Shown one piece after another: positions 1-64,000 of a DNA stretch of 64,000 nt. The DNA is from an uncultured candidate division WWE3 bacterium (GTDB lineage Bacteria > Patescibacteriota > WWE3 > UBA101185 > UBA10185). Where the stretch lies: positions 585,925 through 649,924 of the forward strand of contig CAIRNR010000007.1 in assembly GCA_903879985.1 (NCBI GenBank), given 5' to 3'. A program made the translations under genes and the position numbers. The notes under the pieces were generated by a model. That model searched no databases. It had not been told where the DNA came from and saw nothing but the letters and a program-made list of their open reading frames with translations. Positions within the stretch are counted from its first letter, which is position 1, and every line of letters starts with the position of its first letter.

Positions 1-8
1 CTTTTAAA

Positions 9-38
9 TAAAAAAAAGACCCACCAAAAACGGTGAGT
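9..38 (-). terminator. Rho-independent terminator downstream of the giant ORF: 7-bp stem (ACUCACC/GGUGGGU with one G-U pair), 6-nt loop, U8 tail, read on the minus strand
   Basis: Plus-strand sequence aaaaaaaagacccaccaaaaacggtgagt, read as its reverse complement; it lies just 3' of the stop codon at 183. Confidence 0.6.
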
Positions 39-182
39 TTAAACCTAGCCTAAACCCTTGTGGTTACGGCCTTATTAACGTGGTTTACCTCGGCAAGATT
101 TTTACATTTTCCGTGGAACTCTTGAGCAAAAGAGTAGGGGAAAATCCTTGCTGTCTTTGGTTACCTGCGTAGTTTACTATAT

Positions 183-3100
183 TTATTCGACGTTTACAAT
201 CCACCAGTCGAATTTGACGTCTGTATCAACACTGTTGTCGACTGAGACTGTAAATGATGTGCCTTCGTTCTTTTGGCTTACTACAAGCATTTGACCATTT
301 GTTGTGCTTGTAGCTGTTACGAATACCTTAGAATCGGTTTTTATTAGTGAGCTGTTTATTGTTACGGCCTTGTCGCCTGTATTAATTTGAGCACTTCCAA
401 TTGAGTCATTACCGTTGGTATTGTGTTTAACCTTGTATTGCTCAGCAGCTACGACCTTTGCATTGATAGTTCCGTTTGGTTCAAGAACGATCTTTCCGTT
501 AAACATATCAACATTTCCAGCCATTTTACTTTGTAAGTAGAGTGTCTGGCTTTCGCATAGGGCTTTATTGGTGATATCGGTTGATTCACTGTAGCAGGAA
601 GCACCGAGTACGTTTATGGCGTTAGCTATGGTATCGATCTTGATAGAACCGGCCATTAAGTTGCCTGTGATCTTTACGTCAGCGAATGTTGCGTTGCCCA
701 TGACACTTAGATCACTTGTTACTCTTAATACATCGTTGCCATTTTCATCTTTTATGGTTGTCATACCAAGGGTTCCAATAGTGTCTTTAAAGTCAGCAAT
801 GGCCTTGGTAATAGTATCCAATATGGTATTGGAAGCTTTAGCTGAGCTACTTGATTGACTTGTTTCACTTGTTTCGGAGGATTGGCTAGATTCGTCAGTT
901 AATCCAAGTTCTCTGGCAAGTTCAGCATTGGCTGCATTTTGACTATCAACCTTAGCATTAAGTTCTTGCATGGCTTTTACTAAGTAAACTTGTAAGGCTG
1001 ATAGGTTGGTATCAAGGTATTCGGTACCTTTGATAGTGGTTTTACCAACCATATCTGGGAATACTTTTTGTAAATCCTGAGCAATAAAGCCTGTTATGGT
1101 TCTGGCTCTTGTTTTATCGTCATAACCAGATAGGGCATTGTAGTTAAAGGTTGATGGCTGTAATTGCATGATCTTATCAAGGTATCCACCACTTAAGTAG
1201 CTAATGTTTTCTTTTAATCTACTATCTGAGTAGTTTGTAAATGCGGTGAAACCGTTGGCTGCTGGTTGGCCGTTAACAGTTAATGTGTAGTTTGGATTTG
1301 TTGTACCGATTCCGACGTTTCCATTTAGGAGTGTTTCAACAATGCTGGTGTTACCTAGTATTACTTGGTTATCTTTGGTTGTAGATACGCCGTTACCTAT
1401 ACCGATTGAATTCATTGCGTCGACTTTCTGATTACCCATAAACCCGGCATAACCAATAAATATATTGTTTTCTCCTGTAGTTATTGCTGCGCCCGCGTTC
1501 ATTCCGATAGCGGTGTTATATGCACCATCTGTTAGTGAGTTAAGTGTACTTTCACCTATTGCTACGTTGCCACTGCTATTAACCATATTCTCTAAAGCGT
1601 TTATACCTAATGCGGTATTGTATGCGCCAGTGGTTGTTGAAAGCATCGCGTTTAGACCAATTGCTGTGTTGTTGTAACCGTTTGTAACAGCAGCAAGTGA
1701 GTATTTACCTAGGGCTAAGTTACTTTCACCTGTTGTTGTGTGAGAACCTGCATCTACACCAATGTACATATTGTTTTTGGCGGCAGTAGAGGAGCGGATT
1801 TCAAAGTTTAGGGCGCCTGTACTGTCGATAACACTTACAAGAGCGTTGTATTTTCTGCTAATGATGTGTTTGACAGAGATATTTGAAATAGTACCGTCGT
1901 AATCACTGGTTGGTGTGAATACCAATGGTTTAGTGTTATCGGTTACAGTTATATCTGCTATAAAATTGCTGTTGTAGGAATATGGACTGTCTGCTGAAGT
2001 GGTTCCACCCAAGGATAAACTCACATCGCCATTGGTTCTACCTGTTGTTGAGAATTTAACAATATATGATTCACCGTTTGTGAGTGGCAAATTGTTAAAT
2101 ACTGTAAATGTGCCTTCACCAGCTGTATGTGTGAAACCGTCGTTATAGTTTCCTGTCCAGTCGGAAGCCATTGTCCAGTTAGCAGAACTTGTGGATTCGC
2201 TGCCTAATGGCAATACTGAAATGCCCGAAATAGTTCCGTCGAAATCGGCTGTTGGAGTAAATGTTAATGGCTCGTCGTAGTCATATGAAGTTAGTATCAC
2301 GGAGTAGGAGTTGTCGGTTGAATAACTTCCTGATGGCGCATCTTGCATGTCTAATACCACAGAACCTGCAGTTTGATCTGCAATCGTAAAGGAGACCAAA
2401 TAAGATAGTCCTGAGTCAGTTGCAACTGTTCTGGATAATGTAAATGTACTACCTGCGGCATGTATGAATCCATCAGTAAAGTTTCCGGACCAATCTGATT
2501 CAGTTGACCATAATGTGTCATTAGTTAGGTTGGCACTTAATGTTTTTACTGAAATAGCTGAAATAGTACCGTCAAAGTCGTCGGTTGGTGTGAATATTAA
2601 AGGACCCTTATCTTCTGTAGCTTTGACGACGTAGCTAATTGAATCAGTTAGTGTCCCTGATGTTTGTCCACCCAAGCCAACGGTGAATGAACCTGCTGTG
2701 CGACCTGTGACTATGAAGGATACTAGGTATGATTCATCGATTGTTGTACCTACAGGTCTTGATATTGTATCTGTGCCATCACCAGCGGCATGTATAAATC
2801 CATCATTAAAGTTTCCATCCCAACTTGAACCAACTGTCCAAGCGTATTCATCCAAATTTTCACTTCCCACAATGCGGACATTAATAGCTGTTATTGTGCC
2901 GTTAAAGTCATCTGTTGGTGTGAATATTAGTGGGCCGTTTTTTACTGATGCTGTAAGTGTTGCAGTTCCGGTACCAGAGTATCCTGCAGCTGTTTCGCCC
3001 CCAAGCCCTATAGAATATGTTCCTGCTGTTGCACCTGCAACGGTTACATCAATTCTGTAGACATTTCCTACGTCTATCGACATTTCTTTTGATAGTGCAA

Positions 3101-6100
3101 ATGTTCCGGAAGAGTGGGCGAATCCTGTGTTGTAATTACCGGTCCAGCCAGATTGCATAACCCAACCGTTTTCATCTACTAAGTCGGCACCAACCAGCCT
3201 GACGGAAATATTTGAAATTGTTCCGTTAAAGTTTGTTGTTGGTGTGAATATCAATGGGGCATTGTCGGTATCTATTGTTGTATTAAATACTGTCGTGTCA
3301 GTGATTCCTGAAGTTACGTGGTCACCCAAGGTTACATTAACTGATCCAGCTGTTCTGTCTGTGACAGTGAATGAAACTCTGTAAGTATTGGTTGTGGCAA
3401 CCGTCATTGGTCTTGATAATGTGAATGTACCGCTGGAGTGGGCGAATCCTGTGTTGTAATTACCGGTCCAACCAGATTCTTTGGTCCAGCCGGTTGCATC
3501 GGTCATTTCGGCGCCAAGTATTGGAGCGTGTTCAAGGTCTTCGGTTGAGGCAAATGCGAGTTTGGTGGTTGGGTTTGTAGTACCAATTCCAACATTACCT
3601 TTTAAGAGTGTTGTGGAAATAGAATCGTTACCAAGTACAACTTGATTATCGGCAGTTGTAAATGTGTTATCGCCAATAGCTATTGAATTTTGAACATCCA
3701 ATTTTTGTAATGCATTTGTGGCTACATATGCACCGATAAATGTATTGCTTTCTCCTGAGGAAATGCCCTCGGCTGAATGAACACCAATACTTGTGTTTCG
3801 TGAGCCTTTATTATTTGATAAAGCATTTAAACCAATTCCTACATTCCAGCTGCCATCCGTATTTTGGTAAAGTGCTTGATTTCCAATAGCCGTGTTAGAA
3901 CCACCACTAACGTTGTAGAACAAAGCTTCTTTTCCAATAGCAACGTTGGAAAAACCACTTATATTATTGTTCAAAGCGAATGCACCAATGGCTACGTTTT
4001 GACCACCTGTGGTATTGCTTAGTAAGGAATATGTTCCAATAGCAACATTTTCCCAAGCTGTAGTGTTGTTGCTAAGTGCGCTTGTGCCAATAGCCGTATT
4101 TCTTTCACCTGTTAAATTACTCCAAAGAGCTCCATTACCCACAGCAACATTTGCTATACCAGTTGTGTTGGCTGCTAATGCTTCTTTACCAAATGCTACA
4201 TTATCATATCCGGTTGTATTTGCTGTTAATGCGTAGTCTCCGAATGCATTATTGTTTTCGCCCGTTGTGTTGTGATATAGCGCATTAAGTCCAAATGCGG
4301 AGTTGTAACTGGCGGTTGTGTTTGAAAACAATGCATAATCTCCAAATGCATTATTTAAGTTTCCTGTGGTATTAGAATTAAGTGCATATCCACCAACAGC
4401 GGTATTTTGTGAACCGACGGTGTTGCTGTAAAGAGCGCTCAAGCCTAATGCGGTATTTTGTTCTCCGCCTGTATTCATTATCAAAGCGTAGCTTCCAAAT
4501 GCGGAATTTCTATTTCCAGTTGTATTAGAACCTAGTGCGTGGTTTCCTACTGCTATATTGTTGTCGCCACCTGTATATGCTGCACCTGCGCCAACACCAA
4601 TGAAGGTATTATTCATAGCGGCTATGGTTGATCTAATTTCAAAGTTTACAGCATTTGTACTATCGGAAATGCTGAAGATAGCGGCATAAGTTCTGCTATC
4701 AATATGTTTAACTGAAATATTAGAAATTTTTCCATCAAAGTCGTTGGTTGGTGTGAAGATAAGTCTTCCATTATTTGATACGGTTGTGAGCTCAATGGAT
4801 CCTGTTTCTATATAACTAGATGATGTTGTTCCTCCTAAACCAATTGTAAATGAACCAGCTGTTCTTCCAGTTATTGTGAAAGATATTATGTATGCATTAG
4901 CTGCATTAATACTGTTCATATCTCTATATACGGTCATTGTTCCTTCACCTGCAGTGTGTGTAAATCCTGTTGCGTAAGTACCAGACCAATCGGAAGCTTC
5001 AACCCAACTACTAGAGTCGGTAAGTTCAGAGCCGACGGGTAGGGTAGAGATAGCTGAAATTGTTCCATCAAAGTCAGCTGTTGGAGTGATAATAAGTGGC
5101 CCTGTGGTTGTAGCTGTGTTTACATATGTATTTGTATCAGTGAAGCTACCTGATGTTGTTCCACCTAAACCAATCGTAAATGAACCTTGTGTGCGTCCTG
5201 ATACTGTAAATGTTGTCTTATATGAATTTCCGGCTGTAATATCCATGTTTCTGGATAATGTATATACCTCTGTGCCTGGAGTATGTGTGAAACCTGCATT
5301 GTAGTCACCTGTCCATGGTGTTTCGGCTGTCCAGTCGTTAGTGTCGACAAGCTCAGCACCCAAGTGTTTGATTGAAAACTTCATCAGGCCATTAAAGTCA
5401 GCGTCTGGGTGTATTTCAAATGGTCCGTCTTCCACTAAGGCTTCGAATGTAGCGGTTTGGCTATCGTGCCAGAACCAGAATGGGTTGCCTGCGAAAACTA
5501 TGCCAAAGCTTCCTGCAGTACGCCCGGTGATTGTTGCAGCTACCAAGTATTTGTCGTATTGAGTGACGGTCATAGGCATAGTCATGACGTTGGTGTTACC
5601 TGCGTGTACAAAACCCGTACTGTTATCACCAGACCATCCAGAGTCAGATGTCCAGTCATTTTCGTCGACCATGTCACTACCCTTAAGTCTTACAGATATG
5701 TTAGAGATAGTACCGTCAAAATCAGCCGTTGGTGTAATTTTAAGTAGAGCATCATTATTATATGGGTTTAGTACAATAGTTCCAGAACCTTCAACAGTAT
5801 TGATATAATCATCACCTAGGTCTACGGTAAAGGATCCGGCTGTTCTTCCTGTTACCGTATAGCTAACATAGTATTCTGTATCTGCAGCCGCGCTTGTTGG
5901 TTTGGTTAAGTCGGCTGTACTACCAGTAACATGTGTAAATCCACTGGCATAATTACCTGTCCAGTTCTGTTGTTGTGTCCAATCATTTCCAGGTAGGAAG
6001 CTCCTATTGCCTGTTTGTCTTACAGAAATCTTAACTGTTCCGTCGAAATCGTCAGTTGGTGTTAATATCAAAGGTCCATTAGTATCCAAATTATTAATAG

Positions 6101-9100
6101 TTATATAAGAGCTGGATGCGAATAGGTTTGAATCTCCGGCCAAGCTTACGTCAACCTGACCATGTGTTCTGCCTGTAATTGTAACGGCAACATTGTAATC
6201 GCTGCTTGAGTCTATGACCATTGGTCTTGATACTGTATTAGTTCCCTCACCGCTATAATGTGTAAATCCGTCGGCATAATTGCCATTCCATCCTGCTTCT
6301 ACTGTCCAGTTGTCTGCACCTGTAAGTTCTGCGCCGACTTGTGATAAAAAGTCCAAAAATATATACGCATCGGAATCTTGAGTAGGTGTAATAACGATGT
6401 TTTCATTGTTTTGCGTTGGGGTAAGTGTGATTAAGGGCCAGTGATTATCGTTATTTATATTTACGGACTGACCGCCCATGGAAACTGTAAATGATCCTGC
6501 TGAAATTGATAAGTTTTCTATCTGGAGCTGATATGTATCACCCGAGACAACACTTGTAGGTAGATATAAAGATGTGGTTGTTCCGGTGGTATGTGTAAAT
6601 CCGTCATTGTAATTTCCGGACCAACCTGCAACCTCGGACCAATCGTTTTCGTCAAGAAGCTCTGGGCCAAGTTCAATAACTGAAATATTAGATATAGTAC
6701 CGTCAAAGTCTCCTGTTGGAGCGATGATGACTGGTCCGTTGTCATAATATGCTGTGAAAATACCACTATTTGTACCTGTCCAGCCCATACCACCGGTACC
6801 ATTACCTGCTACTGAAACGTCAAACGATCCTGCTGTGCGGTCGGTGACTGTAGCGCTTAGCATATATGCTGTGCCGGTAACAGCACTTGTTGGTCTGGTT
6901 AAAGGTGCGTTATATTTCATACCTGCAATATGTGTAAATCCGGTATTAAAGTCTCCTGTCCAACCTGAGTCCATATTCCATGTAGCACCTGTTGTCATTT
7001 CATCGCCTAATTCTTTTACAGATATACCTTCTATTTTTCCGTTAAAATCATCCGTTGGTGTTATTACCAATGGACTATTATCTTCGGTAGTTGTTAAGTA
7101 CATGATATTTTCACCTGTTTGAGCTGCAGATGTTGCACCACTTAAAGTTACTGTGAATGAACCCGTTGTGGTTCCTGAAGCAACTACGTGTACGAAATAG
7201 TTGCCACCCGAGGCTAAAGTCATAGGTCTAGATAATGCTTTTGTTCCATGGACATGTGTCCAGCCGTTTGTCCAGTTACCTGTCCAACCAGAATCCTTAT
7301 TCCAGTTTGCACTGTTTGTGAGTTCGGATCCTGCACCAACAGCTTTTACGGATATGTTCGAGATTGTGCCATTAAAGTCGCTTGATGGCGTAATGATAAG
7401 TGGCTCATTGTCATTAGCTGGTGTAAATACGCCATAACTTGTTCCGGTCCAGCCCATACCTTCATATGTAGCTCCGCCTACGGAAACGTCGAATGAACCT
7501 GCTGTGCGACCTGTAACTGTAACTGTTGTTAAGTAAGCTGTACCTGCTGTTAATGTTAAAGGTCTACTTATGCTATCTGTAATTCCTGCAACGTGTGTAA
7601 ATCCTGTGGCGTAATTTCCGGTCCAACCTGATAATCCCCATGCTGATTGCTGCAATAGATTTGCGCCTAAACTAATTGCAGAGGTAGTGATTGTTCCGTC
7701 AAAGTCACCACTTGGTCTAAATATTATTGGGGCACTATCACTAGATGCTGTAAATACGTCAAAACCCGATGCTGTCCAGCCATCCGAGCCACGTAAAAGA
7801 CCTGTTACTTGACCGCTGTAGTCTGTATAAACAGTACCTTGTGTACGGTTAGTAACGTTAACTGTTACTAAGGCAGTATTACCAATAGCTTCATCAAGTC
7901 TTCTGGATAAATCGGTACCTTCACCTGGGTTGTGGGTAAAGCCGTCGTTAAAGTTTCCATTCCAAGCAGAGCCCAATACCCAGAACTGATCAGAGAGTAA
8001 TTGATTTCCAACTTTTCTTACGTATATGTAATATATTGTTCCATCAAAGTCACTGGTTGGGGTGATAATTAATGCTCCGCTGGTTGCAGTAACATTTAAG
8101 GATACGGCGTTATTGGCTGTTTGTTCGGTTGAATAAGCTGAATCTGCTAATTTAACTGTAAATGAACCTGCAGTTCTATTTCTAACATCGAAGATTACCA
8201 AATAATCTGAACCACTTGTAAGTGTCATAGAGTTGGATGTAAGAGCCACAGTATCTCCTGCAGTATGTGTGAATCCGTCGTTATAGTTACCTGTCCATCC
8301 AGTTTGTGACGACCAATTACTGCCATTGGTCAATTCAGGCCCCACACCAACTGTTTTAACGGAGATATTAGTAATTTTTCCGTTAAAATCATTAGTTGGT
8401 GTAAATACTAATGGGGCACTATTGTCGTTAGCATTTAAGTCAAATGAACCTGAATCGGTAAATTCGCCTGATGTTTTTCCACCAAGTGAAATAATAAATG
8501 AACCTGCTGTTCTATCTGTTACGGTAAAGGATACTCTGTAGTCGATTCTTTCATATACAGTAACAGGGCGAGATAGGGTAAAGGTACCCGCGTAGTGACT
8601 AAATCCTGTGTTGTAATCGCCGGTCCAGCCAGATTCTTTTGTCCAGTTATTAGCATCAACAAGTTCTGGCCCAAGTACTGGCGCGTGTTCAAGAGCTACT
8701 GTTGAGGCAAGTGATAATTTTGAAACCGGATTGGTTGTACCAATTCCGACATTTCCGTTTAATAATGTTTGTTCGATATCGGTGTTTCCGATTACTATTT
8801 GATTGTTTCTTGTAGTAAATGCGCCGCTACCTAAGGCCATAGAGTTATTTACGTCGTGAGCTTGGAGTGGGTTAGATCCTGTCCAGTTACCTACAAATGT
8901 ATTATTAGTTCCGCTTGTAACAAGAAGCGCGCCGGCTGAGCCTACAACAACGTTTCCAACACCATTTAAGCTTGCTGCGGCTCCGTTACCCATAGCTACG
9001 TTGTATGTTCCAGTTGTATTTGCCGATAAAGCGCCTGCACCTACAGTGGTATTGTAATATCCCGTTGTGTTTGCATAGGAAGCTTGATATCCCACGGCGA

Positions 9101-12100
9101 CATTTTCCCAACCACCTGAGTTGTTAACTAATGCAGAAGTACCTATGGCAGTATTTTTTCCTCCGGTATTGTTGTTTAAGGCGTATGACCCAACGGCCGT
9201 ATTGTAGTAGTTGACTGTGTTTGTAGATAATGCACCGAAACCTAAAGCTGTATTTTCCCAGCCAGTTGTGTTGACGGCAAGTGCAGAAGTTCCTAAGGCT
9301 GTATTTTTCCCGGAGGTTGTGTTGCTCATAAGTGCACCACTTCCTATTGCTGTATTAAATTCACCTGTATTTGCATTCAATGCTTTCCAACCTACCGCGG
9401 TGTTTTCAGTTGATGTTTGGTTAGTAGAAAGTGCCCCGTAACCAAGTGCTGTGTTGTGAACGGCAGTTGTGTTGTTCATAAGTGCCCAATTACCAATTGC
9501 GGTATTTTCTGCTGCTACATTATTTTGTAATGCACTTTCACCTAACGCTACGTTGTTCCAGCCTTCTAAGTTTGAAGATAGTGCATTTATACCAACGGCT
9601 GTATTGTGATTACCTGTAGTGTTATTAACCATTGAGCCATTACCAATGGCGATGTTAAGTTCACCTGTTGTATTTGCATTTAATGCCATATAGCCAATGG
9701 CTGTATTAAAAGATGCTGTAGTGTTTTGAAGCGTGCCATTACCAATTGCGACATTGCGGATTCCCTCAATGTTGTTGGCGAGGGTCATGTCACCAATTGC
9801 AACGTTTTCAGATCCCAATGTGTTGGAAGCAAGAGATCTATATCCAATAGCAGTATCATAGCTACCAAGTGTATTACTTTCCATTGAGCCATTACCAATG
9901 GCAGTATTTCTTCCGCCTCCTGTATTTTGTAGCATTGTATGTGCTCCTACTGCCACATTCTCAGCACCTGTTGTATTAGATCCAAGTGATAGCCACCCTA
10001 AAGCGGTATTCCAGCTACCAATTGTGTTGCTTCCCAAGGCGTTATTACCCACGGCGACGTTACGTACACCCTCAGTATTTAGGAATAATGCTGCCTGGCC
10101 TACGGCCACATTTGCAAAACCTGTTGAGTTAGTTGCAAGTGTTTGCTCACCAAGGGCGGTGTTCCAACCTCCCGTTGTGTTGCTGACCAATGCACGATTT
10201 CCTACTGCCACGTTTCTTTCTCCTGTTGAGTTAATAAATAGTGCGGCTTGACCAATAGCCACATTGTTAACTCCAGTTGTATTAGTTGCAAGAGACTCAC
10301 TTCCGATGGCGGTATTCCAGCTGCCTGTAGTGTTGCTTACCAATGCGCGATTTCCTACTGCAACATTTGCTTCTCCGGTTGTGTTACCTTGCAAGGTCTG
10401 GTTACCAATAGCCACGTTGATAACTCCTGTGGTGTTATTTGCAAGACTGTAATTTCCAATGGCAGTATTCCAGCTACCAATTGTGTTGCTTGATAATGCC
10501 TCTGCACCAATGGCGGTATTCAAGTCTCCTATTGTGTTGCTGCCTAGAGCATCATTACCAACAGCAACGTTTCGTGTTCCGGTTGTATTATATGCAAGAC
10601 TGTTACCTCCAATGGCGGTATTCCAGCTTCCTGTAGTGTTGCTTGATAATGCATTTGTACCGACAGCAGTACCAAGGTCTCCGATTGTGTTGTTTTGTAA
10701 AGCATTATGACCAATCGCAACGTTTTGTGTTCCAACTGTGTTGAGGGAAAGGGCATAGTTACCTACGGCTGTATTCCAGCTTCCTGTAGTGTTGCTTAGT
10801 AACGCATCCACACCAATGGCAGTACCATATTCTCCTATTGTATTGTTGGCTAGGGCATTTTGACCAACAGCAACGTTCTGAATTCCAACTGTGTTGAGGG
10901 CAAGAGCGCGGTGACCTACTGCAGTATTCCATGAAGCGGTCGTATTTGAAATTAGGGCATCCACACCAATGGCAGTATTATATTCGCCTGTTGTGTTTGC
11001 AAATAGGGCGCTACTTCCAACGGCAACGTTATATCCGCCGCCATTATCGTTTTGTAATGCATCTGAACCGATAGCAGTATTCCAGCTTGATTCTTGATTA
11101 CTTCTTAGGGCGTTTACTCCCAAGGCAGTGTTGTTGCTTCCTAATGTATTGGCGCGCATAGCTGATGAACCAATAGCTGTATTTAAAGAACCATAGTTAT
11201 TTTCATGCAAGGCATCATAACCAATAGCGGTGTTGTTGTTTCCTTCTTGATTTTGTCTTAAAGTTTCAGCTCCAAGTGCAGTATTGGCTATACCTGTGGT
11301 GTTAGAACGCATTGCACTTGTACCTACTGCTGTATTTAAAATACCGCTGTTGTTTTCGTGTAAGGCAGAAAAACCTATTGCAACATTATTGTAACCTTCT
11401 TGATTTTGTCGTAAGGCTTCAACACCTATTGCAACGTTATTGTTTCCAAGTGTGTTGCTATACATTGCACCATCTCCAATAGCAATGTTGTATGTGCCGT
11501 TATTTTCGTGCAACGCATATGTACCTATGGCGGTGTTATAACTACCTTCGGAGTTCATTCTCAGCGCTTCAGTTCCCAATGCAATATTTTCATGACCGTT
11601 AGTATTATTATGTAGTGCGGAATCGCCCATAGCCAAGTTTAGATAACCATCGCGGTTTTCATTTAAGGATGCATTGCCAATACCTATGTTATCGTATCCA
11701 GTTGTGTTGTTGTAAAGTGCATTAACTCCTGTAGCTATGTTGTAGGAGCCTGTTGTGTTGTTGAATAATGCTCTGGTTCCTGTAGCCGTATTGTCGATTC
11801 CCGTTGTGTTGTAGTAAAGTGCGCTGGTTCCTGTAGCGACATTTCCATTTCCGCTTGTGTTGTAATACAAAGCGGTTGTACCAAGTGCGGTATTTTCATT
11901 TCCTGTGGTGTTGCTAAATAATGCTCTTGTACCTACAGCTAAGTTATTATAGCCAGTTGTGTTGGAGTAAAGCGTACTAGTTCCGAGTGCTACGTTTTCA
12001 CTGCCTGATGTGTTGTAGCGCATAGAATTGTCACCAATCGCTATATTTTCTTTTCCCACTGTATTTTCGAATAATGCTAAATTTCCCATGGCTACGTTGT

Positions 12101-15100
12101 TATAGCCAGTTGTATTGTTGTAAAGGGTACTAGTACCGGTTGCGGTGTTGTCAGTTCCCGTGGTGTTGCTATATAAAGCACCATCTCCAGTTGCAGTATT
12201 ATAGCTACCTGTAGTGTTGCTAAACAATGCCATACCTCCGATGGCGATATTTTTGTGACCTGATTTATTTGAATATAGCGCTTGCATTCCAATAGCCACA
12301 TTACTAGTTCCAGTAGTGTTATATCTAAGAGCGGACAACCCAATGGCTGTATTTTGTTCACCGGTTGTATTATCTTGCAAAGCGTATGCACCAATTCCTG
12401 TGTTGTATCTTCCTGTGGTGTTAAAGTCTAAAGCGTTTGTACCAAGAGCTACATTTAATGCTCCAGTTGTGTTATGTGAGCCAGAATTTTTGCCCATAAA
12501 TATATTTTCTTGTGCCGCTAGTGTAGATCGTAATTCAAAAGCTACGGCACCTGTACTGTCAATAATAGTGACTAGGGGCCCGTAAGTTCCGGTAATTGGT
12601 TTAACTGAAATATTTGAAATAGTACCGTCGAAATCGGATGTTGGTGTAAATACTAATGGGCCGTCTTGTGTTTCTATTACTGTATTCAAAGTATTTGTGT
12701 TGTTAATACTGCTGGATGTTACCCCGCCTAGGGTTACTGTAAATGAACCAGCTGTGCGTCCGGTAACGGTAAAAGATGTTTTGTAATTTTGGCCCTGATC
12801 AACCGACATGGTTCTCGAAATGGTATTGGTATTGCCAACTTCGTGTGTAAAGCCATCATTGTAGTTTCCGGTCCAACCAGCATCTTCTGTCCAATCATTG
12901 GAGTCAGTTATTTCAGTGCTTAAAGGTACTAAATGTATGTCTCTTATAAGTCCATTAACATTGGCTGATGGTACGATTGTGATTGGGGCATTGTCTGTAT
13001 TGGCGGTTAACATGCGATAAGTACTGCCTTGAATACCTTCTGTTCGTTGATTTCCGAGTCCTAATGAAAAATCACCTAGTGATAAGTTGTTAACTATTGC
13101 ATCAATTCGGTAGGTTGTTCCGGATAGGGTAGCGGCGGGTCTACTTAAAGGTGCATTTCCCACAACTCTTTGGAATCCGTCATTGTAATTACCTGTCCAG
13201 CTTGGTGTAGCTACCCAGTTGGTGTCGTTTAGTAATTGTGGTCCGTAATCTTTAACTGATACGTTAGTAAATGTACCGTTAAAGTCGGATGTAGGTGTTA
13301 ATACCAATCTTCCATTATCAATGCCTGGTTGGAAGCTGGCAGTTTGGCTATCATGCCAGAAGTTAAAATCGTCGCCACCAAAATTCACGTCGAATGCGCC
13401 ATTTGTTCGGTTTGCAACGGTTATTGCTACACGGAATAGTTGTCCTGCAGTATAACTTGGTACGCCAAATGATAAGGCATCTGTGTTTCCTGTTACGTGT
13501 GTTAATCCATCATTGTAGTTGCCAGTCCATGTTGTTGTGTCTGCTGGTGTACTCCAGGTGGCATAGTTCAACATGTCGTTAGCACTTGTTTGTCTAACGG
13601 ATATTCCTGTTATGGTTCCGACAAAGGTATCATCAGAAGAAATATGCAATGGGGCATTATCTGCCTTTGCAGTCAATTCATTTACTTGGTTTGGATAACC
13701 TCCTCGTGGGTACACTATATCAGTTGAATCTCCTAATGTAGTTGGTAGTTGTATTTGGGAGCTTCCTGTAGCTGACATTGTTATTTCATATGTATTTCCT
13801 GAGGTTACGCCCAATGCTTCTGTAAGCATGTAATCTGTACTATCAAGTGTGTGAGTAAAGCCATCGGTGTAATTTCCTGACCATGATGATGTAGCGGTCC
13901 AGTTTGTATCATCCACAAGATTTGTGTCTACTATTTGACGAATACTCATGTGTTGTACAGAACCATCAAAGTCATTAGATGGCGTAAACACCAATGGAAT
14001 ATTATCTCCGTCTGCGGTAACCTCTTGCATAAGACTTCCCCAGCCTCCAGTTATGCTGCCACTTGTTTGTCCTCCAAAAGTTTCTGTAACGGATCCGTGT
14101 GTTTCGTTAAATACATCAAAGCGTAGTAGATAATCCGCACCGGAAGTTACGCTAGTATTACCTGTAAGGACATCGGTGCCTCCTTCGTATGTATGTTGGT
14201 AAATGTAATCACTTCCAAAAGCGGTATGCCATTCGGATCCCATAGTTACGCTGTCTATATATTGTGGATCTAGTACGCGTTTAACTGAAATGTCCGAAAT
14301 GGTTCCGTCAAAGTTTGCCGATGGAACTATTACAATATTTTGATTATCGCTACCCGAAGTTGCTATAAGGTCTGACCCGGTGGAACTTACGTTATATCCA
14401 CCTGTATCACCTATATAAATCCTAAAGTATCCTTGAGTTCTTCCAGTCACCGTATATTGTACTAAGTAGGTGCCATTTCCTGCGGGTAGAGTAATTGGTC
14501 TGGAAATCGATCTTACATTGGCTGTATGTGTGAATCCGTCTGTAAAGTTTCCACTCCAGCCTGTACCTAGTGTCCAGGAAGCGTCGGTGGCAAGTTGTGG
14601 GCCTTTAAGTTTAAGATTATATGCCCATACATCCCCATCAAAATCGGAAGTTGGAGTTATAACAAGAGGTGTGTTACTGACTGTTGCCGCGAATTCAAGT
14701 GTGCAGTTGGTGTTATTGCTGCAAGTATGGGTAACACCTCCAAGTGATACTGTATAGGAGCCACCTGTAGCGGTCCAAGAACCAACTTCTATGGAATAGG
14801 AGTTTCCTGAAACCACTGAGGTTGGGTTACTTAGTGTAATAGTATTTCCGGTGCTATGTATAAATCCACTATCACCATCATAGGTCCATCCATTGAATGT
14901 GGGAACGCCTGTCCAAGTAGAAAAATTAAGTAAGTTTGTACCAGCACCATTTAGCGTTAAGGAATACAGGTCTACATAACTTCCATCAAAGTCAGCAGTA
15001 GGTGTGATTACTAAAGGAAGATTATTGCCACTCGCGGTGAATGTTAAAATGCATTCGGTGTCATTTTCACATGTTTGTGTTTGATCACCGAGAGTAACTG

Positions 15101-18100
15101 TAAAAGAACCTGCAGTTACATCATAAGAATCAATATCCAAATCGTAATTGTTTCCTTGTACTACGGTTGTAGTCGCTTCTAATGTTTGTGTACTACCCAC
15201 ATTATGCGTGAACCCATCGTTATAATTTCCATCCCATGACCATCCTGCTGCTGGTGCAGTTCCGGCTGAAACAATAGACCAATTATCTGCGGATGTAAGC
15301 TCTGTTGTGCCTACATATTTAAAGGATAGGTAAGTGTGACCATCATAATCTGCAGTAGGTGTTAATACCAATGACATATTGTCGGCGCTTGCAGTAAAGG
15401 TGTAGTAGCCTTCTGTGGTAAATGTATGGCTTTCGCTACCCAATGAAACCGTTATGGATCCAGCTGATCTACTTTGAGGATTAATATAAAATTCGTAGCT
15501 ACTGCCAGCTGAAGTTGGCACAGTAAATGTTAATGGGTTTGTTAAACCAATTGTGTGCGTAAAGTAACTGTAAACACTTCCGGTCCAACCTGGTTGTTCG
15601 GTCCAACCCGTATCATCAATAAGGTCTGCGCCAATTGATTTTACGGAAATGTTTGAAATGGTCCCGTTAAAGTCGTTAGTTGGTTTAAATATTAGAGCAC
15701 CGTTATCTGCAGTGGCAGTCATTGTGAAATTATCGGAGCCTGTAAATCCTGTTGTAGTGTGTCCGCCCAATTCTACGTCGAAGGATCCTGATGTTCTTCC
15801 TGCAACTGTAAATGATACTTGGTATGACACACCAGATGAGACGGACATGGTTCTAGATAGTGTAGTGTTACCTGTTGTGTGAGCAAATCCTGTTGCGTAG
15901 TCTCCGGTCCAACCTGAACTTAATGTCCAGTTATTTTCGTTAACAAGTTCATCACCTAATACTGGGGTTGCACTTTCTATATCTGCTGTTGAAGCTAAAG
16001 TAAGTTTTGATGTTGGGTTTGTAGTTCCAATACCAACATTACCACTGGCGTTTACAAATAATCCGCCTGGGTTAGAACCGCCCTTAAGCCATGTTGTTCC
16101 GGCTACGTCTAAGTTGGCTGATGGAGTGGATGTGCCAATACCCAAAGAGCTTGTGTTTTTATCGTAGAATAAGTTTTTGCTTCCGGTTGTAGAGTAGGTA
16201 TCATTCCAGAACAAAACTTGTCCTGCAATACCTGATCCTGAAACAACACCTGAAATTCCGGTTACTGTGTCACATTTCCAAACAGAGTTTATGGCGTCCC
16301 AAATTAAGATTTGGCTTGCTGAACAACCGCCTAATAATTTAAGTCCGTCGGCTGTTAATTCCATACCAGAATTACTTGATGTTGTTGATGTTGTTCCGGA
16401 TGTAGCAAGTTTAACGTCAATGTTACTGGCGTTAACTGAAATACCAGAACCTGCGCCGATTGCCATTGAGAAAGATCCGTTTGAACCTCCGCCGATAAGT
16501 CCTGAACCGGCTGTTACGGCTGTAGTTGCGTAGTTGCCGATGTTATTTGAATCCATTAATGTTCCTGATCTACCTGATAACAAATTAAGTTCTGTGGCTG
16601 TAGCTACAACTTGTGCACCACCAATAAAGAAGTTTGTGAAGTTAGCTGAACCTGCAACGTCGAGTTGATAGGCTGGGGCAGTTGTACCGATTCCAAGTTT
16701 TGCTGTTGCGTTATTCCAGTAAAGATTGTTGGAACTTGTTATTGTGCTTAAGCCGTTCCAGAATGTTAATTGGCCATTAACACCTGATCCTGATACTGAG
16801 CCATCAACGCCTGCTACTGAAGTGCATCTCCAAAGTGAAGCACCAAGATCCCAAGCTAATACTTGATTATTACCGCAACCGCCTAAAAGTCTTAATCCAT
16901 CTGCGGCTACTTCTAAACCTGAATTACCTGATGTAGAAGCTGTTGCACCTGCGGTGATTGCGTCGATTGTTATATCGTCTGCACTGATTGTGATACCGGA
17001 ACCTGCACCAATGTTTAAGGTTACGGCTCCGTTTGAACCACCGCCGATAAGTCCATTACCTGCGATTACTGATGTTGTGGCGTACATACCAAGGTTGTTG
17101 GTGTCGATTAATGAACCTGAGCGGCCTGTTAATAAGTTGATTTCACTGGTTGATGCAGTAGCACCAGAGAGTTTGTTAAGTTCTGTTGCTGTTGCAATAA
17201 CTTGTGAACCGCCAATGAATAGGTTGGTTGAGTTGATAGAGCCGGCGACTTCAAATTGGTAGGCTGGGTTGGTAGTGCCAATGCCTAGTTTTCCGGTTGC
17301 GTTATTCCAGAAAAGACTGTTTGATCCTGTTACGGAGTTTAGGCCATCCCAGAATGTTAATTGTCCTGCAACGCCAGAACCAGACACGTTACCTGTGCCT
17401 GCGCCGATTCCTGTAACTGAGTTACATTTCCAAGCGGCGTTTACGTTATCCCATGAGAGTATTTGGTTATTACTACAGCCACCAATCATTCTGAGTCCGT
17501 TGGCGGTTAGTTCTAAGCCAGAGTTAGATGATGTTACTGCTGTGTTACCTGAATTAGTAATTGCGATATCAATGTTATCTGAGTTAACTGTAATGCCTGA
17601 ACCTGCGCCGATGTTCATTGTTAGCGATCCGTTTGAACCACCGCCAAGTAAACCACTTCCGGCTGTTACTGCGGTTGTTACGTAATTAGTTGCGTTGTTT
17701 GTATCGAGTAGGGTACCGGTACGGCCAGTAAGTAAGTTGATTTCGGTTGTTGAAGCGGTAGCGCCTGAAAGTTTGTTAAGTTCGTTGGCAGTTGCAATAA
17801 CCTGTGTGCCACCGATGAACAAGTTGGTTGAGTTGATACTGCCTGCTACGTCTAGTTGATATGCTGGAGCGGTTGTACCGATACCTAATTTTCCAGATGC
17901 GTTATTCCAGAATAAGTTGTTATTTCCGATTACAGAATTTACTCCATTCCAGAAAGTTAGTTGTCCTACGGCACCTGATCCTGAAACGACGCCACCGATT
18001 CCTGTAACTGTACTGCATTTCCAAGTAGCTGAAACGTTGTCCCAAGCTAATACTTGATTAGATGAGCAACCACCTAACATTCTTACGCCACCGGCTGTTA

Positions 18101-21100
18101 ACTCTAAACCGGAATTGCTTGATGTAGCTGTTGTAGCTCCGGTTGAGGAAAGATTGATCTCAATATTGTCGGCGTTTGCTGTGATTCCGGAACCTCCGAC
18201 TACATTAATTGATAAAGCACCGTTTGAACCACCGCCGATTACACCGTTACCTGCGGTAACTGCTGTTGTAACGTAGTTAGTTGCATTGTTTGAATCGAGT
18301 AGTGTACCTGTACGGCCTGTTAATAAATTAATTTCAGTAGTTGATGCTGTAGCGCCTGAAAGTTTATTTAATTCTGTAGCAGTTGCTAGTACTTGAGTGC
18401 CACCAATGAACAAGTTGGTTGAGTTGATAGATCCTGCTACATCTAATTGGTAAGCTGGAGCAGTTGTACCGATACCTAATTTACCTGTGGAGTTATTCCA
18501 GAATAGGTTACTTGAACCGATTACAGAGTTTAAACCATTCCAGAAAGTTAATTGACCGGAAACACCAGAGCCTGAGACGTTACCTGTGCCTGCACCAATT
18601 CCTGTGACTGAACTACATTTCCAAGCGGCGGCACTACTATCCCACGAAAGAACTTGATTAGAAGAGCATCCGCCGATTAATTTGACTCCACCAGATGTTA
18701 ATTCCATACCTGAGTTACTTGATGTTGTAGAAGTTGTTCCTGATGTAGCAAGAGCTAATTCAATGTTGTCGGCGTTAACTGTAATTCCGGAGCCACCAAC
18801 GACATTTAATGTTAATGAACCAACGGAACCACCACCTGTTAAACCATTTCCTGCAGCAACTCCTGTTGTTGCGTAGCTAGCGACGTTGTTTGTATCAAGT
18901 AAAGTCCCTGATCGACCTTTGGTTAAACTAAGTTCCGCGGCACTGGCAGTAACTGCTGATCCACCGATGAATAGGGTAGACATGTTAGCAGAACCGGCTA
19001 CTTCTAATTGATAACCTGGGTTTGTGGTTCCAATACCAACTTTTCCTTGTACTAATAATCCGTTGGCAATTCCATTTCCTTCTTCATATGCTGCTGCGGT
19101 ACCAATATTTAATCCACCGTTGTTGCTCCATTTTCCAACTGAGCTTCCGTTTACAAAGAATTCCATACCATAGTTATTTTCGACACCAGATAAACCGATA
19201 CCTGCTGAAATATCGGCAGAGTTTGTTATGGACAATATAGAAGTATCCATATTGCCTTTAGCAGTTAAGACGCTGCTTGGTGATGAAGTGCCAATACCTA
19301 ATTTACCAGTGGAGTTGTTCCAGAATAGATTGTTACTACCTGTTGTGGAGTTTAAACCATTCCAGAATGCAACTTGTCCGGCAACTCCAGAACCCGACAT
19401 AACACCTGAGATTCCTGTAACTGTACTGCATTTCCATGTTGATGAAACGTTATCCCAAGAAAGAACTTGGTTTACTGAACATCCACCTAACATTCTTAAG
19501 CCACCTGCGGTTATTTCTAAACCTGAGTTAGAAGATGCTGATGAGGTAGCACCTGTTGAAGAAAGTGCGATTTCGATGTTGTTGGCATTAGCTGTAATAC
19601 CAGAACCTCCGACTACGTTAATAGTTAATGAGCCGTTTGAACCACCGCCGATAAGACCATTTCCTGCGGTTACTGCTGTGGTTGTGTAATTGGCGACATT
19701 GTTTGAATCCATTAATGTGCCTGTGCGACCTGTTAACAAATTAATTTCAGTGGTTGATGCAGTAGCACCAGAAAGTTTGTTAAGTTCTGTAGCAGTTGCA
19801 ATAACTTGAGTGCCACCGATGAACAAGTTGGTTGAATTGATGCTGCCTGCAACGTCAAGTTGATATGTTGGAGCAGTTGTACCAATACCTAATTTTCCAG
19901 TGGCATTGTTCCAGAACAAACTGTTAGATCCGATTACTGTGTTTAAGCCATTCCAGAAAGTAAGTTGTCCAGCAACACCAGAACCTGAAACATTACCTGT
20001 GCCAGCGCCAATTCCGGTTACTGAATTACATTTCCATGTGGAGTTAACACTATCCCAAGAGAGAACTTGATTAGATGAGCATCCGCCTAATAATCTCAAA
20101 CCAGAAGCTGTTAATTCCATACCAGAATTACTTGATGTTACAGAAGTTGTTCCTGTTGAGGTTAAGTTGATTTCAATATTGTTTGCGTTGGCTGTAATTC
20201 CGGAACCTCCAACTACGTCAATTGTTAGCGCTCCGTTTGAACCACCGCCGATTAAGCCATTTCCTGCTGCTACTGCTGTAGTAACGTGATTTGATGCATT
20301 ATTTGTATCTAGTAATGTTCCTGTACGACCTGTTAATAAGTTAATTTCAGTGGTTGATGCTGTAGCGCCAGAAAGTTTGTTTAGCTCTGCTGCTGTAGCA
20401 ATAACTTGTGAACCGCCGATAAATAAGTTTGTTGAGTTAATAGAACCTGCGACATCGAGTTGATAGGCTGGAGCGGTGGTGCCGATTCCAAGTTTTCCGG
20501 TTGAGTTATTCCAGAAAAAGTTGTTACTTCCTGTTGTGGCATTTAAACCGTTCCAGAATGCAACTTGTCCTGCAACGCCGGAACCTGACACGACTCCGCC
20601 GATTCCTGTGACGGTACTGCATTTCCATGTTGATGAAACGTTATCCCAAGCTAATACTTGGTTTACCGAACAACCGCCAAGTAATCTCAAACCACCGGCT
20701 GTTAATTCCATACCTGAGTTAGAAGATGTAGCTGATGTAGTTCCGGTTGTGGAAAGAGCTAAGTCGATACCATCGGCGCTAACTGTAATTCCGGAACCGC
20801 CACCAATGTTTAATGTTACTGATCCGTTTGAGCCGCCGCCTAGTAAACCGTTACCTGCTGCAACTGCTGTTGTTGCATAAGAGTTGACGTTGTTTGTATC
20901 AAGCAAAGTTCCGGATCTGCCTTTGGTTAAACTTAATTCAGTTGCGTTAGCAGTTACTGCTGAACCGCCAATGAATAGGGTAGACATGTTAGCAGAACCG
21001 GCAACTTCTAATTGGTAACCTGGGTTTGTAGTTCCGATTCCAACATTTGAACCACTTTGGAATAGGGTAGAGTTTTTAATTGTGTAGCTGCCGTTAAACA

Positions 21101-24100
21101 TTGAAAGGTAGCCGGAGTTTCCAGAACCTCCAATGGCTCCTCCGCTGCCTGTACCTACACAGTTTCCTGACGAATCACAGACTTTGTAGCCGTCTTGATA
21201 AATTGTTGTAGCACCCATATCTCCGTTAACAGATAAGTTTCTTGATGGAGCTGTTGTACCGATGCCAAGTTTGTTTCCCGCGTTATCCCAGAATAAATTA
21301 CTGGATCCAATAACGTTGTTAAGTCCATTCCAGAATGTTAGTTGACCAGCAACACCAGAACCTGAAACGTTACCAGTGCCTGCACCAATTCCTGTAACTG
21401 CTGTGCATTTCCAAGCAGAATTTACACTATCCCAAGCTAATACTTGATTAGAAGAACAACCGCCGAGCATTCTTAAGCCACCTGCTGTTATTTCTAAACC
21501 TGAGTTAGAAGATGTTGATGAGGTAGTACCAGTTGAGGAAAGTGCGATTTCAATATTGTTTGCGTTAGCTGTGATACCGGAACCTCCAACTACGTCTATT
21601 GTTAATGATCCGTTTGAGCCACCGCCGATTAAGCCATTTCCGGCTGCTACTGCTGTAGTAACGTGACTTGATGCATTGTTAGTATCTAGTAAGGTTCCTG
21701 TGCGGCCTGTTAATAAGTTGATTTCAGTGGTTGATGCTGTAGCACCAGAAAGTTTGTTAAGTTCTGTTGCTGTAGCGATAACCTGTGAACCACCGATAAA
21801 TAAGTTTGTACTATTAATAGAACCTGCGACATCCATTTGGTAGGCTGGAGCAGTTGTACCGATACCTAATTTTCCTGTGGCGTTATTCCAGAATAAGTTA
21901 TTGTTTCCAATTACAGTATTTAAACCATTCCAAAATGTTAATTGACCAGATACGCCAGACCCCGAAACGTTACCAGTACCGGCACCAATACCTGTGACTG
22001 AATTACATTTCCATGTGGAGTTACCACTATCCCAAGATAAGACTTGGTTAGAAGAGCAACCGCCCAAAAGTTTAAGTCCGTTAGCGGTAAGTTCCATACC
22101 TGAATTACTTGATGTTGTAGCAGTTGTACCTGATGTGGCAAGTATAAGATCAATGTTATCGGCGTTAACTGAAATACCAGAACCTGCGCCGATGTTTAAT
22201 GTTACTGATCCGTTTGATCCGCCGCCCAGTAAGCCATTGCCTGCAGCAACTGCTGTTGTTGCGTAGTTTGCAATATTATTAGTATCAACTAAAGTTCCTG
22301 TTCGACCTGTTAATAAGTTGATTTCTGTTGTAGAAGCGGTAGCTCCTGAGAGTTTGTTTAATTCGTTAGCAGTTGCAATAACTTGTGTGCCACCAATGAA
22401 GATATTAGTTGCATTGATAGATCCTGCTACATCTACCTGATAACCTGGGTTGGTTGTACCGATACCAAGTTTACTTGCGGTGTTGTTCCAGAAGAGGTTA
22501 CTTGAACCGATAACAGAGTTTAAACCATTCCAGAAAGTTAGTTGTCCTGCAACGCCAGAGCCTGAAACGTTACCAGTACCGGCGCCAATGCCTGTGACTG
22601 AGTTACATTTCCATGCTGAGTTAACGCTATCCCATGAAAGTACTTGGTTAGAAGAGCATCCGCCTAACATTCTAAGTCCGCCTGCGGTTAGTTCTAAACC
22701 AGAATTAGAGGATGTACTTGTAGATGTACCGGTGGAAGATAATCTAATCTCAAGGTTATCTGCGTTGGCCGTAATACCAGAACCTCCGGCTACATTAATA
22801 GTTAATGATCCGTTTGAGCCACCGCCGATAAGTCCGTTACCTGCCGCCACTGCTGTGGTTGTGTAGTTAGCTGCGTTGTTTGTATCTAATAGAGTACCTG
22901 TTCTTCCGGTTAAGAGATTAATTTCTGTGGTAGAAGCAGTAGCTCCTGAGAGTTTATTTAATTCTGCGGAAGTTGCCAAAACTTGAGTTCCCGCCAAAAA
23001 CAGGTTGGTCATGTTTGCGGAACCTGAGACATCTAATTGGTAAGAAGGAGCAGTTGTACCGATACCAAGTTTTCCAGTTGCATTGTTCCAGAACAAGTTG
23101 TTTGATCCTATTACATTGTTAATGCCATTCCAGAAAGTTACTTGGCCTGCAACGCCAGAACCTGAAACATTACCTGTACCCGCGCCAATGCCGGTAACAG
23201 AGTTGCATTTCCATGTAGAGTTAACACTATCCCAAGATAAGACTTGGTTGGATGAACAACCTCCGATGAGTTTAACGCCACCTGATGTGATTTCCATACC
23301 TGAGTTAGATGATGTTGTAGAGGTTGTACCTGATGTGGCTAAAGCTAATTCAATGTTGTCGGCGTTAACGGTGATGCCAGAACCTGCACCAATGTTCATT
23401 GTTAGTGAACCATTTGAACCACCACCTGTTAAACCATTACCTGCTGATACTCCTGTTGTTGCGTAGGTTGCGACATTAGCTGTATCTAAAAGTGTTCCTG
23501 TGCGACCTGTTAGTAAGTTAATTTCTGTAGTAGAAGCAGTAGCACCTGAAAGTTTGTTAAGTTCTGTGGCAGTTGCTATAACTCTTGTGCCACCGATAAA
23601 CAGGTTTGTACTATTAATAGAGCCGGCTACATCTAATTGATATGCTGGAGCAGTTGTACCGATACCAAGTTTTCCAGTTGCATTGTTCCAGAACAAACTG
23701 TCAGAACCGATAACGTTGTTGATACCATTCCAAAAAGTTAATTGACCACTAACACCTGAACCTGAAACATTACCAGTTCCTGCACCGATACCTGTAACAG
23801 CTGTGCATTTCCATGTTGCGGTACTACTGTTCCATGCCAAAACTTGATTTGTTAAACAGCCACCAAGTAATCTAACACCACCGGCGGTAAGTTCCAAACC
23901 TGAGTTGGAGGATGTTGCGGAAGTTGTGCCAGAGGATGACAAATTAATTTCAATATTATCTGCGTTTGCCGTAATGCCTGAACCAGAGCCAATGTTAACG
24001 GTTAGCACTCCGTTAGTACCACCACCTGTTAAGCCATTACCTGCTGTTACTCCTGTGGTGGAGTAGGTAGCAACGTTTGCTGTATCAAGTAAGGTTCCAG

Positions 24101-26681
24101 TTCTTCCTGTTAATAAGTTAATTTCTGTCGTTGAAGCAGTAGCCCCGGAAAGTTTGTTAAGTTCTGTGGCAGTAGCTGCAACTCTTGTTCCGGAAATGAA
24201 CAAGTTTGTCATATTAGCAGAACCGGCTACGTCAAATTGATAACCTGGGTTTGTGGTACCAATACCTAATTTACCTGTGGCATTATTCCAGAATAAATTG
24301 TTTGAACCTATGACAGTGTTTAATCCATTCCAGAAAGTAAGTTGTCCGGATGCGCCAGAACCTGACACATTGCCAGTACCTGCACCTATGCCAGTTACTG
24401 AATTACATTTCCATGCACCTGCTACGCTGTCCCATGATAGTACTTGATTAGATGTACAACCGCCTAACAAGCGAACGCCATCTGCTGTTAATTCCATGCC
24501 AGATACGGATGATGTTACTGAAGTTGTGCCAGTTGTAGCCAACTTTAGATCAATTGTGTCGGCGCTTGCTGTTATTCCAGAACCGGCCCCAATATTAATA
24601 GTTAATGATCCGTTTGAGCCACCGCCAATTAAACCGTTACCTGCTGTTACTGCGGTTGTGGCATAGTTGCTAACGTTCGAATTGTCTAAAAGTGTGCCAG
24701 ATCTACCATGAGTTAAACTAAGTTCTGTTGCTGTTGCATTTACTTGAGATCCGCTTATATATAATAGAGTAGTGTTAGTTGCTCCGTTGACATCTAAAGC
24801 AAATAAAGATGTTGGCACTCCGATACCTAATCTTCCGTATGTACCATCCCAATATAATCCACTAGCGCCCTTTACTGTTGTTGATGTGTCAAACATTGTC
24901 AATTGTCCCGCTACACCAGATCCTGTGATTGAAGTTGTACCAACTCCTGCGACAACTGTGCATTTCCAAACTGCATTTGCGGCATCCCATGACAAAACTT
25001 GATTATCGCCGCATCCGCCAATGATACGAACTCCGTCGTTTGCAACTTCTAAACCTGAGTTACTGGATGTAGTTGCTGAAACTCCCATGGTTAGTGCATC
25101 AATTGTTAAACTGTCACCTAATGGCGTAATACCTGGACCCGCTCCGATGTCTATATTAATAGCTCCGTATGAACCACCGCCGATTAAACCAAGTCCTGCG
25201 GTAACGGATGTAATAGCATGTGAGCCAATATTATTTGTAGTAATAATTGTTCCAGTAGCACCGTCTAGTAAATTAATTTCAGAAGCATTAGCTGTGACTT
25301 CTGTGCCGGATATAAATAGAGTGGTGGTGTTGGTTGAACCTGCTACATCTAAATCGTACATAGGAGTATGTGTGTGCACACCAATCTTACCATTTGTTGT
25401 TATTATCATTCTTTCTGTGTTGTTAGTTTTTAAAACTAAGGATTGATTATCTGTTGTTCCTAAGAAATCTACATTTGAATCTGTGCCAACGTTACCTGTT
25501 GTAACCCAAGATAATTTGGACAACAAAGAAGTTCCTGTTACCCAACTTGGTGAACTACCTGTAGACATCAATAAAGCCCCTGGGGCTGTTGAGATTGGTA
25601 AGGTGGTTAATGTTCCGGATCCGTTGGCATAAATCATGTCACCGGCTGTGTATGAAGTTATTCCTGTGCCTCCGTATCCTTGTTCTATTGTTTGACCTTG
25701 CCATGTACCATTTGTAATTGTGCCAACTTGTGTGATTTGTGTTTGAGGTACTGTTTGAATCGATCCGCCTTGTACCATTAATATGTCAGAATTTGTGGCA
25801 GTCATTTTTCCAATGTTAACGCCACCTAGTTTAGATACTTTAGTATGGAGTAAATCTATTCCTGTAACATCTCCTGCTGTGTGTAATGAAGTTTCTAATG
25901 TGTTCTTAGTTACGGCGTCGATACTAAGTAAGTTTTGCATTGTTCCTGCACCATTGAATGTTAAGTTTCCTGTGGTAACGGTTGTTGTTAATACGCCACC
26001 ATTTAAAGTTGAAAGTCCTTCTACTGTTAATCCTTCAGCTACATTTACGGTTTTCTTAAAATAGGAAGGAACGTTTGTATTAAAGACATAGTTTGTCACT
26101 TTATCTTGCGCAGCTAATACGGCAGCCATTGCAAATTTTTGTTCGTTTGTTGCTTGTGCATTTGCAGCTAGTACAGCTTGTCTATTTTGTTTTACAGTTT
26201 CTATTAAACTACTTACAAGTTTTTGAGAATTTTTATTTGTGCCCGCAAGTAGCAAAGTTGTGATGATAAATGCTATTACTAAATACTTGCCATTTGTTTT
26301 AGTTAAGGAAAATTTGGAACCATTACTTAAGTTAACTTTTCTGTTTTCAGGTACTTCGTTAATAATAGGAGTAGTTTCTTTTTGGGTGGATACTGGAGTA
26401 CTGCAACCCTGTAGTAATCTTTGTCTGTACATCTCTTTTAAGTTATCTTTTTTACATTTCTTTTGTTCGTCAACTAATTTTTTTAATTCGTTGATTTGTT
26501 CAACCCTATAGGCGCGGTGATTGTTGTCTAATCTTTCTGATGTAATTTTACCCTCAGACTCAAGTCTTCTTAATGATGATGGGGAAATTCCAAGGATATT
26601 AGATGCATCTAATACTTTGACATAATTTTTCTGTGTAAGGACGTATTTGTTTGTATTATTATCTTGGGCAGAGGCTTTCAT
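183..26681 (-). CDS. Giant (8,832 aa) modular cell-surface protein with tail-fibre-like repeats, 18-residue beta-helix repeats, beta-sandwich repeat arrays and a C-terminal intramolecular-chaperone (peptidase S74-like) domain; N-terminal MerR/excisionase-type HTH and signal-anchor TM helix
   Basis: Single uninterrupted ORF in the six-frame track. Internal repeats are visible in the translation: 'LFWNNATGKLGIGTTAPAYQLDVAGS...' about every 200 aa, 'NTAIGxxALxxNTTGxx' 18-mers, '...TPT.DFDGTISNISVK' about every 100-120 aa, and 'YSDSRLKENISYL' near the C-terminus. A hydrophobic helix 'YLVIAFIITTLLLAGT' lies at about aa 135-150. Confidence 0.85.
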   Translation of the reverse strand: MKASAQDNNTNKYVLTQKNYVKVLDASNILGISPSSLRRLESEGKITSERLDNNHRAYRVEQINELKKLVDEQKKCKKDNLKEMYRQRLLQGCSTPVSTQKETTPIINEVPENRKVNLSNGSKFSLTKTNGKYLVIAFIITTLLLAGTNKNSQKLVSSLIETVKQNRQAVLAANAQATNEQKFAMAAVLAAQDKVTNYVFNTNVPSYFKKTVNVAEGLTVEGLSTLNGGVLTTTVTTGNLTFNGAGTMQNLLSIDAVTKNTLETSLHTAGDVTGIDLLHTKVSKLGGVNIGKMTATNSDILMVQGGSIQTVPQTQITQVGTITNGTWQGQTIEQGYGGTGITSYTAGDMIYANGSGTLTTLPISTAPGALLMSTGSSPSWVTGTSLLSKLSWVTTGNVGTDSNVDFLGTTDNQSLVLKTNNTERMIITTNGKIGVHTHTPMYDLDVAGSTNTTTLFISGTEVTANASEINLLDGATGTIITTNNIGSHAITSVTAGLGLIGGGSYGAINIDIGAGPGITPLGDSLTIDALTMGVSATTSSNSGLEVANDGVRIIGGCGDNQVLSWDAANAVWKCTVVAGVGTTSITGSGVAGQLTMFDTSTTVKGASGLYWDGTYGRLGIGVPTSLFALDVNGATNTTLLYISGSQVNATATELSLTHGRSGTLLDNSNVSNYATTAVTAGNGLIGGGSNGSLTINIGAGSGITASADTIDLKLATTGTTSVTSSVSGMELTADGVRLLGGCTSNQVLSWDSVAGAWKCNSVTGIGAGTGNVSGSGASGQLTFWNGLNTVIGSNNLFWNNATGKLGIGTTNPGYQFDVAGSANMTNLFISGTRVAATATELNKLSGATASTTEINLLTGRTGTLLDTANVATYSTTGVTAGNGLTGGGTNGVLTVNIGSGSGITANADNIEINLSSSGTTSATSSNSGLELTAGGVRLLGGCLTNQVLAWNSSTATWKCTAVTGIGAGTGNVSGSGVSGQLTFWNGINNVIGSDSLFWNNATGKLGIGTTAPAYQLDVAGSINSTNLFIGGTRVIATATELNKLSGATASTTEINLLTGRTGTLLDTANVATYATTGVSAGNGLTGGGSNGSLTMNIGAGSGITVNADNIELALATSGTTSTTSSNSGMEITSGGVKLIGGCSSNQVLSWDSVNSTWKCNSVTGIGAGTGNVSGSGVAGQVTFWNGINNVIGSNNLFWNNATGKLGIGTTAPSYQLDVSGSANMTNLFLAGTQVLATSAELNKLSGATASTTEINLLTGRTGTLLDTNNAANYTTTAVAAGNGLIGGGSNGSLTINVAGGSGITANADNLEIRLSSTGTSTSTSSNSGLELTAGGLRMLGGCSSNQVLSWDSVNSAWKCNSVTGIGAGTGNVSGSGVAGQLTFWNGLNSVIGSSNLFWNNTASKLGIGTTNPGYQVDVAGSINATNIFIGGTQVIATANELNKLSGATASTTEINLLTGRTGTLVDTNNIANYATTAVAAGNGLLGGGSNGSVTLNIGAGSGISVNADNIDLILATSGTTATTSSNSGMELTANGLKLLGGCSSNQVLSWDSGNSTWKCNSVTGIGAGTGNVSGSGVSGQLTFWNGLNTVIGNNNLFWNNATGKLGIGTTAPAYQMDVAGSINSTNLFIGGSQVIATATELNKLSGATASTTEINLLTGRTGTLLDTNNASSHVTTAVAAGNGLIGGGSNGSLTIDVVGGSGITANANNIEIALSSTGTTSSTSSNSGLEITAGGLRMLGGCSSNQVLAWDSVNSAWKCTAVTGIGAGTGNVSGSGVAGQLTFWNGLNNVIGSSNLFWDNAGNKLGIGTTAPSRNLSVNGDMGATTIYQDGYKVCDSSGNCVGTGSGGAIGGSGNSGYLSMFNGSYTIKNSTLFQSGSNVGIGTTNPGYQLEVAGSANMSTLFIGGSAVTANATELSLTKGRSGTLLDTNNVNSYATTAVAAGNGLLGGGSNGSVTLNIGGGSGITVSADGIDLALSTTGTTSATSSNSGMELTAGGLRLLGGCSVNQVLAWDNVSSTWKCSTVTGIGGVVSGSGVAGQVAFWNGLNATTGSNNFFWNNSTGKLGIGTTAPAYQLDVAGSINSTNLFIGGSQVIATAAELNKLSGATASTTEINLLTGRTGTLLDTNNASNHVTTAVAAGNGLIGGGSNGALTIDVVGGSGITANANNIEINLTSTGTTSVTSSNSGMELTASGLRLLGGCSSNQVLSWDSVNSTWKCNSVTGIGAGTGNVSGSGVAGQLTFWNGLNTVIGSNSLFWNNATGKLGIGTTAPTYQLDVAGSINSTNLFIGGTQVIATATELNKLSGATASTTEINLLTGRTGTLMDSNNVANYTTTAVTAGNGLIGGGSNGSLTINVVGGSGITANANNIEIALSSTGATSSASSNSGLEITAGGLRMLGGCSVNQVLSWDNVSSTWKCSTVTGISGVMSGSGVAGQVAFWNGLNSTTGSNNLFWNNSTGKLGIGTSSPSSVLTAKGNMDTSILSITNSADISAGIGLSGVENNYGMEFFVNGSSVGKWSNNGGLNIGTAAAYEEGNGIANGLLVQGKVGIGTTNPGYQLEVAGSANMSTLFIGGSAVTASAAELSLTKGRSGTLLDTNNVASYATTGVAAGNGLTGGGSVGSLTLNVVGGSGITVNADNIELALATSGTTSTTSSNSGMELTSGGVKLIGGCSSNQVLSWDSSAAAWKCSSVTGIGAGTGNVSGSGVSGQLTFWNGLNSVIGSSNLFWNNSTGKLGIGTTAPAYQLDVAGSINSTNLFIGGTQVLATATELNKLSGATASTTEINLLTGRTGTLLDSNNATNYVTTAVTAGNGVIGGGSNGALSINVVGGSGITANADNIEINLSSTGATTATSSNSGLELTAGGVRMLGGCSSNQVLAWDNVSATWKCSTVTGIGGVVSGSGAVGQLTFWNGVNSVIGNNNLFWNNASGKLGIGTTAPAYQLDVAGSINSTNLFIGGTQVIATANELNKLSGATASTTEINLLTGRTGTLLDTNNATNYVTTAVTAGSGLLGGGSNGSLTMNIGAGSGITVNSDNIDIAITNSGNTAVTSSNSGLELTANGLRMIGGCSNNQILSWDNVNAAWKCNSVTGIGAGTGNVSGSGVAGQLTFWDGLNSVTGSNSLFWNNATGKLGIGTTNPAYQFEVAGSINSTNLFIGGSQVIATATELNKLSGATASTSEINLLTGRSGSLIDTNNLGMYATTSVIAGNGLIGGGSNGAVTLNIGAGSGITISADDITIDAITAGATASTSGNSGLEVAADGLRLLGGCGNNQVLAWDLGASLWRCTSVAGVDGSVSGSGVNGQLTFWNGLSTITSSNNLYWNNATAKLGIGTTAPAYQLDVAGSANFTNFFIGGAQVVATATELNLLSGRSGTLMDSNNIGNYATTAVTAGSGLIGGGSNGSFSMAIGAGSGISVNASNIDVKLATSGTTSTTSSNSGMELTADGLKLLGGCSASQILIWDAINSVWKCDTVTGISGVVSGSGIAGQVLFWNDTYSTTGSKNLFYDKNTSSLGIGTSTPSANLDVAGTTWLKGGSNPGGLFVNASGNVGIGTTNPTSKLTLASTADIESATPVLGDELVNENNWTLSSGWTGDYATGFAHTTGNTTLSRTMSVSSGVSYQVSFTVAGRTSGSFDVELGGHTTTGFTGSDNFTMTATADNGALIFKPTNDFNGTISNISVKSIGADLIDDTGWTEQPGWTGSVYSYFTHTIGLTNPLTFTVPTSAGSSYEFYINPQSRSAGSITVSLGSESHTFTTEGYYTFTASADNMSLVLTPTADYDGHTYLSFKYVGTTELTSADNWSIVSAGTAPAAGWSWDGNYNDGFTHNVGSTQTLEATTTVVQGNNYDLDIDSYDVTAGSFTVTLGDQTQTCENDTECILTFTASGNNLPLVITPTADFDGSYVDLYSLTLNGAGTNLLNFSTWTGVPTFNGWTYDGDSGFIHSTGNTITLSNPTSVVSGNSYSIEVGSWTATGGSYTVSLGGVTHTCSNNTNCTLEFAATVSNTPLVITPTSDFDGDVWAYNLKLKGPQLATDASWTLGTGWSGNFTDGFTHTANVRSISRPITLPAGNGTYLVQYTVTGRTQGYFRIYIGDTGGYNVSSTGSDLIATSGSDNQNIVIVPSANFDGTISDISVKRVLDPQYIDSVTMGSEWHTAFGSDYIYQHTYEGGTDVLTGNTSVTSGADYLLRFDVFNETHGSVTETFGGQTSGSITGGWGSLMQEVTADGDNIPLVFTPSNDFDGSVQHMSIRQIVDTNLVDDTNWTATSSWSGNYTDGFTHTLDSTDYMLTEALGVTSGNTYEITMSATGSSQIQLPTTLGDSTDIVYPRGGYPNQVNELTAKADNAPLHISSDDTFVGTITGISVRQTSANDMLNYATWSTPADTTTWTGNYNDGLTHVTGNTDALSFGVPSYTAGQLFRVAITVANRTNGAFDVNFGGDDFNFWHDSQTASFQPGIDNGRLVLTPTSDFNGTFTNVSVKDYGPQLLNDTNWVATPSWTGNYNDGFQRVVGNAPLSRPAATLSGTTYRIDAIVNNLSLGDFSLGLGNQRTEGIQGSTYRMLTANTDNAPITIVPSANVNGLIRDIHLVPLSTEITDSNDWTEDAGWTGNYNDGFTHEVGNTNTISRTMSVDQGQNYKTSFTVTGRTAGSFTVTLGGVTSSSINNTNTLNTVIETQDGPLVFTPTSDFDGTISNISVKPITGTYGPLVTIIDSTGAVAFELRSTLAAQENIFMGKNSGSHNTTGALNVALGTNALDFNTTGRYNTGIGAYALQDNTTGEQNTAIGLSALRYNTTGTSNVAIGMQALYSNKSGHKNIAIGGMALFSNTTGSYNTATGDGALYSNTTGTDNTATGTSTLYNNTTGYNNVAMGNLALFENTVGKENIAIGDNSMRYNTSGSENVALGTSTLYSNTTGYNNLAVGTRALFSNTTGNENTALGTTALYYNTSGNGNVATGTSALYYNTTGIDNTATGTRALFNNTTGSYNIATGVNALYNNTTGYDNIGIGNASLNENRDGYLNLAMGDSALHNNTNGHENIALGTEALRMNSEGSYNTAIGTYALHENNGTYNIAIGDGAMYSNTLGNNNVAIGVEALRQNQEGYNNVAIGFSALHENNSGILNTAVGTSAMRSNTTGIANTALGAETLRQNQEGNNNTAIGYDALHENNYGSLNTAIGSSAMRANTLGSNNTALGVNALRSNQESSWNTAIGSDALQNDNGGGYNVAVGSSALFANTTGEYNTAIGVDALISNTTASWNTAVGHRALALNTVGIQNVAVGQNALANNTIGEYGTAIGVDALLSNTTGSWNTAVGNYALSLNTVGTQNVAIGHNALQNNTIGDLGTAVGTNALSSNTTGSWNTAIGGNSLAYNTTGTRNVAVGNDALGSNTIGDLNTAIGAEALSSNTIGSWNTAIGNYSLANNTTGVINVAIGNQTLQGNTTGEANVAVGNRALVSNTTGSWNTAIGSESLATNTTGVNNVAIGQAALFINSTGERNVAVGNRALVSNTTGGWNTALGEQTLATNSTGFANVAVGQAALFLNTEGVRNVAVGNNALGSNTIGSWNTALGWLSLGSNTTGAENVAVGAHTMLQNTGGGRNTAIGNGSMESNTLGSYDTAIGYRSLASNTLGSENVAIGDMTLANNIEGIRNVAIGNGTLQNTTASFNTAIGYMALNANTTGELNIAIGNGSMVNNTTGNHNTAVGINALSSNLEGWNNVALGESALQNNVAAENTAIGNWALMNNTTAVHNTALGYGALSTNQTSTENTAVGWKALNANTGEFNTAIGSGALMSNTTSGKNTALGTSALAVNTTGWENTALGFGALSTNTVNYYNTAVGSYALNNNTGGKNTAIGTSALVNNSGGWENVAVGYQASYANTTGYYNTTVGAGALSANTTGTYNVAMGNGAAASLNGVGNVVVGSAGALLVTSGTNNTFVGNWTGSNPLQAHDVNNSMALGSGAFTTRNNQIVIGNTDIEQTLLNGNVGIGTTNPVSKLSLASTVALEHAPVLGPELVDANNWTKESGWTGDYNTGFSHYAGTFTLSRPVTVYERIDYRVSFTVTDRTAGSFIISLGGKTSGEFTDSGSFDLNANDNSAPLVFTPTNDFNGKITNISVKTVGVGPELTNGSNWSSQTGWTGNYNDGFTHTAGDTVALTSNSMTLTSGSDYLVIFDVRNRTAGSFTVKLADSAYSTEQTANNAVSLNVTATSGALIITPTSDFDGTIYYIYVRKVGNQLLSDQFWVLGSAWNGNFNDGFTHNPGEGTDLSRRLDEAIGNTALVTVNVTNRTQGTVYTDYSGQVTGLLRGSDGWTASGFDVFTASSDSAPIIFRPSGDFDGTITTSAISLGANLLQQSAWGLSGWTGNYATGFTHVAGITDSISRPLTLTAGTAYLTTVTVTGRTAGSFDVSVGGATYEGMGWTGTSYGVFTPANDNEPLIITPSSDFNGTISNISVKAVGAGSELTNSANWNKDSGWTGNWTNGWTHVHGTKALSRPMTLASGGNYFVHVVASGTTTGSFTVTLSGATSAAQTGENIMYLTTTEDNSPLVITPTDDFNGKIEGISVKELGDEMTTGATWNMDSGWTGDFNTGFTHIAGMKYNAPLTRPTSAVTGTAYMLSATVTDRTAGSFDVSVAGNGTGGMGWTGTNSGIFTAYYDNGPVIIAPTGDFDGTISNISVIELGPELLDENDWSEVAGWSGNYNDGFTHTTGTTTSLYLPTSVVSGDTYQLQIENLSISAGSFTVSMGGQSVNINNDNHWPLITLTPTQNNENIVITPTQDSDAYIFLDFLSQVGAELTGADNWTVEAGWNGNYADGFTHYSGEGTNTVSRPMVIDSSSDYNVAVTITGRTHGQVDVSLAGDSNLFASSSYITINNLDTNGPLILTPTDDFDGTVKISVRQTGNRSFLPGNDWTQQQNWTGNYASGFTHVTGSTADLTKPTSAAADTEYYVSYTVTGRTAGSFTVDLGDDYINTVEGSGTIVLNPYNNDALLKITPTADFDGTISNISVRLKGSDMVDENDWTSDSGWSGDNSTGFVHAGNTNVMTMPMTVTQYDKYLVAATITGRTAGSFGIVFAGNPFWFWHDSQTATFEALVEDGPFEIHPDADFNGLMKFSIKHLGAELVDTNDWTAETPWTGDYNAGFTHTPGTEVYTLSRNMDITAGNSYKTTFTVSGRTQGSFTIGLGGTTSGSFTDTNTYVNTATTTGPLIITPTADFDGTISAISTLPVGSELTDSSSWVEASDWSGTYATGFTHTAGEGTMTVYRDMNSINAANAYIISFTITGRTAGSFTIGLGGTTSSSYIETGSIELTTVSNNGRLIFTPTNDFDGKISNISVKHIDSRTYAAIFSISDSTNAVNFEIRSTIAAMNNTFIGVGAGAAYTGGDNNIAVGNHALGSNTTGNRNSAFGSYALIMNTGGEQNTALGLSALYSNTVGSQNTAVGGYALNSNTTGNLNNAFGDYALFSNTTASYNSAFGLNALYHNTTGENNNAFGDYALTANTTGYDNVAFGKEALAANTTGIANVAVGNGALWSNLTGERNTAIGTSALSNNTTAWENVAIGTYSLLSNTTGGQNVAIGAFALNNNISGFSNVAIGKEALFYNVSGGSNTAIGNQALYQNTDGSWNVGIGLNALSNNKGSRNTSIGVHSAEGISSGESNTFIGAYVATNALQKLDVQNSIAIGDNTFTTADNQVVLGNDSISTTLLKGNVGIGTTNPTTKLAFASTEDLEHAPILGAEMTDATGWTKESGWTGNYNTGFAHSSGTFTLSRPMTVATTNTYRVSFTVTDRTAGSVNVTLGDHVTSGITDTTVFNTTIDTDNAPLIFTPTTNFNGTISNISVRLVGADLVDENGWVMQSGWTGNYNTGFAHSSGTFALSKEMSIDVGNVYRIDVTVAGATAGTYSIGLGGETAAGYSGTGTATLTASVKNGPLIFTPTDDFNGTITAINVRIVGSENLDEYAWTVGSSWDGNFNDGFIHAAGDGTDTISRPVGTTIDESYLVSFIVTGRTAGSFTVGLGGQTSGTLTDSISYVVKATEDKGPLIFTPTDDFDGTISAISVKTLSANLTNDTLWSTESDWSGNFTDGFIHAAGSTFTLSRTVATDSGLSYLVSFTIADQTAGSVVLDMQDAPSGSYSTDNSYSVILTSYDYDEPLTFTPTADFDGTISGISVLPLGSESTSSANWTMASDWTGNYNDGFTHTAGEGTFTVFNNLPLTNGESYIVKFSTTGRTNGDVSLSLGGTTSADSPYSYNSNFIADITVTDNTKPLVFTPTSDYDGTISNISVKHIISRKYNALVSVIDSTGALNFEIRSSTAAKNNMYIGVDAGSHTTTGESNLALGKYSLAAVTNGYNNTAIGLNAMLSTTTGAYNTALGINALENMVNSSGNVAIGESTLNSLTDGAYNTAIGMNAGAAITTGENNIFIGYAGFMGNQKVDAMNSIGIGNGVSTTKDNQVILGNTSIVETLLNGNVGIGTTNPNYTLTVNGQPAANGFTAFTNYSDSRLKENISYLSGGYLDKIMQLQPSTFNYNALSGYDDKTRARTITGFIAQDLQKVFPDMVGKTTIKGTEYLDTNLSALQVYLVKAMQELNAKVDSQNAANAELARELGLTDESSQSSETSETSQSSSSAKASNTILDTITKAIADFKDTIGTLGMTTIKDENGNDVLRVTSDLSVMGNATFADVKITGNLMAGSIKIDTIANAINVLGASCYSESTDITNKALCESQTLYLQSKMAGNVDMFNGKIVLEPNGTINAKVVAAEQYKVKHNTNGNDSIGSAQINTGDKAVTINSSLIKTDSKVFVTATSTTNGQMLVVSQKNEGTSFTVSVDNSVDTDVKFDWWIVNVE
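950..1260 (-). other. Intramolecular chaperone / auto-proteolytic domain (peptidase S74-like, as at the C-termini of phage tail fibres and endosialidases); Ser-Lys dyad motif S-D-S-R-L-K encoded at 1212..1229
   Basis: Translation '...FTNYSDSRLKENISYLSGGYLDKIMQLQPSTFNYNALSGYDDKTRARTITGFIAQDLQKVFPDMV...LSALQVYLVKAMQELNAKVD' matches the hallmark 'sDxRLKxnI' signature of this family. Confidence 0.6.
1280..1800 (-). repeat. Third short NxAxG 18-mer block ending in 'DNQVILGNTSIVETLLNGNVGIGTTNPNYTLTV' (module 3 junction)
   Basis: Translation 'FEIRSSTAAKNNMYIGVDAGSHTTTGESNLALGKYSLAAVTNGYNNTAIGLNAMLSTTTGAYNTALG...'. Confidence 0.55.
1800..3560 (-). repeat. Beta-sandwich-like domain array (module 3, about 6 copies)
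   Basis: Recurring 'GW.TESGWTGNYNTGFAHSSGTFTLSR...RTAGS..V.LGG...PL(I/V)FTPT.DFDGTIS.ISV' units. Confidence 0.5.
3600..4640 (-). repeat. Second, shorter 18-residue NxAxG beta-helix repeat block (module 2)
   Basis: 'AVNFEIRSTIAAMNNTFIGVGAGAAYTGGDNNIAVGNHALGSNTTGNRNSAFGSYALIMNTGGEQNTALG...' ending in '...DNQVVLGNDSISTTLLKGNVGIGTTNPTTKLAFAS'. Confidence 0.55.
4640..8700 (-). repeat. Beta-sandwich-like domain array (module 2, roughly 12-15 copies), preceded by a 'NQIVIGNTDIEQTLLNGNVGIGTTNPVSKLSLAS' junction
   Basis: Same '...TPT.DFDGTISNISVK' periodic motif; boundaries approximate. Confidence 0.5.
8870..12540 (-). repeat. Long block (about 1,200 aa) of 18-residue 'N(T/V)A(I/V)G.xAL.xNTTG.x' repeats; predicted parallel beta-helix/fibre shaft (module 1)
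   Basis: Strict 18-aa (54-nt) periodicity in the translation (e.g. 'YNTAIGAYALQDNTTGEQNTAIGLSALRYNTTGTSNVAIGMQALYSN...'). Mirrored by periodic 'ccaatagc.gtatt' in the DNA. Confidence 0.6.
12540..16020 (-). repeat. Beta-sandwich-like ~100-120-aa domain array (module 1), about 10 copies, each ending '...(I/V)TPT.DF(D/N)GTIS(N/D)ISVK'
   Basis: Recurring pattern 'W(T/S)...GW(T/S)GNY.DGF(T/A)H..G.T..LSR......G..Y...F.V.GRT.GSF.V.LGG...' in the translation; boundaries approximate. Confidence 0.55.
16100..25000 (-). repeat. About 15 tandem, highly similar ~600-nt (200-aa) coding repeats of the tail-fibre-like unit (...KLGIGTTAPAYQLDVAGSINSTNLFIGG...ELNKLSGATASTTEINLLTGRTGTLLD...GGCSSNQVLSWDS...WKC..VTGIGAGTGNVSGSG..GQLTFWNG)
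   Basis: The repeat period is visible at nucleotide level (e.g. '...gatgaacaagttggttgagttgata...' in 17814-17845 and '...aatgaacaagttggttgagttgatag...' in 18407-18438, about 590 nt apart). Near-identical plus-strand shadow ORFs recur (17269..17685, 20476..20880, 22450..22866, 23083..23466). Boundaries are approximate. Confidence 0.7.
26480..26630 (-). other. MerR/excisionase-type helix-turn-helix segment at the extreme N-terminus of the giant ORF (aa ~20-65), about 70 aa upstream of the signal-anchor helix
   Basis: Translation 'YVKVLDASNILGISPSSLRRLESEGKITSERLDNNHRAYRVEQINELKKL', resembling the MerR N-terminal HTH ('...RAYRVEQINEL' vs 'R.Y...di..L'). Confidence 0.45.
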
Positions 26682-26861
26682 GGCAGGAAATGTTACTAAT
26701 TGTTTTTACTACAACTTTTAATAACTTTTTAAAGTCTAAATTGAATTCAAATACTCGTCAAGGGTTTTTTCGCTTGATTGACAACTTTGGAAACCTTTTT
26801 GAGTACCTTTTTTGTTTAAGCTTTATATATAGGTTCAAAATATTTCTGATACTATGAAAAA

Positions 26862-26881
26862 TGTACAATACAATTTGTACA
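26862..26881. promoter_or_regulatory. Perfect 7-bp inverted repeat TGTACAA-N6-TTGTACA in the divergent promoter region between the giant gene and the ATP synthase operon; candidate operator
   Basis: Read directly: tgtacaa (26862-26868), tacaat, ttgtaca (26875-26881), in a 340-bp AT-rich intergenic region. Confidence 0.35.
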
Positions 26882-26955
26882 AATATAAATTTTGATATTT
26901 AAAGAAACATGCTTACGTAGTTTTGTATATTTATTTTTGGGAAATTTGTATATAA

Positions 26956-27807
<852 letters not shown>

Positions 27808-27816
27808 ATTTATTAT

Positions 27817-28605
27817 ATGGATCTTATTTTAAACCTGCCCAATAGTTCCTCACTGTTTCCAGAACAGTATTTTTACATTGTTTGTGCTGTCGTATTTATT
27901 CTAGGTTTGGCAACTGTACTTGGTGTGTTCAAATTGCGACAAAGTACGAAGAAGTCGGCGCGTTCTTATTCGGCCGCTGGTGACGCCTCTGAAAAATTAC
28001 CTGAAGATATTGAGGCGGAGGCTTACGCTAATGCCGTTAAAATTTTAGATGACGCACGTGTGCAGTCCTTAAAGATATTAACTTCTTCTCAGCTTAAAGC
28101 TCAAAAATCCTTAGAGGATGCTTCCAGTATTAGTAAAGATATTAAAGATTCCCTAAATAAGAAATTAGTGGACATATATACAAAGCAAGAGAGTTCTCTA
28201 CAAACGACCGGTGCGGAGATGTTAGCCACACTTAAGCAAGCTGTTGAATCTGAAAAAGAAGAAAATATAAAAATGTTGGATGAATCAACAGGGGAAATTA
28301 AAACAGCATTACTTAAAGAGGTTGATACATTTAAAGATTCCTTAAAAAATGAAACAGTTGCCACACAACGACAAATTGACGACAAGCTCGAAAAGGCTTA
28401 TGCAGAAGTAGCTGCTGAAATACATACATACAAGGCGGAAAAGGTAAAATTGATAAATGAAAGGATCTTCCAGATCTTATCAAACATTAGCACTCAAGTG
28501 ATTGGTGGAACACTTGTCCAAGAAGATCATGAAAGGTTTATATACGACACACTTAAAGATGAGTTACAGAGGGCTGGGTTTATGCTAGGGGAATCTGGCA
28601 AGTAA
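27817..28605 (+). CDS. atpF: F0F1 ATP synthase subunit b (single N-terminal TM helix plus long charged coiled coil)
   Basis: TM 'YFYIVCAVVFILGLATVLGVF' followed by about 220 aa rich in K/E/A/L; lies first in the b-delta-alpha-gamma-beta-epsilon order. Confidence 0.55.
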   Translation: MDLILNLPNSSSLFPEQYFYIVCAVVFILGLATVLGVFKLRQSTKKSARSYSAAGDASEKLPEDIEAEAYANAVKILDDARVQSLKILTSSQLKAQKSLEDASSISKDIKDSLNKKLVDIYTKQESSLQTTGAEMLATLKQAVESEKEENIKMLDESTGEIKTALLKEVDTFKDSLKNETVATQRQIDDKLEKAYAEVAAEIHTYKAEKVKLINERIFQILSNISTQVIGGTLVQEDHERFIYDTLKDELQRAGFMLGESGK

Positions 28606-28609
28606 TTGT

Positions 28610-29098
28610 ATGACAGAACCTGTGTATGACGAATTTAAATACGAATTACTTCGACAGACTTGCACAGTGAGTCAGTCGTTCGGTCTACTGTCACTTTTAG
28701 ATAAATTAAATGCGGCATCTTTTAAGACGACCGCAATTGACATAAATGCACTTGAGGAAGATTTTAAAACTTGTACGTGGTTTTCATTGGTTGCTGCCAG
28801 ACTAGGAACACATGTGTCAAATATATCTCAGGAAGTGGCTTCCATGTCGGAAGTTATTCTTAAGGCTCCCAAAATAACCCTGGAGATCCCTTTTGAACCT
28901 ACTGACTCGTTTAAGAAGAACATTTATTCGTTGCTTTTAGCTAATTCGTACAAGGGCTTCTTACTAGATATAAAAGTCGATGAAAGTGTCGTGTGTGGCG
29001 CGAAAGTCTTCGTAAACGGCCATTACATTGATGCAACACTCGCACCACGTGTAAGGAAATTTTTAGAGGAAACAAATGCACTTAACGGACTTATATAA
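28610..29098 (+). CDS. atpH: F1 ATP synthase subunit delta (OSCP-like)
   Basis: Position between b and alpha; C-terminal '...VVCGAKVFVNGHYIDATLAPRVRKFLEE' resembles the delta C-terminus 'G.ii..gd..iD.S...rL..l'. Confidence 0.5.
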   Translation: MTEPVYDEFKYELLRQTCTVSQSFGLLSLLDKLNAASFKTTAIDINALEEDFKTCTWFSLVAARLGTHVSNISQEVASMSEVILKAPKITLEIPFEPTDSFKKNIYSLLLANSYKGFLLDIKVDESVVCGAKVFVNGHYIDATLAPRVRKFLEETNALNGLI

Positions 29099-30573
29099 AA
29101 AGAAATTTGAAGAAAGCTTAGATAGAACCAAAGAAATTGGCTTTATTGAAAAGGTTTCACATCCTATTGTGTACGCAAACGGCTTACCCGGAGCAAAGAC
29201 CTGGGAAGTCGTGTACTTCAATTCAGGACATATGGGTTTTGTTACAGCTCTTACCGCGGACTACGCAGAAATTATGCTGTTTTCTAATGACACTTTACCC
29301 GTTGGCACTCAGGTAGCACGTACTGACGAGATACTGGAAGTGCCGGTAGGTGAGGGTTTATTAGGTCAAACAATCGACTCATTAGGCAGGGCTCTTACAG
29401 ATGGCGCTATTCTTCCTATATTTACAGAAAAACGTCGAATTGACGTTACACCACTGGGTTTAGATCACCGTGAAAAGGTTAAAGATCCTTTGGAAACAGG
29501 TGTACCTTTAGTCGACTTTTTAGTTCCTTTAGGAAAGGGTCAGCGTGAACTTATTATCGGCGACCGCAATATCGGCAAGACGACATTTGTCATGCAGACA
29601 ATGTTATCTCAAGCGCGAAAAGGTGTGATATGCATTTATGCCGCTATCGGCAAGAAGCGTCAAGCCATTCGTGAGGTACAAGATTTCATGACAAAGAATG
29701 GCGTTGGCGACAAGATAATTATAATCGGGTCTGGCTCGGCTGACCCAGTGGCGCACATATACGTCTGTCCTAGAACTGCTATGACTATCGCTGAGTACTT
29801 TAGGGATAAAGGTACAGACACTTTGGTGATATTAGATGACTTAACTACTCACGCAAAGTATTATCGTGAAATCTCACTTATATCCAAGAAGTTTCCTGGA
29901 CGTGATTCTTACCCCGGTGACATATTCTATGCTCACGCAAAATTACTTGAAAGAGCAGGTAACTACAAACTTAAAGATGGAAGGACAGCTTCTATCACGT
30001 GTTTACCTATCGCGGAGACTGTTGGCGGTGACATATCAGGCTATATACAGACCAATTTAATGTCAATAACGGACGGACATGTCTTTTTCGATTTAGATAT
30101 GTACAAGGTAGGTAAGAGACCTGCAATTAATCACTTCCTTTCCGTCACAAGAGTTGGCCGTCAAACACAATCAGGTGTTCGTTGGGGAGTAAGCAGAGAA
30201 TTAGCTAGTTTCTTGCTTTTACATAATAAAACAGAGCGCTTCATTCATTTTGGATCTGAGCTTAACGAAGGTATAAAGACCACTTTAACCATGGGTAAAA
30301 ACGTTGGCTACTTTTTAGATCAGTCAATGGAAGACATTTTAGATTTAAATGTGCAATTAGTAGCATTCACACTTATCTGGGTAGGGCACGTAAAAGAAGA
30401 CACCCCAGGTACTATTAGAAATTTTGTTAAATCAACTCAACGACTTTATACGAAAGATACTTCCTTTAGAAGCAAAATTGACTCACTTGTACAGTCCAGC
30501 AACGATTTTAATCAATTACTTAATAAGGTGGGTGCTGAAAGTACGTTATTATTAAATTCTATACATAATAGTA

Positions 30574-30590
<17 letters not shown>
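29076..30590 (+). CDS. atpA: F1 ATP synthase subunit alpha
   Basis: Walker A 'GDRNIGKTTFVMQT'; length 504 aa; conserved '...SITDGHVFFD...' region. Confidence 0.88.
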
Positions 30591-33096
<2,506 letters not shown>

Positions 33097-33100
<4 letters not shown>

Positions 33101-33720
33101 GCTTCGATATCAACAGGATAAGATTTACCCATTGTTGAAGATACGAAGATAGTCTTAATCCACATAGGATCGGTCTTTGCTGGCTTATTTTGTTTAAGAA
33201 TAGTCAATATTTCGTTGAAGTTCTCAACTAATTGATCTTCTGTAAAGTTAGTTTTACCAATTATAGTATGTACAACTGGTGCGTCTTTTTCGGTTCTAAC
33301 TTCAACTTTACCTTTTTTAATTTGTGCTACAGCCTTTTCAGCATCGTCAGAAACGGTACCGTTCTTTGGGTTTGGCATTAATCCAATAGGTCCCAAAATT
33401 TTAGCGACTTTAGCTATTTTTGACATAAATGCTGGTTCAGCAACTAATACATCAAAATCTATTCTTGGTTTAATTTTTCCATTTAAAATAAGATCTAAGT
33501 CACTTTCCTTTAATTCTAAATCGGCATTTGCAACTTTTTTACTGGAAAGTACAGCGACTCTTTTTGTTTTACCTGTGCCATTTGGTAAGATAGTTGTGAA
33601 TCTAATTGATTGATCATTTTTCTTAACATCTAATGCTAAGTTAATGTGCAATTCAACTGTTGAGCTGAATTTTTCTTTTGAATTTTTCTTAAGTTCTTTT
33701 ATTGCTTCGTTTATTGTCAT
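33097..33720 (-). CDS. rplA: 50S ribosomal protein L1
   Basis: Translation '...ILPNGTGKTKRVAVL...DVLVAEPAFMSKIAKVAKILGPIGLMPNPKNGTV...'. ORF 33097..33750; the probable start is 'MTINEAIKEL' at 33720, abutting the rplK stop. Its stop codon overlaps the atpC stop on the opposite strand. Confidence 0.85.
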
Positions 33721-33721
33721 A

Positions 33722-34162
33722 TTATCTTTCAACCTCAACGCCCATTGCACGTGCTGTACCTGCTACAATTTTAACGGCTTCGGCTAATTCTTTGGTATTT
33801 AAATCTGGCATCTTAATTTTAGCTATATCTTCAACTTGAGCTTTAGTTAATTTACCGACTTTATTCTTGTTAGGTACACCTGAACCTTTAGCAATTTTTA
33901 ATGCTTTTTTAATTAAGTGAGATGTAACTGGTGTTTTAGTTATAAAGGTGAATGTACGATCCTCGTAGGCTGTTAAAATTACTGGAATAACGTCATCGCC
34001 CATTGATTGGGTTTTAGCGTTGAATTCCTTACAGAAATCCATAATTGGCACTCCGTGTTGTCCTAATGCAGGACCAATTGGAGGAGCTGGGTTTGCTTTA
34101 CCTGCTGGTATTGCCAATTTAACGATAGCTTTTATTTTTTTACCTTTTTTTACTTCTGCCAT
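33722..34162 (-). CDS. rplK: 50S ribosomal protein L11
   Basis: '[37 protein letters not shown]'. Confidence 0.9.
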
Positions 34163-34172
34163 AATTTTTCCT

Positions 34173-34799
34173 TTATAGTTGGGTAACTTGAGTGAAGTCC
34201 AGTTCTAACGGAGTTTCACGTCCAAATACTGATACTAAAACCCTAACTTTTCCTTGTTCATCATTAACTTCATCTACTTTACCTAAAAAGTCTTTGAAAG
34301 GTCCGTCGTTAACTTTAACTGAATCACCAACGGCGAACTTAGCTTCGAACTTAGGAGCTTCCATTTTAGCAAACTTCATCAAAGTTCTCACTTCTGATTC
34401 TGCTAGTGGAGTAGGGGTACTTCCCATGCCTACAAATCCTGTTACTCCTGGTGTAGTTCGGACAATATACCATGAATCATCCTCCATGCGCATCTGTACC
34501 ATCATATAACCTGGAAATAGCTTTTCGTCCACGGCTCTTTTTTTACCTTCTGAAACCACAATCTTTTGTTGATGTGGTACGAATATTTTAAAAATTCTGT
34601 CTGTAAATCCACCGGCTTCAGCTCTTTGTTTTAAAGTAATAGCAACTTTGTTTTCGTGACCTGAGTATGTATGTACAACGTACCAGTGAGCTCTTGGGTC
34701 AATATCTGGGTTAACGACAATTACTTTATCGTCCATGACAATAGGTGTCTGGGTTTCTTCATTTGTATCTGTTTTTTTTGTTTCGTCCATATTATCCAT
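34173..34799 (-). CDS. nusG: Transcription termination/antitermination factor NusG (with about 35-aa acidic N-terminal extension)
   Basis: '[14 protein letters not shown]...' NGN domain and KOW '...[25 protein letters not shown]...'. Confidence 0.85.
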
Positions 34800-34806
34800 A
34801 CTTGTA

Positions 34807-34992
34807 TTATTTATTTAACAGCACTGTTAACAATTGTGCAAATACTAAGTCAAAGAGCATTACGAATAAGCCAACGCCTAAACTAACACCTATTACAAAG
34901 CCAGTCAAGCGGGTAGTTTCTTGCTTGGTAGGCCAGGTGACTTTTTTAAGTTCTGCGTATGCTTCTTGAAAAAAGTTCTTTATCGATTGCAC
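34807..34992 (-). CDS. secE: Preprotein translocase subunit SecE
   Basis: 61 aa, '...ELKKVTWPTKQETTRLTGFVIGVSLGVGLFVMLFDLVFAQLL', immediately upstream of nusG. Confidence 0.7.
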   Translation of the reverse strand: MQSIKNFFQEAYAELKKVTWPTKQETTRLTGFVIGVSLGVGLFVMLFDLVFAQLLTVLLNK

Positions 34993-35110
34993 GCTCCGAA
35001 TTTTATCATTTTACCTGCAAAATGACAACAAAAAGCCGGTATTTGAGTTGTTTATAATAGGAATAGGGTAGTAATTAGCAATAATTTGGCTAAATTGCTA
35101 TAATTCGCTC

Positions 35111-35719
35111 ATGCTTTTAAGCTTATTATCCCAAGATCCTCGCGAGTTTATACTTGTGGTGGTCGCCTTAATTCTATCTTTGTCCTTTCACGAATTCGCA
35201 CATGCTTTTGTTGCGGATCGCTTAGGAGATGGTACGCCAAGAGCTATGGGGCGTTATACACTCAATCCTTTGGCTCATTTGGATCCTGTTGGCTCTTTAT
35301 TTTTGCTTGTGGCCGGTTTTGGCTGGGGAAAGCCTGTTCCGATTAACCCTTTTAATTTTAAGAACCCGCTTAAACATCAAGCTTTTGTTGCATTAGCCGG
35401 ACCTATGTCCAATTTTATATTGGCTATTATTGTTGCACTTATTATCAAGTTTACTGGTGCTTCCGGTTTGATATTTACTTTCTTGTATTTAGTAGTCAAG
35501 TTTAATTTGTTTTTGGGATTTTTCAACTTAATTCCATTTGGTCCTTTAGATGGTTTTAAAATTATCCAAGGATTTTTACCCGGAGATTTAGCTGTGCAGT
35601 GGGCTCAAATGGAGAAGTATGGTTTTATTATTCTATTAGTTTTAGTAATTACAAACGCAACCGGTAACTTTTTAGCGCCCCTAGTGAATTCTTCGTTAAT
35701 CCTTTTAGGTTTACATTGA
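35111..35719 (+). CDS. Site-2 protease family (peptidase M50B) membrane metalloprotease
   Basis: HExxH 'SFHEFAHAFVADR', multiple TM helices, 'NLIPFGPLDG' motif; TATAAT at 35099-35104, just 6 nt before the ATG. Confidence 0.7.
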   Translation: MLLSLLSQDPREFILVVVALILSLSFHEFAHAFVADRLGDGTPRAMGRYTLNPLAHLDPVGSLFLLVAGFGWGKPVPINPFNFKNPLKHQAFVALAGPMSNFILAIIVALIIKFTGASGLIFTFLYLVVKFNLFLGFFNLIPFGPLDGFKIIQGFLPGDLAVQWAQMEKYGFIILLVLVITNATGNFLAPLVNSSLILLGLH

Positions 35720-35757
35720 TATAACAGCTCCTAATTTTTCAAAAACCACTTTTTTCG

Positions 35758-36040
35758 TTTGATACAATTTTAGAGTTATGCTAAATTAAGCATAGATATC
35801 AAACCGATATCGAAAGTCCTGGTGTGATCGTTTAAACTGAAGGATATTAATCTTCCTTGACGATTTACATCGGTGGGATTCCGTCGTGTTTATGCTCCGT
35901 GGAGCGTAAGCTAGGAAGCCCTTCTTCTATAAACAGGAGAGCTGCTTCAGCGGTCCGTCACATCGGGAAGAACTTATTTTATTACTAATAACATTTTATT
36001 TGAGTCCTCGCTGTATGCGGGGACTCTTCGTTTCTGTTTC
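35758..36040 (+). ncRNA. Candidate structured non-coding RNA or structured leader (identity unknown), ending in a strong terminator hairpin
   Basis: A 345-bp ORF-free gap in a compact genome. It contains GC-rich islands ('ggtgggattccgtcgtgtttatgctccgtggagcgtaagctaggaagccc', 'gctgcttcagcggtccgtcacatcgggaag') within AT-rich DNA. A possible -35/-10 (TTGATA-N17-TAAATT) lies at 35758..35786 and a terminator at 36002..36040. Confidence 0.3.
36002..36040 (+). terminator. Rho-independent terminator (GAGUCC...GGACUC stem plus U-rich tail) just upstream of the folD promoter
   Basis: gagtcctcgctgtatgcggggactc followed by ttcgtttctgtttcc. Confidence 0.55.
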
Positions 36041-36064
36041 CAATACATTAATATATAATGAATC

Positions 36065-36865
36065 ATGCAGATTTTTGACGGTCATCATCACGCACAGCTT
36101 TTAGACGAGAAAATAGCAGACTTTCTAAAAACTCATTCTATTGATAAATCTTTAGTTATTGTTCAAGTCGGAGACGATCTTTCTTCCACAAAATATGTAA
36201 ATCTTAAAAAAAAGTACTGCGAAAAGTTTGGAATACCTGTGGAAATATATAATATTAATAGTAGCAATTCTGATGAAGAAATTTATAAACAAGTTGAGGA
36301 CATTTTTAACTCGTCAACTATTGGTGGGGGAATAATACAACTACCATTACCTCGCGAATCATTGTACGGCCTGTTAAATTTGATACCCGTTAGCAAAGAT
36401 ATAGATGTGATTTCGAGTAAAGGAGTTGCACAGTTCTATGCAGGTGACCTTAGCAGGTTATCCCCGGTAGTCAGAGCTACGCAGTACTTCATGAAACAAT
36501 GTCATATAGATAGCAATATTGATGCAACATTGATTGGAGAAGGCGTGCTGGTTGGTAAACCCTTGTCATACTTTTTAGCAAAAACAGGTCATAAGGTGCA
36601 AATTATTCAAAATTACACCACCGGAACACCTCTTAGCTGTCACTTATTGGTTTTAAGTGCTGGCGTTCCAAATCTAGTGCACGGCGAGGATATAACCCCC
36701 CAAGCAAATGTAATAGACTTTGGTTCTTCCGTTGTTGACAGTAAAACAGTAGGGGATTTAGATCTTAATAGCAACCTAAACCACTTAAATTTTGTCTCAC
36801 CTTCACCGGGGGGCATGGGGCCATTGGTGATCAGATTCTTGGTTATGAATTTTTTGGGGCTTTAA
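36065..36865 (+). CDS. folD: Bifunctional methylenetetrahydrofolate dehydrogenase/cyclohydrolase
   Basis: 'GGGIIQLPLP', 'NLVHGEDITPQANVIDFG', '...SPSPGGMGPL'; TATAAT at 36054-36059, 5 nt before the ATG. Confidence 0.85.
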   Translation: MQIFDGHHHAQLLDEKIADFLKTHSIDKSLVIVQVGDDLSSTKYVNLKKKYCEKFGIPVEIYNINSSNSDEEIYKQVEDIFNSSTIGGGIIQLPLPRESLYGLLNLIPVSKDIDVISSKGVAQFYAGDLSRLSPVVRATQYFMKQCHIDSNIDATLIGEGVLVGKPLSYFLAKTGHKVQIIQNYTTGTPLSCHLLVLSAGVPNLVHGEDITPQANVIDFGSSVVDSKTVGDLDLNSNLNHLNFVSPSPGGMGPLVIRFLVMNFLGL

Positions 36866-36901
36866 GCAGAGCTTTTTTTAACGTAAACTTTATATAAGTA
36901 T

Positions 36902-37387
36902 ATGAAGATCCACTTTGTAAGTTACGGACATGTTTTTCGTAGTCGCTTGGCGGAAGCTTATATAAGATATTTGTTAAGAAAACAGCCTCAGTATCAAATC
37001 ACCTCCTCAGGTATTAAATATGACAAAAGTATTCATGGGCCAATAGCTTGGTATGCTATGAAGTTATTGGCAGACCAGCAATTAACAGGTTTCATGACGG
37101 ATATACCTGTTTTAACTACTAAGGCTTTGTTGGAAGAACAGGATGTAGTCATTTTTATGGATGATATTTCAAAGGAATTTTGTGAGCGCCACTTTGGCTA
37201 TAGAAGTCGTACAGCCGAAGTATGGCGAATTGACTACGTACCCGCAACACCCGAGGGTAGTGGCAAAAGCTGGGAGAAAGACGCTTATTTGATATATATT
37301 TCTGAGCAGATTTTTAAGGCAATTCAAAAGGATTGTCAGCATTTTGTTGATGAACTAAACCATGTCGAGGTTCCTTTTCAGGCTTAG
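36902..37387 (+). CDS. Low-molecular-weight protein-tyrosine-phosphatase / ArsC-like fold protein with a degenerate P-loop (catalytic Cys replaced by Ser)
   Basis: N-terminal 'KIHFVSYGHVFRSRLAEAY' vs canonical LMW-PTP 'V.FVCLGNICRSPMAEA'. Confidence 0.45.
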   Translation: MKIHFVSYGHVFRSRLAEAYIRYLLRKQPQYQITSSGIKYDKSIHGPIAWYAMKLLADQQLTGFMTDIPVLTTKALLEEQDVVIFMDDISKEFCERHFGYRSRTAEVWRIDYVPATPEGSGKSWEKDAYLIYISEQIFKAIQKDCQHFVDELNHVEVPFQA

Positions 37388-37516
37388 TTGTGGCTTAAAT
37401 GCCTTGTTTTTTCAACTTTACAATTTTAGGGCAGTCTGGTAGAATGAACCCTATAGTTTTCAAACCCCGAGATTTAGGGGATTTTATCCATAAAAAAAAT
37501 ATAAGGAGAGTTATCA

Positions 37517-37918
37517 ATGAAACGTCGTTTGCAGTTAATTGCAAGAAAGTATGCACTGCCTGTATTTGGTGCCTTAGCACTGGTTTTTGGCTTGGCGCTA
37601 AGTTTTACCCCGGTTGCAGCGCAGTCAAGTTCGGGTTGGGCAACACCTACGCCGACTCCGCTGCCATCTACGTGGATCCCCCGCTGTGAACATGCGTTGG
37701 ACCAGATCGTTGGTATCAACCAGGCTGAATTCTATTCAGGACAGGTAGCATATTGCGTGCAGACCCTGCAATATGCTTATTCGAATGGAGCCTCGCTGAA
37801 TGTGGCATCGTTGCAGGTTGTTCGGCATTGGGAATATCGGTTTCATTTTAACGATAGTTCCTATATAGCAGGATATGCAATGGCCGAACTGCTTCGCCCA
37901 TCGTACATTTACCGCTAA
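37517..37918 (+). CDS. Small secreted hypothetical protein (signal peptide; Pro/Thr linker); first gene of the GC-richer accessory island
   Basis: RBS 'ataaggagag' before the ATG; signal 'ALPVFGALALVFGLALSFTPVAAQ'; by eye this segment is noticeably GC-richer than the flanks. Confidence 0.5.
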   Translation: MKRRLQLIARKYALPVFGALALVFGLALSFTPVAAQSSSGWATPTPTPLPSTWIPRCEHALDQIVGINQAEFYSGQVAYCVQTLQYAYSNGASLNVASLQVVRHWEYRFHFNDSSYIAGYAMAELLRPSYIYR

Positions 37919-37937
37919 AAGCTTTTTCTCTACACGT

Positions 37938-37986
37938 CCGGAATCTGTTATCACCAAATGATCACAGGTTCCGGATATTTTTTGTT
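37938..37986 (+). terminator. Rho-independent terminator (16-bp imperfect stem ccggaatctgttatca/tgatcacaggttccgg plus T-run)
   Basis: Read directly after the stop of 37517..37918. Confidence 0.6.
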
Positions 37987-38050
37987 ATCCACAAATTAGC
38001 TATAAGCTGTTGATAACTTTAGCTATAAGTCTTGTGGGGGATTTATGTTG

Positions 38051-38272
38051 CTACTGCGCTAGTAAATCGCTTGGGGATACTTTTAAAGCATTCGCGATAT
38101 CCACAATTTTCTTAAATGAAGGGTTACCTTCACCTCGTTCTATTTTTCCCATATATGATCGTTCGATTTTGGCTTTGTATGCCAAATCTTCCTGCGATAA
38201 ACCATCACGTAATCGCAGTGATTTTATTTTCTTTCCGAGAGCTTCTTGAGCTTTATACAACTGTACTGTCAT
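38051..38272 (-). CDS. XRE-family (Cro/C1-type) helix-turn-helix transcriptional regulator
   Basis: 'LRLRDGLSQEDLAYKAKIERSYMGKIERGEGNPSFKKIVDIANALKVSPSDLL'. Confidence 0.65.
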   Translation of the reverse strand: MTVQLYKAQEALGKKIKSLRLRDGLSQEDLAYKAKIERSYMGKIERGEGNPSFKKIVDIANALKVSPSDLLAQ

Positions 38273-38331
38273 AACCAGTTAATCATGGTTATTCGTTGCT
38301 TTACAGTCCACGTGATATATTACTCACAGGT

Positions 38332-38838
38332 ATGTGTTTAATGTTGCAGCCTATTGTTAAATGGAGTTTTTATCCTTCTGTTTCTGTGGCTAAATTAAAT
38401 TCACTTATCGGCGAAGATCTATTACTTACTTCTGATTTACACCGACTTTCTGGCAGCGTGACCTTTGACTTTGCCAGAAAAATATCTTGGGTTTCGTGTG
38501 CGCAAGGTACTTATACAATTCTTCTAAATTCACCCTATTGCTTTTTAGTTCGGCATAAACTAGTAGATGCCACGGACGTGATTATTTATTTCAATGTCTA
38601 TCGCAGAATACTTAATAAAAAACATGTTTGCACAGGTTATTTGGTTGTGGAAAATTCCGGTAACTCTGAAAGGAGTAGGGAAGTATATGTTTTATTCGAT
38701 TTCGCTGAAGCTCGTTTAAAAGTTAAGCACTCTACGTCCACGAATGCTTCAGATGTTCTCGATGATTTTGGTAACGCTAGCAATACTCCAAACGTGATGT
38801 GTTACGAACATGAATTTTTCTCTTTCGAGGTGATATAA
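38332..38838 (+). CDS. Hypothetical protein (island; divergent from the XRE regulator)
   Basis: ORF 38296..38838; start placed at an internal Met because the annotated start lies 24 bp from the divergent gene. Confidence 0.35.
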   Translation: MCLMLQPIVKWSFYPSVSVAKLNSLIGEDLLLTSDLHRLSGSVTFDFARKISWVSCAQGTYTILLNSPYCFLVRHKLVDATDVIIYFNVYRRILNKKHVCTGYLVVENSGNSERSREVYVLFDFAEARLKVKHSTSTNASDVLDDFGNASNTPNVMCYEHEFFSFEVI

Positions 38839-38866
38839 TTTTTATAATCAAAAAGGAGACCGCTCA

Positions 38867-39115
38867 ATGAAACAGCCAAATTTTGTTGGAAACGAAAACT
38901 GGGCAATTATGTTTGCAATGCGTCGTGGATTTACTCCCGGCTGCGTGGTTACTTCACCTGAAAAATTACATTATGATGTACTTTCGGATGTGAACATGTC
39001 CAATGACCACTTATTTGTACACGTACGCCCTGCTGGAATGTGTGATGCTGTGCTTCGTGATGTGACGATTGATATGAACACCAATGTCGTTTCATGGGGC
39101 GTACAGGCGATATGA
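38867..39115 (+). CDS. Hypothetical small protein (82 aa)
   Basis: Strong RBS 'aaaaggagac' 7 nt upstream of the ATG. Confidence 0.45.
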   Translation: MKQPNFVGNENWAIMFAMRRGFTPGCVVTSPEKLHYDVLSDVNMSNDHLFVHVRPAGMCDAVLRDVTIDMNTNVVSWGVQAI

Positions 39116-39216
39116 GCTACAAAGCTTCTTTAATAAAGGCTTGATTTAATAAAACAAATCAGGCCTTTCGTTTCCCCGGCGATACTTTTTATCCAAAATA
39201 TAATACAATTTACGTA

Positions 39217-40422
39217 ATGCCCGAAGAAATTAAATCCTTATTTGACTTTAAGGATTCAAAACCCAAATCATTATATAAAGTCACGTTTGGTGGTTGGTAC
39301 CAAAGAACTACACTTCATTTATCGGAAGTGTACGAATATTTAAAAAATTCTGATTCCCGATTAAATTTAGACAAAGACAAACTGAAGGTTTTACATGCGG
39401 CTCTTGGACTTGGGGAAGTTACACGTGAGTTGGGTTATTTAGAATATGTAAAAGCACAAACAATAGACGGTATAGATATCAAATATTATGAGGATGGCTT
39501 ATTTGTTTTGGAAACCATGAATTCTGATGTTGTTGCTGCCAAGGAAAAACTGGAAAAGTTTTATGAAGCTAAGTTTAACCCGGCACTAAGTTACATTTTT
39601 TCTCTAGGTGCGCCTACACCAAAGATATTAGCAAATCTAAAAACTCAGCACCCAACGGTTGTTTCTTACACGCTAAAGGATAAGTCTAAATTTGAGACGC
39701 CAGAAAATATTTACAGCAAGGTTGTTTCACCTGACATTGATGTTTACAAATCAAACGATTTTATTTACATAGTTAAAAAAGATAAAAGCACCGTTTCACT
39801 TGACGAGGTTGTTGAAATGCAAATATTTTTTCGCGAGTTCAAGGACCAATTGGAGAAATATTTAAATATTCATCGTCGCGTTTGGGAAGATATCTCGGAA
39901 ATAAAAGATAGCGGAAGTATAAAAATAAAAGAAATAGATCCAATCAGAAAAAAACTTGATGCTTATCAAAAAACAATTAGTCTGATTTCAAATCGTATAA
40001 ACCAAATGGGTTCATATGTTCGCACGCGCCAGTCTATAGCTAAAAAAGCGGGGATTGATGAACATTTACAGAACATGTTTCAGTATCGATTTGAGGTTTT
40101 AATAGATACTTTGGATTATATAAAGGAAATTTGGAAAATGACGACAGACTATGTCAATTCTGCCATACAGGTTGTAGTCGAACTTCAGAACTCTGCAACT
40201 AACAAAAGTATTCAATCATTGACCTTAATTACATCTATGGGAGTAATTGCAGGGCTTGTAGCTTATTTATCTCGTGATACTTATCCAAAAATTACATTGG
40301 TGGGCGCAACATACTTGGGAGGACTGCTGTTTGTTGGTTGGTTACTTAATAAAGCCGTTGCCGTTTGGGTAGCAAATAGAAAACAGCGCTTGAAGTTTAC
40401 AAAAACAGATAGCGATATTTAG
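39217..40422 (+). CDS. CorA/MIT-superfamily-like membrane protein lacking the GMN signature (large cytoplasmic N-domain, long helix, two C-terminal TM helices)
   Basis: C-terminus 'NKSIQSLTLITSMGVIAGLVAYLSRDTYPKITLVGATYLGGLLFVGWLLNKAVAVWVANRKQRLKF' parallels CorA 'N.vMK.LT.iT.IF.P.TfIaGiYGMNF...KRK.WL', but 'YGMNF' is replaced by 'VAYLSRD'. Confidence 0.45.
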   Translation: MPEEIKSLFDFKDSKPKSLYKVTFGGWYQRTTLHLSEVYEYLKNSDSRLNLDKDKLKVLHAALGLGEVTRELGYLEYVKAQTIDGIDIKYYEDGLFVLETMNSDVVAAKEKLEKFYEAKFNPALSYIFSLGAPTPKILANLKTQHPTVVSYTLKDKSKFETPENIYSKVVSPDIDVYKSNDFIYIVKKDKSTVSLDEVVEMQIFFREFKDQLEKYLNIHRRVWEDISEIKDSGSIKIKEIDPIRKKLDAYQKTISLISNRINQMGSYVRTRQSIAKKAGIDEHLQNMFQYRFEVLIDTLDYIKEIWKMTTDYVNSAIQVVVELQNSATNKSIQSLTLITSMGVIAGLVAYLSRDTYPKITLVGATYLGGLLFVGWLLNKAVAVWVANRKQRLKFTKTDSDI

Positions 40423-40671
40423 CTAGTTTAGAAAACATAGGCCCCCTTTCAAGCCAAATTTGTTTGAGAGAGGGTCGTGAGAGAGATACACGCACAACTT
40501 AATATTTGTAATTCGAGGGCAAATTTTTAGCTCTTTGAGTTTTTTGTTTATGCACGGTAAGGCACCCGTGTTATTTCTGTTGTGCAAAGATGTTTGCAGA
40601 TTTTGGCTATTGCGCTTCACTTTTTTCATGTTTAGACTATAAGTAATTACTCTCTAGAAAAGGAGAACGCA

Positions 40672-40959
40672 ATGAATTTGTCTACTTCCCTTTATACGTA
40701 TGGTGTATGCATTAATCCCGTCGTGCGAGAAAGACTTCGTCGAAAAGAAATTAAAGAAGCTGTTCTTGATGTGTTGCGGGAAAACCTTTTACCTCCATTA
40801 ACCGTTCTGGGAATTATGCGCCGGCTTAAAGAAAAGCATATCTGCGCCTCTGTCCAGGACATCGAGCGTGCCATTCAGCAGTTAAAGCGCTCCGGTGAAA
40901 GTATTAGCATTATCGTTACAAGAACTGTTACAGTTAGCTTCCATGATTCCGGTGATTAA
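40672..40959 (+). CDS. Hypothetical small protein (95 aa; possibly a winged-helix fold)
   Basis: RBS 'aaaaggagaacgca' before the ATG; ORF in track. Confidence 0.4.
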   Translation: MNLSTSLYTYGVCINPVVRERLRRKEIKEAVLDVLRENLLPPLTVLGIMRRLKEKHICASVQDIERAIQQLKRSGESISIIVTRTVTVSFHDSGD

Positions 40960-41080
40960 AAACCAGGGGGATTTTAGGTGACAAGGCCCGATGTATACTA
41001 TGTATATTTCGGGTCTTTTTTTATTCCCTTTTTAGGGCGTATAATCCAGAAAATACATCAAGAAGTAGAAGGAGTAATCA

Positions 41081-41335
41081 ATGAAAGCAGAAGATATTAC
41101 TTTGAGAGTAGTGCGACTTGATCCGGGGGAGCTTAACCAAATTATGAGTACAAAAGGGTTTACGCTGCTCGCGTTGGCTGAAAAAACCGGAATTGCTGCG
41201 GTTACCTTAGCATGTTTGCTTGAAGGCAAAACGCCTCTTACACATTCTTGGGCGCTTAGTATTTGCACTGCTTTAGAAATTTCTTTTGTAGATACCTTCG
41301 GGGACCTGTTTGAGCAGCCAGCACATATCAACTGA
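41081..41335 (+). CDS. XRE-family HTH regulator (84 aa)
   Basis: 'NQIMSTKGFTLLALAEKTGIAAVTLACLLEGKTPLTHSWALSICTALEISFVDTF'; -10 'GCGTATAATCC' at about 41034..41044 and RBS 'gaaggag'. Confidence 0.55.
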   Translation: MKAEDITLRVVRLDPGELNQIMSTKGFTLLALAEKTGIAAVTLACLLEGKTPLTHSWALSICTALEISFVDTFGDLFEQPAHIN

Positions 41336-41378
41336 TAAAGAAATCAAAAAAATAAAAATGATAGAAAGGAAGGAAAAA

Positions 41379-41651
41379 ATGGAGAAGGTAGTGGGAGCCC
41401 GCGGCGAAATATTATATGCCTCATTCGGCAATGCCGCCTATCCGGTGCAAGTTACTTATATAGGCATGTCGGATGGTTTGCAGGTTACCGGAGCACGCAT
41501 ATACGCCGAAGGAAAACGTATTGGTATTTGGAACGCCAACCCTGATGCAAGTCACGCCCCCAAGCAACTTGCAAAATCTTTGGCTGCCTACATTACCCAA
41601 ATCTTGAACCACAAGAACTGGGAAGCTCACAGCTCGGTTTATCCAGATTAA
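41379..41651 (+). CDS. Hypothetical protein (about 90 aa)
   Basis: ORF 41310..41651; the likely start is the ATG at 41379, preceded by 'aaggaagg'. Confidence 0.35.
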   Translation: MEKVVGARGEILYASFGNAAYPVQVTYIGMSDGLQVTGARIYAEGKRIGIWNANPDASHAPKQLAKSLAAYITQILNHKNWEAHSSVYPD

Positions 41652-41671
41652 AATCAATGGATAAACTTAAA

Positions 41672-41710
41672 GGTCAACTTAACAAAAGTAAGTTGGCCTT
41701 TTCTTTTTTA
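41672..41710 (+). terminator. Rho-independent terminator (ggtcaactta/taagttggcc stem, T-rich tail)
   Basis: Read directly downstream of 41651. Confidence 0.55.
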
Positions 41711-41720
41711 TATCGTAAAT

Positions 41721-41762
41721 AAAAAAAGGTTAGCTTATCTGTTGTTTTAGATAGGCTAACCT
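41721..41762 (-). terminator. Terminator for the minus-strand two-gene operon (14-bp stem aggttagcttatct/agataggctaacct; A7 on plus = U7 on minus)
   Basis: Read directly. Confidence 0.55.
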
Positions 41763-41785
41763 TTATGGTCTTGCGACATTAGGCA

Positions 41786-42172
41786 TTATGCGGCCGGTAG
41801 AATGTACGGCAAGGTAAATAAGACTATATCGTAGGAGAAAAGCGAATTAATATCGCCTTCTGTGAACGTGATATATACCTTTGATCCATAACGGCTAAGG
41901 GGCATAAGTTCATAAATTCCCTTATGATAATTTTCTGCTCGGGCAAGTGCGTACCAGGTTGCATCTATAAAAGTAGGACCCTTTGTAAATACATATCCCC
42001 GAATGTCTACTTCCCATGCGCGCTTGGCGTAGTCCAGGTTATATTCGTTGCATATTCCTGTTGTGGGCCAGACACTTTTTGGTAAAAAGGGAAGCCACAT
42101 CTTAACGGTTCGGGCGCTTTTTATTTTCATTCCCTTCATTTCTTCAAGGTTTATGATCTGTGGTGCGGACAT
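41786..42172 (-). CDS. Hypothetical protein (128 aa), second gene of a two-gene operon
   Basis: ORF in track; 13 bp after the upstream gene. Confidence 0.4.
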   Translation of the reverse strand: MSAPQIINLEEMKGMKIKSARTVKMWLPFLPKSVWPTTGICNEYNLDYAKRAWEVDIRGYVFTKGPTFIDATWYALARAENYHKGIYELMPLSRYGSKVYITFTEGDINSLFSYDIVLFTLPYILPAA

Positions 42173-42185
42173 CTTTGTCTCTCCT

Positions 42186-42458
42186 CTACATTTCTATTTT
42201 TTTTAGTTCCTCGATAAGATCTTTTATGATTTGTGTAAGTTCATCGCGGGTTGCTTCGACAAAACCGGGGTTTTTGTAGATAATCAAAGCTCTGGCGGCG
42301 AGTGCTTCAACTGTTGGATAGGTTTTTGGTATTACTCCCAGATTTTTGGCCGTTTCCATATGTTCCCTCACAAGTTCTTTACTGAAAGGGAAGTATATCG
42401 GTTCAACAAAAAGCAGGTCGTTTTCGAGCTGTGTAATAAGCTCTAAAAATGTATACAT
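42186..42458 (-). CDS. Hypothetical protein (90 aa), first gene of a two-gene operon divergent from an XRE regulator
   Basis: RBS 'aaaaggagac' and -10 'CATATAAT' upstream on the minus strand. Confidence 0.45.
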   Translation of the reverse strand: MYTFLELITQLENDLLFVEPIYFPFSKELVREHMETAKNLGVIPKTYPTVEALAARALIIYKNPGFVEATRDELTQIIKDLIEELKKIEM

Positions 42459-42562
42459 GTGCTTGTCTCCTTTTCTTTTTTGTCTAATTAAGCGCGATTA
42501 TATGCTAGGTGATTAGCTAACGCAATTTAACAGGGGTATAATCCACGAAATTAATCAAGTCT

Positions 42563-42832
42563 ATGTTAAAGGAGAGAACAGTTATGAAACTTGTTAAGCA
42601 GCCGGTAATTGTAACGTTGGTTTTTCTGGAAAATGAGGAAGAGTTGATGGATTTGGCACGAAAGGAAGGTTGTGAAACACCCGAAAATTTTGCTCGCGAG
42701 GCCAACATACCAATTTCACAAATGTACGGAATATTAAAAGGGGAGATTGGTATAACAAAGGATATGGCGATTCAATTTGCGAATGGCATGGGTGTATCGC
42801 TACGAAAATTATTTGGCAATGTTTTTGATTAA
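42563..42832 (+). CDS. XRE-family HTH regulator (89 aa)
   Basis: 'ENFAREANIPISQMYGILKGEIGITKDMAIQFANGMGVSLRKLF'; -10 'GGGTATAATCC', RBS 'aaaggagag'. Confidence 0.6.
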   Translation: MLKERTVMKLVKQPVIVTLVFLENEEELMDLARKEGCETPENFAREANIPISQMYGILKGEIGITKDMAIQFANGMGVSLRKLFGNVFD

Positions 42833-42847
42833 TATGCTTAAAAAGAA

Positions 42848-42893
42848 AGACCCTCGAAATGTTTTGTTACATTTGAGGGTCCTTTGTATTTAT
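42848..42893. terminator. Bidirectional rho-independent terminator (13-bp stem gaccctcgaaatgt/acatttgagggtc flanked by an A-run and a T-run)
   Basis: Read directly between the convergent genes 42563..42832(+) and 42896..43294(-). Confidence 0.65.
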
Positions 42894-42895
42894 TA

Positions 42896-43219
42896 TTACT
42901 CTGATTGTAGCCCGGCAATTATTTTGATAAGTGTCGGACCCTGCACTTTTCGAATCTCGTGGGCTATCATGCCGAATATCATATTGCGTGGCGGATTTTT
43001 CAAAGCTTCAAGTTCATTGATTCTTATATTTCCATCCTCGATCCATACTGCAACCCACGGCTTACTTTTTGGAAATAATTTATCCAGGTGGTGCGGAACG
43101 ATAAGCAAGTGGGCAGGTTCTTTTTTATTGTCTACAATTTTATGTCCCGCTTGGGTTAATATTTCCTGCAATACCTTTTTGTGTTCCGGGAATGCTCTAA
43201 AGCCAACTAATGCTATTTT
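42896..43219 (-). CDS. Hypothetical protein (about 108 aa)
   Basis: ORF 42896..43294; start trimmed to 'MKIALVGF...' to avoid a 60-nt overlap with the upstream ORF. Confidence 0.35.
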   Translation of the reverse strand, partial: KIALVGFRAFPEHKKVLQEILTQAGHKIVDNKKEPAHLLIVPHHLDKLFPKSKPWVAVWIEDGNIRINELEALKNPPRNMIFGMIAHEIRKVQGPTLIKIIAGLQSE

Positions 43220-43233
43220 CATGCTTTCCTTCC

Positions 43234-43569
43234 TTATAAGTGGACCCAATATATTGCATGTTGCGAGGCATACTTTGTTGCACAACCGTACCATTTTTCT
43301 ACAGGTTCTTGTGCAACAATTTCACTTGCTTTTGCCCGTATTTCCTGGGAAGTTTTTGTAATTAATCCCGCCTGACGAAGCTCGCCGACCTTATCTGAAA
43401 AGATTATGTCTATGCGCATCCGGTCAGCAGGATCCTTTGTTGTGTCGATTGCTTTTCGGTACCGTACCATGAATTCTCGATCTAATTCGTAAACAATAGC
43501 TTCCAGTATTGTCATCATCACCATCGTGACTTTTTGCTCCGTAGACATGCTATCAAGTGTCGTACTCAT
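43234..43569 (-). CDS. Hypothetical protein (111 aa)
   Basis: Strong RBS 'aaaaggaggaagttaaa' upstream on the minus strand. Confidence 0.45.
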   Translation of the reverse strand: MSTTLDSMSTEQKVTMVMMTILEAIVYELDREFMVRYRKAIDTTKDPADRMRIDIIFSDKVGELRQAGLITKTSQEIRAKASEIVAQEPVEKWYGCATKYASQHAIYWVHL

Positions 43570-43651
43570 TTTAACTTCCTCCTTTTACATAGGTATTTAT
43601 TGAATGGGATTATATATGATTTATGAAGAGTTTACAAACTATAGGATTGAT

Positions 43652-43725
43652 TGGCAGGGACGGAGTGAATCGAACACTCATTGGCGGTTTTGGAGACCGC
43701 AATCCTACCATTGAATGACGTCCCT
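43652..43725 (-). tRNA. tRNA-Trp (anticodon CCA), 3' CCA encoded
   Basis: Reverse complement AGGGACGUCAUUCAAUGGUAGGAUUGCGGUCUCCAAAACCGCCAAUGAGUGUUCGAUUCACUCCGUCCCUGCCA folds as a cloverleaf; anticodon loop CUCCAAA. Confidence 0.85.
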
Positions 43726-43736
43726 AAAAAATTTAC

Positions 43737-43812
43737 TGGAGCCCACTCGCGGAATCGGACCGCGGACCACTTCCTTACCATGGAAGTGCTCTACCAACTG
43801 AGCTAAGTGGGC
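43737..43812 (-). tRNA. tRNA-Thr (anticodon GGU), CCA encoded
   Basis: Reverse complement GCCCACUUAGCUCAGUUGGUAGAGCACUUCCAUGGUAAGGAAGUGGUCCGCGGUCCGAUUCCGCGAGUGGGCUCCA; anticodon loop AUGGUAA. Confidence 0.8.
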
Positions 43813-43836
43813 ATCTCCGTTAGGAACAATTTTGCA

Positions 43837-43922
43837 TGGTGCCGGGAGAGGGATTTGGACCCCCGAAGGCGTACGCCAGCTGATTTACAGTCAGCTCCAT
43901 TTGACCACTTTGGTATCCCGGC
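43837..43922 (-). tRNA. tRNA-Tyr (anticodon GUA) with long variable arm, CCA encoded
   Basis: Reverse complement GCCGGGAUACCAAAGUGGUCAAAUGGAGCUGACUGUAAAUCAGCUGGCGUACGCCUUCGGGGGUCCAAAUCCCUCUCCCGGCACCA. Confidence 0.8.
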
Positions 43923-43950
43923 AAAATATTTCTAAACACTAAAGCTTTTC

Positions 43951-44025
43951 TGGAGCCAAAGGTGGGAATCGGACCCACAACCTGCTGTTTACAAAACAGC
44001 TGCTCTACCATTGAGCTACTTTGGC
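43951..44025 (-). tRNA. tRNA-Thr (anticodon UGU), CCA encoded
   Basis: Reverse complement GCCAAAGUAGCUCAAUGGUAGAGCAGCUGUUUUGUAAACAGCAGGUUGUGGGUCCGAUUCCCACCUUUGGCUCCA; anticodon loop UUUGUAA. Confidence 0.8.
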
Positions 44026-44266
44026 GCGAACGTAGTGAGCGACAAAGCGCGACGAAGTCGCAACTTTGGCGAATCAGAGGAAGACGTAGTCTTCACTTTG
44101 GCTTGGCGGATTTACTCTACCATACTAACAAAAAGTACAAAATAGTTAATAGATTCTATCAACTTAGTCGGCCGCCCGCAATCCAGCAAAAAACACATAC
44201 ATAGTAATTTGGTATAATACACGAGTTCTAAAAAATCTTTTAGGAGAGGTAATTAGGAGAGGTAAA

Positions 44267-44524
44267 ATGTCAGTAGCAAAGAAGCCGCAATGTAATCCGG
44301 ATTCCGGAGATGATTCTAAAAGGGTCAAAGTTGTGAAGCATCCAGGTCGCTCCGACGGAAAGTTTGATCAACCAAACGCAATGTTTTATCGAGGTCCTGC
44401 AATTCCGGAGCCGGTACATGACGCTAAAATAGGAAGTCCTTGCCGAACTTGTCTCGAAGGCATTATTTCATCGGCAAACTGTGGAAAGCTAAAGAAGTGT
44501 CCTAAAAACATATTCACTAGCTAG
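44267..44524 (+). CDS. Hypothetical small basic Cys-containing protein (85 aa)
   Basis: Tandemly duplicated RBS-containing 12-mer 'taggagaggtaa' x2 upstream; terminator follows. Confidence 0.4.
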   Translation: MSVAKKPQCNPDSGDDSKRVKVVKHPGRSDGKFDQPNAMFYRGPAIPEPVHDAKIGSPCRTCLEGIISSANCGKLKKCPKNIFTS

Positions 44525-44544
44525 ATAGGTCCCTGTTCGTCACC

Positions 44545-44580
44545 GCCGGAAGATACAAAAATATTTTCCGGCTTTTTTTT
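44545..44580 (+). terminator. Rho-independent terminator (gccggaa...ttccggc plus T8)
   Basis: Read directly. Confidence 0.55.
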
Positions 44581-44629
44581 GCTATGCAATTGACACTAAC
44601 CCCTATTCCATGCTTTAATTGCGTCTGCT

Positions 44630-44875
44630 ATGTCAAGAATATGCGATATCTGTGAAAAAACTTATCAAACCGGTAATTTAGTCCCAAGAGGGATTGGTAA
44701 TCGTGTTACAAAACGTACCAGTACTCACAATATGGCTAATTTGAGAAGTAAGAAGTTTGAGATTAACGGTCGTAAAATAAGAGTCACACTTTGCTCTTCT
44801 TGCTTAAAAAGAATCAAAAAAGATACCCGAGATGCTGTAAAAGTTGAGACAGTAGAGACCGAAGCTAAAGCTTAA
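44630..44875 (+). CDS. rpmB: 50S ribosomal protein L28
   Basis: 'MSRICDICEKTYQTGNLVPRGIGNRVTKRTSTHNMANLRSKKF..' matches the L28 pattern MSR.C...GK....GN.VS.....T.R...PNL; -35 TTGACA at 44591-44596. Confidence 0.55.
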   Translation: MSRICDICEKTYQTGNLVPRGIGNRVTKRTSTHNMANLRSKKFEINGRKIRVTLCSSCLKRIKKDTRDAVKVETVETEAKA

Positions 44876-44886
44876 TTTTAATTTAG

Positions 44887-45828
44887 TTATTTTTCCACGT
44901 AACCGTTTTCGAATTCTTTCCAATCCATTTTTGTTTTGCCTTCTACCTGTAATTTTTTTATATCGATTTTTCCTTCAATTAAGTCAGTTTCATAGATCTT
45001 TACTTTAAGATTTTTATCTACGTGGCTTTTAAGCTTAATTTTTTGTGGCAAATTACCGTTATTTTCTAATTCCTTAATGTATGTCCATGAAATTGGCCAT
45101 GGATTAAAGGCTCGTACCTGTTTCTCAATAACTTCGTTGTTATCTTTCCAGTTTATTTGAGCGTCTTCTTTGTATATAAAAGTATGTGTTGGGTGATTCT
45201 TGGAATATGTATAAGTAGCCATTTCTTCATCCTGAGGTAGGGGACTAAGTTTACCGGAAATGTAATCTTCTAAAATTTTTGGCAGTTTATCGGCGGCAAC
45301 TTTAAAAAGAGTTTCGTAAAGTTCGCCTGAAGTTTCTTTGTATGTAACTTTGTACCCAATTTGATATAAAATAGCTCCTGCATCCATTCTTCTATTTACC
45401 AGTTGGAACGTAATTCCCGTGTTTTCGTCGCCGTTTAGCACTGCAAATTGAACTGGACTTGCTCCACGATACTTGGGTAAAAGTGAAAAATGAATGTTTA
45501 TTAAGTTTTTGCTTTCAAAATGTTCTATTAGCTTTTCGGGAATAATAAATGCAAAATCAGCAACGATACCGTATTCAATCTTCTGTGTTTTTAGATCTTT
45601 CATGACCTGTTCGAGATCACTTTCTTTTAGGGAATTTACTTCTACATATCTAATATTGTTTTCCTTAGCCCATTTTTTAACGCCTGTTTCTTTACTTTCC
45701 TGATCGCGTCCAACTTTAACGTCTCGTTTGGTTACGCATAGTGCTAAATTAAAAGAATCTTTAAGTGATTCCAGTAAGGGGATTGATCTATCTGATGTGC
45801 CAAAGAATGCCACTCTTACATTGTTCAT
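44887..45828 (-). CDS. fmt: Methionyl-tRNA formyltransferase
   Basis: 'INIHFSLLPKYRGASPVQFAVLNGDENTGITF'; 4-nt overlap with def. Confidence 0.85.
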   Translation of the reverse strand: MNNVRVAFFGTSDRSIPLLESLKDSFNLALCVTKRDVKVGRDQESKETGVKKWAKENNIRYVEVNSLKESDLEQVMKDLKTQKIEYGIVADFAFIIPEKLIEHFESKNLINIHFSLLPKYRGASPVQFAVLNGDENTGITFQLVNRRMDAGAILYQIGYKVTYKETSGELYETLFKVAADKLPKILEDYISGKLSPLPQDEEMATYTYSKNHPTHTFIYKEDAQINWKDNNEVIEKQVRAFNPWPISWTYIKELENNGNLPQKIKLKSHVDKNLKVKIYETDLIEGKIDIKKLQVEGKTKMDWKEFENGYVEK

Positions 45829-46358
45829 ACAGTAGCTCCAAAAAGTCGATCTAAATCGGCTTCAGTTAAAACCTTACCTATAACGCGGTCGGTAAATAAA
45901 ACGCCGTCTAAATGATCAATTTCATGTTGAATGACGCGAGCAAAAAATCCGTGTGCTTTAAATTTTATGGTATCCCCACTTAAATCCTGTGCAATTACTT
46001 TTATTTTTTGATACCTTTCAACTTCTCCATATGCGTTTGGAACACTTAAACAACCTTCCCAATCAATGTCTGTTTCTTTTGACTCGCTAACGATTTTTGG
46101 GTTAATTAGAATGAAGTCTTCCTTTATGGTTCTGCGGCTGTTTGTTGGATCTTCAAAGAAGTTACGGACAACACAAATACGCTTGGCCACGCCTATTTGA
46201 TTTGCGGCCAAACCGGCACCTTCTGGCTTTGAAGCCACATCTAAGGTATCGACCAAATCTTTGGCTATTTGCTTGATTTCATCATTTATTTCCCGTATTT
46301 TTTCACCCTTTTGACTAAGAATGTCCTCGGGTATTGTATGTATTCTTCTAACTACCAT
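45825..46358 (-). CDS. def: Peptide deformylase
   Basis: Motifs 'GAGLAANQIGV', 'EGCLSVP', 'QHEIDHLDG'. Confidence 0.9.
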   Translation of the reverse strand: MVVRRIHTIPEDILSQKGEKIREINDEIKQIAKDLVDTLDVASKPEGAGLAANQIGVAKRICVVRNFFEDPTNSRRTIKEDFILINPKIVSESKETDIDWEGCLSVPNAYGEVERYQKIKVIAQDLSGDTIKFKAHGFFARVIQHEIDHLDGVLFTDRVIGKVLTEADLDRLFGATV

Positions 46359-46434
46359 GCTGCTATTTTAACATTTTAGTTTGCCGGCGCGTATACTATA
46401 AGAAAAATCGGCTAATGTAGTAGGAGGAGGATAT

Positions 46435-46725
46435 ATGTGTCATAAATGCTTAATATGCGAGGATATCGTAAGTAATACCGTGCTTGCGGATGGCGCTGGT
46501 GGTTTTTTGCTCACCATTGTTTTCAAAAACAACCATATATTGAACAACCGTTCCGTTGTGTCATATATTGTCAGCCAGCTTGTACCCGATAATGTTTCAG
46601 GAGGAACTTCAAACCCAGAAATTATCCCTGATGGAGATGTTCCTTATATTCAAGTTCATTATGCTACAGAGCGTTATGCGAATGCAGCATTAAGTCGTGT
46701 TTGTGATTTGGTAGCTGAAGAATGA
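46435..46725 (+). CDS. Hypothetical protein (96 aa; N-terminal CxxCxxC)
   Basis: Very strong RBS 'taggaggaggatat' before the ATG; terminator at 46745..46783. Confidence 0.4.
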   Translation: MCHKCLICEDIVSNTVLADGAGGFLLTIVFKNNHILNNRSVVSYIVSQLVPDNVSGGTSNPEIIPDGDVPYIQVHYATERYANAALSRVCDLVAEE

Positions 46726-46744
46726 AATATAACTTCAGCACGCA

Positions 46745-46783
46745 GAGGTCGAAGCTTTATAAAAAACTTTGGCCTCTTTTTTT
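46745..46783 (+). terminator. Rho-independent terminator (10-bp stem with two G-U pairs plus T7)
   Basis: gaggtcgaag ctttataaaaaa ctttggcctc ttttttt. Confidence 0.5.
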
Positions 46784-46860
46784 ATGCTATACTCAATGCC
46801 ATAAGCTATCTCGTGTGTTTGTTTGTTTCAAGAAAACATCCGTGATACCATGCCCAGATC

Positions 46861-49134
46861 ATGAAACTAGTAATAGTAGAGTCACCAACAAAAGCAAAAA
46901 CACTCTCTAAAATCCTTTCCAAGGACTATGTAATAAGAGCATCCATGGGTCATATTCGCGATCTTCCAAAAAGTGGTTTAGGGGTTGATGTAGATAATAA
47001 TTACGAACCCTTATACGAAGTTCCCATAAAAGCAAAAAAAACTTTAGCCGAATTAAAAAAAGAAGCTAAAGATAGTGACGAAATAATACTGGCAACAGAC
47101 CCTGACCGAGAAGGGGAAGCTATCGCTTGGCATTTACAACAGTTATTAACTCCAAAAGTTGCAAAATCTAAAAGTAAAGCAAAAAGTAAAAAAGCTGCTA
47201 AAGACGAAGATGTGGTCGATGAAGATACAGTTACTTCCGCACCGGCTGGACAAAAATTTGGTCGAGTATTTTTTCACGAATTAACTCCAGAAGCTATTCA
47301 GGAAGCTTTTAAAAATGTTGGCGATGTAAATATGGATTTAGTAAACGCGCAGCAAGCACGACGTGTTTTGGACCGTTTAGTGGGCTATAAATTGTCTCCA
47401 CTCCTTTGGAAAAAAGTTATGTTTGGTTTATCCGCAGGTCGTGTTCAATCGGTAGCTGTTAGACTTGTTGTTGAACGTGAGCGCGAGAGAAAAGCATTTA
47501 ATGCCGATGAGTACTGGTCTATTACTGCAGACTTTGCAGATTTAAAATCTACAAAAAAAGTTACAGCAGAATTAACAGAAAAAAATGATAAGAAACTTGA
47601 AATTAAAGACGGTGTTACTGCAAAAGAAATTGAAGCCGATCTTACAGGTGATTCTTTTGCTGTTTCTGCAGTAAAAAAGACGGAAAGAAAAAAGAATCCT
47701 TATCCACCATTTAAAACTTCAACATTGCAACAAACTATGTCAAACGTTTTCGGCTTTCAAGCCAAGAAAACAATGAAGGCCGCACAAGGTCTATTTGAAA
47801 AAGGTTACATTACTTACCACCGAACTGACTCGTTAAATTTGTCGCCGCAGTTTATTGATGCCGCCCGCGTTTATATTAAAAAAGAATTTGGATCTGAGTA
47901 CGTACCTGCTGAACCTAACCTTTACAAAACTAAATCTCAAAATGCTCAAGAGGCGCATGAAGCTATTCGTATAACAGATTTGAATCGAAAACCAACAGAT
48001 AATATAGGGTTAACTGGAGAAGAGTTGAAAGCTTACTCAATGATTTGGTTAAGATCTATTGAGTGCCAAGTTAATCCAGCAGTATATGATCAGACCTCTG
48101 TAGCTATAAGTTCTAAAAAAGGTTATTTATTCAAAGCTTCTGGTTCGATTGTAAAGTTTGATGGTTGGTTAGCCGTTGGTAAGTCCATAAGTTTGTCGGA
48201 TGAGGATGAAGAGACTTCAAATCGTTTGCCTGACTTATCTGAGGACGAAAAACTAGATTTACGTGAACTTAAGCCTGAGCAACATTTCACACAACCTCCT
48301 GCGCGTTACAGTGATGCCACTTTAATTAAAAAACTAGAAGAATTGGGAATTGGCCGACCTTCTACATATGCCCCAACAATATCTACTATTCAAGCTCGAG
48401 GTTATGTTGAAAAAGAGGGTCGTTACTTTAAACCCAGGGACGTTGCCTACGTTGTTAATGATCTTTTGGTAGATAATTTTGCAGAAGTTGTTGATTACGG
48501 GTTTACAGCTAAAATGGAAGATTCACTGGATGACATTGCTGAAGGAAAAATAGAATGGGTGCCTGTTATTCGCGAATTTTACGAACCCTTTGAAAAGCAT
48601 TTAATCGAAAAAGATAAATTGCTAAAGAAACACGATGTTATAAATCTTGGCGAAACCGACGAAAAGTGCCCTGATTGTGGCCGACAATTAATATATAAGC
48701 TTGGAAAGTACGGAAAATTTTTGAGTTGTTCCGGATATCCTGATTGCGCTTACGCGAGACCTTTGGTTGATACGATTACTAGTTTAGCCGGTGACGAAAA
48801 TGATGGTAGTGAAGCCGCGCAAGATTACGGTAAATGCGAAGTTTGTGGCACCGGAACTTATACTTTAAAACAAGGTCGTTTTGGAAAGTTTTTAGCTTGC
48901 AGTAATTATCCAAAATGTAAAACCACAAAACCGTTTTTACAGAAGATTGGCATGGTTTGTCCTAAATGTGGTGAGGGCGAAGTAATAGTTAAAAAAGCTA
49001 AGTTCAAAATATTTTATGGCTGTAGTCGTTACCCAGATTGCGATTACAGCAGTTGGAAAAACCCCAAAGCAGCTGATGGCGAAGATGCTGGAGATACTAC
49101 ACCAAATGATCCAGTAAAAGTTTCCGAAGAATAA
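46861..49134 (+). CDS. topA: DNA topoisomerase I with three C-terminal C4 zinc-ribbon repeats
   Basis: 'MKLVIVESPTKAKTL...ASMGHIRDLP', '...YITYHRTDS..' active-site Tyr region; 'CPDCGRQLIYKLGKYGKFLSCSGYPDC' repeats. Confidence 0.9.
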   Translation: MKLVIVESPTKAKTLSKILSKDYVIRASMGHIRDLPKSGLGVDVDNNYEPLYEVPIKAKKTLAELKKEAKDSDEIILATDPDREGEAIAWHLQQLLTPKVAKSKSKAKSKKAAKDEDVVDEDTVTSAPAGQKFGRVFFHELTPEAIQEAFKNVGDVNMDLVNAQQARRVLDRLVGYKLSPLLWKKVMFGLSAGRVQSVAVRLVVERERERKAFNADEYWSITADFADLKSTKKVTAELTEKNDKKLEIKDGVTAKEIEADLTGDSFAVSAVKKTERKKNPYPPFKTSTLQQTMSNVFGFQAKKTMKAAQGLFEKGYITYHRTDSLNLSPQFIDAARVYIKKEFGSEYVPAEPNLYKTKSQNAQEAHEAIRITDLNRKPTDNIGLTGEELKAYSMIWLRSIECQVNPAVYDQTSVAISSKKGYLFKASGSIVKFDGWLAVGKSISLSDEDEETSNRLPDLSEDEKLDLRELKPEQHFTQPPARYSDATLIKKLEELGIGRPSTYAPTISTIQARGYVEKEGRYFKPRDVAYVVNDLLVDNFAEVVDYGFTAKMEDSLDDIAEGKIEWVPVIREFYEPFEKHLIEKDKLLKKHDVINLGETDEKCPDCGRQLIYKLGKYGKFLSCSGYPDCAYARPLVDTITSLAGDENDGSEAAQDYGKCEVCGTGTYTLKQGRFGKFLACSNYPKCKTTKPFLQKIGMVCPKCGEGEVIVKKAKFKIFYGCSRYPDCDYSSWKNPKAADGEDAGDTTPNDPVKVSEE

Positions 49135-49200
49135 AAATTCCTTTACAGATTTTGGCTCATAGTATTGTGTTAAATTTACCCCGATGTTATAATCCCGAAC

Positions 49201-49320
49201 ATGAGTAGTCCTAGATTTACAGAAAATTTGAATAAATGGTCTTACCGCGCTATTAAATGTGCTGTTGACGGTATGGCATTAATAATCAAAGGGCTTGCTT
49301 TAAAAATTCGTATCTAATCT
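49201..49320 (+). CDS. Possible leaderless 39-aa small ORF (MSSPRFTENLNKWSYRAIKCAVDGMALIIKGLALKIRI)
   Basis: -10 'GTTATAATCC' ends 7 nt before the ATG; terminator hairpin 49346..49370 follows; not in the ORF track (<60 aa). Confidence 0.2.
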
Positions 49321-49525
49321 ACAAAATTTTACTTTTATACTAGGCAAGCCTCCGAAAAGGGGCTTTTTTTAATCCTGTTTTTCCAAAACTAAGTTCGTTT
49401 CAGAGGTTTTCTCGGCATAAAAGCTTAAACGGCTTTTGCATTCTGCGGTGTCTAGGGAATGCGCTATGTGCCGTGTACTTTGAAAACCTATTAACAGCTA
49501 GTTATGTGAAAAAAGGAGAGAAAAA

Positions 49526-50782
49526 ATGAACGCAATGATTGGCGGTAATGACTTTGCTTCTAGCAATGTAGCGATAAAAAGACTGACAAATGTCTATTTG
49601 TGGGTAAAGATTCTTGAATCTGCCGCAATGGGTTGGCATTTTTCAACGTACGTACTGTTTTTACTGGAAAGGGGATTAACACCTGCGCAAACAACTCAGG
49701 TAAATATGGCTTATATGATGGGAAGTTTTGTGTTTGACCTGCCAACCGGCGCTATGGGTGATGTACTTGGACACGTCCCGGTGTATTTAAGCGGAATGCT
49801 TATTTTAGCCGTCGGTTTTTTCACTTACGGTTTGGGTACAACCTACATGTGGTTTTTTGTTTGCGAGGCGTTGTCTGCAGTAGGAAGCGCTCTTATGTCA
49901 AACGCATTAGAGTCATTGCTAACTAACGAAGTTGGAATTGAAATATCAAAGGAAGTTCAAGCTCGAGAGGGGATTTACACCAAATTTGCCACGATTCCAA
50001 CAGCTTTGTGTGGTTCGTTTGTTGGCGCTGCGTTTGGTTTGCAATACCCCTGGTTTTTCTCTGGAATCACAATGTTTGTTGGATTTGTGTTGGGAGCGGT
50101 GACGTTAAAGAAATACCACGATGCGCGTAAGTCAGCTGTCACAGCTCTCAACAACGTGTTTCCTGAGTTTATTTTGTCGCTCAAAACAGGAACAATGCTG
50201 GTTTTCAGTAAGAAGCCGTTGGTGTACGCGATGTTTATATCACTCACACTTTCTGCTGCCACTCAAGCTGTGAACATGTATTGGGCGCCGATATTTAAAG
50301 CTCAAGCCGGTTCTACTTGGTGGATGGGATTTTTGTGGGTAGGCATTGCGTTAGTTAGCGCTTTTGGTTCATGGATATCCAAGAAACTTAAAGGAACCCT
50401 TAAGGTTATTGGATTAATTCTGCTTTCAATAGCGGTACCGTTATTCTTAACCAACGTATTTCCGCAGCTTATTTGGATTACCTGTGCTCTTTTTTTACTT
50501 CACGAAGTAGGACGTGGAGCAATGCCAGCGGTAATGTTTGGCTATACAAATAATTTTATCTCGAAAGACGTTAGGAATACGGCCAATTCAGCTATGGGTA
50601 GTTTGGATATGTTTGCTAAGTGGTTTGGACTTTGGGTGGCAGGTGTTTTGACCGGCTACTTTTCCTTGCTGCAGATTTGGCAAATATGTGGATTGGTACT
50701 GTTGGTGGTTGGTTTGTTCACTGTGGCTTTGGAATTGCGTGCCCGTGCTCTGGTCGTGTCCCGTGAATACATCGAATCGTAG
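49526..50782 (+). CDS. MFS-family transporter (12 predicted TM helices)
   Basis: Hydrophobic profile; strong RBS 'aaaaaggagagaaaaa'; appears GC-richer than the flanks. Confidence 0.65.
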   Translation: MNAMIGGNDFASSNVAIKRLTNVYLWVKILESAAMGWHFSTYVLFLLERGLTPAQTTQVNMAYMMGSFVFDLPTGAMGDVLGHVPVYLSGMLILAVGFFTYGLGTTYMWFFVCEALSAVGSALMSNALESLLTNEVGIEISKEVQAREGIYTKFATIPTALCGSFVGAAFGLQYPWFFSGITMFVGFVLGAVTLKKYHDARKSAVTALNNVFPEFILSLKTGTMLVFSKKPLVYAMFISLTLSAATQAVNMYWAPIFKAQAGSTWWMGFLWVGIALVSAFGSWISKKLKGTLKVIGLILLSIAVPLFLTNVFPQLIWITCALFLLHEVGRGAMPAVMFGYTNNFISKDVRNTANSAMGSLDMFAKWFGLWVAGVLTGYFSLLQIWQICGLVLLVVGLFTVALELRARALVVSREYIES

Positions 50783-50842
50783 CTGTTATGTGGTTAGCCC
50801 GTTACTTTTGTATAGAAATATATAAGGGTAGCGGGCTTTTTC

Positions 50843-52165
50843 TTAAAATTTTAAGCAAAGTTTTTTAACCTTGATTCTAATTTCTTTTATTGCTTTATCT
50901 TTTTGTGCAGCGTCCTTAAAAGCTTTGCGTGCTTGCTTAGCAGCATCCTTGTTCGAACTGCTTATATTTTGAGGTATCAATTCAATTGCAATATTAATGC
51001 ACTCGTTAAAGTAACCTGCTATAACTTTCATTTCCTTTTCTTTCATTCCTCGTGAAGTGATAGCGGGTGTTCCCAACCTTATACCAGAAGGATAAAATGC
51101 CGAGCCGGTTTCACCAGGCACTGTATTTCGATTGACTACTATTCCTGCATATTCCAACGCCCATGCTGCGCACCATCCGTCGATTTTCTTATTTCGTAAG
51201 TCAATTAAAATCAAATGATTTTCACTCCCACCGCTGACCATTTCGAAACCATAACCTTTTAAGGCTAAAGCAAGTGCTTGCGAGTTTTTAACAATTTGTT
51301 CTGCATACTTTTTAAACTTAGTTGTTGCTGCGGTTTTTAAACAAATTGCTATTGCTGCTGTTGTATTGTTGTGGGGGCCGCCTTGTAATCCTGGGATAAT
51401 TGCTTTGTTAATTTTTTCACCCAGTTCCGGATCTTTTTTTAAACCTTTTTCTGTAACCAAGATTATTGCGCCGCGTGGTCCGCGTAAAGTTTTATGCGTG
51501 GTTGCGGTAACAACATGTGCGTAAGGAACAGGGGAGGGATGTACACCACCGGCAACAAGTCCTGCGATATGTGAAATGTCTGCCAAATGCCATGCTCCAA
51601 CTTTATCTGCAATCTGTCCAAACTTTTTGAAGTTAATTATTTTAGGGAAAGCCGTAAAGCCCGATACAATAATCTTAGGCTTGTACTTAAGCGCTAGTTC
51701 TTCAAGCTTGATAAAATCTATACTGCCGTTTTTTTCCACTGTGTATTGCACGGATTTAAAATATCTTCCTGAAAAAGTAACCTTTGGATGTCCGTGAGTT
51801 AAATGGCCTCCGGATGAAAGTTCCATGCCCATTATTACATCACCTGGCTCCAGTAATGCAAAATATACAGCGGTGTTAGCGGGAGAACCGGAGTAGGGTT
51901 GTACGTTTGCAAAAGGAACATCAAACAAAGTTTTGGCGCGCTCAATAGCTAAACGTTCTATGTCGTCGGAAAACTCTTGGCCTTGATAATATCTTTTACC
52001 TGGATAACCTTCTGAGTATTTATTTACTAATACCGTGCCTAAAGCTTCACGTACCTCAGGTGTTGCTATATTTTCAGAGGGAATCATTTGTAGAGTTTCG
52101 CGCTGGCGTTTTTCTTCGAGTTTTATGAGTTTATAAATTTCAGGATCTGTGGACTTTAATTTCAT
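50843..52165 (-). CDS. glyA: Serine hydroxymethyltransferase
   Basis: 'SGGHLTHGHPKVTFSG', 'VTATTHKTLRGPRGA', PLP-Lys region. Confidence 0.9.
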   Translation of the reverse strand: MKLKSTDPEIYKLIKLEEKRQRETLQMIPSENIATPEVREALGTVLVNKYSEGYPGKRYYQGQEFSDDIERLAIERAKTLFDVPFANVQPYSGSPANTAVYFALLEPGDVIMGMELSSGGHLTHGHPKVTFSGRYFKSVQYTVEKNGSIDFIKLEELALKYKPKIIVSGFTAFPKIINFKKFGQIADKVGAWHLADISHIAGLVAGGVHPSPVPYAHVVTATTHKTLRGPRGAIILVTEKGLKKDPELGEKINKAIIPGLQGGPHNNTTAAIAICLKTAATTKFKKYAEQIVKNSQALALALKGYGFEMVSGGSENHLILIDLRNKKIDGWCAAWALEYAGIVVNRNTVPGETGSAFYPSGIRLGTPAITSRGMKEKEMKVIAGYFNECINIAIELIPQNISSSNKDAAKQARKAFKDAAQKDKAIKEIRIKVKKLCLKF

Positions 52166-52192
52166 AAAGTAACTTATACTCTTTTTATTACA

Positions 52193-53836
52193 CTATTTCA
52201 TCGCGTTTAGTCTTTGTTCTTTACGAACTTCGGCCGATAATCTTTCTAAGCCAGGATCCTGCATATTAACAAACTTCATTCCGCGCGCGAGTGTTGGGTG
52301 AACACTTTCAATTAGTTTGTATATTTCCTGTGCAATCAAACGATAACTTGGGTGACCTTGAGGTGAGCTTCTTAATTCGCATAGGTGATAGGCTTCGCGG
52401 AGATTCATTTTTAAACGCCATCTTAGTAAATGTCCGTGACCAGTTAAATACTGTGCTTGAAATGGAAAATCTGTTTTCATCATTTGGTACAAATTGTCAG
52501 CAAGGTCCATGGGACTACTATATTGTTTTTCGAATCCTGCCTCAATAATTTCTGCAGGTACTAAATATCCCAATTCTGTTGTAAAAAGTTGCTTATAACT
52601 GCTCAAAACTCTGTGACGCATAAGATCTTTATAGGCCCCCATATCCGACAGGATCTCAAATGAGTAATATATCTCTTCAAAGGACTTGGGTGGACGGTTC
52701 CAGCGGGCTTTTCTTAAACCAATAATATTGTCTATAATTTCACCTTTTTGTTTGGGCGACATGCTATAAGATTTCTGTAGCAGACTTTCGTAGGGTAAAT
52801 TAGTAGCTTGAAACAGCGTTGATGCAATTATTTTACTTTCCCCATCCTTGTCATATTCTGTCATATGCACGTACCTATTGTTTAATTTTGTAGGTTTGTC
52901 ATATCTAAACTCCTCGCCTAATTTCCAAGAACTTTTTTCCAGCTCTGTGTAGTAGTCTAAATTTTGAATACCGCTTTCAGTTTCGAGACGTTCCACAAAG
53001 TTACCTATAAAACTTTGGCTTTCCGCATGTATTTCCTTTGCGATTTCTTTAACTTCCGTTAATGGGGTGGCGTACATTTTGGTTAATAAGTATTCAACAG
53101 CACGGCCGTTAGCTAAAAATCCCATATTTGTTAATGTAGCGGCTGGTAATAAGCCTCTTAAAGTATCGCAAGCTTTTGCCCGAATTGATGTGGCGTACGC
53201 CGTATCAGACACGTCTTCAGGTTTAGGAAATTTATTTCTGAAGTATTCTGACATTGGTTCTAATAATGTTGAGTATGTTTCGAACATTAAATCAAGTGTT
53301 GTTATATATGCTGCACCATACTTTGAAGCTATAACTTCGGGGTCGCGATAGTATTGATATTTTCCATCCACTTTATCGTCAAAGCGAACATATCGTGTAG
53401 ATTTTTCCAAAGGTGAAATTCCAATTCGGCGGTCTTCTATAGATTTTGTTGCTAACACGCTGATATTTTCAACGGCAATGTGAATACCCGATAATTCCGC
53501 TATAGAGTCGTCTCCGTACATTGCCAGCCATTTGCTGTAAAATTTCTTGGCTTTTTCAGTGTTTAACGCACTTTGAGATTGATCGAAACTTTGTAGATTT
53601 TCCATGTATTTTGATATATCGAACTCTTCATTGTTAACGTATTCCTTTATGAATAAATCTCGTAAGGGTAGGGAAGATCTTGAATAACGTGACAGCAATG
53701 CACCTTTTAACACTTCGGGCATATTTTTAAGGACAAAAACGTTTTTGTTTGTATTTGAGAAGAAGTTTTTTAAAATGTTTTCCTGCTCGATGGCAATCAC
53801 TTTGGAAAATTCTATTACTTTTAAATTTGGAATCAA
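52193..53836 (-). CDS. thyX: Flavin-dependent thymidylate synthase ThyX-like, long (547 aa, probably duplicated-domain) form
   Basis: 'DLMRHRVLSSYKQ' (RHR-x7-8-S-like) and 'CELRSSPQGHPSYRLIAQEIYKLI' resemble ThyX signatures; context with folD, glyA and dcd; TTG/alternative start. Confidence 0.5.
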   Translation of the reverse strand: MIPNLKVIEFSKVIAIEQENILKNFFSNTNKNVFVLKNMPEVLKGALLSRYSRSSLPLRDLFIKEYVNNEEFDISKYMENLQSFDQSQSALNTEKAKKFYSKWLAMYGDDSIAELSGIHIAVENISVLATKSIEDRRIGISPLEKSTRYVRFDDKVDGKYQYYRDPEVIASKYGAAYITTLDLMFETYSTLLEPMSEYFRNKFPKPEDVSDTAYATSIRAKACDTLRGLLPAATLTNMGFLANGRAVEYLLTKMYATPLTEVKEIAKEIHAESQSFIGNFVERLETESGIQNLDYYTELEKSSWKLGEEFRYDKPTKLNNRYVHMTEYDKDGESKIIASTLFQATNLPYESLLQKSYSMSPKQKGEIIDNIIGLRKARWNRPPKSFEEIYYSFEILSDMGAYKDLMRHRVLSSYKQLFTTELGYLVPAEIIEAGFEKQYSSPMDLADNLYQMMKTDFPFQAQYLTGHGHLLRWRLKMNLREAYHLCELRSSPQGHPSYRLIAQEIYKLIESVHPTLARGMKFVNMQDPGLERLSAEVRKEQRLNAMK

Positions 53837-53874
53837 GCAGTGTAAATTGCTTAATTACGTATTATAATTTTCAT

Positions 53875-54294
53875 ATGAATATTTTTAAAAATCACAAACT
53901 ACTTTTTTACGTTTCAACCTTTGTATTTACCTTTATGTTTTTAATGGCATTTTTTGATTTTGATAATGTTAGTGCAGATACTTTATTTAGTGGCACAAAG
54001 AGTGTTAAGAGTGCAAACTGTGTAGTTCAGGGCTGTCATGGGGCCAATATAGCCTGCGGTCAACCCTCTGGTTTTATGTGCACAATGGATTATAAATTAG
54101 GCGATGGTTGTAGAACTTTAGCAAATTGCGCAACAGTTAAAGTTTCTGGAGCAGTTGCAGGCAAATGTGTTTTGCTGAATAAAGTTGTAATTGATAAATG
54201 TGCTTTTTGTGTACAAAGTAACTGCTATAACAAAGGTGGTTTAGGTGCGGAATCCTGTGAACAACTTTGCATTAAAGCTGCTTTAGGCAAGTAA
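53875..54294 (+). CDS. Secreted cysteine-rich small protein (about 139 aa precursor; 14 Cys in the mature ~100 aa)
   Basis: Signal/TM 'LLFYVSTFVFTFMFLMAFF', then 'CVVQGCHGANIACGQPSGFMCTMDYKLGDGCRTLANCATVKVSGAVAGKCVLLNKVVIDKCAFCVQSNCYNKGGLGAESCEQLC'. TATAAT at 53863-53868, 6 nt before the ATG. Confidence 0.5.
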   Translation: MNIFKNHKLLFYVSTFVFTFMFLMAFFDFDNVSADTLFSGTKSVKSANCVVQGCHGANIACGQPSGFMCTMDYKLGDGCRTLANCATVKVSGAVAGKCVLLNKVVIDKCAFCVQSNCYNKGGLGAESCEQLCIKAALGK

Positions 54295-54309
54295 TCAACT
54301 TTTCAGGAA

Positions 54310-54726
54310 TTATTTTACGAGTAATATTGCGCCTAGTGTCATTAATGCTGCGCCTATTGCTCCCACCCAACTAATTTTTTCCTTTAAAAATATTGCAGCT
54401 AAAACTATTGTTATTACCAAACTTAACTTATCTATTGGCGCTACTTTTGACGCCTCACCAATTTGCAAGGCCTTAAAGTAAAATAGCCATGATAGACCTG
54501 TTGTGATTCCGGATAGTATTAAAAAGAGTAGTGTGTACTTTGATGTTGTTGCAAGTTCACTGGCGGATTTTTGATAAAACACAATTGACCATGCAAAAAT
54601 AAGTATGACAATTGTACGCACAGCGGTGGCTAAATTGGAATTAATGCCAGAAACGCCAATTTTTGCTAAAATGGCCGTTATCGCAGCGAATATTGCGGAG
54701 AGTAGCGCACAGATAAACCAAGACAT
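54310..54726 (-). CDS. EamA/DMT-superfamily small membrane transporter (4 TM)
   Basis: Hydrophobic 138 aa with an EamA-like '...GEASKVAPIDKLSLVITIVLAAIFLKE' segment. Confidence 0.55.
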   Translation of the reverse strand: MSWFICALLSAIFAAITAILAKIGVSGINSNLATAVRTIVILIFAWSIVFYQKSASELATTSKYTLLFLILSGITTGLSWLFYFKALQIGEASKVAPIDKLSLVITIVLAAIFLKEKISWVGAIGAALMTLGAILLVK

Positions 54727-54771
54727 ATCAATATTGTATGACTTGGATCTAAAAAGTAAAAGGAGGAGTAT

Positions 54772-55170
54772 ATGGGAACGAAAGGTAGAAAACCTCGAGC
54801 AGAACGAGGTGTGTCGAACGTTAGGTTGTACAGATACGCCATATCACCATCTTGTGACGAGGGTTGCATAGGTTTTGTGTTGGTCTTGCCTGGTCGTGGC
54901 CTGGTTTTACAAATAGGCAAAAAAGAATATATCGACCTGGGATTTGAGAAGATAGCTCAATTTACGAAGACTACCGGGGCATGGGAGGTTGACCTGATTA
55001 AAGATAAGGATAAGGTAGTCAGTTCTGGCTATAAAAGTGGACGGATCACCTTTACGGTAAATGATATGCGCTACTGTTGCAACGCTATCACGCTTAGAGA
55101 ACGTATTCAAAGGACGTTTCCTGAGTATGTTCAGCATCTTCCGCAAACGCTATCCAGCTTAACAGCTTGA
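54772..55170 (+). CDS. Hypothetical protein (132 aa), strong-SD, GC-richer small gene
   Basis: RBS 'aaaaggaggagtat' before the ATG; bidirectional terminator 55192..55225 follows. Confidence 0.4.
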   Translation: MGTKGRKPRAERGVSNVRLYRYAISPSCDEGCIGFVLVLPGRGLVLQIGKKEYIDLGFEKIAQFTKTTGAWEVDLIKDKDKVVSSGYKSGRITFTVNDMRYCCNAITLRERIQRTFPEYVQHLPQTLSSLTA

Positions 55171-55240
55171 AAAAAGAAACGTAGTAAACAAAAAGCCGAG
55201 ACCAAAAACCCCGGCTTTTATTTTTAAATGTAATAGGGGA

Positions 55241-55777
55241 TTAAAACTTATTCTTCCACATCATCGATTCCACAGGTTTTGTTCTTCTTTCAACATATTT
55301 TGCACCGGGCTTTGAGTTATATTTCACTTTTACATCACCCTCAACAGTATGATAAATGATTTGGCCAATTGGCATTCCGGGATAAACTTTTACGGGCTGA
55401 ACCACGGACAATTCTAATGTCCATGTATTGCAATATCCCACGTCACCCTTGCCTGCTGTCGCGTGTATATTCACACCAAGACGGCCGGTGCTGGATTTTC
55501 CTTCGCAAAATGGAACATGCTTGTGGGTTTCGGTGTACTCTTCTGTAACGCCCAAATAAAGCGTTCCAGGCTGTAATACAAATCCTTCATCTGTTAGTTC
55601 AATATATTCAATTTCATTATGTTTTTTGGCATCGAGTTCGTGGTCTTTATATGTAGCTAGCCATTTGCCCAAGTGAATATCGTAAGAGTTTGAACCAAGG
55701 TTTTTAATATCGAAAGGTTCTATTAAAATAGTTCCTGCTTTTATTTCTTCTAAAATTTGTGTGTCTGAAAGTATCAT
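55241..55777 (-). CDS. dcd: dCTP deaminase (dUTPase fold)
   Basis: 'MILSDTQILEEIKAGTILIEPFD', '...GKSSTGRLGVNIHATAGKGDVGY..'. Confidence 0.8.
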   Translation of the reverse strand: MILSDTQILEEIKAGTILIEPFDIKNLGSNSYDIHLGKWLATYKDHELDAKKHNEIEYIELTDEGFVLQPGTLYLGVTEEYTETHKHVPFCEGKSSTGRLGVNIHATAGKGDVGYCNTWTLELSVVQPVKVYPGMPIGQIIYHTVEGDVKVKYNSKPGAKYVERRTKPVESMMWKNKF

Positions 55778-56025
55778 GCAAGGATTTTACCAGCTTTATG
55801 TTGTTACTTCTACGGACGAAAACCCCGATGTTACCAATATATTGTCATTATCCTCAAGTTATGCTAATCTTCTGCTTGACCTGAATCTCTCTCCCAATTT
55901 ATTGGGCTCAGGTGCAAAACAATAGTAATTTTGTTTTTAAAGAAAAAGAGGGAAACAACCGATCTTTTTGCACGACTACATTTATATAGTTGCTGCTATC
56001 ATCGCTTATTTCCCTATAAAATTAA

Positions 56026-56967
56026 ATGGCTAAGTACAAAGTACCTACAATTCAAGAAATGCTTGATGCCGGAGTTCATTTCGGTCACCAAGTTCGTAGA
56101 TGGCACCCTAAAATGGAGCCTTATATTTATATTGCCGCTAAGGATATTCACATAATCGACCTTGAACAGTCCGAAAAGATGTTAGGTAAAGCTTGTGAAT
56201 TCTTGTTTGAAGCTGCTAAAGAAGGTAAAAAAGTAGTATTCGTCGGTACTAAAAAACAGTCCCGAGATATTATCGAATTAGAAGCTAAAAGATGCGGTGC
56301 AATGTATGTTAAGGAACGATGGGTTGGCGGAACTATTACCAACTTTCCTTTCATAAAAAAGAACTTAGATAAACTTATTAAGTACATGAAAGATCGTGAA
56401 GAAGGTAATTTCGTTAAATACACCAAAAAAGAGCGTTTATTAATTGATCGTTCAATTGACAAAATGAATTCATCTTACGGTGGAATCATTAGTATGCGTG
56501 CCACACCAGACGTATTATTTGTAATCGATCCAAAACGTGAAAAGACTGCAATTCGTGAAGCTAAAAACTCACACATCCCGGTTGTAGCAATTGTTGATAC
56601 AAATGCTGATCCAACAACAGTAAACTATCCTATTCCAGGAAACGATGACGCAATTAAATCAATCGCTTTATTAGTTAAAGCTGTCGCCGATGCTATTGAA
56701 GAAGGCTACAAAGAATTTGGAAAAATTAAAGAAGCCGCTTTAGCAGCAAAAGAACCAGCTAAAGTTGTTGAAAAAATTGCAGCCGCTCCAGCCGTTATTA
56801 CCGGAACTGAAAGCCCAGTTGTAACTGAAGTTGTTAACAAAAAAGATGAAAAGATATTAGAAGAAGTTGCAGTTAAAGACGCTGTTGTTGCAGCCGATAA
56901 AGTTGCACCTGCAAAAACAGAAACTGCTGATAAAAAGAAACCAGCAGCTAAAGCTAAAAAGGCTTAA
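56026..56967 (+). CDS. rpsB: 30S ribosomal protein S2 with a ~70-aa Lys/Ala/Val-rich C-terminal extension
   Basis: 'MAKYKVPTIQEMLDAGVHFGHQVRRWHPKM'; tail '...KKKPAAKAKKA'. Confidence 0.9.
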   Translation: MAKYKVPTIQEMLDAGVHFGHQVRRWHPKMEPYIYIAAKDIHIIDLEQSEKMLGKACEFLFEAAKEGKKVVFVGTKKQSRDIIELEAKRCGAMYVKERWVGGTITNFPFIKKNLDKLIKYMKDREEGNFVKYTKKERLLIDRSIDKMNSSYGGIISMRATPDVLFVIDPKREKTAIREAKNSHIPVVAIVDTNADPTTVNYPIPGNDDAIKSIALLVKAVADAIEEGYKEFGKIKEAALAAKEPAKVVEKIAAAPAVITGTESPVVTEVVNKKDEKILEEVAVKDAVVAADKVAPAKTETADKKKPAAKAKKA

Positions 56968-56981
56968 CTTTATTAATTTTA

Positions 56982-57455
56982 ATGGGAGACATTATGGCAA
57001 TAAACGTAAATGACATTAAAAATTTAAGAGAAGAAACAGGCGCAGGCGTAATTGAAGTTAAAGCAGCTTTGGATGCAGTCGGTGGAGACTATGAAAAAGC
57101 AAAAGCAGAATTACTGCAAAAAGTTGGTGCAAAAGCAGCTAAAAAGTCTGATCGTGTTACAAAAGATGGATTAATTCATTCTTACATCCACGCAGGTGGA
57201 AAAGTTGGCGCATTGGTATATGTTGCCTGCGAAACTGACTTTGTTGCTAAAACCGAAGCTTTTCAAAAACTTTGTTCAGAAATTGCGTTGCAAGTAAGTG
57301 CCGGAGATTATGCAAACGTCGAAGAACTAGCTAACGATGACTATATTAGGGAACCTGGTAAAAAGATTCAGGATTTAATTAATGAAGTCATTGCTAAAGT
57401 TGGTGAAAAGATTGAAATTCGTAAGTTTGTTAAGATCAAAGTAGGCGAGGACTAA
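56982..57455 (+). CDS. tsf: Elongation factor Ts (unusually short, 157 aa)
   Basis: 'MAINVNDIKNLREETGAGVIEVKAALDA' UBA-like N-terminus; follows rpsB. Confidence 0.8.
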   Translation: MGDIMAINVNDIKNLREETGAGVIEVKAALDAVGGDYEKAKAELLQKVGAKAAKKSDRVTKDGLIHSYIHAGGKVGALVYVACETDFVAKTEAFQKLCSEIALQVSAGDYANVEELANDDYIREPGKKIQDLINEVIAKVGEKIEIRKFVKIKVGED

Positions 57456-57572
57456 TCTACTTTACTAGTACATAAAGAGAAAACGCCAGTTGTTGCTGCT
57501 GCATACAATTGGCGTTTTTTTGTGGTCTAAAACTCTCCCACAACACAAAAAAATTTGATATTATCTCCTCAT

Positions 57573-58121
57573 ATGAATAACACAGAACTAAAAGCAAAAT
57601 TAACTAAATCAGTAGACTTTTTAAAAGGTGAATTAAGTCAGATTCGTACAGGTCGTGCATCACCCGCGTTAGTGGAAGAAATTTCCGTTGAAGCATATGG
57701 AACTAAAATGACAGTTCGTGAACTTGGATCTATTAGCCTTCTAGACACTCAAAACCTGGTTGTTGTTCCTTGGGACAAAGGATTGCTAAAAGCCATTTCC
57801 AACGGAATTCGTGAAAGTGCTTTGAATTTAAACCCAGTTGATGACTCTGATAGAATTCGAGTTCCTGTTCCAGCACTAACTGAAGATCGCCGAAAAGAAC
57901 TTGCTAAACTTGTTTCTGCAAAAGTTGAAGAGAGCAAAACCGTTATTCGTGGTATTCGTCAGGATGCGATGAAGGATATTGAGGCTTCTTTTACTAACAA
58001 AGAAATAGGCGAGGACGATAAATTTAGACAAAAAGAAGAAACTGAAAAAATCGTCAAATCCTTTGTTGAAGAAACAGAGTTGATAGGTGAGGAAAAACGC
58101 GACGAGTTAATGACAATTTAA
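57573..58121 (+). CDS. frr: Ribosome recycling factor
   Basis: ORF 57555..58121; likely start at MNNTELKAK. '...EDRRKELAKLVSAKVEESKTVIRGIRQDAMKD..'. Confidence 0.85.
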   Translation: MNNTELKAKLTKSVDFLKGELSQIRTGRASPALVEEISVEAYGTKMTVRELGSISLLDTQNLVVVPWDKGLLKAISNGIRESALNLNPVDDSDRIRVPVPALTEDRRKELAKLVSAKVEESKTVIRGIRQDAMKDIEASFTNKEIGEDDKFRQKEETEKIVKSFVEETELIGEEKRDELMTI

Positions 58122-58144
58122 TTTAAATGGTGTAACTTAGCCTA

Positions 58145-59302
58145 ATGACTTTAGTACTCTTTTTAATCACTTTATCCATATTGGTAATGGTACATGAGTT
58201 TGGTCACTTTATCGTTGCAAGAAAAAACGGTATTAGAGTTGAAGAATTTGGTTTAGGACTTCCTCCAAGAATTTTCGGTAGAAAATTTGGTGATACTTTG
58301 TACTCTTTAAACCTACTTCCCTTTGGTGGCTTTGTTAAATTAACCGGTGAAGATGTTACAGAGGGTGTGTCAACCGAAGAATCGGAATTTAAAAAAGACC
58401 CAGTTATTGATCCAAATAGTTTTGCAGCAAAAACGCCTTTACAAAGATTCGCAGTTTTAATAGCCGGTGTATTTATGAACTTTGTTTTGGCCGTGGTTTT
58501 ATTTTACGTTTATCTTTTTTCCACAGGTTTCAAAACAGATTACATGCCTTTGTTCTTTGATTACAATTTTAAATTTGGTTCTCAAAATATTGTTGGCACC
58601 GTAGTGTCTAACGTTGCTAAAGATTCCCCAGCCGAAAAAGCTGGCATGCAACTTGGAGAAGCGCTAGTAGCTATCAATGGAGTTAGCGTGAAAGACATAA
58701 ACGATGTTCGTGCAGCTAACTTAAAAGGTGCCGGATCTGAAATGACTTACACTATGTTGGATTTACAAGATCCTACTAAAAATATTACCCGTGATGTAAA
58801 AGCGACTCCGACATTAGATAGCAACGGAAGCGCAATTATTGGTGTTTACTTGAGTAAAGCAGTATCAGTAAGTTACGCCAGCCCAATAGATAAATTGTTT
58901 TCCGGCTTCATGCAGTCTTATAACGTTTTATCCTATTCTATGAATGGTATGAAGAACCTAATAGGTGTTTCAGTTGCTACACATGATATACAACCAGTAT
59001 CCGAAGGTGTTTCTGGTCCGGTTGGCATTTATAATATTGTTGGCGGGATTCTAAAGTACAGTGGAAGTAGAGTAGTGCTGAATATGATTAACTATGTAGC
59101 TTTAATGTCTTTGAGTTTAGCATTTATGAATATATTGCCATTCCCGGCATTAGATGGTGGTCGCGTAGTGTTTGTTGTGTTTGAAGGTGTTACAAAGAAG
59201 AAGATCAACCCAAATATTGAAGCGCGTGTTCACCAAATAGGTATGTTGTTTTTGTTAGCATTAGTCGCTGTTATAAGCCTTAAAGATCTGTTTTTGAAGT
59301 AA
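58145..59302 (+). CDS. rseP: RIP zinc metalloprotease RseP-family (M50 with inserted PDZ)
   Basis: 'LVMVHEFGHFIVAR' HExxH; PDZ-like middle segment; C-terminal 'NILPFPALDGGRVVF'. Confidence 0.75.
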   Translation: MTLVLFLITLSILVMVHEFGHFIVARKNGIRVEEFGLGLPPRIFGRKFGDTLYSLNLLPFGGFVKLTGEDVTEGVSTEESEFKKDPVIDPNSFAAKTPLQRFAVLIAGVFMNFVLAVVLFYVYLFSTGFKTDYMPLFFDYNFKFGSQNIVGTVVSNVAKDSPAEKAGMQLGEALVAINGVSVKDINDVRAANLKGAGSEMTYTMLDLQDPTKNITRDVKATPTLDSNGSAIIGVYLSKAVSVSYASPIDKLFSGFMQSYNVLSYSMNGMKNLIGVSVATHDIQPVSEGVSGPVGIYNIVGGILKYSGSRVVLNMINYVALMSLSLAFMNILPFPALDGGRVVFVVFEGVTKKKINPNIEARVHQIGMLFLLALVAVISLKDLFLK

Positions 59303-59543
59303 TATCCTGGTACATCAATAATTTTCCCGAACCATTTTATTACCCGTTATAGTAATATATTCTGGGTTCTGAAAACTTGGAGATTCCCTTGAAATGTGCC
59401 TATACTTAATTGTACTTTCAGAATTGGGATTTCTTTGGTAGAATACCCACTGCAAAGTACCCTAATTAACAATAAGTTTGGAGGTGCGATTTTCGCAGTC
59501 GTTAGCATATATTGCTAACAATTAAATACTGCAACTGATAAAA

Positions 59544-59735
59544 ATGACAAAAATTAAAGTAAGAAATGGCGAAAGCCTTGAACAAGCATTGAGACGTTTT
59601 AATCGGGAAGTTCAAAGAGCCGGTATCTTAGATGAGGTTAAAGATAGATCTCATTACAGAAAACCAAGTGAACTTAAGAGACAAAAATCTAAAGAACTTG
59701 AAAGAAAAATTAAGTTCGAAAGGATTAAAGGTTGA
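59544..59735 (+). CDS. rpsU: 30S ribosomal protein S21
   Basis: 'MTKIKVRNGESLEQALRRFNREVQRAGIL...RSHYRKPSELKRQKSK'. Confidence 0.85.
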   Translation: MTKIKVRNGESLEQALRRFNREVQRAGILDEVKDRSHYRKPSELKRQKSKELERKIKFERIKG

Positions 59736-60070
59736 TTTTAGACGATTTAAAATCAAAGCTTGTTGAATATTATAAAGCCGGAGACACACTACACGTTAGT
59801 GTGTTGAGGTATTTCTTTTCCGTAGTTCAAAATAGGGAAATTGAGTTGCGCCCACAAAATATCAAGTTAACCGATGAAGAAGTGTTTAAAGTATTGCGAA
59901 AACAAATCAAGAATAGAAAAGAAGCTATAGAATTATACGAAAAAGCCAATCGCGCCGATATGTTGGAAAAAGAAAAAGCCGAACTTGTTATATATGAAGA
60001 AATAGCTAAATATTTCCCATTTGAATTAAACCTTAATCCTCCTGTTCAATTTCAAAAAAATGGAAAATAA
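59732..60070 (+). CDS. yqeY: GatB/YqeY-domain protein
   Basis: Follows rpsU with an ATGA overlap (conserved rpsU-yqeY pairing); helical 112 aa. Confidence 0.55.
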   Translation: MILDDLKSKLVEYYKAGDTLHVSVLRYFFSVVQNREIELRPQNIKLTDEEVFKVLRKQIKNRKEAIELYEKANRADMLEKEKAELVIYEEIAKYFPFELNLNPPVQFQKNGK

Positions 60071-60368
60071 ATCACCTTTAGACAACAAAAAGATCTTTAT
60101 ATCGATAACTATCACCGACGATAAAGAAATTCAGAGTCTAAACAAGGATTATCGCCAAAAAGATTACGCTACCGACGTTTTATCCTTTAACATAAATGAA
60201 ACTTCTGAAGATGGCACATTTTACTTAGGAGATGTTGTTGTTAATAAAGAACAAGCGGCACGACAAGCAGGGGAGTTCGGTAACACTATAGAAGAAGAAA
60301 TTTCAGAACTTACAGCTCACGGAATCATGCACTTGCTAGGTATTCACCACGACGGTGATGACCATTAA
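60060..60368 (+). CDS. ybeY: rRNA maturation endoribonuclease YbeY (short, 102 aa)
   Basis: Zn-binding 'HGIMHLLGIHHD'. Confidence 0.7.
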   Translation: MENKSPLDNKKIFISITITDDKEIQSLNKDYRQKDYATDVLSFNINETSEDGTFYLGDVVVNKEQAARQAGEFGNTIEEEISELTAHGIMHLLGIHHDGDDH

Positions 60369-60423
60369 GCTCTACTGGTAGCTTAGGCTGGTCGCAACTC
60401 GGCGTAGGCGTTATACTAAACCT

Positions 60424-60948
60424 ATGAAACTTATCGTTGGTCTTGGAAATCCCACACAAAAATACGAAAAAACCCGCCATAACGTCGGCTTTATATTAAT
60501 TAATGACTTTCATGAAGCACGTGGCTTGCATTGGGAACCAGCGCCTAAGTTTGACGCCGAAATATGTGTTAGTGAAAACTTTATCTTACTTAAGCCTCAA
60601 ACATTTATGAATAACTCCGGTAAGGCAGTGTCCAAGGCCCTTAATTATTACAAAATTAAGCCCTCAGACCTTTTAGTAGTCCACGATGATGTTGACTTAC
60701 CTCAAGGGACAATACGTAAGCAAATCGGTTCAGGAGCCGCAGGACATCATGGTGTAGAAGATATTATTAATGAAATAGGTACTAAAGATTTTTGGAGATT
60801 GCGTGTTGGGGTAGGGAGACCTGAAAATAATAATATTCCTGTTGATGTGTATGTACTAGATAACTTTGCTGATTCTGAGTTGGTTGAGTTACGTAAAGAT
60901 GTGGGCGTATTAAAGATGATAGAGGATTTCGTTAACGCGGCTGTTTAG
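60424..60948 (+). CDS. pth: Peptidyl-tRNA hydrolase
   Basis: 'MKLIVGLGNPTQKYEKTRHNVGF', '...HDDVDLPQG..'. Confidence 0.85.
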   Translation: MKLIVGLGNPTQKYEKTRHNVGFILINDFHEARGLHWEPAPKFDAEICVSENFILLKPQTFMNNSGKAVSKALNYYKIKPSDLLVVHDDVDLPQGTIRKQIGSGAAGHHGVEDIINEIGTKDFWRLRVGVGRPENNNIPVDVYVLDNFADSELVELRKDVGVLKMIEDFVNAAV

Positions 60949-60951
60949 GAA

Positions 60952-60984
60952 AAAAGGGCGGAGTTTTTGTATCAGCGCCCTTTT
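60952..60984. terminator. Bidirectional terminator (aaagggcg ... cgcccttt)
   Basis: Read directly between pth(+) and the minus-strand small ORF. Confidence 0.5.
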
Positions 60985-60990
60985 GCATTG

Positions 60991-61164
60991 CTATTCTTTC
61001 TTATAACTCTCTCGCAGAACATTCTGGATGCGACGTGGTAATTCTGCGAATGTTAGTGCAATATCCACGGCTTCCATGATATTTGCATTTGCCAGAAGTA
61101 TTTCTCTGGTGTCGTTCGTTCCGCAATCCCAGCATTCTTGTACCGATCTCTTTTGTCCAGCCAT
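60991..61164 (-). CDS. Hypothetical 58-aa protein (MAGQKRSVQECWDCGTNDTRE...); the longer 83-aa ORF is possible
   Basis: Strong RBS 'aaaaggagatggatc' before the internal ATG at 61164 (minus); ORF 60991..61242 in track. Confidence 0.35.
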   Translation of the reverse strand: MAGQKRSVQECWDCGTNDTREILLANANIMEAVDIALTFAELPRRIQNVLRESYKKE

Positions 61165-61262
61165 GATCCATCTCCTTTTTTGACTGTTCTGATGAGGATA
61201 TTTAACGCAACCTAAATTGGTTGTATCAAACTGTTTCTGCATTATACTAAAAAAAGTAACTT

Positions 61263-62942
61263 ATGTTCTATACTAAATACCGCCCTCAAAAATTTAGTGA
61301 AATCACCAGACCAAACGAAGCTGCGGATATGCTGGCGACACAGGTAAAAACCGGCAAAACCGTTCACGCTTATTTGTTGGTAGGGCCACGTGGAACTGGT
61401 AAAACAACTACGGCTCGTGTGCTGGCGAAGGCACTAAACTGCACAAACGTTACAAAAGATGGAGATCCTTGCGATGAGTGTGAAAACTGCATTGCTATTC
61501 AAAACGGATCTTTCGTAGACCTTATTGAGATAGATGCCGCCAGTAACAGAGGTATAGATGATATTCGCGAACTCAAGAGTAGAGTAAAACTTGCTCCTAC
61601 TGCAGGCAAAACAAAGGTTTATATCATTGATGAAGTTCACATGCTAACTTCTGAAGCTTTTAATGCTTTGTTAAAAACCTTGGAAGAACCACCTGCTAAT
61701 GTAGTGTTTATTCTTTGTACTACCGAGTTCCATAAAGTTCCGGATACAATAAAATCACGTTGCCAGGTATTTAGAATAAAGCGTGCAACAATTACCCAAA
61801 TAGTTGAAAAACTTAAAAAAATAGTTAAAAGTGAAAAGCTTAAAATCTCTGATGAAGATTTAGCTAAGATTGCCAGCGCATCCGTTGGTGGTTTTAGAGA
61901 CGCGGAAACCTTATTGCAACAGATAGCTGAAGGCGGCGTTTCCGCTGATACATTTTTAAGTTCGAGTTCCAAGGAAAGCTTAATTGAGTTCACCGATAAC
62001 TTACTTTCCAAGGATGCCAAATCAGCACTACATTTGCTTGACGCTATTTTTGAAGAAGGTGTGGATTTAACAGTCTGGAGTTCCGAACTGCTAAAGTATT
62101 TGCGAGAACTAATGTTTATTAAGTCAGGTGTAGAGCTTGATGTTGTAGGGGCGACCCCTGAGTTAAGTAAAAAAATAACTGAACAAGCTAAGCTTGTGGA
62201 TGTTCGCTGGTTACTTAGTGCTTTAACCAAGTTAATTGACGCACAAAAAAATATTAAAGGCTCGTTTATTCCTCAACTTCCTTTAGAAATGTTTGTTGTA
62301 GAACTTTGTACAGGGGATAGGGTAGAGACTAAATCTGCACCAACAAATCCTTTACCAAATAAACCAAAAGAAGTTAAAAAGCCAGTTAGTGATGATAAAG
62401 CTGACTCTGATGACGACGAACTTGCCTCTGATCAATCCATTCCTTTGGCTGCCAAAAAGGTTTTAAAAGTAATTTCAAAACAAGAAGAGCTCGATGATGA
62501 CGACGAAGCGGATTCTGTAGCTGAAGAACCTGCAACAGGGGTCTCAAATGAAGCAGAAGAAAATATAATTCCTCTTGAACAAATCGAAGAAAAATGGAAA
62601 GAACTAGTGGGTAAGAGTAAAGAACTTAATAATTCCATTGCTGCTTTGCTAAAACAGGCCAAACTAAAAGCCGTTGAAGGAAAATCATTAGTTATGGAAG
62701 TTTTTTTTCCTTTCCACAAAGAACGTTTAGAAGCGCCAAACAATCGCAAACTTATTGAGAGCTTATTAAAAGAAATGTTTGGTTTAGATATAAAAATTAA
62801 ATGTGTATTAAACGAGGAACGTCCGAAAAATTTAAGAAAAGGTGAAACGGGTAACTTAACCGACTATAACATCGCTCCGGCTAGCGTTAATTTAGACAAG
62901 GATTCATTAATGTTAGCATTTGATGGCGGTTTACCCTTATAA
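61263..62942 (+). CDS. dnaX: DNA polymerase III subunit gamma/tau
   Basis: 'GPRGTGKTT', 'IIDEVHMLT', 'CTTE' clamp-loader motifs; acidic low-complexity C-terminal half. Confidence 0.85.
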   Translation: MFYTKYRPQKFSEITRPNEAADMLATQVKTGKTVHAYLLVGPRGTGKTTTARVLAKALNCTNVTKDGDPCDECENCIAIQNGSFVDLIEIDAASNRGIDDIRELKSRVKLAPTAGKTKVYIIDEVHMLTSEAFNALLKTLEEPPANVVFILCTTEFHKVPDTIKSRCQVFRIKRATITQIVEKLKKIVKSEKLKISDEDLAKIASASVGGFRDAETLLQQIAEGGVSADTFLSSSSKESLIEFTDNLLSKDAKSALHLLDAIFEEGVDLTVWSSELLKYLRELMFIKSGVELDVVGATPELSKKITEQAKLVDVRWLLSALTKLIDAQKNIKGSFIPQLPLEMFVVELCTGDRVETKSAPTNPLPNKPKEVKKPVSDDKADSDDDELASDQSIPLAAKKVLKVISKQEELDDDDEADSVAEEPATGVSNEAEENIIPLEQIEEKWKELVGKSKELNNSIAALLKQAKLKAVEGKSLVMEVFFPFHKERLEAPNNRKLIESLLKEMFGLDIKIKCVLNEERPKNLRKGETGNLTDYNIAPASVNLDKDSLMLAFDGGLPL

Positions 62943-62949
62943 TACTCAA

Positions 62950-63600
62950 ATGCGTTTACCAACACCTATATCAAAGTTAATAGATTCATTTCAACGACTT
63001 CCGGGAATTGGTCCAAAGTCGGCGCAGCGCCTTACTTTTTATCTTTTACATTTTCCTGAAGAAGAGCTGCAAAAGTTTAGTGAATCACTCCTTAACTTAA
63101 AGAAGGGGACTAAGCTATGTAAAATTTGCAAAAATGTTACTGAGTTTGAAGTTTGTTCTGTGTGCGATGATCCAAATCGTAACAAAAGCATAATAGCAGT
63201 TGTTTCCGGACCTTTAGATGCATTCGCCTTGGATAAAACCGGTTTCAAAGGTGTTTATCATGTTTTGCATGGCATCATCGATCCTTTAAATAATGTTGGT
63301 CCTGAAGAATTATTTATAAAAGATTTGATCGAGCGTATCGGGAACGAACTTCATAATGTGTCATTCGACAATTTAAATGAACCTAAAAAAATAGAATTAA
63401 TTTTAGCAACAAATACCAGCATGGAAGGTGAGTCGACGGCGATGTACCTTTCAAAGCTGATACGCGAAAAAGGTTACGATCAATCGCAGGTAAAAATTAC
63501 TCGTATTGCTCGCGGACTCCCTGTGGGAGGCGATATAGAATATGCGGACGATATCACTCTAAGCCGTGCCTTAGAGGGTCGGTCCGAAGTAACTCGCTAA
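62950..63600 (+). CDS. recR: Recombination protein RecR
   Basis: 'LPGIGPKSAQRLTFYLL' HhH, 'CKICKNVTEFEVCSVCDD' C4 zinc finger, Toprim; ORF from 62920. No ybaB is present between dnaX and recR. Confidence 0.85.
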   Translation: MRLPTPISKLIDSFQRLPGIGPKSAQRLTFYLLHFPEEELQKFSESLLNLKKGTKLCKICKNVTEFEVCSVCDDPNRNKSIIAVVSGPLDAFALDKTGFKGVYHVLHGIIDPLNNVGPEELFIKDLIERIGNELHNVSFDNLNEPKKIELILATNTSMEGESTAMYLSKLIREKGYDQSQVKITRIARGLPVGGDIEYADDITLSRALEGRSEVTR

Positions 63601-63664
63601 GTTTGTACCCATTTTTTAAAGATTTTACTGCGATCTCTTGCAAGCATGTGTTATTATTTTCGTA

Positions 63665-64000
63665 ATGAAACTATATAACTCATTAACAAGAGAAGTCGAA
63701 GAATTCAAACCGCTTAATCCGGAAGTTGTGACTATGTATTGCTGTGGTCCAACCGTTTACTTGGATGCACATATAGGAAACTTTAGGACATATACCACAT
63801 CAGACCTTGTATACCGTGTTCTTAAATTTAACAACCATACAATAAGATACATTATGAACTTAACCGATGTTGGCCATTTAACTGGCGACAACTCTGGTGA
63901 TGCCGATACTGGTGAAGATCGTATGGAAAAATCCAGTAAAAAAGAAGGCAAAACGGCTGCAGAAATAGCAAAATATTACACCGATCTATTTATGAAGGAC
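63665..64000 (+). CDS. cysS: Cysteinyl-tRNA synthetase (5' partial; continues beyond the window)
   Basis: 'MYCCGPTVYLDAHIGNFRTY' (HIGH motif region). Confidence 0.8.
   Translation, partial: MKLYNSLTREVEEFKPLNPEVVTMYCCGPTVYLDAHIGNFRTYTTSDLVYRVLKFNNHTIRYIMNLTDVGHLTGDNSGDADTGEDRMEKSSKKEGKTAAEIAKYYTDLFMKD

What the first reader, a model, noticed from the sequence alone, without database searches (positions are those of the whole stretch)
183..26681. 8,832-aa single-ORF giant surface protein built from phage tail-fibre-like parts
One uninterrupted 26.5-kb reading frame occupies 41% of the window. Its parts, in order, are a signal-anchor helix, about 15 tail-fibre-like 200-aa repeats ('KLGIGTTAPAYQLDVAGS...'), three successive modules of [beta-sandwich array]-[18-mer NxAxG beta-helix]-['NQ.V.GNT....LL.GNVGIGTTNP' junction], and a terminal intramolecular-chaperone domain. 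The 'GIGTTNP' junctions, NxAxG shaft repeats and 'SDxRLKxNI' chaperone are hallmarks of phage tail fibres, tailspikes and endosialidases, yet here they are fused into a chromosomal, membrane-anchored protein encoded next to core genes. In a reduced-genome bacterium a 26 kb cell-surface fibre is a plausible host-attachment organelle for an episymbiont, or a co-opted phage receptor-binding structure. It appears undescribed as such.
Basis: partly seen in the sequence, partly recalled or inferred. Interest (0 to 1): 0.85.

Follow-up and report, generated by a model that had tools for sequence, protein, structure and literature searches.

The report
Giant phage-fibre-like surface protein
A tiny, probably host-dependent freshwater bacterium (candidate division WWE3) spends about 4% of its genome on one real 8,832-residue membrane-anchored protein, assembled from phage tail-fibre parts and 27 sugar-binding-like modules, that most likely forms a long cell-surface fibre for sticking to other cells.

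Summary
An uninterrupted 8,832-aa ORF lies on the minus strand at 183-26681, and three other assemblies call the same product length. Its repeats are too diverged at DNA level to be an assembly artefact.

- The N-terminus carries a conserved MerR-type DNA-binding domain (residues 25-68) before the single membrane helix.
- The shaft repeat period is 17 residues, not 18.
- The S74 chaperone domain is not terminal. A Ser/Thr-rich linker and a conserved ~210-aa end domain follow it.

Phage similarity is real for the shafts, the GIGTT junctions and the S74 domain. It is not real for the 200-aa repeats as a whole.

The gene belongs to a large Patescibacteria family that databases label "MerR family transcriptional regulator". 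In seven of nine related loci it sits head-to-head with the ATP-synthase operon. The closest described relatives are the Bdellovibrio MAT adhesive fibres.

My best reading is an N-terminally anchored, probably trimeric adhesion fibre. Trimerisation, self-cleavage and sugar binding are inferred, not shown. The cytoplasmic DNA-binding domain is unexplained. I rate it a new variant of a known kind.

The parts
183..26681 (-). Whole gene: 8,832 codons plus stop.
   Evidence: ORF list and translation. The same product length is called in three other assemblies.
26283..26681 (-). Cytoplasmic N-terminal region, residues 1-133. It holds the MerR-type winged HTH (residues 25-68, nt 26478-26609) and a Lys-rich stretch.
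   Evidence: Pfam MerR scores 31.9 bits against a cut-off of 28.2, and MerR_1 scores 25 against 21.6. The region is conserved in P0001 and P0002 and in all nine loci L004-L012. It is also present in 36 of the 150 best cluster representatives.
26232..26282 (-). Single membrane helix (signal anchor), about residues 134-150.
   Evidence: This is the strongest hydrophobic segment of the whole protein. Nearly all MerR-bearing relatives have a hydrophobic segment at residues ~100-270.
25398..26114 (-). 'Head' region, residues 190-428, including the GYGGTG...SPSW motif.
   Evidence: It is the most widely shared part of the family, found in 91 of 150 representatives. phrog_30390 matches at E 3.4e-10. 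There is no Pfam hit. A strain variant shows 36 synonymous against 7 non-synonymous codon changes, clustered at residues ~222-453 (head and start of the first repeat).
16158..25397 (-). Array of 15 repeats of ~200 aa, residues 429-3508, arranged 7+3+5. Two spacers interrupt it at residues 1801-1874 and 2457-2543. Each repeat starts with KLGIGTTxPxYxLDV and carries a Cys-x16-Cys pair.
   Evidence: HMM domain table and motif spacing. Pairwise identity is 45-90% for protein and 55-82% for DNA. No Pfam or PDB relative was found. The repeat occurs in WWE3 and other Patescibacteria homologues. The AlphaFold monomer model is unusable, pLDDT 48.
12588..15950 (-). CBM-like jelly-roll array 1: 10 units of ~110 aa, residues 3578-4698.
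   Evidence: HMM domains and alignment A2.
8802..12524 (-). Shaft 1: about 73 copies of a 17-residue NxAxG repeat, residues ~4720-5960.
   Evidence: The period is 17 in 51 of 63 spacings. phrog_4636 'tail spike protein' matches at E 1e-138. tblastn finds 36-44% identity over 400 aa to tail fibres of Pelagibacter, Roseobacter and cyanobacterial phages and to structural proteins of SPO1-like phages.
8667..8801 (-). Junction 1, NQIVIGN...LLNGNVGIGTTNP, residues 5961-6005.
   Evidence: Motif list. It has the same sequence pattern as the segment that precedes the S74 domain.
4695..8666 (-). CBM-like jelly-roll array 2: 12 units, residues 6006-7329.
3510..4649 (-). Shaft 2 (17-residue repeats, residues ~7345-7680) plus junction 2 (residues 7681-7724).
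1857..3509 (-). CBM-like jelly-roll array 3: 5 units, residues 7725-8275.
1230..1784 (-). Shaft 3 (residues ~8300-8440) plus junction 3 (residues 8441-8484).
   Evidence: PHROG tail-fibre families match here.
897..1229 (-). Peptidase_S74 intramolecular chaperone / self-cleavage domain, residues 8485-~8595. The Ser8485-Lys8490 dyad sits in SDSRLK.
   Evidence: Pfam PF13884 matches at E 4.6e-16, 59.3 bits against a cut-off of 22. Alignment to the MYRF ICA domain 7dc3 places Ser8485 and Lys8490 on the two SDxxxK motif positions of MYRF (the Ser position reads Ala in the deposited chain). tblastn hits phage distal tail fibres.
186..896 (-). Ser/Thr/Glu-rich linker (residues 8596-8623) and a conserved C-terminal domain (residues 8624-8832) ending FDWWIVNVE.
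   Evidence: The domain lies at or within ~30 residues of the C-terminus of at least 13 family members, with or without S74. The last 70 aa weakly resemble Pfam K1-lyase_C at E 1.5e-4, below the cut-off. There is no PDB or phage match.
26682..26800 (-). Conserved promoter-like element and 5' leader. The leader holds a 32-nt inverted repeat, TTATTA-N20-TAGTAA, at 26693-26724, which ends 11 nt before the ATG.
   Evidence: Upstream alignment. The identical 32-nt spacing occurs in six loci. All nine metagenome matches to the pattern precede a MerR-N-terminus ORF. The outer stem is 95.5% paired, and three pairs change on both sides.

Best explanation
This is one real gene of a candidate division WWE3 (Katanobacteria, Patescibacteria) bacterium. 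It encodes a ~903-kDa protein that most likely forms a very long cell-surface fibre.

**Proposed layout**
- The first ~130 residues, a MerR-type DNA-binding domain, stay in the cytoplasm.
- One helix anchors the chain in the membrane.
- About 8,300 residues are exported.

**Proposed mechanism, by analogy with phage tail fibres and Bdellovibrio MAT fibres**
- Three chains are brought together and folded from the C-terminal end by the S74 chaperone domain.
- That domain then cuts itself off at Ser8485.
- The cut releases a cassette made of the S74 domain, the linker and the conserved end domain.
- The mature fibre is built from the 15 GIGTT-headed repeats followed by three modules. Each module is an array of CBM-like jelly-roll units plus a 17-residue-repeat shaft.
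- The 27 CBM-like units and the exposed tip would bind surface glycans of a host or partner cell. Many copies would give multivalent attachment.

**Shown:** the ORF, its domain order, the phage homology of the shafts, junctions and S74 domain, the CBM fold, family-wide conservation of both termini, the conserved gene neighbourhood, and purifying selection.

**Inferred:** topology, trimer formation, self-cleavage, surface display, glycan binding, and host attachment.
For: **The gene is real**
- ORF and translation.
- Identical product length in independent assemblies.
- The repeats are diverged at DNA level, and protein identity generally exceeds DNA identity among the closer copies.
- A strain variant shows 36 synonymous against 7 non-synonymous codon changes.

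**Phage-fibre homology**
- S74 domain above the Pfam cut-off, with the Ser-Lys dyad aligned to MYRF.
- Shafts match phage tail fibres and spikes.
- The C-terminal region matches phage distal fibres.

**Sugar-binding-like modules**
- Similar modules occur in uncultured phage proteins, one annotated with an S74 domain.

**Family conservation**
- 167 cluster representatives score E <= 1e-30; their lengths reach 7,185 aa.
- 36 of the best 150 start with the MerR domain.
- Complete relatives P0046 (7,185 aa) and P0059 (6,147 aa) share the MerR start, membrane helix and end domain; P0046 also shows the S74-linker cassette, and in P0084 (2,204 aa) all but the helix were detected.
- The gene is transcribed divergently from the ATP-synthase operon in L004-L008, L010 and L012.

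**Precedent**
- Bdellovibrio MAT fibres are S74-bearing, surface-displayed and glycan-binding (PMC10769870).
- Large CPR surface proteins have been proposed for host contact (PMC13059738).
Against: - No expression, localisation or cleavage data exist for this protein.
- The 200-aa repeat could not be modelled (pLDDT 48). Its oligomeric state is therefore unknown.
- The CBM-like units belong to no sequence-defined CBM family, and no ligand site was identified.
- The S74 domain is followed by a conserved domain, which is unusual. If that domain has a role on the mature fibre, cleavage would remove it.
- The hydrophobic core of the membrane helix is short, about 16 residues.
- Nothing in this model explains the conserved cytoplasmic DNA-binding domain.
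- No WWE3 bacterium has been cultured, so no host is known.
Confidence: 0.62

Rival explanations
1. Membrane-tethered regulator or contact sensor. On this reading the protein's main role is signalling. The fibre senses contact or tension outside the cell. The MerR domain is then released, for example by intramembrane proteolysis, or it changes its DNA binding. It would control its own gene, the neighbouring ATP-synthase operon, or other genes. This could also coexist with adhesion.
For: - The MerR HTH scores above the Pfam cut-off and is conserved at the extreme N-terminus across the family.
- A conserved 32-nt inverted repeat lies between the promoter-like element and the ATG of this gene family, and only there.
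- The head-to-head arrangement with the ATP-synthase operon is conserved.
- An M50-type intramembrane protease gene lies 8 kb away at 35111-35719.
- MYRF shows that an S74-bearing membrane protein can be a transcription factor (PMC8326128).
Against: - The S74 domain is on the opposite side of the membrane, about 8,300 residues from the HTH. Its cleavage cannot free the HTH as it does in MYRF.
- There is no MerR-type dimerisation helix or effector domain.
- The promoter-like site has a 17-nt spacer, not the 19-20 nt typical of MerR targets.
- The arms of the repeat are 26 nt apart centre to centre. That spacing and the covariation fit an RNA hairpin at least as well as an operator.
- M50 proteases are near-universal, so its proximity may be chance.
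- A sensor does not need 27 CBM-like units or 8,300 extracellular residues.
Confidence: 0.15
2. Structural envelope or matrix fibre rather than a host adhesin. The protein would form a coat, a spacer or a biofilm-matrix fibre that shapes the cell surface or binds environmental polysaccharide particles. It would have no specific partner cell.
For: - The CBM fold is typical of proteins that bind plant, algal or microbial polysaccharides.
- Both termini are conserved across the family, rather than the tips being diversified.
- The flanking genes are housekeeping genes — ribosomal-protein genes and the ATP-synthase operon.
Against: - The middle of the protein varies strongly between relatives. No sandwich units were found in the first ~3,700-3,980 residues of L007 and L010. 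That pattern fits partner-specific adaptation.
- Phage-fibre modules and S74 domains are used for receptor recognition in every characterised case.
Confidence: 0.15
3. A phage or prophage tail-fibre gene that merely lies in the chromosome.
For: The shafts, junctions and S74 domain show strong similarity to phage tail fibres.
Against: - No other phage genes are nearby. The flanks are the L10 leader and the ATP-synthase operon.
- The same position is kept in divergent WWE3 and other Patescibacteria genomes.
- The N-terminal HTH and membrane anchor are foreign to virion fibres.
- The 200-aa repeats and sandwich units are absent from GenBank phages, and the repeats are absent from IMG/VR.
- GC content is close to that of the rest of the window: 0.40-0.44 against 0.34-0.41.
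Confidence: 0.03
4. Assembly chimera or a fusion of several genes.
For: - The gene is highly repetitive.
- Many homologues end at contig edges.
- One related contig, L026, diverges abruptly from its twin, L027, inside the gene.
Against: - The 8,832-aa length is reproduced in three other assemblies, and two more contigs are collinear.
- The longest exact repeat word is 37 nt.
- Relatives P0046 and P0059, on contigs of 994 kb and 36 kb, share both termini.
Confidence: 0.03

Closest known systems
Bdellovibrio bacteriovorus MAT (mosaic adhesive trimer) fibres (Caulton et al. 2024, PMC10769870)
   Same: - A chromosomal bacterial protein built from phage tail-fibre-type beta-helical segments.
- Both families have S74 and non-S74 subfamilies.
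- The S74 domain carries an SDxxxK motif.
- The VGIG/N..P...L motif shared with MYRF is present.
- MAT fibres are surface displayed with the C-terminus pointing outward, and one member binds prey glycans.
- Both occur in a bacterium that lives on other bacteria.
   Different: - MAT proteins are ~600-1,000 aa. This one is 8,832 aa.
- MAT proteins have a signal peptide and a conserved ~130-aa beta-rich N-terminal domain. This protein has a cytoplasmic MerR HTH and a membrane helix.
- MAT tips are diversified and the N-terminus is conserved. Here both termini are conserved and the middle varies.
- This protein adds 15 novel 200-aa repeats, 27 CBM-like units and a domain after S74.
- Sequence membership in the MAT family was not tested.
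Phage tail fibres and tailspikes with a C-terminal intramolecular chaperone (endosialidase K1F, T5 pb1; Pfam Peptidase_S74)
   Same: - The S74 domain has the Ser-Lys dyad.
- The preceding junction motif is shared.
- The NxAxG shaft repeats are 36-44% identical to fibres of Pelagibacter, Roseobacter and cyanobacterial phages and to structural proteins of SPO1-like phages.
   Different: - This protein is not part of a virion.
- It is anchored in a cell membrane by its N-terminus.
- It holds three shaft modules in series with only one chaperone.
- The chaperone is followed by a linker and a further conserved domain.
Large surface proteins of CPR/Patescibacteria proposed for host contact (Vampirococcus lugosii, PMC8080830; Absconditicoccaceae, PMC13059738)
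   Same: - A very large, membrane-targeted protein with adhesion-type modules.
- It occurs in an ultrasmall bacterium with a reduced genome.
   Different: - Those proteins carry fibronectin III, integrin, concanavalin A and similar domains.
- None is reported with phage-fibre shafts, an S74 domain or an N-terminal HTH.
- They come from a different class of Patescibacteria.
MYRF (myelin regulatory factor), a membrane-bound transcription factor with an S74/ICA domain
   Same: One polypeptide combines a DNA-binding domain, a membrane helix and an S74 domain. The S74 region aligns, including the motif Ser/Lys positions.
   Different: [quoted passage not shown] Its cleavage therefore releases the factor.
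- Here the ICA domain is extracellular and distal.
- The DNA-binding folds are unrelated: Ndt80-type in MYRF against MerR-type here.
RodZ-type bitopic proteins (cytoplasmic HTH, one membrane helix, extracytoplasmic domain)
   Same: The order is the same: HTH, then a single membrane helix, then an outside domain. From my own knowledge, the RodZ HTH serves as a protein-binding module for MreB rather than a regulator. That shows an anchored HTH need not act in transcription.
   Different: The HTH class differs (Xre-type in RodZ). There is no sequence relation, and this comparison was not tested here.

Membership tests
Peptidase_S74 / intramolecular chaperone auto-cleaving (ICA) domain proteins | Match to Pfam PF13884 above the curated cut-off | tested here: met
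   59.3 bits against a cut-off of 22, E 4.6e-16, residues 8485-8545.
Peptidase_S74 / intramolecular chaperone auto-cleaving (ICA) domain proteins | Catalytic Ser-Lys dyad in an S-D-x-x-x-K motif | tested here: met
   The SDSRLK motif has Ser8485 and Lys8490. They align with the Ser (Ala in chain 7dc3) and Lys positions of the MYRF SDxxxK motif.
Peptidase_S74 / intramolecular chaperone auto-cleaving (ICA) domain proteins | Domain at the extreme C-terminus, released as a small fragment | tested here: not met
   About 240 further residues follow: the linker and a conserved domain. The released fragment would be 348 aa.
Peptidase_S74 / intramolecular chaperone auto-cleaving (ICA) domain proteins | Trimerisation-dependent self-cleavage | not testable with these tools
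   This needs recombinant protein with S8485A and K8490A mutants.
Bdellovibrio MAT fibre superfamily | Phage-fibre-like beta-helical body ending in S74 or an alternative tip | tested here: met
   The shafts and S74 domain match phage fibres. Family members lacking S74 also exist.
Bdellovibrio MAT fibre superfamily | N-terminal signal peptide followed by the conserved ~130-aa beta-rich MAT domain | tested here: not met
   The N-terminus is a MerR HTH followed by one membrane helix. I did not compare the head region with MAT sequences, because none were available to me.
Bdellovibrio MAT fibre superfamily | Surface display and glycan binding | not testable with these tools
   Experimental only.
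MerR family transcriptional regulators | N-terminal winged HTH (PF00376 / PF13411) above the cut-off | tested here: met
   31.9 bits against 28.2, and 25 against 21.6.
MerR family transcriptional regulators | Long dimerisation helix and C-terminal effector-binding region; soluble protein | tested here: not met
   The HTH is followed by a Lys-rich stretch, a membrane helix and 8,680 further residues. The database label 'MerR family transcriptional regulator' on relatives reflects only this domain.
MerR family transcriptional regulators | Operator inside a promoter with a 19-20 nt spacer | tested here: inconclusive
   The promoter-like site has a 17-nt spacer. The conserved inverted repeat lies downstream of it. 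No binding data exist.
MYRF-type membrane-tethered transcription factors | [quoted passage not shown] | tested here: not met
   The order here is HTH, membrane helix, ~8,300 residues, then ICA.
Carbohydrate-binding modules (beta-jelly-roll type, e.g. CBM4/6/16/35/36/61) | Jelly-roll beta-sandwich fold | tested here: met
Carbohydrate-binding modules (beta-jelly-roll type, e.g. CBM4/6/16/35/36/61) | Sequence membership in a defined CBM family | tested here: not met
   There is no Pfam hit above a cut-off. The PDB profile search gave no hit below E 0.3. The 5.8-billion-protein search found no relative.
Carbohydrate-binding modules (beta-jelly-roll type, e.g. CBM4/6/16/35/36/61) | Demonstrated carbohydrate binding | not testable with these tools
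   This needs glycan arrays or binding assays.

The most novel reading that the evidence does not exclude
The conserved cytoplasmic MerR-type domain may couple a half-micrometre-scale extracellular fibre directly to DNA or to gene control.

Two versions are possible:
- It acts as a contact- or tension-responsive membrane-tethered regulator. Its target would be the conserved 32-nt inverted repeat in its own leader, or the divergent ATP-synthase operon.
- It is a physical tether between the fibre base and the chromosome.

Either version would be a new way for an ultrasmall, host-dependent bacterium to link attachment to its physiology. The architecture is widespread in Patescibacteria and is hidden in databases under the label 'MerR family transcriptional regulator'.
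Probability: 0.18. Interest if true: 0.85.

Novelty: new variant of a known kind. Interest (0 to 1): 0.62.

Why it matters
How Patescibacteria (CPR) find and hold on to partner cells is largely unknown beyond type IV pili.

- **Scale of investment.** This gene takes about 3.7% of a ~0.7-Mb genome. It belongs to a family with at least 167 diverged cluster representatives, up to 7,185 aa long.
- **Concrete candidates.** The family offers candidate attachment organelles for WWE3 and related lineages. It has defined parts that can be expressed and tested: the S74 cassette, the CBM-like units and the HTH.
- **Reuse of phage modules.** The reuse of phage receptor-binding architecture seen in Bdellovibrio extends to the CPR at about ten times the size.
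- **Annotation error.** Proteins of thousands of residues are systematically labelled MerR regulators.
- **Host clues.** If the CBM-like units bind defined glycans, they could help identify the unknown hosts of WWE3.

Tried and rejected
**Searches that failed or found nothing**
A 4,700-aa query timed out.
- Word-indexed searches with residues 1-1010 and 1-430 gave only 14 hits each, mostly short motif matches. The sandwich profile gave none.
- PDB sequence and profile searches found nothing significant for the sandwich unit, the 200-aa repeat, the shaft or the end domain.
- The IMG/VR scan with the repeat profile found nothing. The sandwich alignment was too variable to scan with.
- The metagenome scan with the N-terminal alignment found nothing.
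- The afdb50 fold library was unavailable.

**Models that were unusable**
- The AlphaFold monomer model of the 200-aa repeat had pLDDT 48, so I did not use it for fold search.

**Ideas I rejected**
- Prophage origin: the neighbouring genes are core genes and the position is conserved.
- Assembly artefact: the length is reproduced and the repeats are diverged.
- Polymorphic toxin: the C-terminal domain is conserved, not variable.
- Trimeric autotransporter: there is no beta-barrel anchor, and YadA_head appeared only as a weak hit in an unrelated protein.
- MYRF-like release by S74: the domain is on the wrong side of the membrane.

**Not used as evidence**
- L026 ends the ORF at 770 aa, but it diverges abruptly from its twin L027. 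I read that as a likely misassembly.
Full report
**1. Is it there?**

The window contains one ORF of 8,832 codons on the minus strand, 183..26681, with an ATG start and no internal stop. The product is about 903 kDa with pI 4.4. Thr, Gly, Ser and Asn make up 48% of its residues.

Four lines of evidence show it is not an assembly artefact.
- A neighbouring gene's exact product occurs on many contigs. On three of them, from other assemblies (ENA ERZ18629311, NCBI GCA_903994745.1, ENA ERZ1426827), the adjacent gene was called at exactly 8,832 aa. Two JGI contigs carry 6,911- and 6,910-aa fragments cut by the contig end.
- The retrieved DNA is 99.1-100% identical to the window over 14-21 kb; all four contigs cover the gene's 5' 8.9 kb.
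- The internal 200-aa repeats are 45-90% identical as protein but only 55-82% as DNA. No exact word longer than 37 nt is shared between copies.
- One strain variant differs at 44 positions, all within 25323-26016. They amount to 36 synonymous and 7 non-synonymous codon changes, so the frame is under purifying selection.

**2. Organism and neighbourhood**

The window's NusG falls in a 90%-identity cluster whose named members are almost all candidate division WWE3 / Katanobacteria. The source contig is 715,186 bp. The gene therefore takes about 3.7% of a very small genome.

On the minus strand the order is secE-nusG-rplK-rplA. The ATP-synthase genes follow on the plus strand at 26986-33100. Then comes the giant gene on the minus strand. 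The ribosomal protein L10 leader (Rfam RF00557, 51.3 bits against a cut-off of 44) starts 5 nt after its stop codon. No phage genes are present.

**3. Anatomy, N to C**

Coordinates are in the parts list.

(a) *Cytoplasmic start.* Residues 25-68 are a MerR-type winged helix-turn-helix, above the Pfam cut-offs. A Lys-rich stretch follows.

(b) *Membrane helix.* Residues ~133-150 are the most hydrophobic segment of the protein.

(c) *Head.* Residues 190-428 have no Pfam family. This region is the most widely shared part of the family.

(d) *The 200-aa repeats.* There are fifteen, arranged 7+3+5. Each starts with KLGIGTTxPxYxLDV and carries a conserved Cys-x16-Cys pair.

(e) *Three homologous modules.* Each is an array of ~110-aa units (10, 12 and 5 units), a conserved transition (DSTGAxxFEIRS), a shaft of 17-residue NxAxG repeats, and a junction NQ.V.GN....LL.GNVGIGTTNP. 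The shafts hold about 73, 20 and 8 repeats by length.

(f) *S74 domain.* It follows the third junction. Its SDSRLK motif supplies Ser8485 and Lys8490, which align with the two SDxxxK motif positions of MYRF (chain 7dc3 reads Ala at the Ser position).

(g) *Linker and end domain.* A Ser/Thr/Glu-rich linker leads to a ~210-aa domain ending FDWWIVNVE.

**4. What the parts are**

*Shafts.* They are clearly of the phage-fibre kind. phrog_4636 'tail spike protein' matches at E 1e-138. tblastn finds 36-44% identity over 400 residues to tail fibres and structural proteins of Methylophilales, Pelagibacter, Roseobacter, cyanobacterial and SPO1-like phages.

*Junction and S74 region.* It hits phage distal tail fibres.

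Predicted viral structures with the same fold occur in uncultured tailed-phage proteins at TM 0.73-0.81 and 24-28% identity. By sequence the unit is an orphan: no Pfam family, no PDB relative, no GenBank phage hit, and no hit in the 5.8-billion-protein search.

*The 200-aa repeat.* It also has no family. Only its first ~47 residues hit a single phage 'tail fiber'. IMG/VR gave nothing. The monomer model is unusable, which would fit an obligate oligomer but proves nothing.

**5. It is a family**

A profile of the N-terminal 700 residues was scored against 1.84 billion cluster representatives. It found 167 proteins at E <= 1e-30 and 2,789 at E <= 1e-10, many of them very long: 7,185, 6,147, 5,875 and 5,474 aa.

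Of the best 150, 36 begin with the MerR segment within the first ~20 residues. Nearly all of those examined have a hydrophobic helix at residues ~100-270.

P0046 (7,185 aa, on a 994-kb contig), P0059 (6,147 aa) and P0084 (2,204 aa) share both ends with the window protein. All three start with the MerR segment and end with the FDWWI-type domain; P0046 and P0084 also show the S74 domain and the Ser/Thr-rich linker. A membrane helix was detected in P0046 and P0059 but not in P0084. Other members keep the linker and end domain but have a different, unassigned domain in place of S74.

NCBI names several members 'MerR family DNA-binding transcriptional regulator [candidate division WWE3 bacterium]'. 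Two paralogues lie in one 864-kb genome.

The scan of species-representative genomes returned nine related loci. Four are in WWE3 MAGs, two in MAGs labelled Patescibacteria group, one in a MAG labelled Saccharibacteria and two in MAGs labelled Gammaproteobacteria. In seven of the nine the gene is transcribed divergently from the ATP-synthase operon, as it is here. Most ORFs run off the contig or the fetched flank, at >=3,980 and >=3,699 aa in L007 and L010.

The 200-aa repeat is present in most of these homologues. The sandwich units were not seen in the parts available.

**6. How it most likely works**

With no N-terminal signal peptide and a folded, basic 130-residue start, the single helix should act as a signal anchor. 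The HTH would stay inside and ~8,680 residues would be exported. This is an inference from established topology rules.

In every characterised case the S74 domain nucleates trimer folding of the preceding beta-helix and then cleaves at its Ser. Examples are the endosialidase, T5 pb1, MYRF and Bdellovibrio Bd3182 (PMC10769870 and PMC8326128). The dyad and the preceding VGIG..P...L motif are intact here.

I therefore infer a trimeric fibre that folds from its C-terminus and sheds a 348-residue cassette of S74, linker and end domain. The end domain is conserved across members whose middle parts differ. That fits an assembly role better than a receptor-binding tip, but it is open.

The 27 CBM-fold units, presented three-fold if the fibre is a trimer, are the natural candidates for multivalent glycan binding. 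Scaling from the ~550-Å model of the ~920-aa Bd3182 gives a length of roughly 0.3-0.5 µm. That is a rough estimate only.

**7. The unexplained part**

The cytoplasmic MerR domain is conserved, yet adhesion alone does not require it.

A second conserved feature may or may not be linked to it. Upstream of the ATG is a promoter-like CCTTGAC-17-TAxxxT element, followed by a 32-nt inverted repeat, TTAYTA-N20-TARTAA. The repeat ends 11 nt before the ATG. It has identical spacing in the window and in L004-L007 and L010.

A pattern built on this repeat found nine metagenome sites, and all nine precede a MerR-N-terminus ORF. The 8-bp outer stem is 95.5% paired, and three of its pairs change on both sides. 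The covariation score is 0.279 against 0.146 in shuffles and <=0.08 when the partners are slid.

That pattern fits a 5' RNA hairpin, for example one that stabilises a 26-kb mRNA or controls translation. It also fits a palindromic operator. The data cannot separate the two.

S74 cleavage cannot release the HTH, because it acts on the far side of the membrane. A MYRF-like mechanism is therefore excluded.

**8. Comparison with what is known**

The nearest described system is the Bdellovibrio MAT fibre family. It shares the building logic, the S74 and non-S74 split, surface display and glycan binding. It differs in size (about ten-fold smaller), in its N-terminal anchoring module and in which end varies.

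Large surface proteins of CPR bacteria have already been proposed as host-contact factors, but with different domains. A 2026 review of the phylum attributes attachment to type IV pili and mentions no such fibres. No paper in the library pairs Peptidase_S74 with CPR terms. The giant-gene survey of Omnitrophota describes unrelated architectures.

**9. Verdict**

I rate the finding a new variant of a known kind: phage-fibre-like bacterial adhesins, and giant CPR surface proteins. Four features are distinctive and undescribed:
- the conserved cytoplasmic HTH;
- the three serial modules with 27 orphan CBM-fold units;
- the domain that follows S74;
- the conserved leader and the conserved position next to the ATP-synthase operon.

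All functional steps remain inferences.

Noticed in passing
window 26693-26724 (minus strand), with promoter-like element at 26733-26761; also L004:9886-9917, L005:9958-9989, L006:9957-9988, L007:9928-9959, L010:9943-9974: A conserved 32-nt inverted repeat, TTAYTA-N20-TARTAA, sits in the 5' leader of the giant gene and ends 11 nt before the ATG. All nine metagenome matches to the pattern precede a homologous MerR-N-terminus ORF. The 8-bp stem shows changes on both sides at three pairs. Whether it is an RNA hairpin or a DNA operator is unresolved.
   Followed up: partly
window 26986-27807 (+): The first gene divergent from the giant gene encodes a signal or membrane segment plus an extracytoplasmic domain. 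That domain is 38% identical over 63 aa (pairwise E 9e-7) to the domain standing in place of S74 in family members P0127 and P0050. Two membrane helices follow, with an ATP-synthase c-subunit-like 'EALGRNP' loop but no acidic residue in the last helix.
   Followed up: partly
window 26986-29098 (+): The three ORFs ahead of atpA (273, 262 and 162 aa) have no Pfam or NCBIfam match. One looks like a b subunit, with a membrane helix and a long coiled coil. No recognisable a subunit was seen in the operon. Several neighbours score below NCBIfam cut-offs, as expected for a divergent lineage.
   Followed up: partly
window 3-185 (minus strand): The L10 leader (RF00557) begins 5 nt after the giant gene's stop codon, with no terminator-like hairpin between them. 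Transcription of the 26.5-kb gene could therefore read into rplJ/rplL. The giant gene and the atp operon sit between rplA and rplJ, which are usually adjacent.
   Followed up: partly
window 25323-26016: All 44 differences between the window and strain variant L014 within the compared 8.9 kb of the gene fall in this 700-nt tract, which covers the head region and the start of the first repeat. That suggests a recombination patch from a related strain.
   Followed up: partly
window 186-896 (minus strand); P0046, P0059, P0079, P0084, P0133 and others: A Ser/Thr/Glu-rich linker plus a ~210-aa domain ending FDWWI(V/I)N closes many family members, and S74 is found in only some of them. The last 70 aa repeatedly give sub-threshold hits to Pfam K1-lyase_C. 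The domain has no solved or named relative.
   Followed up: partly
P0084 and P0133 (NCBI MBD3366536.1 and MBD3365732.1), P0047, P0134: Family members of 2,204-3,894 aa are annotated in NCBI as 'MerR family (DNA-binding) transcriptional regulator'. The label rests on the first ~70 residues only. Two paralogues lie in one 864-kb WWE3 genome.
   Followed up: yes
window 35111-35719 (+): A 202-aa M50-type intramembrane metalloprotease gene lies about 8 kb from the giant gene. It would matter only if the HTH were released by intramembrane proteolysis. Such proteases are near-universal.
   Followed up: no
L011 and L012 (contigs CAZIVL010000002.1, CAZEJU010000007.1): Two MAGs labelled 'Gammaproteobacteria' carry MerR-HTH fibre homologues. 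L012 has the same divergent atp-operon arrangement as the Patescibacteria loci. The taxonomic labels may be wrong.
   Followed up: no
L026 versus L027: Two metagenome contigs with identical gene starts diverge abruptly 2,284 nt into the gene, and L026 then hits a stop. This is probably a misassembly at the repeats. It shows why most homologues are seen only as fragments.
   Followed up: partly
window 43652-44025 (minus strand): A cluster of four tRNA genes (Trp-CCA, Thr-GGT, Tyr-GTA, Thr-TGT) lies on the minus strand some 9 kb upstream of the secE-nusG-rplK-rplA block.
   Followed up: no

What the first reader, a model, noticed from the sequence alone, without database searches (positions are those of the whole stretch)
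950..1260. Tail-fibre intramolecular-chaperone (S74-like) domain at the C-terminus implies auto-processing and trimeric fibre assembly
The motif 'YSDSRLKENISYL' is encoded at 1212..1229 on the minus strand. It is followed by 'LQPSTFNYNALSGYDDKTRARTITGFIAQDLQKVFPDMV' and then about 270 more residues. In phage proteins this domain folds the preceding trimeric beta-helix and then cleaves itself off at the Ser of the dyad. Its presence suggests the mature protein is a trimeric fibre and that the last about 370 aa are released.
Basis: partly seen in the sequence, partly recalled or inferred. Interest (0 to 1): 0.65.

Follow-up and report, generated by a model that had tools for sequence, protein, structure and literature searches.

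The report
Self-cleaving chaperone domain in giant bacterial fibre
The phage-type self-cleaving "assembly chaperone" domain is really there, but it sits in a 903-kDa membrane-anchored surface protein of an uncultured ultra-small (CPR) bacterium rather than in a phage tail fibre, and an extra conserved end-module follows it that canonical versions lack.

Summary
An S74 intramolecular-chaperone domain is encoded at about 885..1229 (-). Pfam PF13884 scores 59.5 bits against a cutoff of 22. The Ser8485/Lys8490 dyad is intact, and the predicted fold's best PDB matches are MyRF, GA-1 gp12, endoNF and T5 LTF.

- **Not a tail fibre.** The domain belongs to one 8,832-aa ORF (183..26681, -) in a bacterial chromosome, between the atp operon and an L10 leader, and no phage genes were seen.
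- **Protein layout.** It runs MerR-type HTH, TM helix, about 8,300 aa of repeats, S74, acidic Ser-rich linker, then a conserved roughly 210-aa end-module. That module ends in a tailspike-like β-sandwich.
- **Not C-terminal.** The Ser lies 348 aa from the end, against 101–145 aa in most canonical homologues.
- **A large family.** The end-module gives 3,701 cluster representatives, mostly from CPR/WWE3 loci, and is always C-terminal. In 77 of 80 long relatives it directly follows S74 or a Peptidase_G2-type autocleaving chaperone.
- **Dyad conserved.** Ser is kept in 61/61 and Lys in 62/62 of these S74 domains.

Best reading: a C-terminal cassette trimerises the giant fibre, then cuts at Tyr8484|Ser8485 and releases a 37-kDa fragment. 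Cleavage is inferred, not shown. This is a new variant of a known kind.

The parts
183..26681 (-). Single ORF of 8,832 aa (903 kDa) that contains the finding
   Evidence: Found by the ORF listing. The same 8,832-aa gene is called in ENA scaffold BUCK21...scaffold_110 and in NCBI MAG GCA_903994745.1. The overlapping DNA is 99.0-100% identical in four independent assemblies. Composition is 48% T+G+S+N.
26478..26609 (-). N-terminal MerR-type helix-turn-helix (aa 25-68), predicted cytoplasmic
   Evidence: Pfam MerR PF00376 scores 32.5 bits (cutoff 28.2) and MerR_1 PF13411 scores 25.5 bits (cutoff 21.6). NCBIfam matches only the HTH part of RepA, IS607 and HspR models. The same N-terminal module recurs in relatives.
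26235..26285 (-). Hydrophobic helix YLVIAFIITTLLLAGTN (aa 133-149), a putative signal-anchor
   Evidence: Read from the translation. It has the highest Kyte-Doolittle mean in the first 300 aa (1.88), and more K/R residues lie on its N-terminal side. Topology is inferred.
15882..25334 (-). Type A repeats: about 16 copies of a 200-aa unit (aa ~450-3600), up to 90% identical
   Evidence: Self-BLAST and offset analysis. No Pfam or PDB sequence match. Boundaries are approximate.
1932..15884 (-). Alternating repeat blocks. Type B is a ~110-aa unit (aa ~3600-4650, 6000-7300, 7650-8250). Type C is a 17-aa 'NTAIGxxALxxxTTGxx' unit (aa ~4650-6000, 7350-7650).
   Evidence: Self-BLAST, with offsets in multiples of ~110 and of 17. 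TRF finds 51- and 153-nt periods. Only weak, sub-threshold Cadherin_5 and CshA_repeat hits fall in type B.
1362..1934 (-). Last repeat stretch before the neck (aa ~8250-8440): a type B-like start, then type C 17-aa repeats
   Evidence: Translation and self-BLAST. PHROG tail-fibre and virion-structural families match this stretch.
1230..1361 (-). Neck (aa 8441-8484), ...GNVGIGTTNPNYTLTVNGQPAANGFTAFTNY. It would become the C-terminus of the mature fibre.
   Evidence: It aligns with the MyRF stalk motif GRVGINTDRPDEALVVHGN. It is nearly invariant among homologues.
1212..1229 (-). Catalytic dyad segment SDSRLK (Ser8485 nucleophile, Lys8490 base). The predicted scissile bond is Tyr8484|Ser8485.
   Evidence: Among S74 domains that precede the same end-module, Ser is kept in 61/61 and Lys in 62/62. 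The cleavage position is taken by analogy with MyRF P586|S587 (PMC8326128).
885..1229 (-). S74 intramolecular chaperone domain (aa 8485-8599), including its C-terminal long helix (aa ~8563-8599)
   Evidence: Pfam PF13884, 59.5 bits. A local ICD HMM scores 179 bits over aa 8473-8589. The AF2 model has pLDDT 85-98 and a 37-residue terminal helix. Fold hits are 7dc3, 3gud, 3gw6 and 4uw8.
816..884 (-). Acidic Ser/Thr/Glu/Gln-rich linker (aa ~8600-8622)
   Evidence: Translation. Homologues have a linker of the same composition. The model has pLDDT below 50 here.
411..815 (-). Middle part of the end-module (aa ~8623-8757): a helix, β segments, two invariant Cys (8696, 8709) and the motif AGNVDxFNGKIVLEPNG
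   Evidence: Alignment A2 shows the invariant C, Q, G, N and P columns. The monomer AF2 model has low confidence here. No Pfam or NCBIfam match.
186..410 (-). Terminal β-sandwich (aa ~8758-8832), ending FDWWIVNVE
   Evidence: AF2 pLDDT 85-95 with six strands. Foldseek's best hits are C-terminal β-sandwiches of tailspikes: 7eea (rmsd 2.2 Å over 74 columns), 9k4a, 7w1c and Sf6. Pfam K1-lyase_C PF24146 scores 22 bits here, below its cutoff of 27, but reaches 29.1 bits in relative L016.
3..178 (-). Ribosomal protein L10 leader RNA directly downstream. This is context, not part of the protein.
   Evidence: Rfam RF00557, 51.3 bits against a gathering score of 44.

Best explanation
The region encodes a genuine S74-type intramolecular chaperone/autoprotease domain. 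It lies near the C-terminal end of a 903-kDa membrane-anchored surface fibre of an uncultured CPR/Patescibacteria bacterium; its closest relatives are in candidate division WWE3. Proposed mechanism: the N-terminal MerR-like HTH stays in the cytoplasm, a single TM helix anchors the chain, and the roughly 8,680-aa ectodomain is exported N-to-C. When the C-terminus emerges, three chains are brought into register by the C-terminal cassette, which consists of the S74 domain with its coiled-coil helix, a flexible acidic linker, and a Cys-containing module ending in a tailspike-type β-sandwich. The S74 trimer then templates folding of the adjacent 17-residue-repeat β-structure. Ser8485, activated by Lys8490, finally cuts the Tyr8484|Ser8485 bond. 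This releases a 348-aa (37.4 kDa, pI 4.7) fragment per chain and leaves a mature fibre ending ...FTAFTNY. Shown here: domain identity, fold, catalytic residues, protein architecture, chromosomal context, and the family-wide link between the end-module and autocleaving chaperone domains. Inferred: topology, trimeric state, the cleavage event, and the role of the end-module.
For: S74 identity rests on Pfam (59.5 bits against 22), PDB sequence matches with the dyad aligned, and a fold match to all solved ICD families. The functional residues tested in MyRF (S587, K592, Y615, Y617, I637, Q639; PMC8326128) correspond to S8485, K8490, F8512, Y8514, I8533 and Q8535. The dyad is under strict conservation in this architecture: Ser 61/61 and Lys 62/62. 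The end-module is a real family with 3,701 representatives at E<=1e-3 and 130 at E<=1e-30, and the match always ends at the protein's C-terminus. Of 80 relatives with at least 650 aa of sequence, 44 have S74 and 33 have a Peptidase_G2-like IMC domain directly upstream. Pfam PF11962 supports the G2 assignment in P0060 (35.7 bits, above the cutoff of 25) and weakly in L015 and P0085. The G2-like segments share a GxDxAE motif with an invariant Glu. What the two unrelated upstream domains have in common is trimerisation coupled to self-cleavage. The cellular context is shown. The HTH and TM are shown. The terminal β-sandwich resembles the tailspike C-terminal trimer caps.
Against: No experimental data exist for this protein: no protein mass, N- or C-terminal mapping, or imaging. 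The trimeric state was not modelled, because only monomer AF2 was available. The middle of the end-module is predicted with low confidence. A 210-aa module with invariant Cys and many invariant positions seems strongly conserved for a discarded pro-peptide, which leaves room for a separate function. The type B ~110-aa repeats could be monomeric Ig-like beads rather than part of a trimeric shaft. The G2-like assignment for most relatives rests on my own iterated HMM; only 6 of 27 reach Pfam E<=0.01. The organism's taxonomy is inferred from relatives and was not read from a marker gene.
Confidence: 0.62

Rival explanations
1. The S74 domain works only as a permanent trimerisation and folding module and is not cleaved, or is cleaved but the fragment stays bound. 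In this reading the conserved end-module, with its tailspike-like β-sandwich, is the working distal tip of the fibre: an adhesin or glycan-binding head used to contact a host cell.
For: The terminal β-sandwich resembles the C-terminal domains of tailspikes and depolymerases, which sit at the receptor-facing end. The module is strongly conserved, with two invariant Cys, and is very widespread. That level of conservation suggests a function beyond a throw-away pro-peptide. CPR bacteria are thought to be episymbionts that need attachment devices (general knowledge).
Against: The Ser and Lys of the dyad are invariant in every S74 domain that precedes this module. Where S74 is absent it is replaced by another autocleaving chaperone type with an invariant Glu, so cleavage appears to be the shared, selected property. 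In all studied S74 proteins the dyad cleaves once the trimer forms (PMC8326128).
Confidence: 0.22
2. One reading: a phage or prophage tail fibre or tailspike, whose C-terminal chaperone is removed during virion assembly.
For: PHROG tail-fibre families match the last ~260 aa before the linker. NCBI names relatives 'tail fiber domain-containing protein'. The S74 domain was first described in phage proteins.
Against: None of the 20 other ORFs I scanned in the 64-kb window gave a phage hit. The gene is flanked by the atp operon and an L10 leader, inside the secE-nusG-rplKA...rplJ region. The protein is 8,832 aa, has an N-terminal HTH and a membrane anchor, and relatives share that layout. A pattern-based scan of 2.9 million viral contigs found no copy of the end-module.
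Confidence: 0.03
3. The giant ORF is an assembly or annotation artefact, for example collapsed or chimeric repeats or fused genes, so the S74 domain belongs to a much smaller protein.
For: The gene is highly repetitive, with 200-aa units up to 90% identical, and such repeats are hard to assemble. The N-terminal 300 aa found no homologue in the word-indexed search.
Against: The frame stays open for 26.5 kb. The same 8,832-aa product is called in two independent assemblies, and four assemblies are 99-100% identical over the region they share, which includes type A repeats. Relatives of 3,400-7,185 aa have the same head (HTH-TM) and tail (IMC plus end-module).
Confidence: 0.04

Closest known systems
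C-terminal intramolecular chaperone domain (CIMCD, MEROPS S74) of phage endosialidase endoNF, T5 L-shaped tail fibre pb1 and GA-1 gp12
   Same: It has the same Pfam family, the same fold (3gw6, 4uw8 and 3gud are among the top hits) and the same Ser-x4-Lys dyad. It also sits directly after a repetitive β-structured stalk, and most likely performs the same trimerise-then-cleave function.
   Different: The host protein is cellular, membrane-anchored and 8,832 aa long. The domain is not C-terminal: 348 aa lie between the Ser and the end, against 101-145 aa in most canonical homologues. A conserved linker and end-module follow it.
MYRF/MrfA ICA domain (eukaryotic membrane-bound transcription factors)
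   Same: It is the best structural match (7dc3, E=2.4e-6). It is a non-phage protein in which the ICA domain is internal and more sequence follows it. The protein also combines a DNA-binding-type domain, a TM helix and an ICA domain.
   Different: In MYRF the DNA-binding domain and the ICA lie on the same side of the membrane, so cleavage frees the transcription factor. Here the HTH is at the far N-terminus on the cytoplasmic side of the TM, and the ICD is about 8,300 aa away on the outside, so cleavage cannot release the HTH.
Peptidase_G2 IMC domain of the phi29 gp12 pre-neck appendage type (PF11962)
   Same: In about 40% of relatives, a G2-like domain occupies the same position as S74 does here, directly upstream of the same linker and end-module. 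This points to an interchangeable role.
   Different: It is an unrelated fold with a different catalytic type, and it is not present in this protein.
C-terminal β-sandwich domains of phage tailspikes and depolymerases (Pam1 tailspike 7EEA, K64-1 S2-4 9K4A, K1 lyase 7W1C/PF24146, Sf6 TSP)
   Same: The last ~75 aa have the same small β-sandwich fold (rmsd 2.2-4 Å, 15-23% identity). Relatives reach the Pfam K1-lyase_C threshold.
   Different: Here the sandwich comes after a self-cleaving chaperone domain, not after a catalytic β-helix. In this protein the Pfam score is below the cutoff (22 against 27 bits).
Trimeric autotransporter adhesins (YadA-like) and giant bacterial surface proteins
   Same: It is a long modular fibre built from short Gly/Asn/Thr/Ala-rich repeats, and assembly is expected to start from a C-terminal trimerising element. 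It is a giant surface protein of a small-genome bacterium.
   Different: There is no β-barrel anchor, and no YadA_head or stalk Pfam hit in this protein. The anchor is N-terminal. The resemblance of the repeats is recalled from memory and was not tested.

Membership tests
Peptidase S74 / intramolecular chaperone auto-processing domain (Pfam PF13884) | Significant match to the family profile above the curated threshold | tested here: met
   59.5 bits against a cutoff of 22, E=4.1e-16, covering profile positions 1-57 of 58.
Peptidase S74 / intramolecular chaperone auto-processing domain (Pfam PF13884) | Ser-Lys catalytic dyad with i, i+5 spacing (endoNF S911/K916, MyRF S587/K592) | tested here: met
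   S8485 and K8490 align to the catalytic positions in 8JOV and 7DC3. They are invariant in 61/61 and 62/62 related domains. The reference residues come from PMC8326128.
Peptidase S74 / intramolecular chaperone auto-processing domain (Pfam PF13884) | ICD fold: β-hairpins and short helices followed by a long C-terminal helix that forms a trimeric coiled coil | tested here: met
   The AF2 model has pLDDT 85-98 and a helix at model residues 164-200. The top 12 PDB fold hits are 7dc3, 3gud, 3gw6 and 4uw8. The trimer itself was not modelled.
Peptidase S74 / intramolecular chaperone auto-processing domain (Pfam PF13884) | Located directly after a trimeric β-helical or fibrous stalk | tested here: inconclusive
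   The conserved neck motif GNVGIGTTxPxYxLTVNG aligns with the MyRF stalk, and 17-aa repeats precede it. The model of that stretch has pLDDT below 60.
Peptidase S74 / intramolecular chaperone auto-processing domain (Pfam PF13884) | Domain forms the extreme C-terminus, about 100-150 aa from the Ser to the end (phage CIMCD proteins) | tested here: not met
   348 aa lie between the Ser and the end, against 101-145 aa in most homologues. This feature is not universal: MYRF and the T9SS-tailed proteins P0063/P0064 also break it.
Peptidase S74 / intramolecular chaperone auto-processing domain (Pfam PF13884) | Autoproteolytic release of the domain after trimer formation | not testable with these tools
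   This needs protein chemistry: mass spectrometry or SDS-PAGE of wild type against S8485A.
Phage tail fibre / tailspike | Encoded in a phage or prophage genome next to virion structural genes | tested here: not met
   The neighbours are the atp operon, rplA, nusG, tRNAs, topA, glyA, thyX, rpsB, rseP, dnaX and an L10 leader.
Phage tail fibre / tailspike | N-terminal virion-attachment domain, and a size typical of fibres (hundreds to about 1,500 aa) | tested here: not met
   The N-terminus is a MerR HTH followed by a TM helix, and the protein is 8,832 aa long.
MYRF-like membrane-bound transcription factor | DNA-binding domain and ICA on the same side of the membrane, so that cleavage releases the DNA-binding domain | tested here: not met
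   The HTH is at aa 25-68, the TM at aa 133-149 and the ICD at aa 8485-8599. The TM and about 8,300 aa separate them.
K1-lyase_C (PF24146) tailspike C-terminal β-sandwich | Profile match above the gathering threshold | tested here: inconclusive
   This protein scores 22 bits, below the cutoff of 27. Relative L016 scores 29.1 bits, and 8 of 27 relatives match at E<=0.01. The fold match to 7w1c, 7eea and 9k4a has probability 0.99-1.0 but E values of only 2e-3 to 9e-2.

The most novel reading that the evidence does not exclude
The gene represents an undescribed, CPR-wide class of giant surface fibres: a membrane-tethered MerR-HTH, a fibre of up to about 8,000 aa, an interchangeable S74 or G2 autocleaving chaperone, and a conserved end-module. 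In the most novel reading these act as contact sensors. The released or engaged end-module, or tension on the fibre, would report host contact across the membrane to the cytoplasmic HTH, for example through intramembrane proteolysis by the S2P protease encoded in the same window. That would couple attachment of an episymbiont to gene regulation, a bacterial inverse of MYRF.
Probability: 0.07. Interest if true: 0.9.

Novelty: new variant of a known kind. Interest (0 to 1): 0.55.

Why it matters
How ultra-small CPR/Patescibacteria cells attach to and interact with their hosts is largely unknown. This gene takes up 26.5 kb, and a complete genome of a related lineage (WWE3) is only 0.88 Mb, so it must matter to the cell. 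The analysis suggests that such giant fibres are built with the same fold-then-cut chaperone logic as phage tailspikes. It also defines a conserved C-terminal cassette (S74 or G2, then linker, then end-module) and an N-terminal HTH-TM head that together mark a large, unannotated family. That gives a concrete construct to express, and two point mutants (S8485A, K8490A), for testing assembly. It also warns that 'tail fiber domain-containing protein' labels in CPR genomes do not indicate prophages.

Tried and rejected
- **Phage origin.** Rejected on gene context, and no viral-contig relatives of the end-module were found.
- **Other domains in the giant protein.** Pfam on halves and on ten segments found only MerR and S74 above threshold. 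The Cadherin_5, CshA_repeat and Kelch hits are sub-threshold. PDB sequence searches of both halves found nothing. NCBIfam found nothing for the C-terminus.
- **N-terminal homologues.** The word-indexed search with aa 1-300 returned nothing, not even the protein itself, so that index seems to miss giant proteins. Local phmmer against the collected relatives recovered the HTH in more than 20 of them.
- **Naming the organism.** Cluster look-ups gave no names. The taxon is inferred from related loci, mostly WWE3.
- **Positional orthology with WWE3 loci.** Only L010 has an L10 leader nearby, so this was not supported.
- **Counting G2-like domains by regex.** This undercounted (15 hits) and was replaced by an iterated HMM (55 hits).
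- **Terminator reading.** I first took window 1-60 for an intrinsic terminator; it is part of the L10 leader.
- **Literature.** Searches found no paper describing S74 in CPR giant proteins. The library is incomplete, so this is only weak evidence of novelty.
Full report
**1. Observation**

On the minus strand, YSDSRLKENISYL is encoded at 1232..1194. After SGGYLDKIMQ comes the quoted LQPSTFNYNALSGYDDKTRARTITGFIAQDLQKVFPDMV.

Pfam Peptidase_S74 (PF13884) matches with E=4.1e-16 and 59.5 bits against a cutoff of 22, over almost the full profile. It is the only such domain in the protein. PDB sequence search finds a tail fibre (8JOV, E=7e-6) and the MyRF ICA domain (7DC3, E=0.005), with SDSRLK lying on their catalytic segment.

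An AF2 model of aa 8400-8600, built with 51 homologues, has pLDDT 85-98 over the domain and ends in a 37-residue helix. Its 12 best PDB fold matches are exactly the solved intramolecular chaperone domains: MyRF 7dc3 (E=2.4e-6), GA-1 gp12 3gud, endoNF 3gw6 and T5 LTF 4uw8.

**2. What the domain belongs to**

The motif lies in one ORF, 183..26681 (-), of 8,832 aa and 903 kDa. The rest of the window is a bacterial chromosome:
- atpA/G/D, rplA, nusG, folD and fmt;
- topA, an MFS transporter, glyA and thyX;
- rpsB, an RseP-type protease and dnaX;
- a Thr-Tyr-Thr-Trp tRNA cluster;
- an L10 leader RNA at 3..178 (-), directly downstream of the giant gene.

None of the 20 other ORFs I scanned gave a phage hit. 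The same 8,832-aa gene is called in an ENA scaffold of 95.7 kb and in NCBI MAG GCA_903994745.1. Four independent freshwater assemblies are 99.0-100% identical to the window over the shared 13-21 kb, which includes part of the repeats. The ORF is therefore not an assembly accident.

**3. Architecture** (boundaries approximate)

| aa range | Feature | Evidence |
|---|---|---|
| 25-68 | MerR-type HTH | Above both Pfam cutoffs |
| 133-149 | Hydrophobic helix YLVIAFIITTLLLAGTN, more basic residues on its N-side | |
| ~450-3600 | About 16 copies of a 200-aa repeat, up to 90% identical | |
| ~3600-8440 | Blocks of a ~110-aa repeat alternating with blocks of a 17-aa NTAIGxxALxxxTTGxx repeat | |
| 8441-8484 | Neck...GNVGIGTTNPNYTLTVNGQPAANGFTAFTNY | |
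| 8485-8599 | S74 domain | |
| ~8600-8622 | Acidic Ser-rich linker | |
| ~8623-8832 | End-module | |

T, G, S and N together make up 48% of the residues. Apart from MerR and S74, no Pfam, NCBIfam or PDB sequence match reaches threshold.

**4. The S74 domain is not terminal**

In 70 homologues of the C-terminal part, the Ser-to-end distance is usually 101-145 aa; here it is 348 aa. The extra part is a conserved module. An alignment with ten relatives shows two invariant Cys, an AGNVDxFNGKIVLEPNG motif and a terminal FDWWIVNVE.

AF2 gives a confident six-strand β-sandwich for the last ~75 aa (pLDDT 85-95) and low confidence for the middle. The sandwich best matches the C-terminal β-sandwiches of tailspikes and depolymerases: 7eea with rmsd 2.2 Å over 74 columns, then 9k4a, 7w1c and Sf6. 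This agrees with a sub-threshold Pfam K1-lyase_C hit here (22 against 27 bits) and an above-threshold one in relative L016.

**5. The end-module defines a large family tied to autocleaving chaperones**

An exhaustive profile search finds 3,701 cluster representatives at E<=1e-3, 1,446 at E<=1e-10 and 130 at E<=1e-30. In the listed hits the match ends at or near the carrier's C-terminus, and carriers reach 7,185 aa.

Species-representative genomes with the module are mostly candidate division WWE3, including the complete genome CP006914.1. Others are Saccharibacteria, Microgenomates and unclassified Patescibacteria. No relative was found in 2.9 million viral contigs.

Upstream of the module, Pfam finds S74 in L007-L010, L016 and L017, and Peptidase_G2 (described by Pfam as an "IMC autoproteolytic cleavage domain") in P0060 and L015. 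Six of 27 S74-less members reach Pfam E<=0.01 for G2. With local HMMs, of 80 relatives with at least 650 aa of sequence, 44 have S74 and 33 have the G2-like domain directly upstream. Of the 3 with neither, one (P0087) shows an SSIRFK S74 motif by eye.

In the 67 S74 domains in this position, the catalytic Ser is kept in 61/61 and the Lys in 62/62 rows that cover those columns. The G2-like segments share a GxDxAE motif with an invariant Glu. Two unrelated domains whose shared properties are trimerisation and self-cleavage thus occupy the same slot. That argues that cleavage is selected and that the end-module is part of the released fragment.

**6. Mechanism**

According to the MyRF ICA structure paper (PMC8326128):
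- cleavage occurs N-terminal to the catalytic Ser (P586|S587);
- it needs S587 and K592, which correspond to endoNF S911 and K916;
- it happens only in the trimer;
- it is affected by Y615, Y617, I637 and Q639.

The aligned residues here are S8485, K8490, F8512, Y8514, I8533 and Q8535.

I therefore propose the following sequence:
1. The HTH stays in the cytoplasm, the TM helix anchors the chain, and the ectodomain is exported.
2. The C-terminal cassette brings three chains into register.
3. The S74 trimer templates the neighbouring 17-aa-repeat structure.
4. Ser8485/Lys8490 then cut Tyr8484|Ser8485 and release a 348-aa, 37.4-kDa acidic fragment.

Topology, trimer formation, cleavage and the role of the end-module are all inferred, not shown.

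**7. Rival readings**

- **Functional tip.** The end-module may be the working adhesin tip, with S74 uncleaved or the fragment retained. The module's strong conservation and tailspike-like sandwich favour this; the invariant dyad and the S74/G2 interchange argue against it.
- **Phage tail fibre.** Rejected on gene context and protein architecture.
- **Assembly artefact.** Rejected because independent assemblies agree and relatives share the same head and tail.

**8. Comparison with known systems and novelty**

By profile, dyad and fold, the domain is a member of S74. It departs from the phage CIMCD pattern in three ways: it is internal, it is followed by a conserved module, and it sits in a cellular membrane-anchored giant protein.

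MYRF is the closest non-phage precedent and the best structural match. However, MYRF's logic, in which cleavage frees a DNA-binding domain, cannot apply here. The HTH and the ICD lie on opposite sides of the membrane and about 8,300 aa apart.

Most complete relatives also begin with the same MerR-type HTH followed by a TM helix, so the whole layout is a family trait. Four literature searches found no description of it, although the library is incomplete and NCBI already labels fragments as "tail fiber domain-containing protein".

**9. Verdict**

This is a new variant of a known kind, of moderate interest (0.55).

Noticed in passing
window 26235-26609 (-); relatives P0087, P0100, P0108, P0099, P0156, P0109, P0128, P0101 and others: The giant protein starts with a MerR-type HTH followed by a TM helix. 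Most complete end-module-bearing relatives (1,300-7,185 aa) have the same head. A membrane-tethered HTH on a giant extracellular fibre has no obvious role.
   Followed up: partly
window 3-178 (-): A ribosomal protein L10 leader (RF00557, 51.3 bits) lies directly downstream of the giant gene. The giant gene and the atp operon therefore sit between rplK-rplA (33097-34162, -) and rplJ, interrupting the usual secE-nusG-rplKAJL cluster.
   Followed up: partly
relatives L012, L013, L015, P0060, P0085 and about 30 others: In about 40% of family members, a Peptidase_G2-like IMC autocleavage domain replaces S74 in the same position, before the same linker and end-module.
   Followed up: yes
P0063, P0064: Other bacterial proteins have S74 followed by a T9SS Por_Secre_tail sorting domain (PF18962). 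This is another case of a non-terminal S74 domain.
   Followed up: no
relatives such as P0138: Some family members carry Hint/intein-type domains (Intein_splicing, PT-HINT) inside the fibre region.
   Followed up: no
window 26986-29098 (+): Three ORFs (273, 262 and 162 aa) lie directly upstream of atpA, where the a, c, b and delta subunits would be expected. They give no Pfam hit at E<=1e-3.
   Followed up: no
window 52193-53836 (-): The ThyX ORF is 547 aa and has two Thy1 stretches, about twice the usual length. It may be a tandem-duplicated or fused ThyX.
   Followed up: no
window 58145-59302 (+) and 35111-35719 (+): An RseP-type site-2 protease (Peptidase_M50 plus PDZ) is encoded in the window, along with a second ORF that has a weak M50 hit in the precomputed annotation. 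This matters only for the speculative idea that the HTH could be released by intramembrane proteolysis.
   Followed up: no
window 15882-25334 (-): The type A 200-aa repeats are up to 90% identical at protein level and about 75% at DNA level between copies. Copy number could vary between strains, and short reads would have trouble resolving it.
   Followed up: partly
P0073 (WWE3, 265 aa), P0093, P0097 and other short carriers: Some end-module carriers are short ORFs that begin with Met and have only a coiled coil, linker and module. They may be stand-alone versions or split or truncated gene calls.
   Followed up: no

What the first reader, a model, noticed from the sequence alone, without database searches (positions are those of the whole stretch)
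37400..43652. About 6.2-kb accessory island next to tRNA-Trp, interrupting conserved tRNA-(rpmG)-secE-nusG synteny
On the minus strand the order is tRNA-Thr, Tyr, Thr, Trp, then an 8.6-kb interval, then secE-nusG-rplK-rplA. In most bacteria tRNA-Trp lies directly upstream of (rpmG-)secE. The distal 6.2 kb of the interval (37.4-43.65 kb) is visibly GC-richer (first gene near 50% vs about 37% background) and every gene has a strong SD. It has its own sigma70-like promoters, some sharing a 'TATAATCC' -10 (41036, 42535), and clean bidirectional terminators. It encodes three XRE regulators, a secreted protein, a CorA-like membrane protein and eight or more proteins of unknown function arranged as regulator-plus-cargo modules. 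No integrase is present, so this looks like an old tRNA-targeted integration remnant or a phage-derived moron cluster. The regulator-divergent-operon layout is typical of anti-phage defence or toxin-antitoxin islands, but no component matches a defence family I can name, so it may be a novel system.
Basis: partly seen in the sequence, partly recalled or inferred. Interest (0 to 1): 0.7.

Follow-up and report, generated by a model that had tools for sequence, protein, structure and literature searches.

The report
Variable orphan-gene cluster beside tRNA genes
This stretch of a tiny uncultured bacterium (candidate division WWE3) is a species-specific patch of small regulator genes and orphan genes, sitting at a spot that differs in every related genome, with no sign of a phage, integrase or known defence system.

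Summary
Four tRNAs (Thr-Tyr-Thr-Trp) are followed by an 8.66-kb gap to secE-nusG-rplK-rplA. The distal 6.2 kb holds 13 well-punctuated genes.

- **Organism and synteny.** The organism is a candidate division WWE3 (CPR) bacterium. In all WWE3 relatives, M50 peptidase-folD(-LMW phosphatase) already separates secE from the tRNAs, so the synteny break is ancestral.
- **Variability.** The part between the tRNAs and folD/LMWP varies between relatives from about 0.3-0.6 kb to over 9 kb, with unrelated content. This supports an accessory, flexible locus.
- **Composition.** Bulk GC is not raised (0.390 vs 0.397). Third-position GC of the genes is raised (0.384 vs 0.310). Ten of 13 genes have strong Shine-Dalgarno sites, unlike the mostly leaderless-type native genes.
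- **Mosaic.** The 401-aa "CorA-like" gene is native in style. It belongs to a Patescibacteria-wide family with a CorA fold but no GMN motif, found in unrelated contexts elsewhere.
- **No mobility or defence evidence.** I found no integrase, no att copy of tRNA-Trp, and no PADLOC, PHROG, Pfam, phage or plasmid match.
- **Orphans.** The small proteins are orphans.

Most likely this is a set of XRE-controlled, lineage-specific accessory cassettes of unknown cargo function. Interest is low to moderate.

The parts
43652..44025 (-). tRNA cluster Thr(tgt)-Tyr(gta)-Thr(ggt)-Trp(cca). This is the conserved right anchor of the variable locus.
   Evidence: ARAGORN and Rfam tRNA at 55-73 bits. The same cluster occurs in WWE3 relatives.
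34807..37387 (.). Conserved left block: secE (34807-34992, -), M50 peptidase (35111-35719, +), folD (36065-36865, +) and LMW phosphatase (36902-37387, +). It is not part of the variable region.
   Evidence: Pfam. The same order is found in more than 20 WWE3 loci.
37517..37918 (+). i1: 133-aa orphan with an N-terminal Sec-type signal peptide. It has the highest GC of the region (0.494), an AAGGAG SD, and its own hairpin terminator around 37936-37976.
   Evidence: No family, PDB or viral match.
38051..38272 (-). i2X: 73-aa XRE-family HTH regulator, divergent from i3-i4. GC3 is native-like (0.301) and there is no SD.
   Evidence: HTH_3 E 1.4e-12. A 45%-identical XRE lies in the equivalent region of relative L104.
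38341..39115 (+). i3 (38341-38838, 165 aa; the ORF is open from TTG 38296) and i4 (38867-39115, 82 aa). They form an orphan pair downstream of the divergent XRE promoter.
   Evidence: An exhaustive HMMER search of 1.84 billion representatives found only 4 non-self hits for i3. Homologue P0137 is followed by an 86-aa gene. The AF2 model failed, with pLDDT 42.
39217..40422 (+). i5: 401-aa membrane protein with a CorA fold. It has an N-terminal alpha/beta domain, long stalk helices and two C-terminal TM helices, but no GMN motif. It is native in style: GC3 0.299, no SD, and a -10-like hexamer 7 nt before the ATG.
40672..41651 (+). i6 (40672-40959, 95 aa), XRE i7X (41081-41335, 84 aa) and i8 (41379-41651, 90 aa). 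All are SD-led. The unit ends at the terminator hairpin 41669-41701.
   Evidence: HTH_26 E 6.5e-6 for i7X. SD sites. Terminator. A 39%-identical XRE lies in relative L037.
41786..42458 (-). i10 (42186-42458, 90 aa) and i9 (41786-42172, 128 aa). This is a two-gene orphan operon with a 13-nt spacer and an SD before each gene. It is divergent from XRE i11X and ends at a hairpin around 41725-41764.
   Evidence: No family, PDB or viral match.
42584..42832 (+). i11X: 82-aa divergent XRE-like HTH protein, followed by the bidirectional terminator hairpin at 42849-42881.
   Evidence: HTH_3 E 0.05. BLASTP to i7X gives E 2e-5, and to the L037 XRE E 5e-9. Fold z-scores are -4.4 and -6.1.
42896..43569 (-). 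i13 (43234-43569, 111 aa) and i12 (42896-43222, 108 aa). This is a two-gene orphan operon with a TTGTAA-17-TATAAT promoter at 43637-43609 next to tRNA-Trp.
   Evidence: No family, PDB or viral match.
41036..41062 (+). 27-nt -10/leader element (GGCGTATAATCC...) upstream of i7X. A second copy lies at 42533-42559 upstream of i11X (81% identical).
   Evidence: family D2. It is the highest-scoring of 650 comparisons (325 intergenic-region pairs, each scored in direct and inverted orientation) in the window.
37443..37465 (+). Left arm of a 19/23 inverted repeat. The right arm (43630-43652) abuts the CCA end of tRNA-Trp, so the two arms bracket the 6.2 kb.
   Evidence: I3. Shuffle p is about 0.0015, but the pair only reaches the top 1.5% or so of native intergenic comparisons. 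The evidence is weak.

Best explanation
The interval 37.4-43.65 kb is the local content of a flexible locus in WWE3 (Katanobacteria, CPR) genomes. The locus lies between two conserved anchors. One is the rpmB/tRNA-Thr-Tyr-Thr-Trp cluster. The other is the (LMWP-)folD-M50-secE-nusG block. It is a mosaic, not one integrated element.

(a) One part is a native-type, Patescibacteria-wide gene for a CorA-fold membrane protein. By analogy it is most likely an oligomeric cation channel or transporter. It has a native leaderless-type promoter.

(b) The other part is about ten species-specific small orphan genes in five separately promoted and terminated units. They are interleaved with three XRE-family HTH proteins and one possible winged-helix protein (i6).

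The inferred mechanism is as follows. The XRE proteins bind the shared or divergent promoter regions, for example the 27-nt element common to the i7X and i11X leaders. In this way they repress or autoregulate the neighbouring cassettes. The cargo comprises one secreted protein and several small cytoplasmic proteins, and its function is unknown. The strong SD sites and higher GC3 of the cargo suggest acquisition from an unsampled source, or a distinct expression regime.

Shown: the anatomy, the variability among relatives, the composition and SD contrast, the CorA fold, and the absence of mobility, phage or defence signatures. Inferred: regulation by the XREs, channel function of i5, and foreign origin of the orphans.
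For: - **Organism and conserved anchors.** NusG is 84% identical to WWE3 MAGs. The order topA-def-fmt-rpmB-tRNAs-[variable]-(LMWP)-folD-M50-secE-nusG-rplK-rplA is seen in more than 20 loci.
- **Variable size.** The gap is 0.3-0.6 kb in L019, L023, L028 and L031; 2.3-3.5 kb in L013, L027 and L037; and 7.5-9.2 kb in L022, L035 and L104. Further insertions lie between the tRNAs in L013 and L031.
- **Unrelated content in relatives.** The gaps hold MscL, RRM, ArsR, glutaredoxin, NUDIX, amylase, beta-lactamase, SNase, a trypsin-like peptidase and XRE. No integrase is among the 25 most frequent of 35 Pfam families matched by the pooled gap ORFs.
- **Shared genes.** Only XREs are shared with the window.
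- **Composition.** GC3 is 0.384 against 0.310, p = 4e-4.
- **Initiation signals.** SD of at least 5 nt precedes 10/13 island genes, against 3/15 (p = 0.007) or 8/34 (p = 0.002) core genes. A -10-like hexamer ends 5-7 nt before the start of nusG, secE, M50, folD, def and i5.
- **Delimited transcription units.** Terminators and promoters bound each unit.
- **Stability.** The cluster is identical (99.98-100%) in contigs from several metagenomes, so it is stably carried.
Against: - No function is demonstrated for any cargo gene.
- Only i3 was searched exhaustively. The two word-index searches used concatenated queries and are weak negatives.
- No relative closer than about 84% NusG identity was available. 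Gain or loss of the cluster therefore cannot be dated, and dN/dS cannot be computed.
- The GC3 and SD contrast could reflect expression level or operon position rather than foreign origin.
- The 19/23 inverted repeat at both borders could mean the whole 6.2 kb was once a single bounded element. That would contradict the mosaic reading.
Confidence: 0.55

Rival explanations
1. The 6.2 kb is a decayed integrative element (prophage remnant, moron cluster or genomic island). It entered at the 3' end of tRNA-Trp and later lost its integrase.
For: - It lies immediately next to the CCA end of tRNA-Trp.
- Its genes are GC3-richer and SD-led, unlike native genes.
- XRE (Cro/CI-type) regulators sit in divergent layouts.
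- A 19/23 inverted repeat lies exactly at both borders, with shuffle p about 0.0015.
- CPR phages are poorly sampled, so missing hits are weak evidence.
Against: - No integrase, recombinase or transposase domain is present.
- The far border has no direct repeat of the tRNA-Trp 3' end.
- Nothing matched in PHROGs, 50,697 phage records, 72,556 plasmids or IMG/VR.
- Bulk GC equals the background.
- A native-type, phylum-wide gene (i5) sits in the middle.
- Relatives' content at the same locus is ordinary cellular genes with no integrase among the 25 most frequent Pfam families.
- The border repeat is only in the top 1.5% or so of native intergenic comparisons.
Confidence: 0.2
2. One or more cassettes (XRE i7X-i8, i10-i9 with divergent XRE i11X, i13-i12) are toxin-antitoxin, abortive-infection or other anti-phage modules of a new type.
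For: - The genes are small and paired, with short spacers, their own promoters and terminators, and adjacent XRE regulators. This layout is common to type II TA and many defence loci.
- They sit in a variable locus.
- CorA-superfamily proteins are known membrane effectors in some defence systems (own knowledge, not tested here).
Against: - No PADLOC, Pfam, NCBIfam or PDB sequence match exists for any cargo protein.
- No recognisable toxin fold or catalytic motif was seen.
- The pairs are not conserved as pairs anywhere that could be examined.
- The CorA-fold gene occurs alone in unrelated housekeeping contexts in other genomes and is absent from IMG/VR. It is therefore not a dedicated partner of these cassettes.
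Confidence: 0.12
3. Some of the small ORFs are not functional genes. They would be young, de novo or decaying reading frames in a loosely constrained intergenic-rich region.
For: - They are orphans with no homologues.
- Coding density is lower, 80% against 90%.
- The i3 structure prediction failed.
- No population variation was available to test for purifying selection.
Against: - The ORFs are 82-165 codons long in a 39% GC genome.
- Ten of 13 have correctly spaced AAGGAG-type SD sites, a frequency far above the genome norm.
- Promoter-like sites and strong terminators bracket them precisely.
- i3 has conserved homologues at 50% and 37% identity.
Confidence: 0.08

Closest known systems
Regions of genomic plasticity / flexible genomic islands anchored next to tRNA genes
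   Same: The position is fixed between conserved anchors. Content and length differ between related genomes. The locus is rich in orphans and small regulators, and codon and initiation signals are atypical.
   Different: There is no integrase, no att direct repeat and no bulk GC deviation. One embedded gene is native and phylum-wide. Relatives fill the same locus with ordinary cellular genes.
CorA/ZntB/Mrs2 divalent-cation channel superfamily (Pfam PF01544)
   Same: The predicted fold of the 401-aa protein matches. It has an N-terminal alpha/beta domain, long stalk helices running into TM1, a second TM helix and a basic C-terminus. CorA structures top Foldseek in both the PDB and viral libraries.
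   Different: None of 48 family members matches Pfam CorA even at E 0.1. The signature GMN motif after TM1 is absent; the family consensus there is G-Y-L-S-K-x3-P-K. Sequence identity is about 10% and TM-score about 0.3.
XRE (Cro/CI, HTH_3) regulator plus divergent or downstream small-gene cassettes, as in type II TA and prophage immunity regions
   Same: Three XRE-type HTH proteins of 73-84 aa are placed divergently from, or just upstream of, small two-gene operons.
   Different: No partner protein matches any toxin, antitoxin, ImmA/IrrE protease or defence family.

Membership tests
tRNA-targeted integrative element (genomic island or prophage remnant) | Integrase or recombinase gene at one end | tested here: not met
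   No such Pfam, PHROG, NCBIfam or PADLOC domain occurs in any of the 13 proteins.
tRNA-targeted integrative element (genomic island or prophage remnant) | Direct repeat of the tRNA 3' end (attL/attR) at the distal border | tested here: not met
   Local alignment of tRNA-Trp, both strands, against 37340-37600 scored 6.0 and 6.5. The shuffle means were 7.0 and 7.2.
tRNA-targeted integrative element (genomic island or prophage remnant) | Absent from related genomes at the same site, with atypical composition | tested here: inconclusive
   The genes are absent from all relatives. However, those relatives are distant (NusG at most 84% identical) and carry other content at the site. Bulk GC is normal, while GC3 and SD usage are atypical.
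Phage-derived genes (morons) | Homology to phage proteins or location on viral contigs | tested here: not met
   PHROGs gave 0 hits. tblastn against phages gave no match. Eight IMG/VR scans gave none.
Known anti-phage defence systems | Match of at least one component to a PADLOC model | tested here: not met
   There were 0 families for all 10 non-HTH proteins at E<=0.01.
Type II toxin-antitoxin module | Recognisable toxin family next to an HTH antitoxin, with toxicity neutralised by the partner | tested here: not met
   No toxin family was found by Pfam, NCBIfam or PDB sequence search. Toxicity cannot be tested with these tools.
CorA metal-ion transporter family | CorA fold: cytosolic alpha/beta domain, stalk helix and two C-terminal TM helices | tested here: met
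CorA metal-ion transporter family | Sequence membership (Pfam PF01544) and the GMN signature after TM1 | tested here: not met
   None of 48 members matched PF01544. There is no GMN in the query or in the family consensus.
CorA metal-ion transporter family | Pentameric assembly and cation conduction | not testable with these tools
   Only a monomer was modelled, and there is no functional assay.
XRE-family transcriptional regulators | Cro/C1-type HTH domain | tested here: met
   i2X matches HTH_3 at 1.4e-12 and i7X matches HTH_26 at 6.5e-6. i11X is weak (HTH_3 0.05, below the cutoff) but related to i7X and to the L037 XRE.

The most novel reading that the evidence does not exclude
The ten SD-led, GC3-rich orphan genes, together with their three XRE and one possible winged-helix regulators, could form one or more previously undescribed modules. 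These might be toxin/immunity, anti-phage or host-interaction modules controlled by the regulators. They would be specific to CPR bacteria and acquired from an unsampled CPR mobile element whose ends survive as the 23-nt inverted repeat.
Probability: 0.12. Interest if true: 0.6.

Novelty: new member of a known kind. Interest (0 to 1): 0.27.

Why it matters
The finding is mainly a calibration case. A "tRNA-adjacent island that breaks conserved synteny" turned out to be an ancient, clade-wide rearrangement plus an ordinary flexible locus. The "GC-rich" impression did not survive calculation.

Two by-products may be useful.

1. In this WWE3 genome, native genes look leaderless, with a -10-like hexamer ending 5-7 nt before the start codon. 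The accessory orphans use strong Shine-Dalgarno sites. This gives a simple signal for separating native from acquired genes in CPR genomes, if it generalises.

2. A large Patescibacteria-wide protein family has no Pfam or NCBIfam model. It has a CorA fold but lacks the GMN motif, so it is a candidate uncharacterised ion channel of these reduced-genome bacteria.

If any cassette proved to be a TA or defence module, it would add to the very sparse catalogue of such systems in CPR bacteria.

Tried and rejected
- **Family libraries.** Pfam, PHROGs, PADLOC and NCBIfam were run on all non-HTH proteins. Nothing credible was found.
- **Concatenated word-index searches.** Two searches used concatenated small proteins to save the cap. 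They gave no hits.
- **Exhaustive HMMER search of i3.** It found only two small homologues, plus short repeat-like matches in two giant proteins. i3 is not related to the window's own giant ORF.
- **AF2 of i3.** A 3-sequence alignment gave pLDDT 42, which is unusable.
- **PDB sequence search.** Eight small proteins gave only noise, such as designed TIM barrels with no passing stretch.
- **tblastn.** The ten concatenated proteins were searched against the phage and plasmid collections. There was no match.
- **IMG/VR.** Eight scans found nothing.
- **Metagenome scan with LMWP.** This was meant to find a close relative with an empty site. Only relatives at 44-58% identity turned up.
- **att remnant search.** Negative.
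- **Border inverted repeat as TIR.** It is significant against shuffles but unremarkable against native intergenic pairs, so I did not rely on it.
- **Other checks.** No paralogues of island genes occur elsewhere in the window. Rfam found only the four tRNAs. Literature searches gave nothing specific.

Full report
**Observation**

ARAGORN and Rfam place tRNA-Thr(tgt), Tyr, Thr(ggt) and Trp on the minus strand at 43652-44025. secE (34807-34992), nusG, rplK and rplA follow on the same strand.

Its proximal 2.4 kb encodes an M50 peptidase, FolD and a low-molecular-weight phosphatase. The distal 6.2 kb encodes 13 genes. Independent gene calls on identical contigs from other metagenomes agree with them.

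Two of the 13 are clear XRE HTH proteins. A third is a divergent one.

The island GC is 0.390 against 0.397 for the rest, and 53% of equal-sized windows are at least as GC-rich. Only the first gene is conspicuous (GC 0.494).

At the third codon position the island genes are richer: 0.384 against 0.310 for 34 core genes, Mann-Whitney p = 4e-4. Coding density is lower, 80% against 90%.

**Organism and synteny**

A scan of 185,579 species genomes with NusG identifies the organism as a candidate division WWE3 (CPR/Patescibacteria) bacterium. The best identity is 84%.

In more than 20 WWE3 loci the order is conserved: topA-def-fmt-rpmB-[tRNA cluster]-[variable]-(LMWP)-folD-M50-secE-nusG-rplK-rplA. 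The separation of tRNA-Trp from secE by M50-folD is therefore ancestral to the clade.

Only non-CPR loci (L078, L081, L082, L085) show tRNA-Trp directly before secE. Most Microgenomates loci have no tRNA within 6 kb of nusG.

The segment between the tRNAs and folD/LMWP does vary:
- 0.3-0.6 kb in L019, L023, L028 and L031;
- 2.3-3.5 kb in L013, L027 and L037;
- 7.5-9.2 kb in L022, L035 and L104;
- with further insertions between the tRNAs in L013 and L031.

Relatives fill this segment with MscL, RRM proteins, ArsR, glutaredoxin, NUDIX, amylase, beta-lactamase, a nuclease, a peptidase and XRE regulators. No integrase is among the 25 most frequent of the 35 Pfam families matched by the pooled gap ORFs, nor in the L104 proteins scanned individually.

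Of the window's genes, only XRE-type regulators have counterparts there. The cluster is identical (99.98-100%) in contigs from several samples, so no within-species variation was available.

**The CorA-like gene**

The 401-aa protein has 1043 homologues at E<=1e-3, with 50-64% identity among the 120 best listed, and those that carry a source name come from Patescibacteria/Parcubacteria. It lies in six unrelated genomic contexts. No member matches any Pfam family convincingly, and the family is absent from IMG/VR.

The GMN signature is absent from the protein and from the family consensus.

The gene also looks native. Its GC3 is 0.299, it has no SD, and a -10-like hexamer ends 7 nt before the ATG. 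This matches nusG, secE, M50, folD and def. It is therefore a native, standalone gene and not island cargo.

**The small genes**

None of the ten non-HTH small proteins matches Pfam, PHROGs, PADLOC, NCBIfam or PDB sequences. All are singletons at 90% identity.

An exhaustive HMMER search for i3 found only four non-self hits. Its structure prediction failed.

tblastn against phage and plasmid collections and eight IMG/VR scans found nothing.

The genes nevertheless look real:
- Ten of 13 have an SD of at least 5 nt. The figure for core genes is 3/15 with gene-caller starts, or 8/34 under a liberal best-start rule (p = 0.007 and 0.002).
- Promoter-like sites and strong hairpin terminators delimit five units.
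- Two XRE genes share a 27-nt -10/leader element, although their proteins are only 21% identical.

**Mobility signatures**

The left border holds no copy of the tRNA-Trp 3' end.

A 19/23 inverted repeat does sit exactly at both borders, at 37443-37465 and 43630-43652. It beats 99.85% of shuffles. It is only in the top 1.5% or so of native intergenic comparisons in the window. I record it as unresolved.

**Verdict**

The interval is a mosaic flexible locus. A native CorA-fold gene is flanked by species-specific, SD-led, GC3-richer orphan cassettes with XRE regulators.

The accessory nature is supported. The synteny-interruption, tRNA-integration, phage and defence readings are not, although the last two cannot be excluded for orphan proteins.

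The most likely working model is XRE-mediated repression of small accessory cassettes of unknown cargo function. I give this explanation about 0.55 confidence.

Noticed in passing
window 183-26681 (-): There is a single uninterrupted ORF of 8832 aa. The only Pfam hits are a MerR-like HTH at residues 25-58 and a Peptidase_S74 intramolecular-chaperone domain (as in endosialidase and tail-fibre proteins) near the C-terminus. It is not related to island protein i3.
   Followed up: partly
window 39217-40422 (+) and loci L007, L009, L011, L094, L096: This is a Patescibacteria-wide protein family (over 1000 homologues) with no Pfam or NCBIfam model. It has a CorA fold and no GMN motif, and always occurs as a standalone gene in varying contexts. 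It is a candidate uncharacterised ion channel of CPR bacteria.
   Followed up: yes
window 34100-37000 and 44600-46400 (start regions of nusG, secE, M50, folD, def): Native first-in-operon genes carry a -10-like hexamer ending 5-7 nt before the start codon and lack an SD. This suggests widespread leaderless mRNAs in this WWE3 genome. Under a liberal best-start rule 8 of 34 core ORFs have an SD of at least 5 nt; in ten relatives the figure is 38 of 163 flanking ORFs, about 23%.
   Followed up: partly
window 44267-44524 (+); L013:328-591, L019:5797-6045, L023:6441-6725, L028:3058-3303, L031:505-771, L025:6850-7140: A small ORF (81-96 aa) always sits between rpmB and the tRNA cluster. There is almost no sequence similarity between genomes, but all share a Cys-rich C-terminal pattern (C-x2-C ... 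C). It may be a fast-evolving, positionally conserved zinc-ribbon-like protein.
   Followed up: partly
window 37443-37465 and 43630-43652: A 19/23 inverted repeat lies exactly at the two borders of the 6.2 kb. The right arm abuts the CCA end of tRNA-Trp and overlaps the -35 of the i13 promoter. The left arm starts at the -10 of the i1 promoter. It could be an operator pair, a TIR relic or chance.
   Followed up: partly
L013 938-4993; L031 1110-8719: In some WWE3 relatives the tRNA cluster itself is split by insertions. L013 has 2.5 kb and 1.4 kb inserts. L031 has a 7.6-kb insert that includes a 1763-aa ORF. The whole rpmB-tRNA-folD zone is therefore a rearrangement hotspot.
   Followed up: no
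L104 10481-19728: The equivalent 9.2-kb region of another WWE3 genome holds an RRM protein, an RDD/trypsin-like peptidase, an SNase-Excalibur nuclease, and an XRE (45% identical to i2X) divergent from unknown genes.
   Followed up: partly
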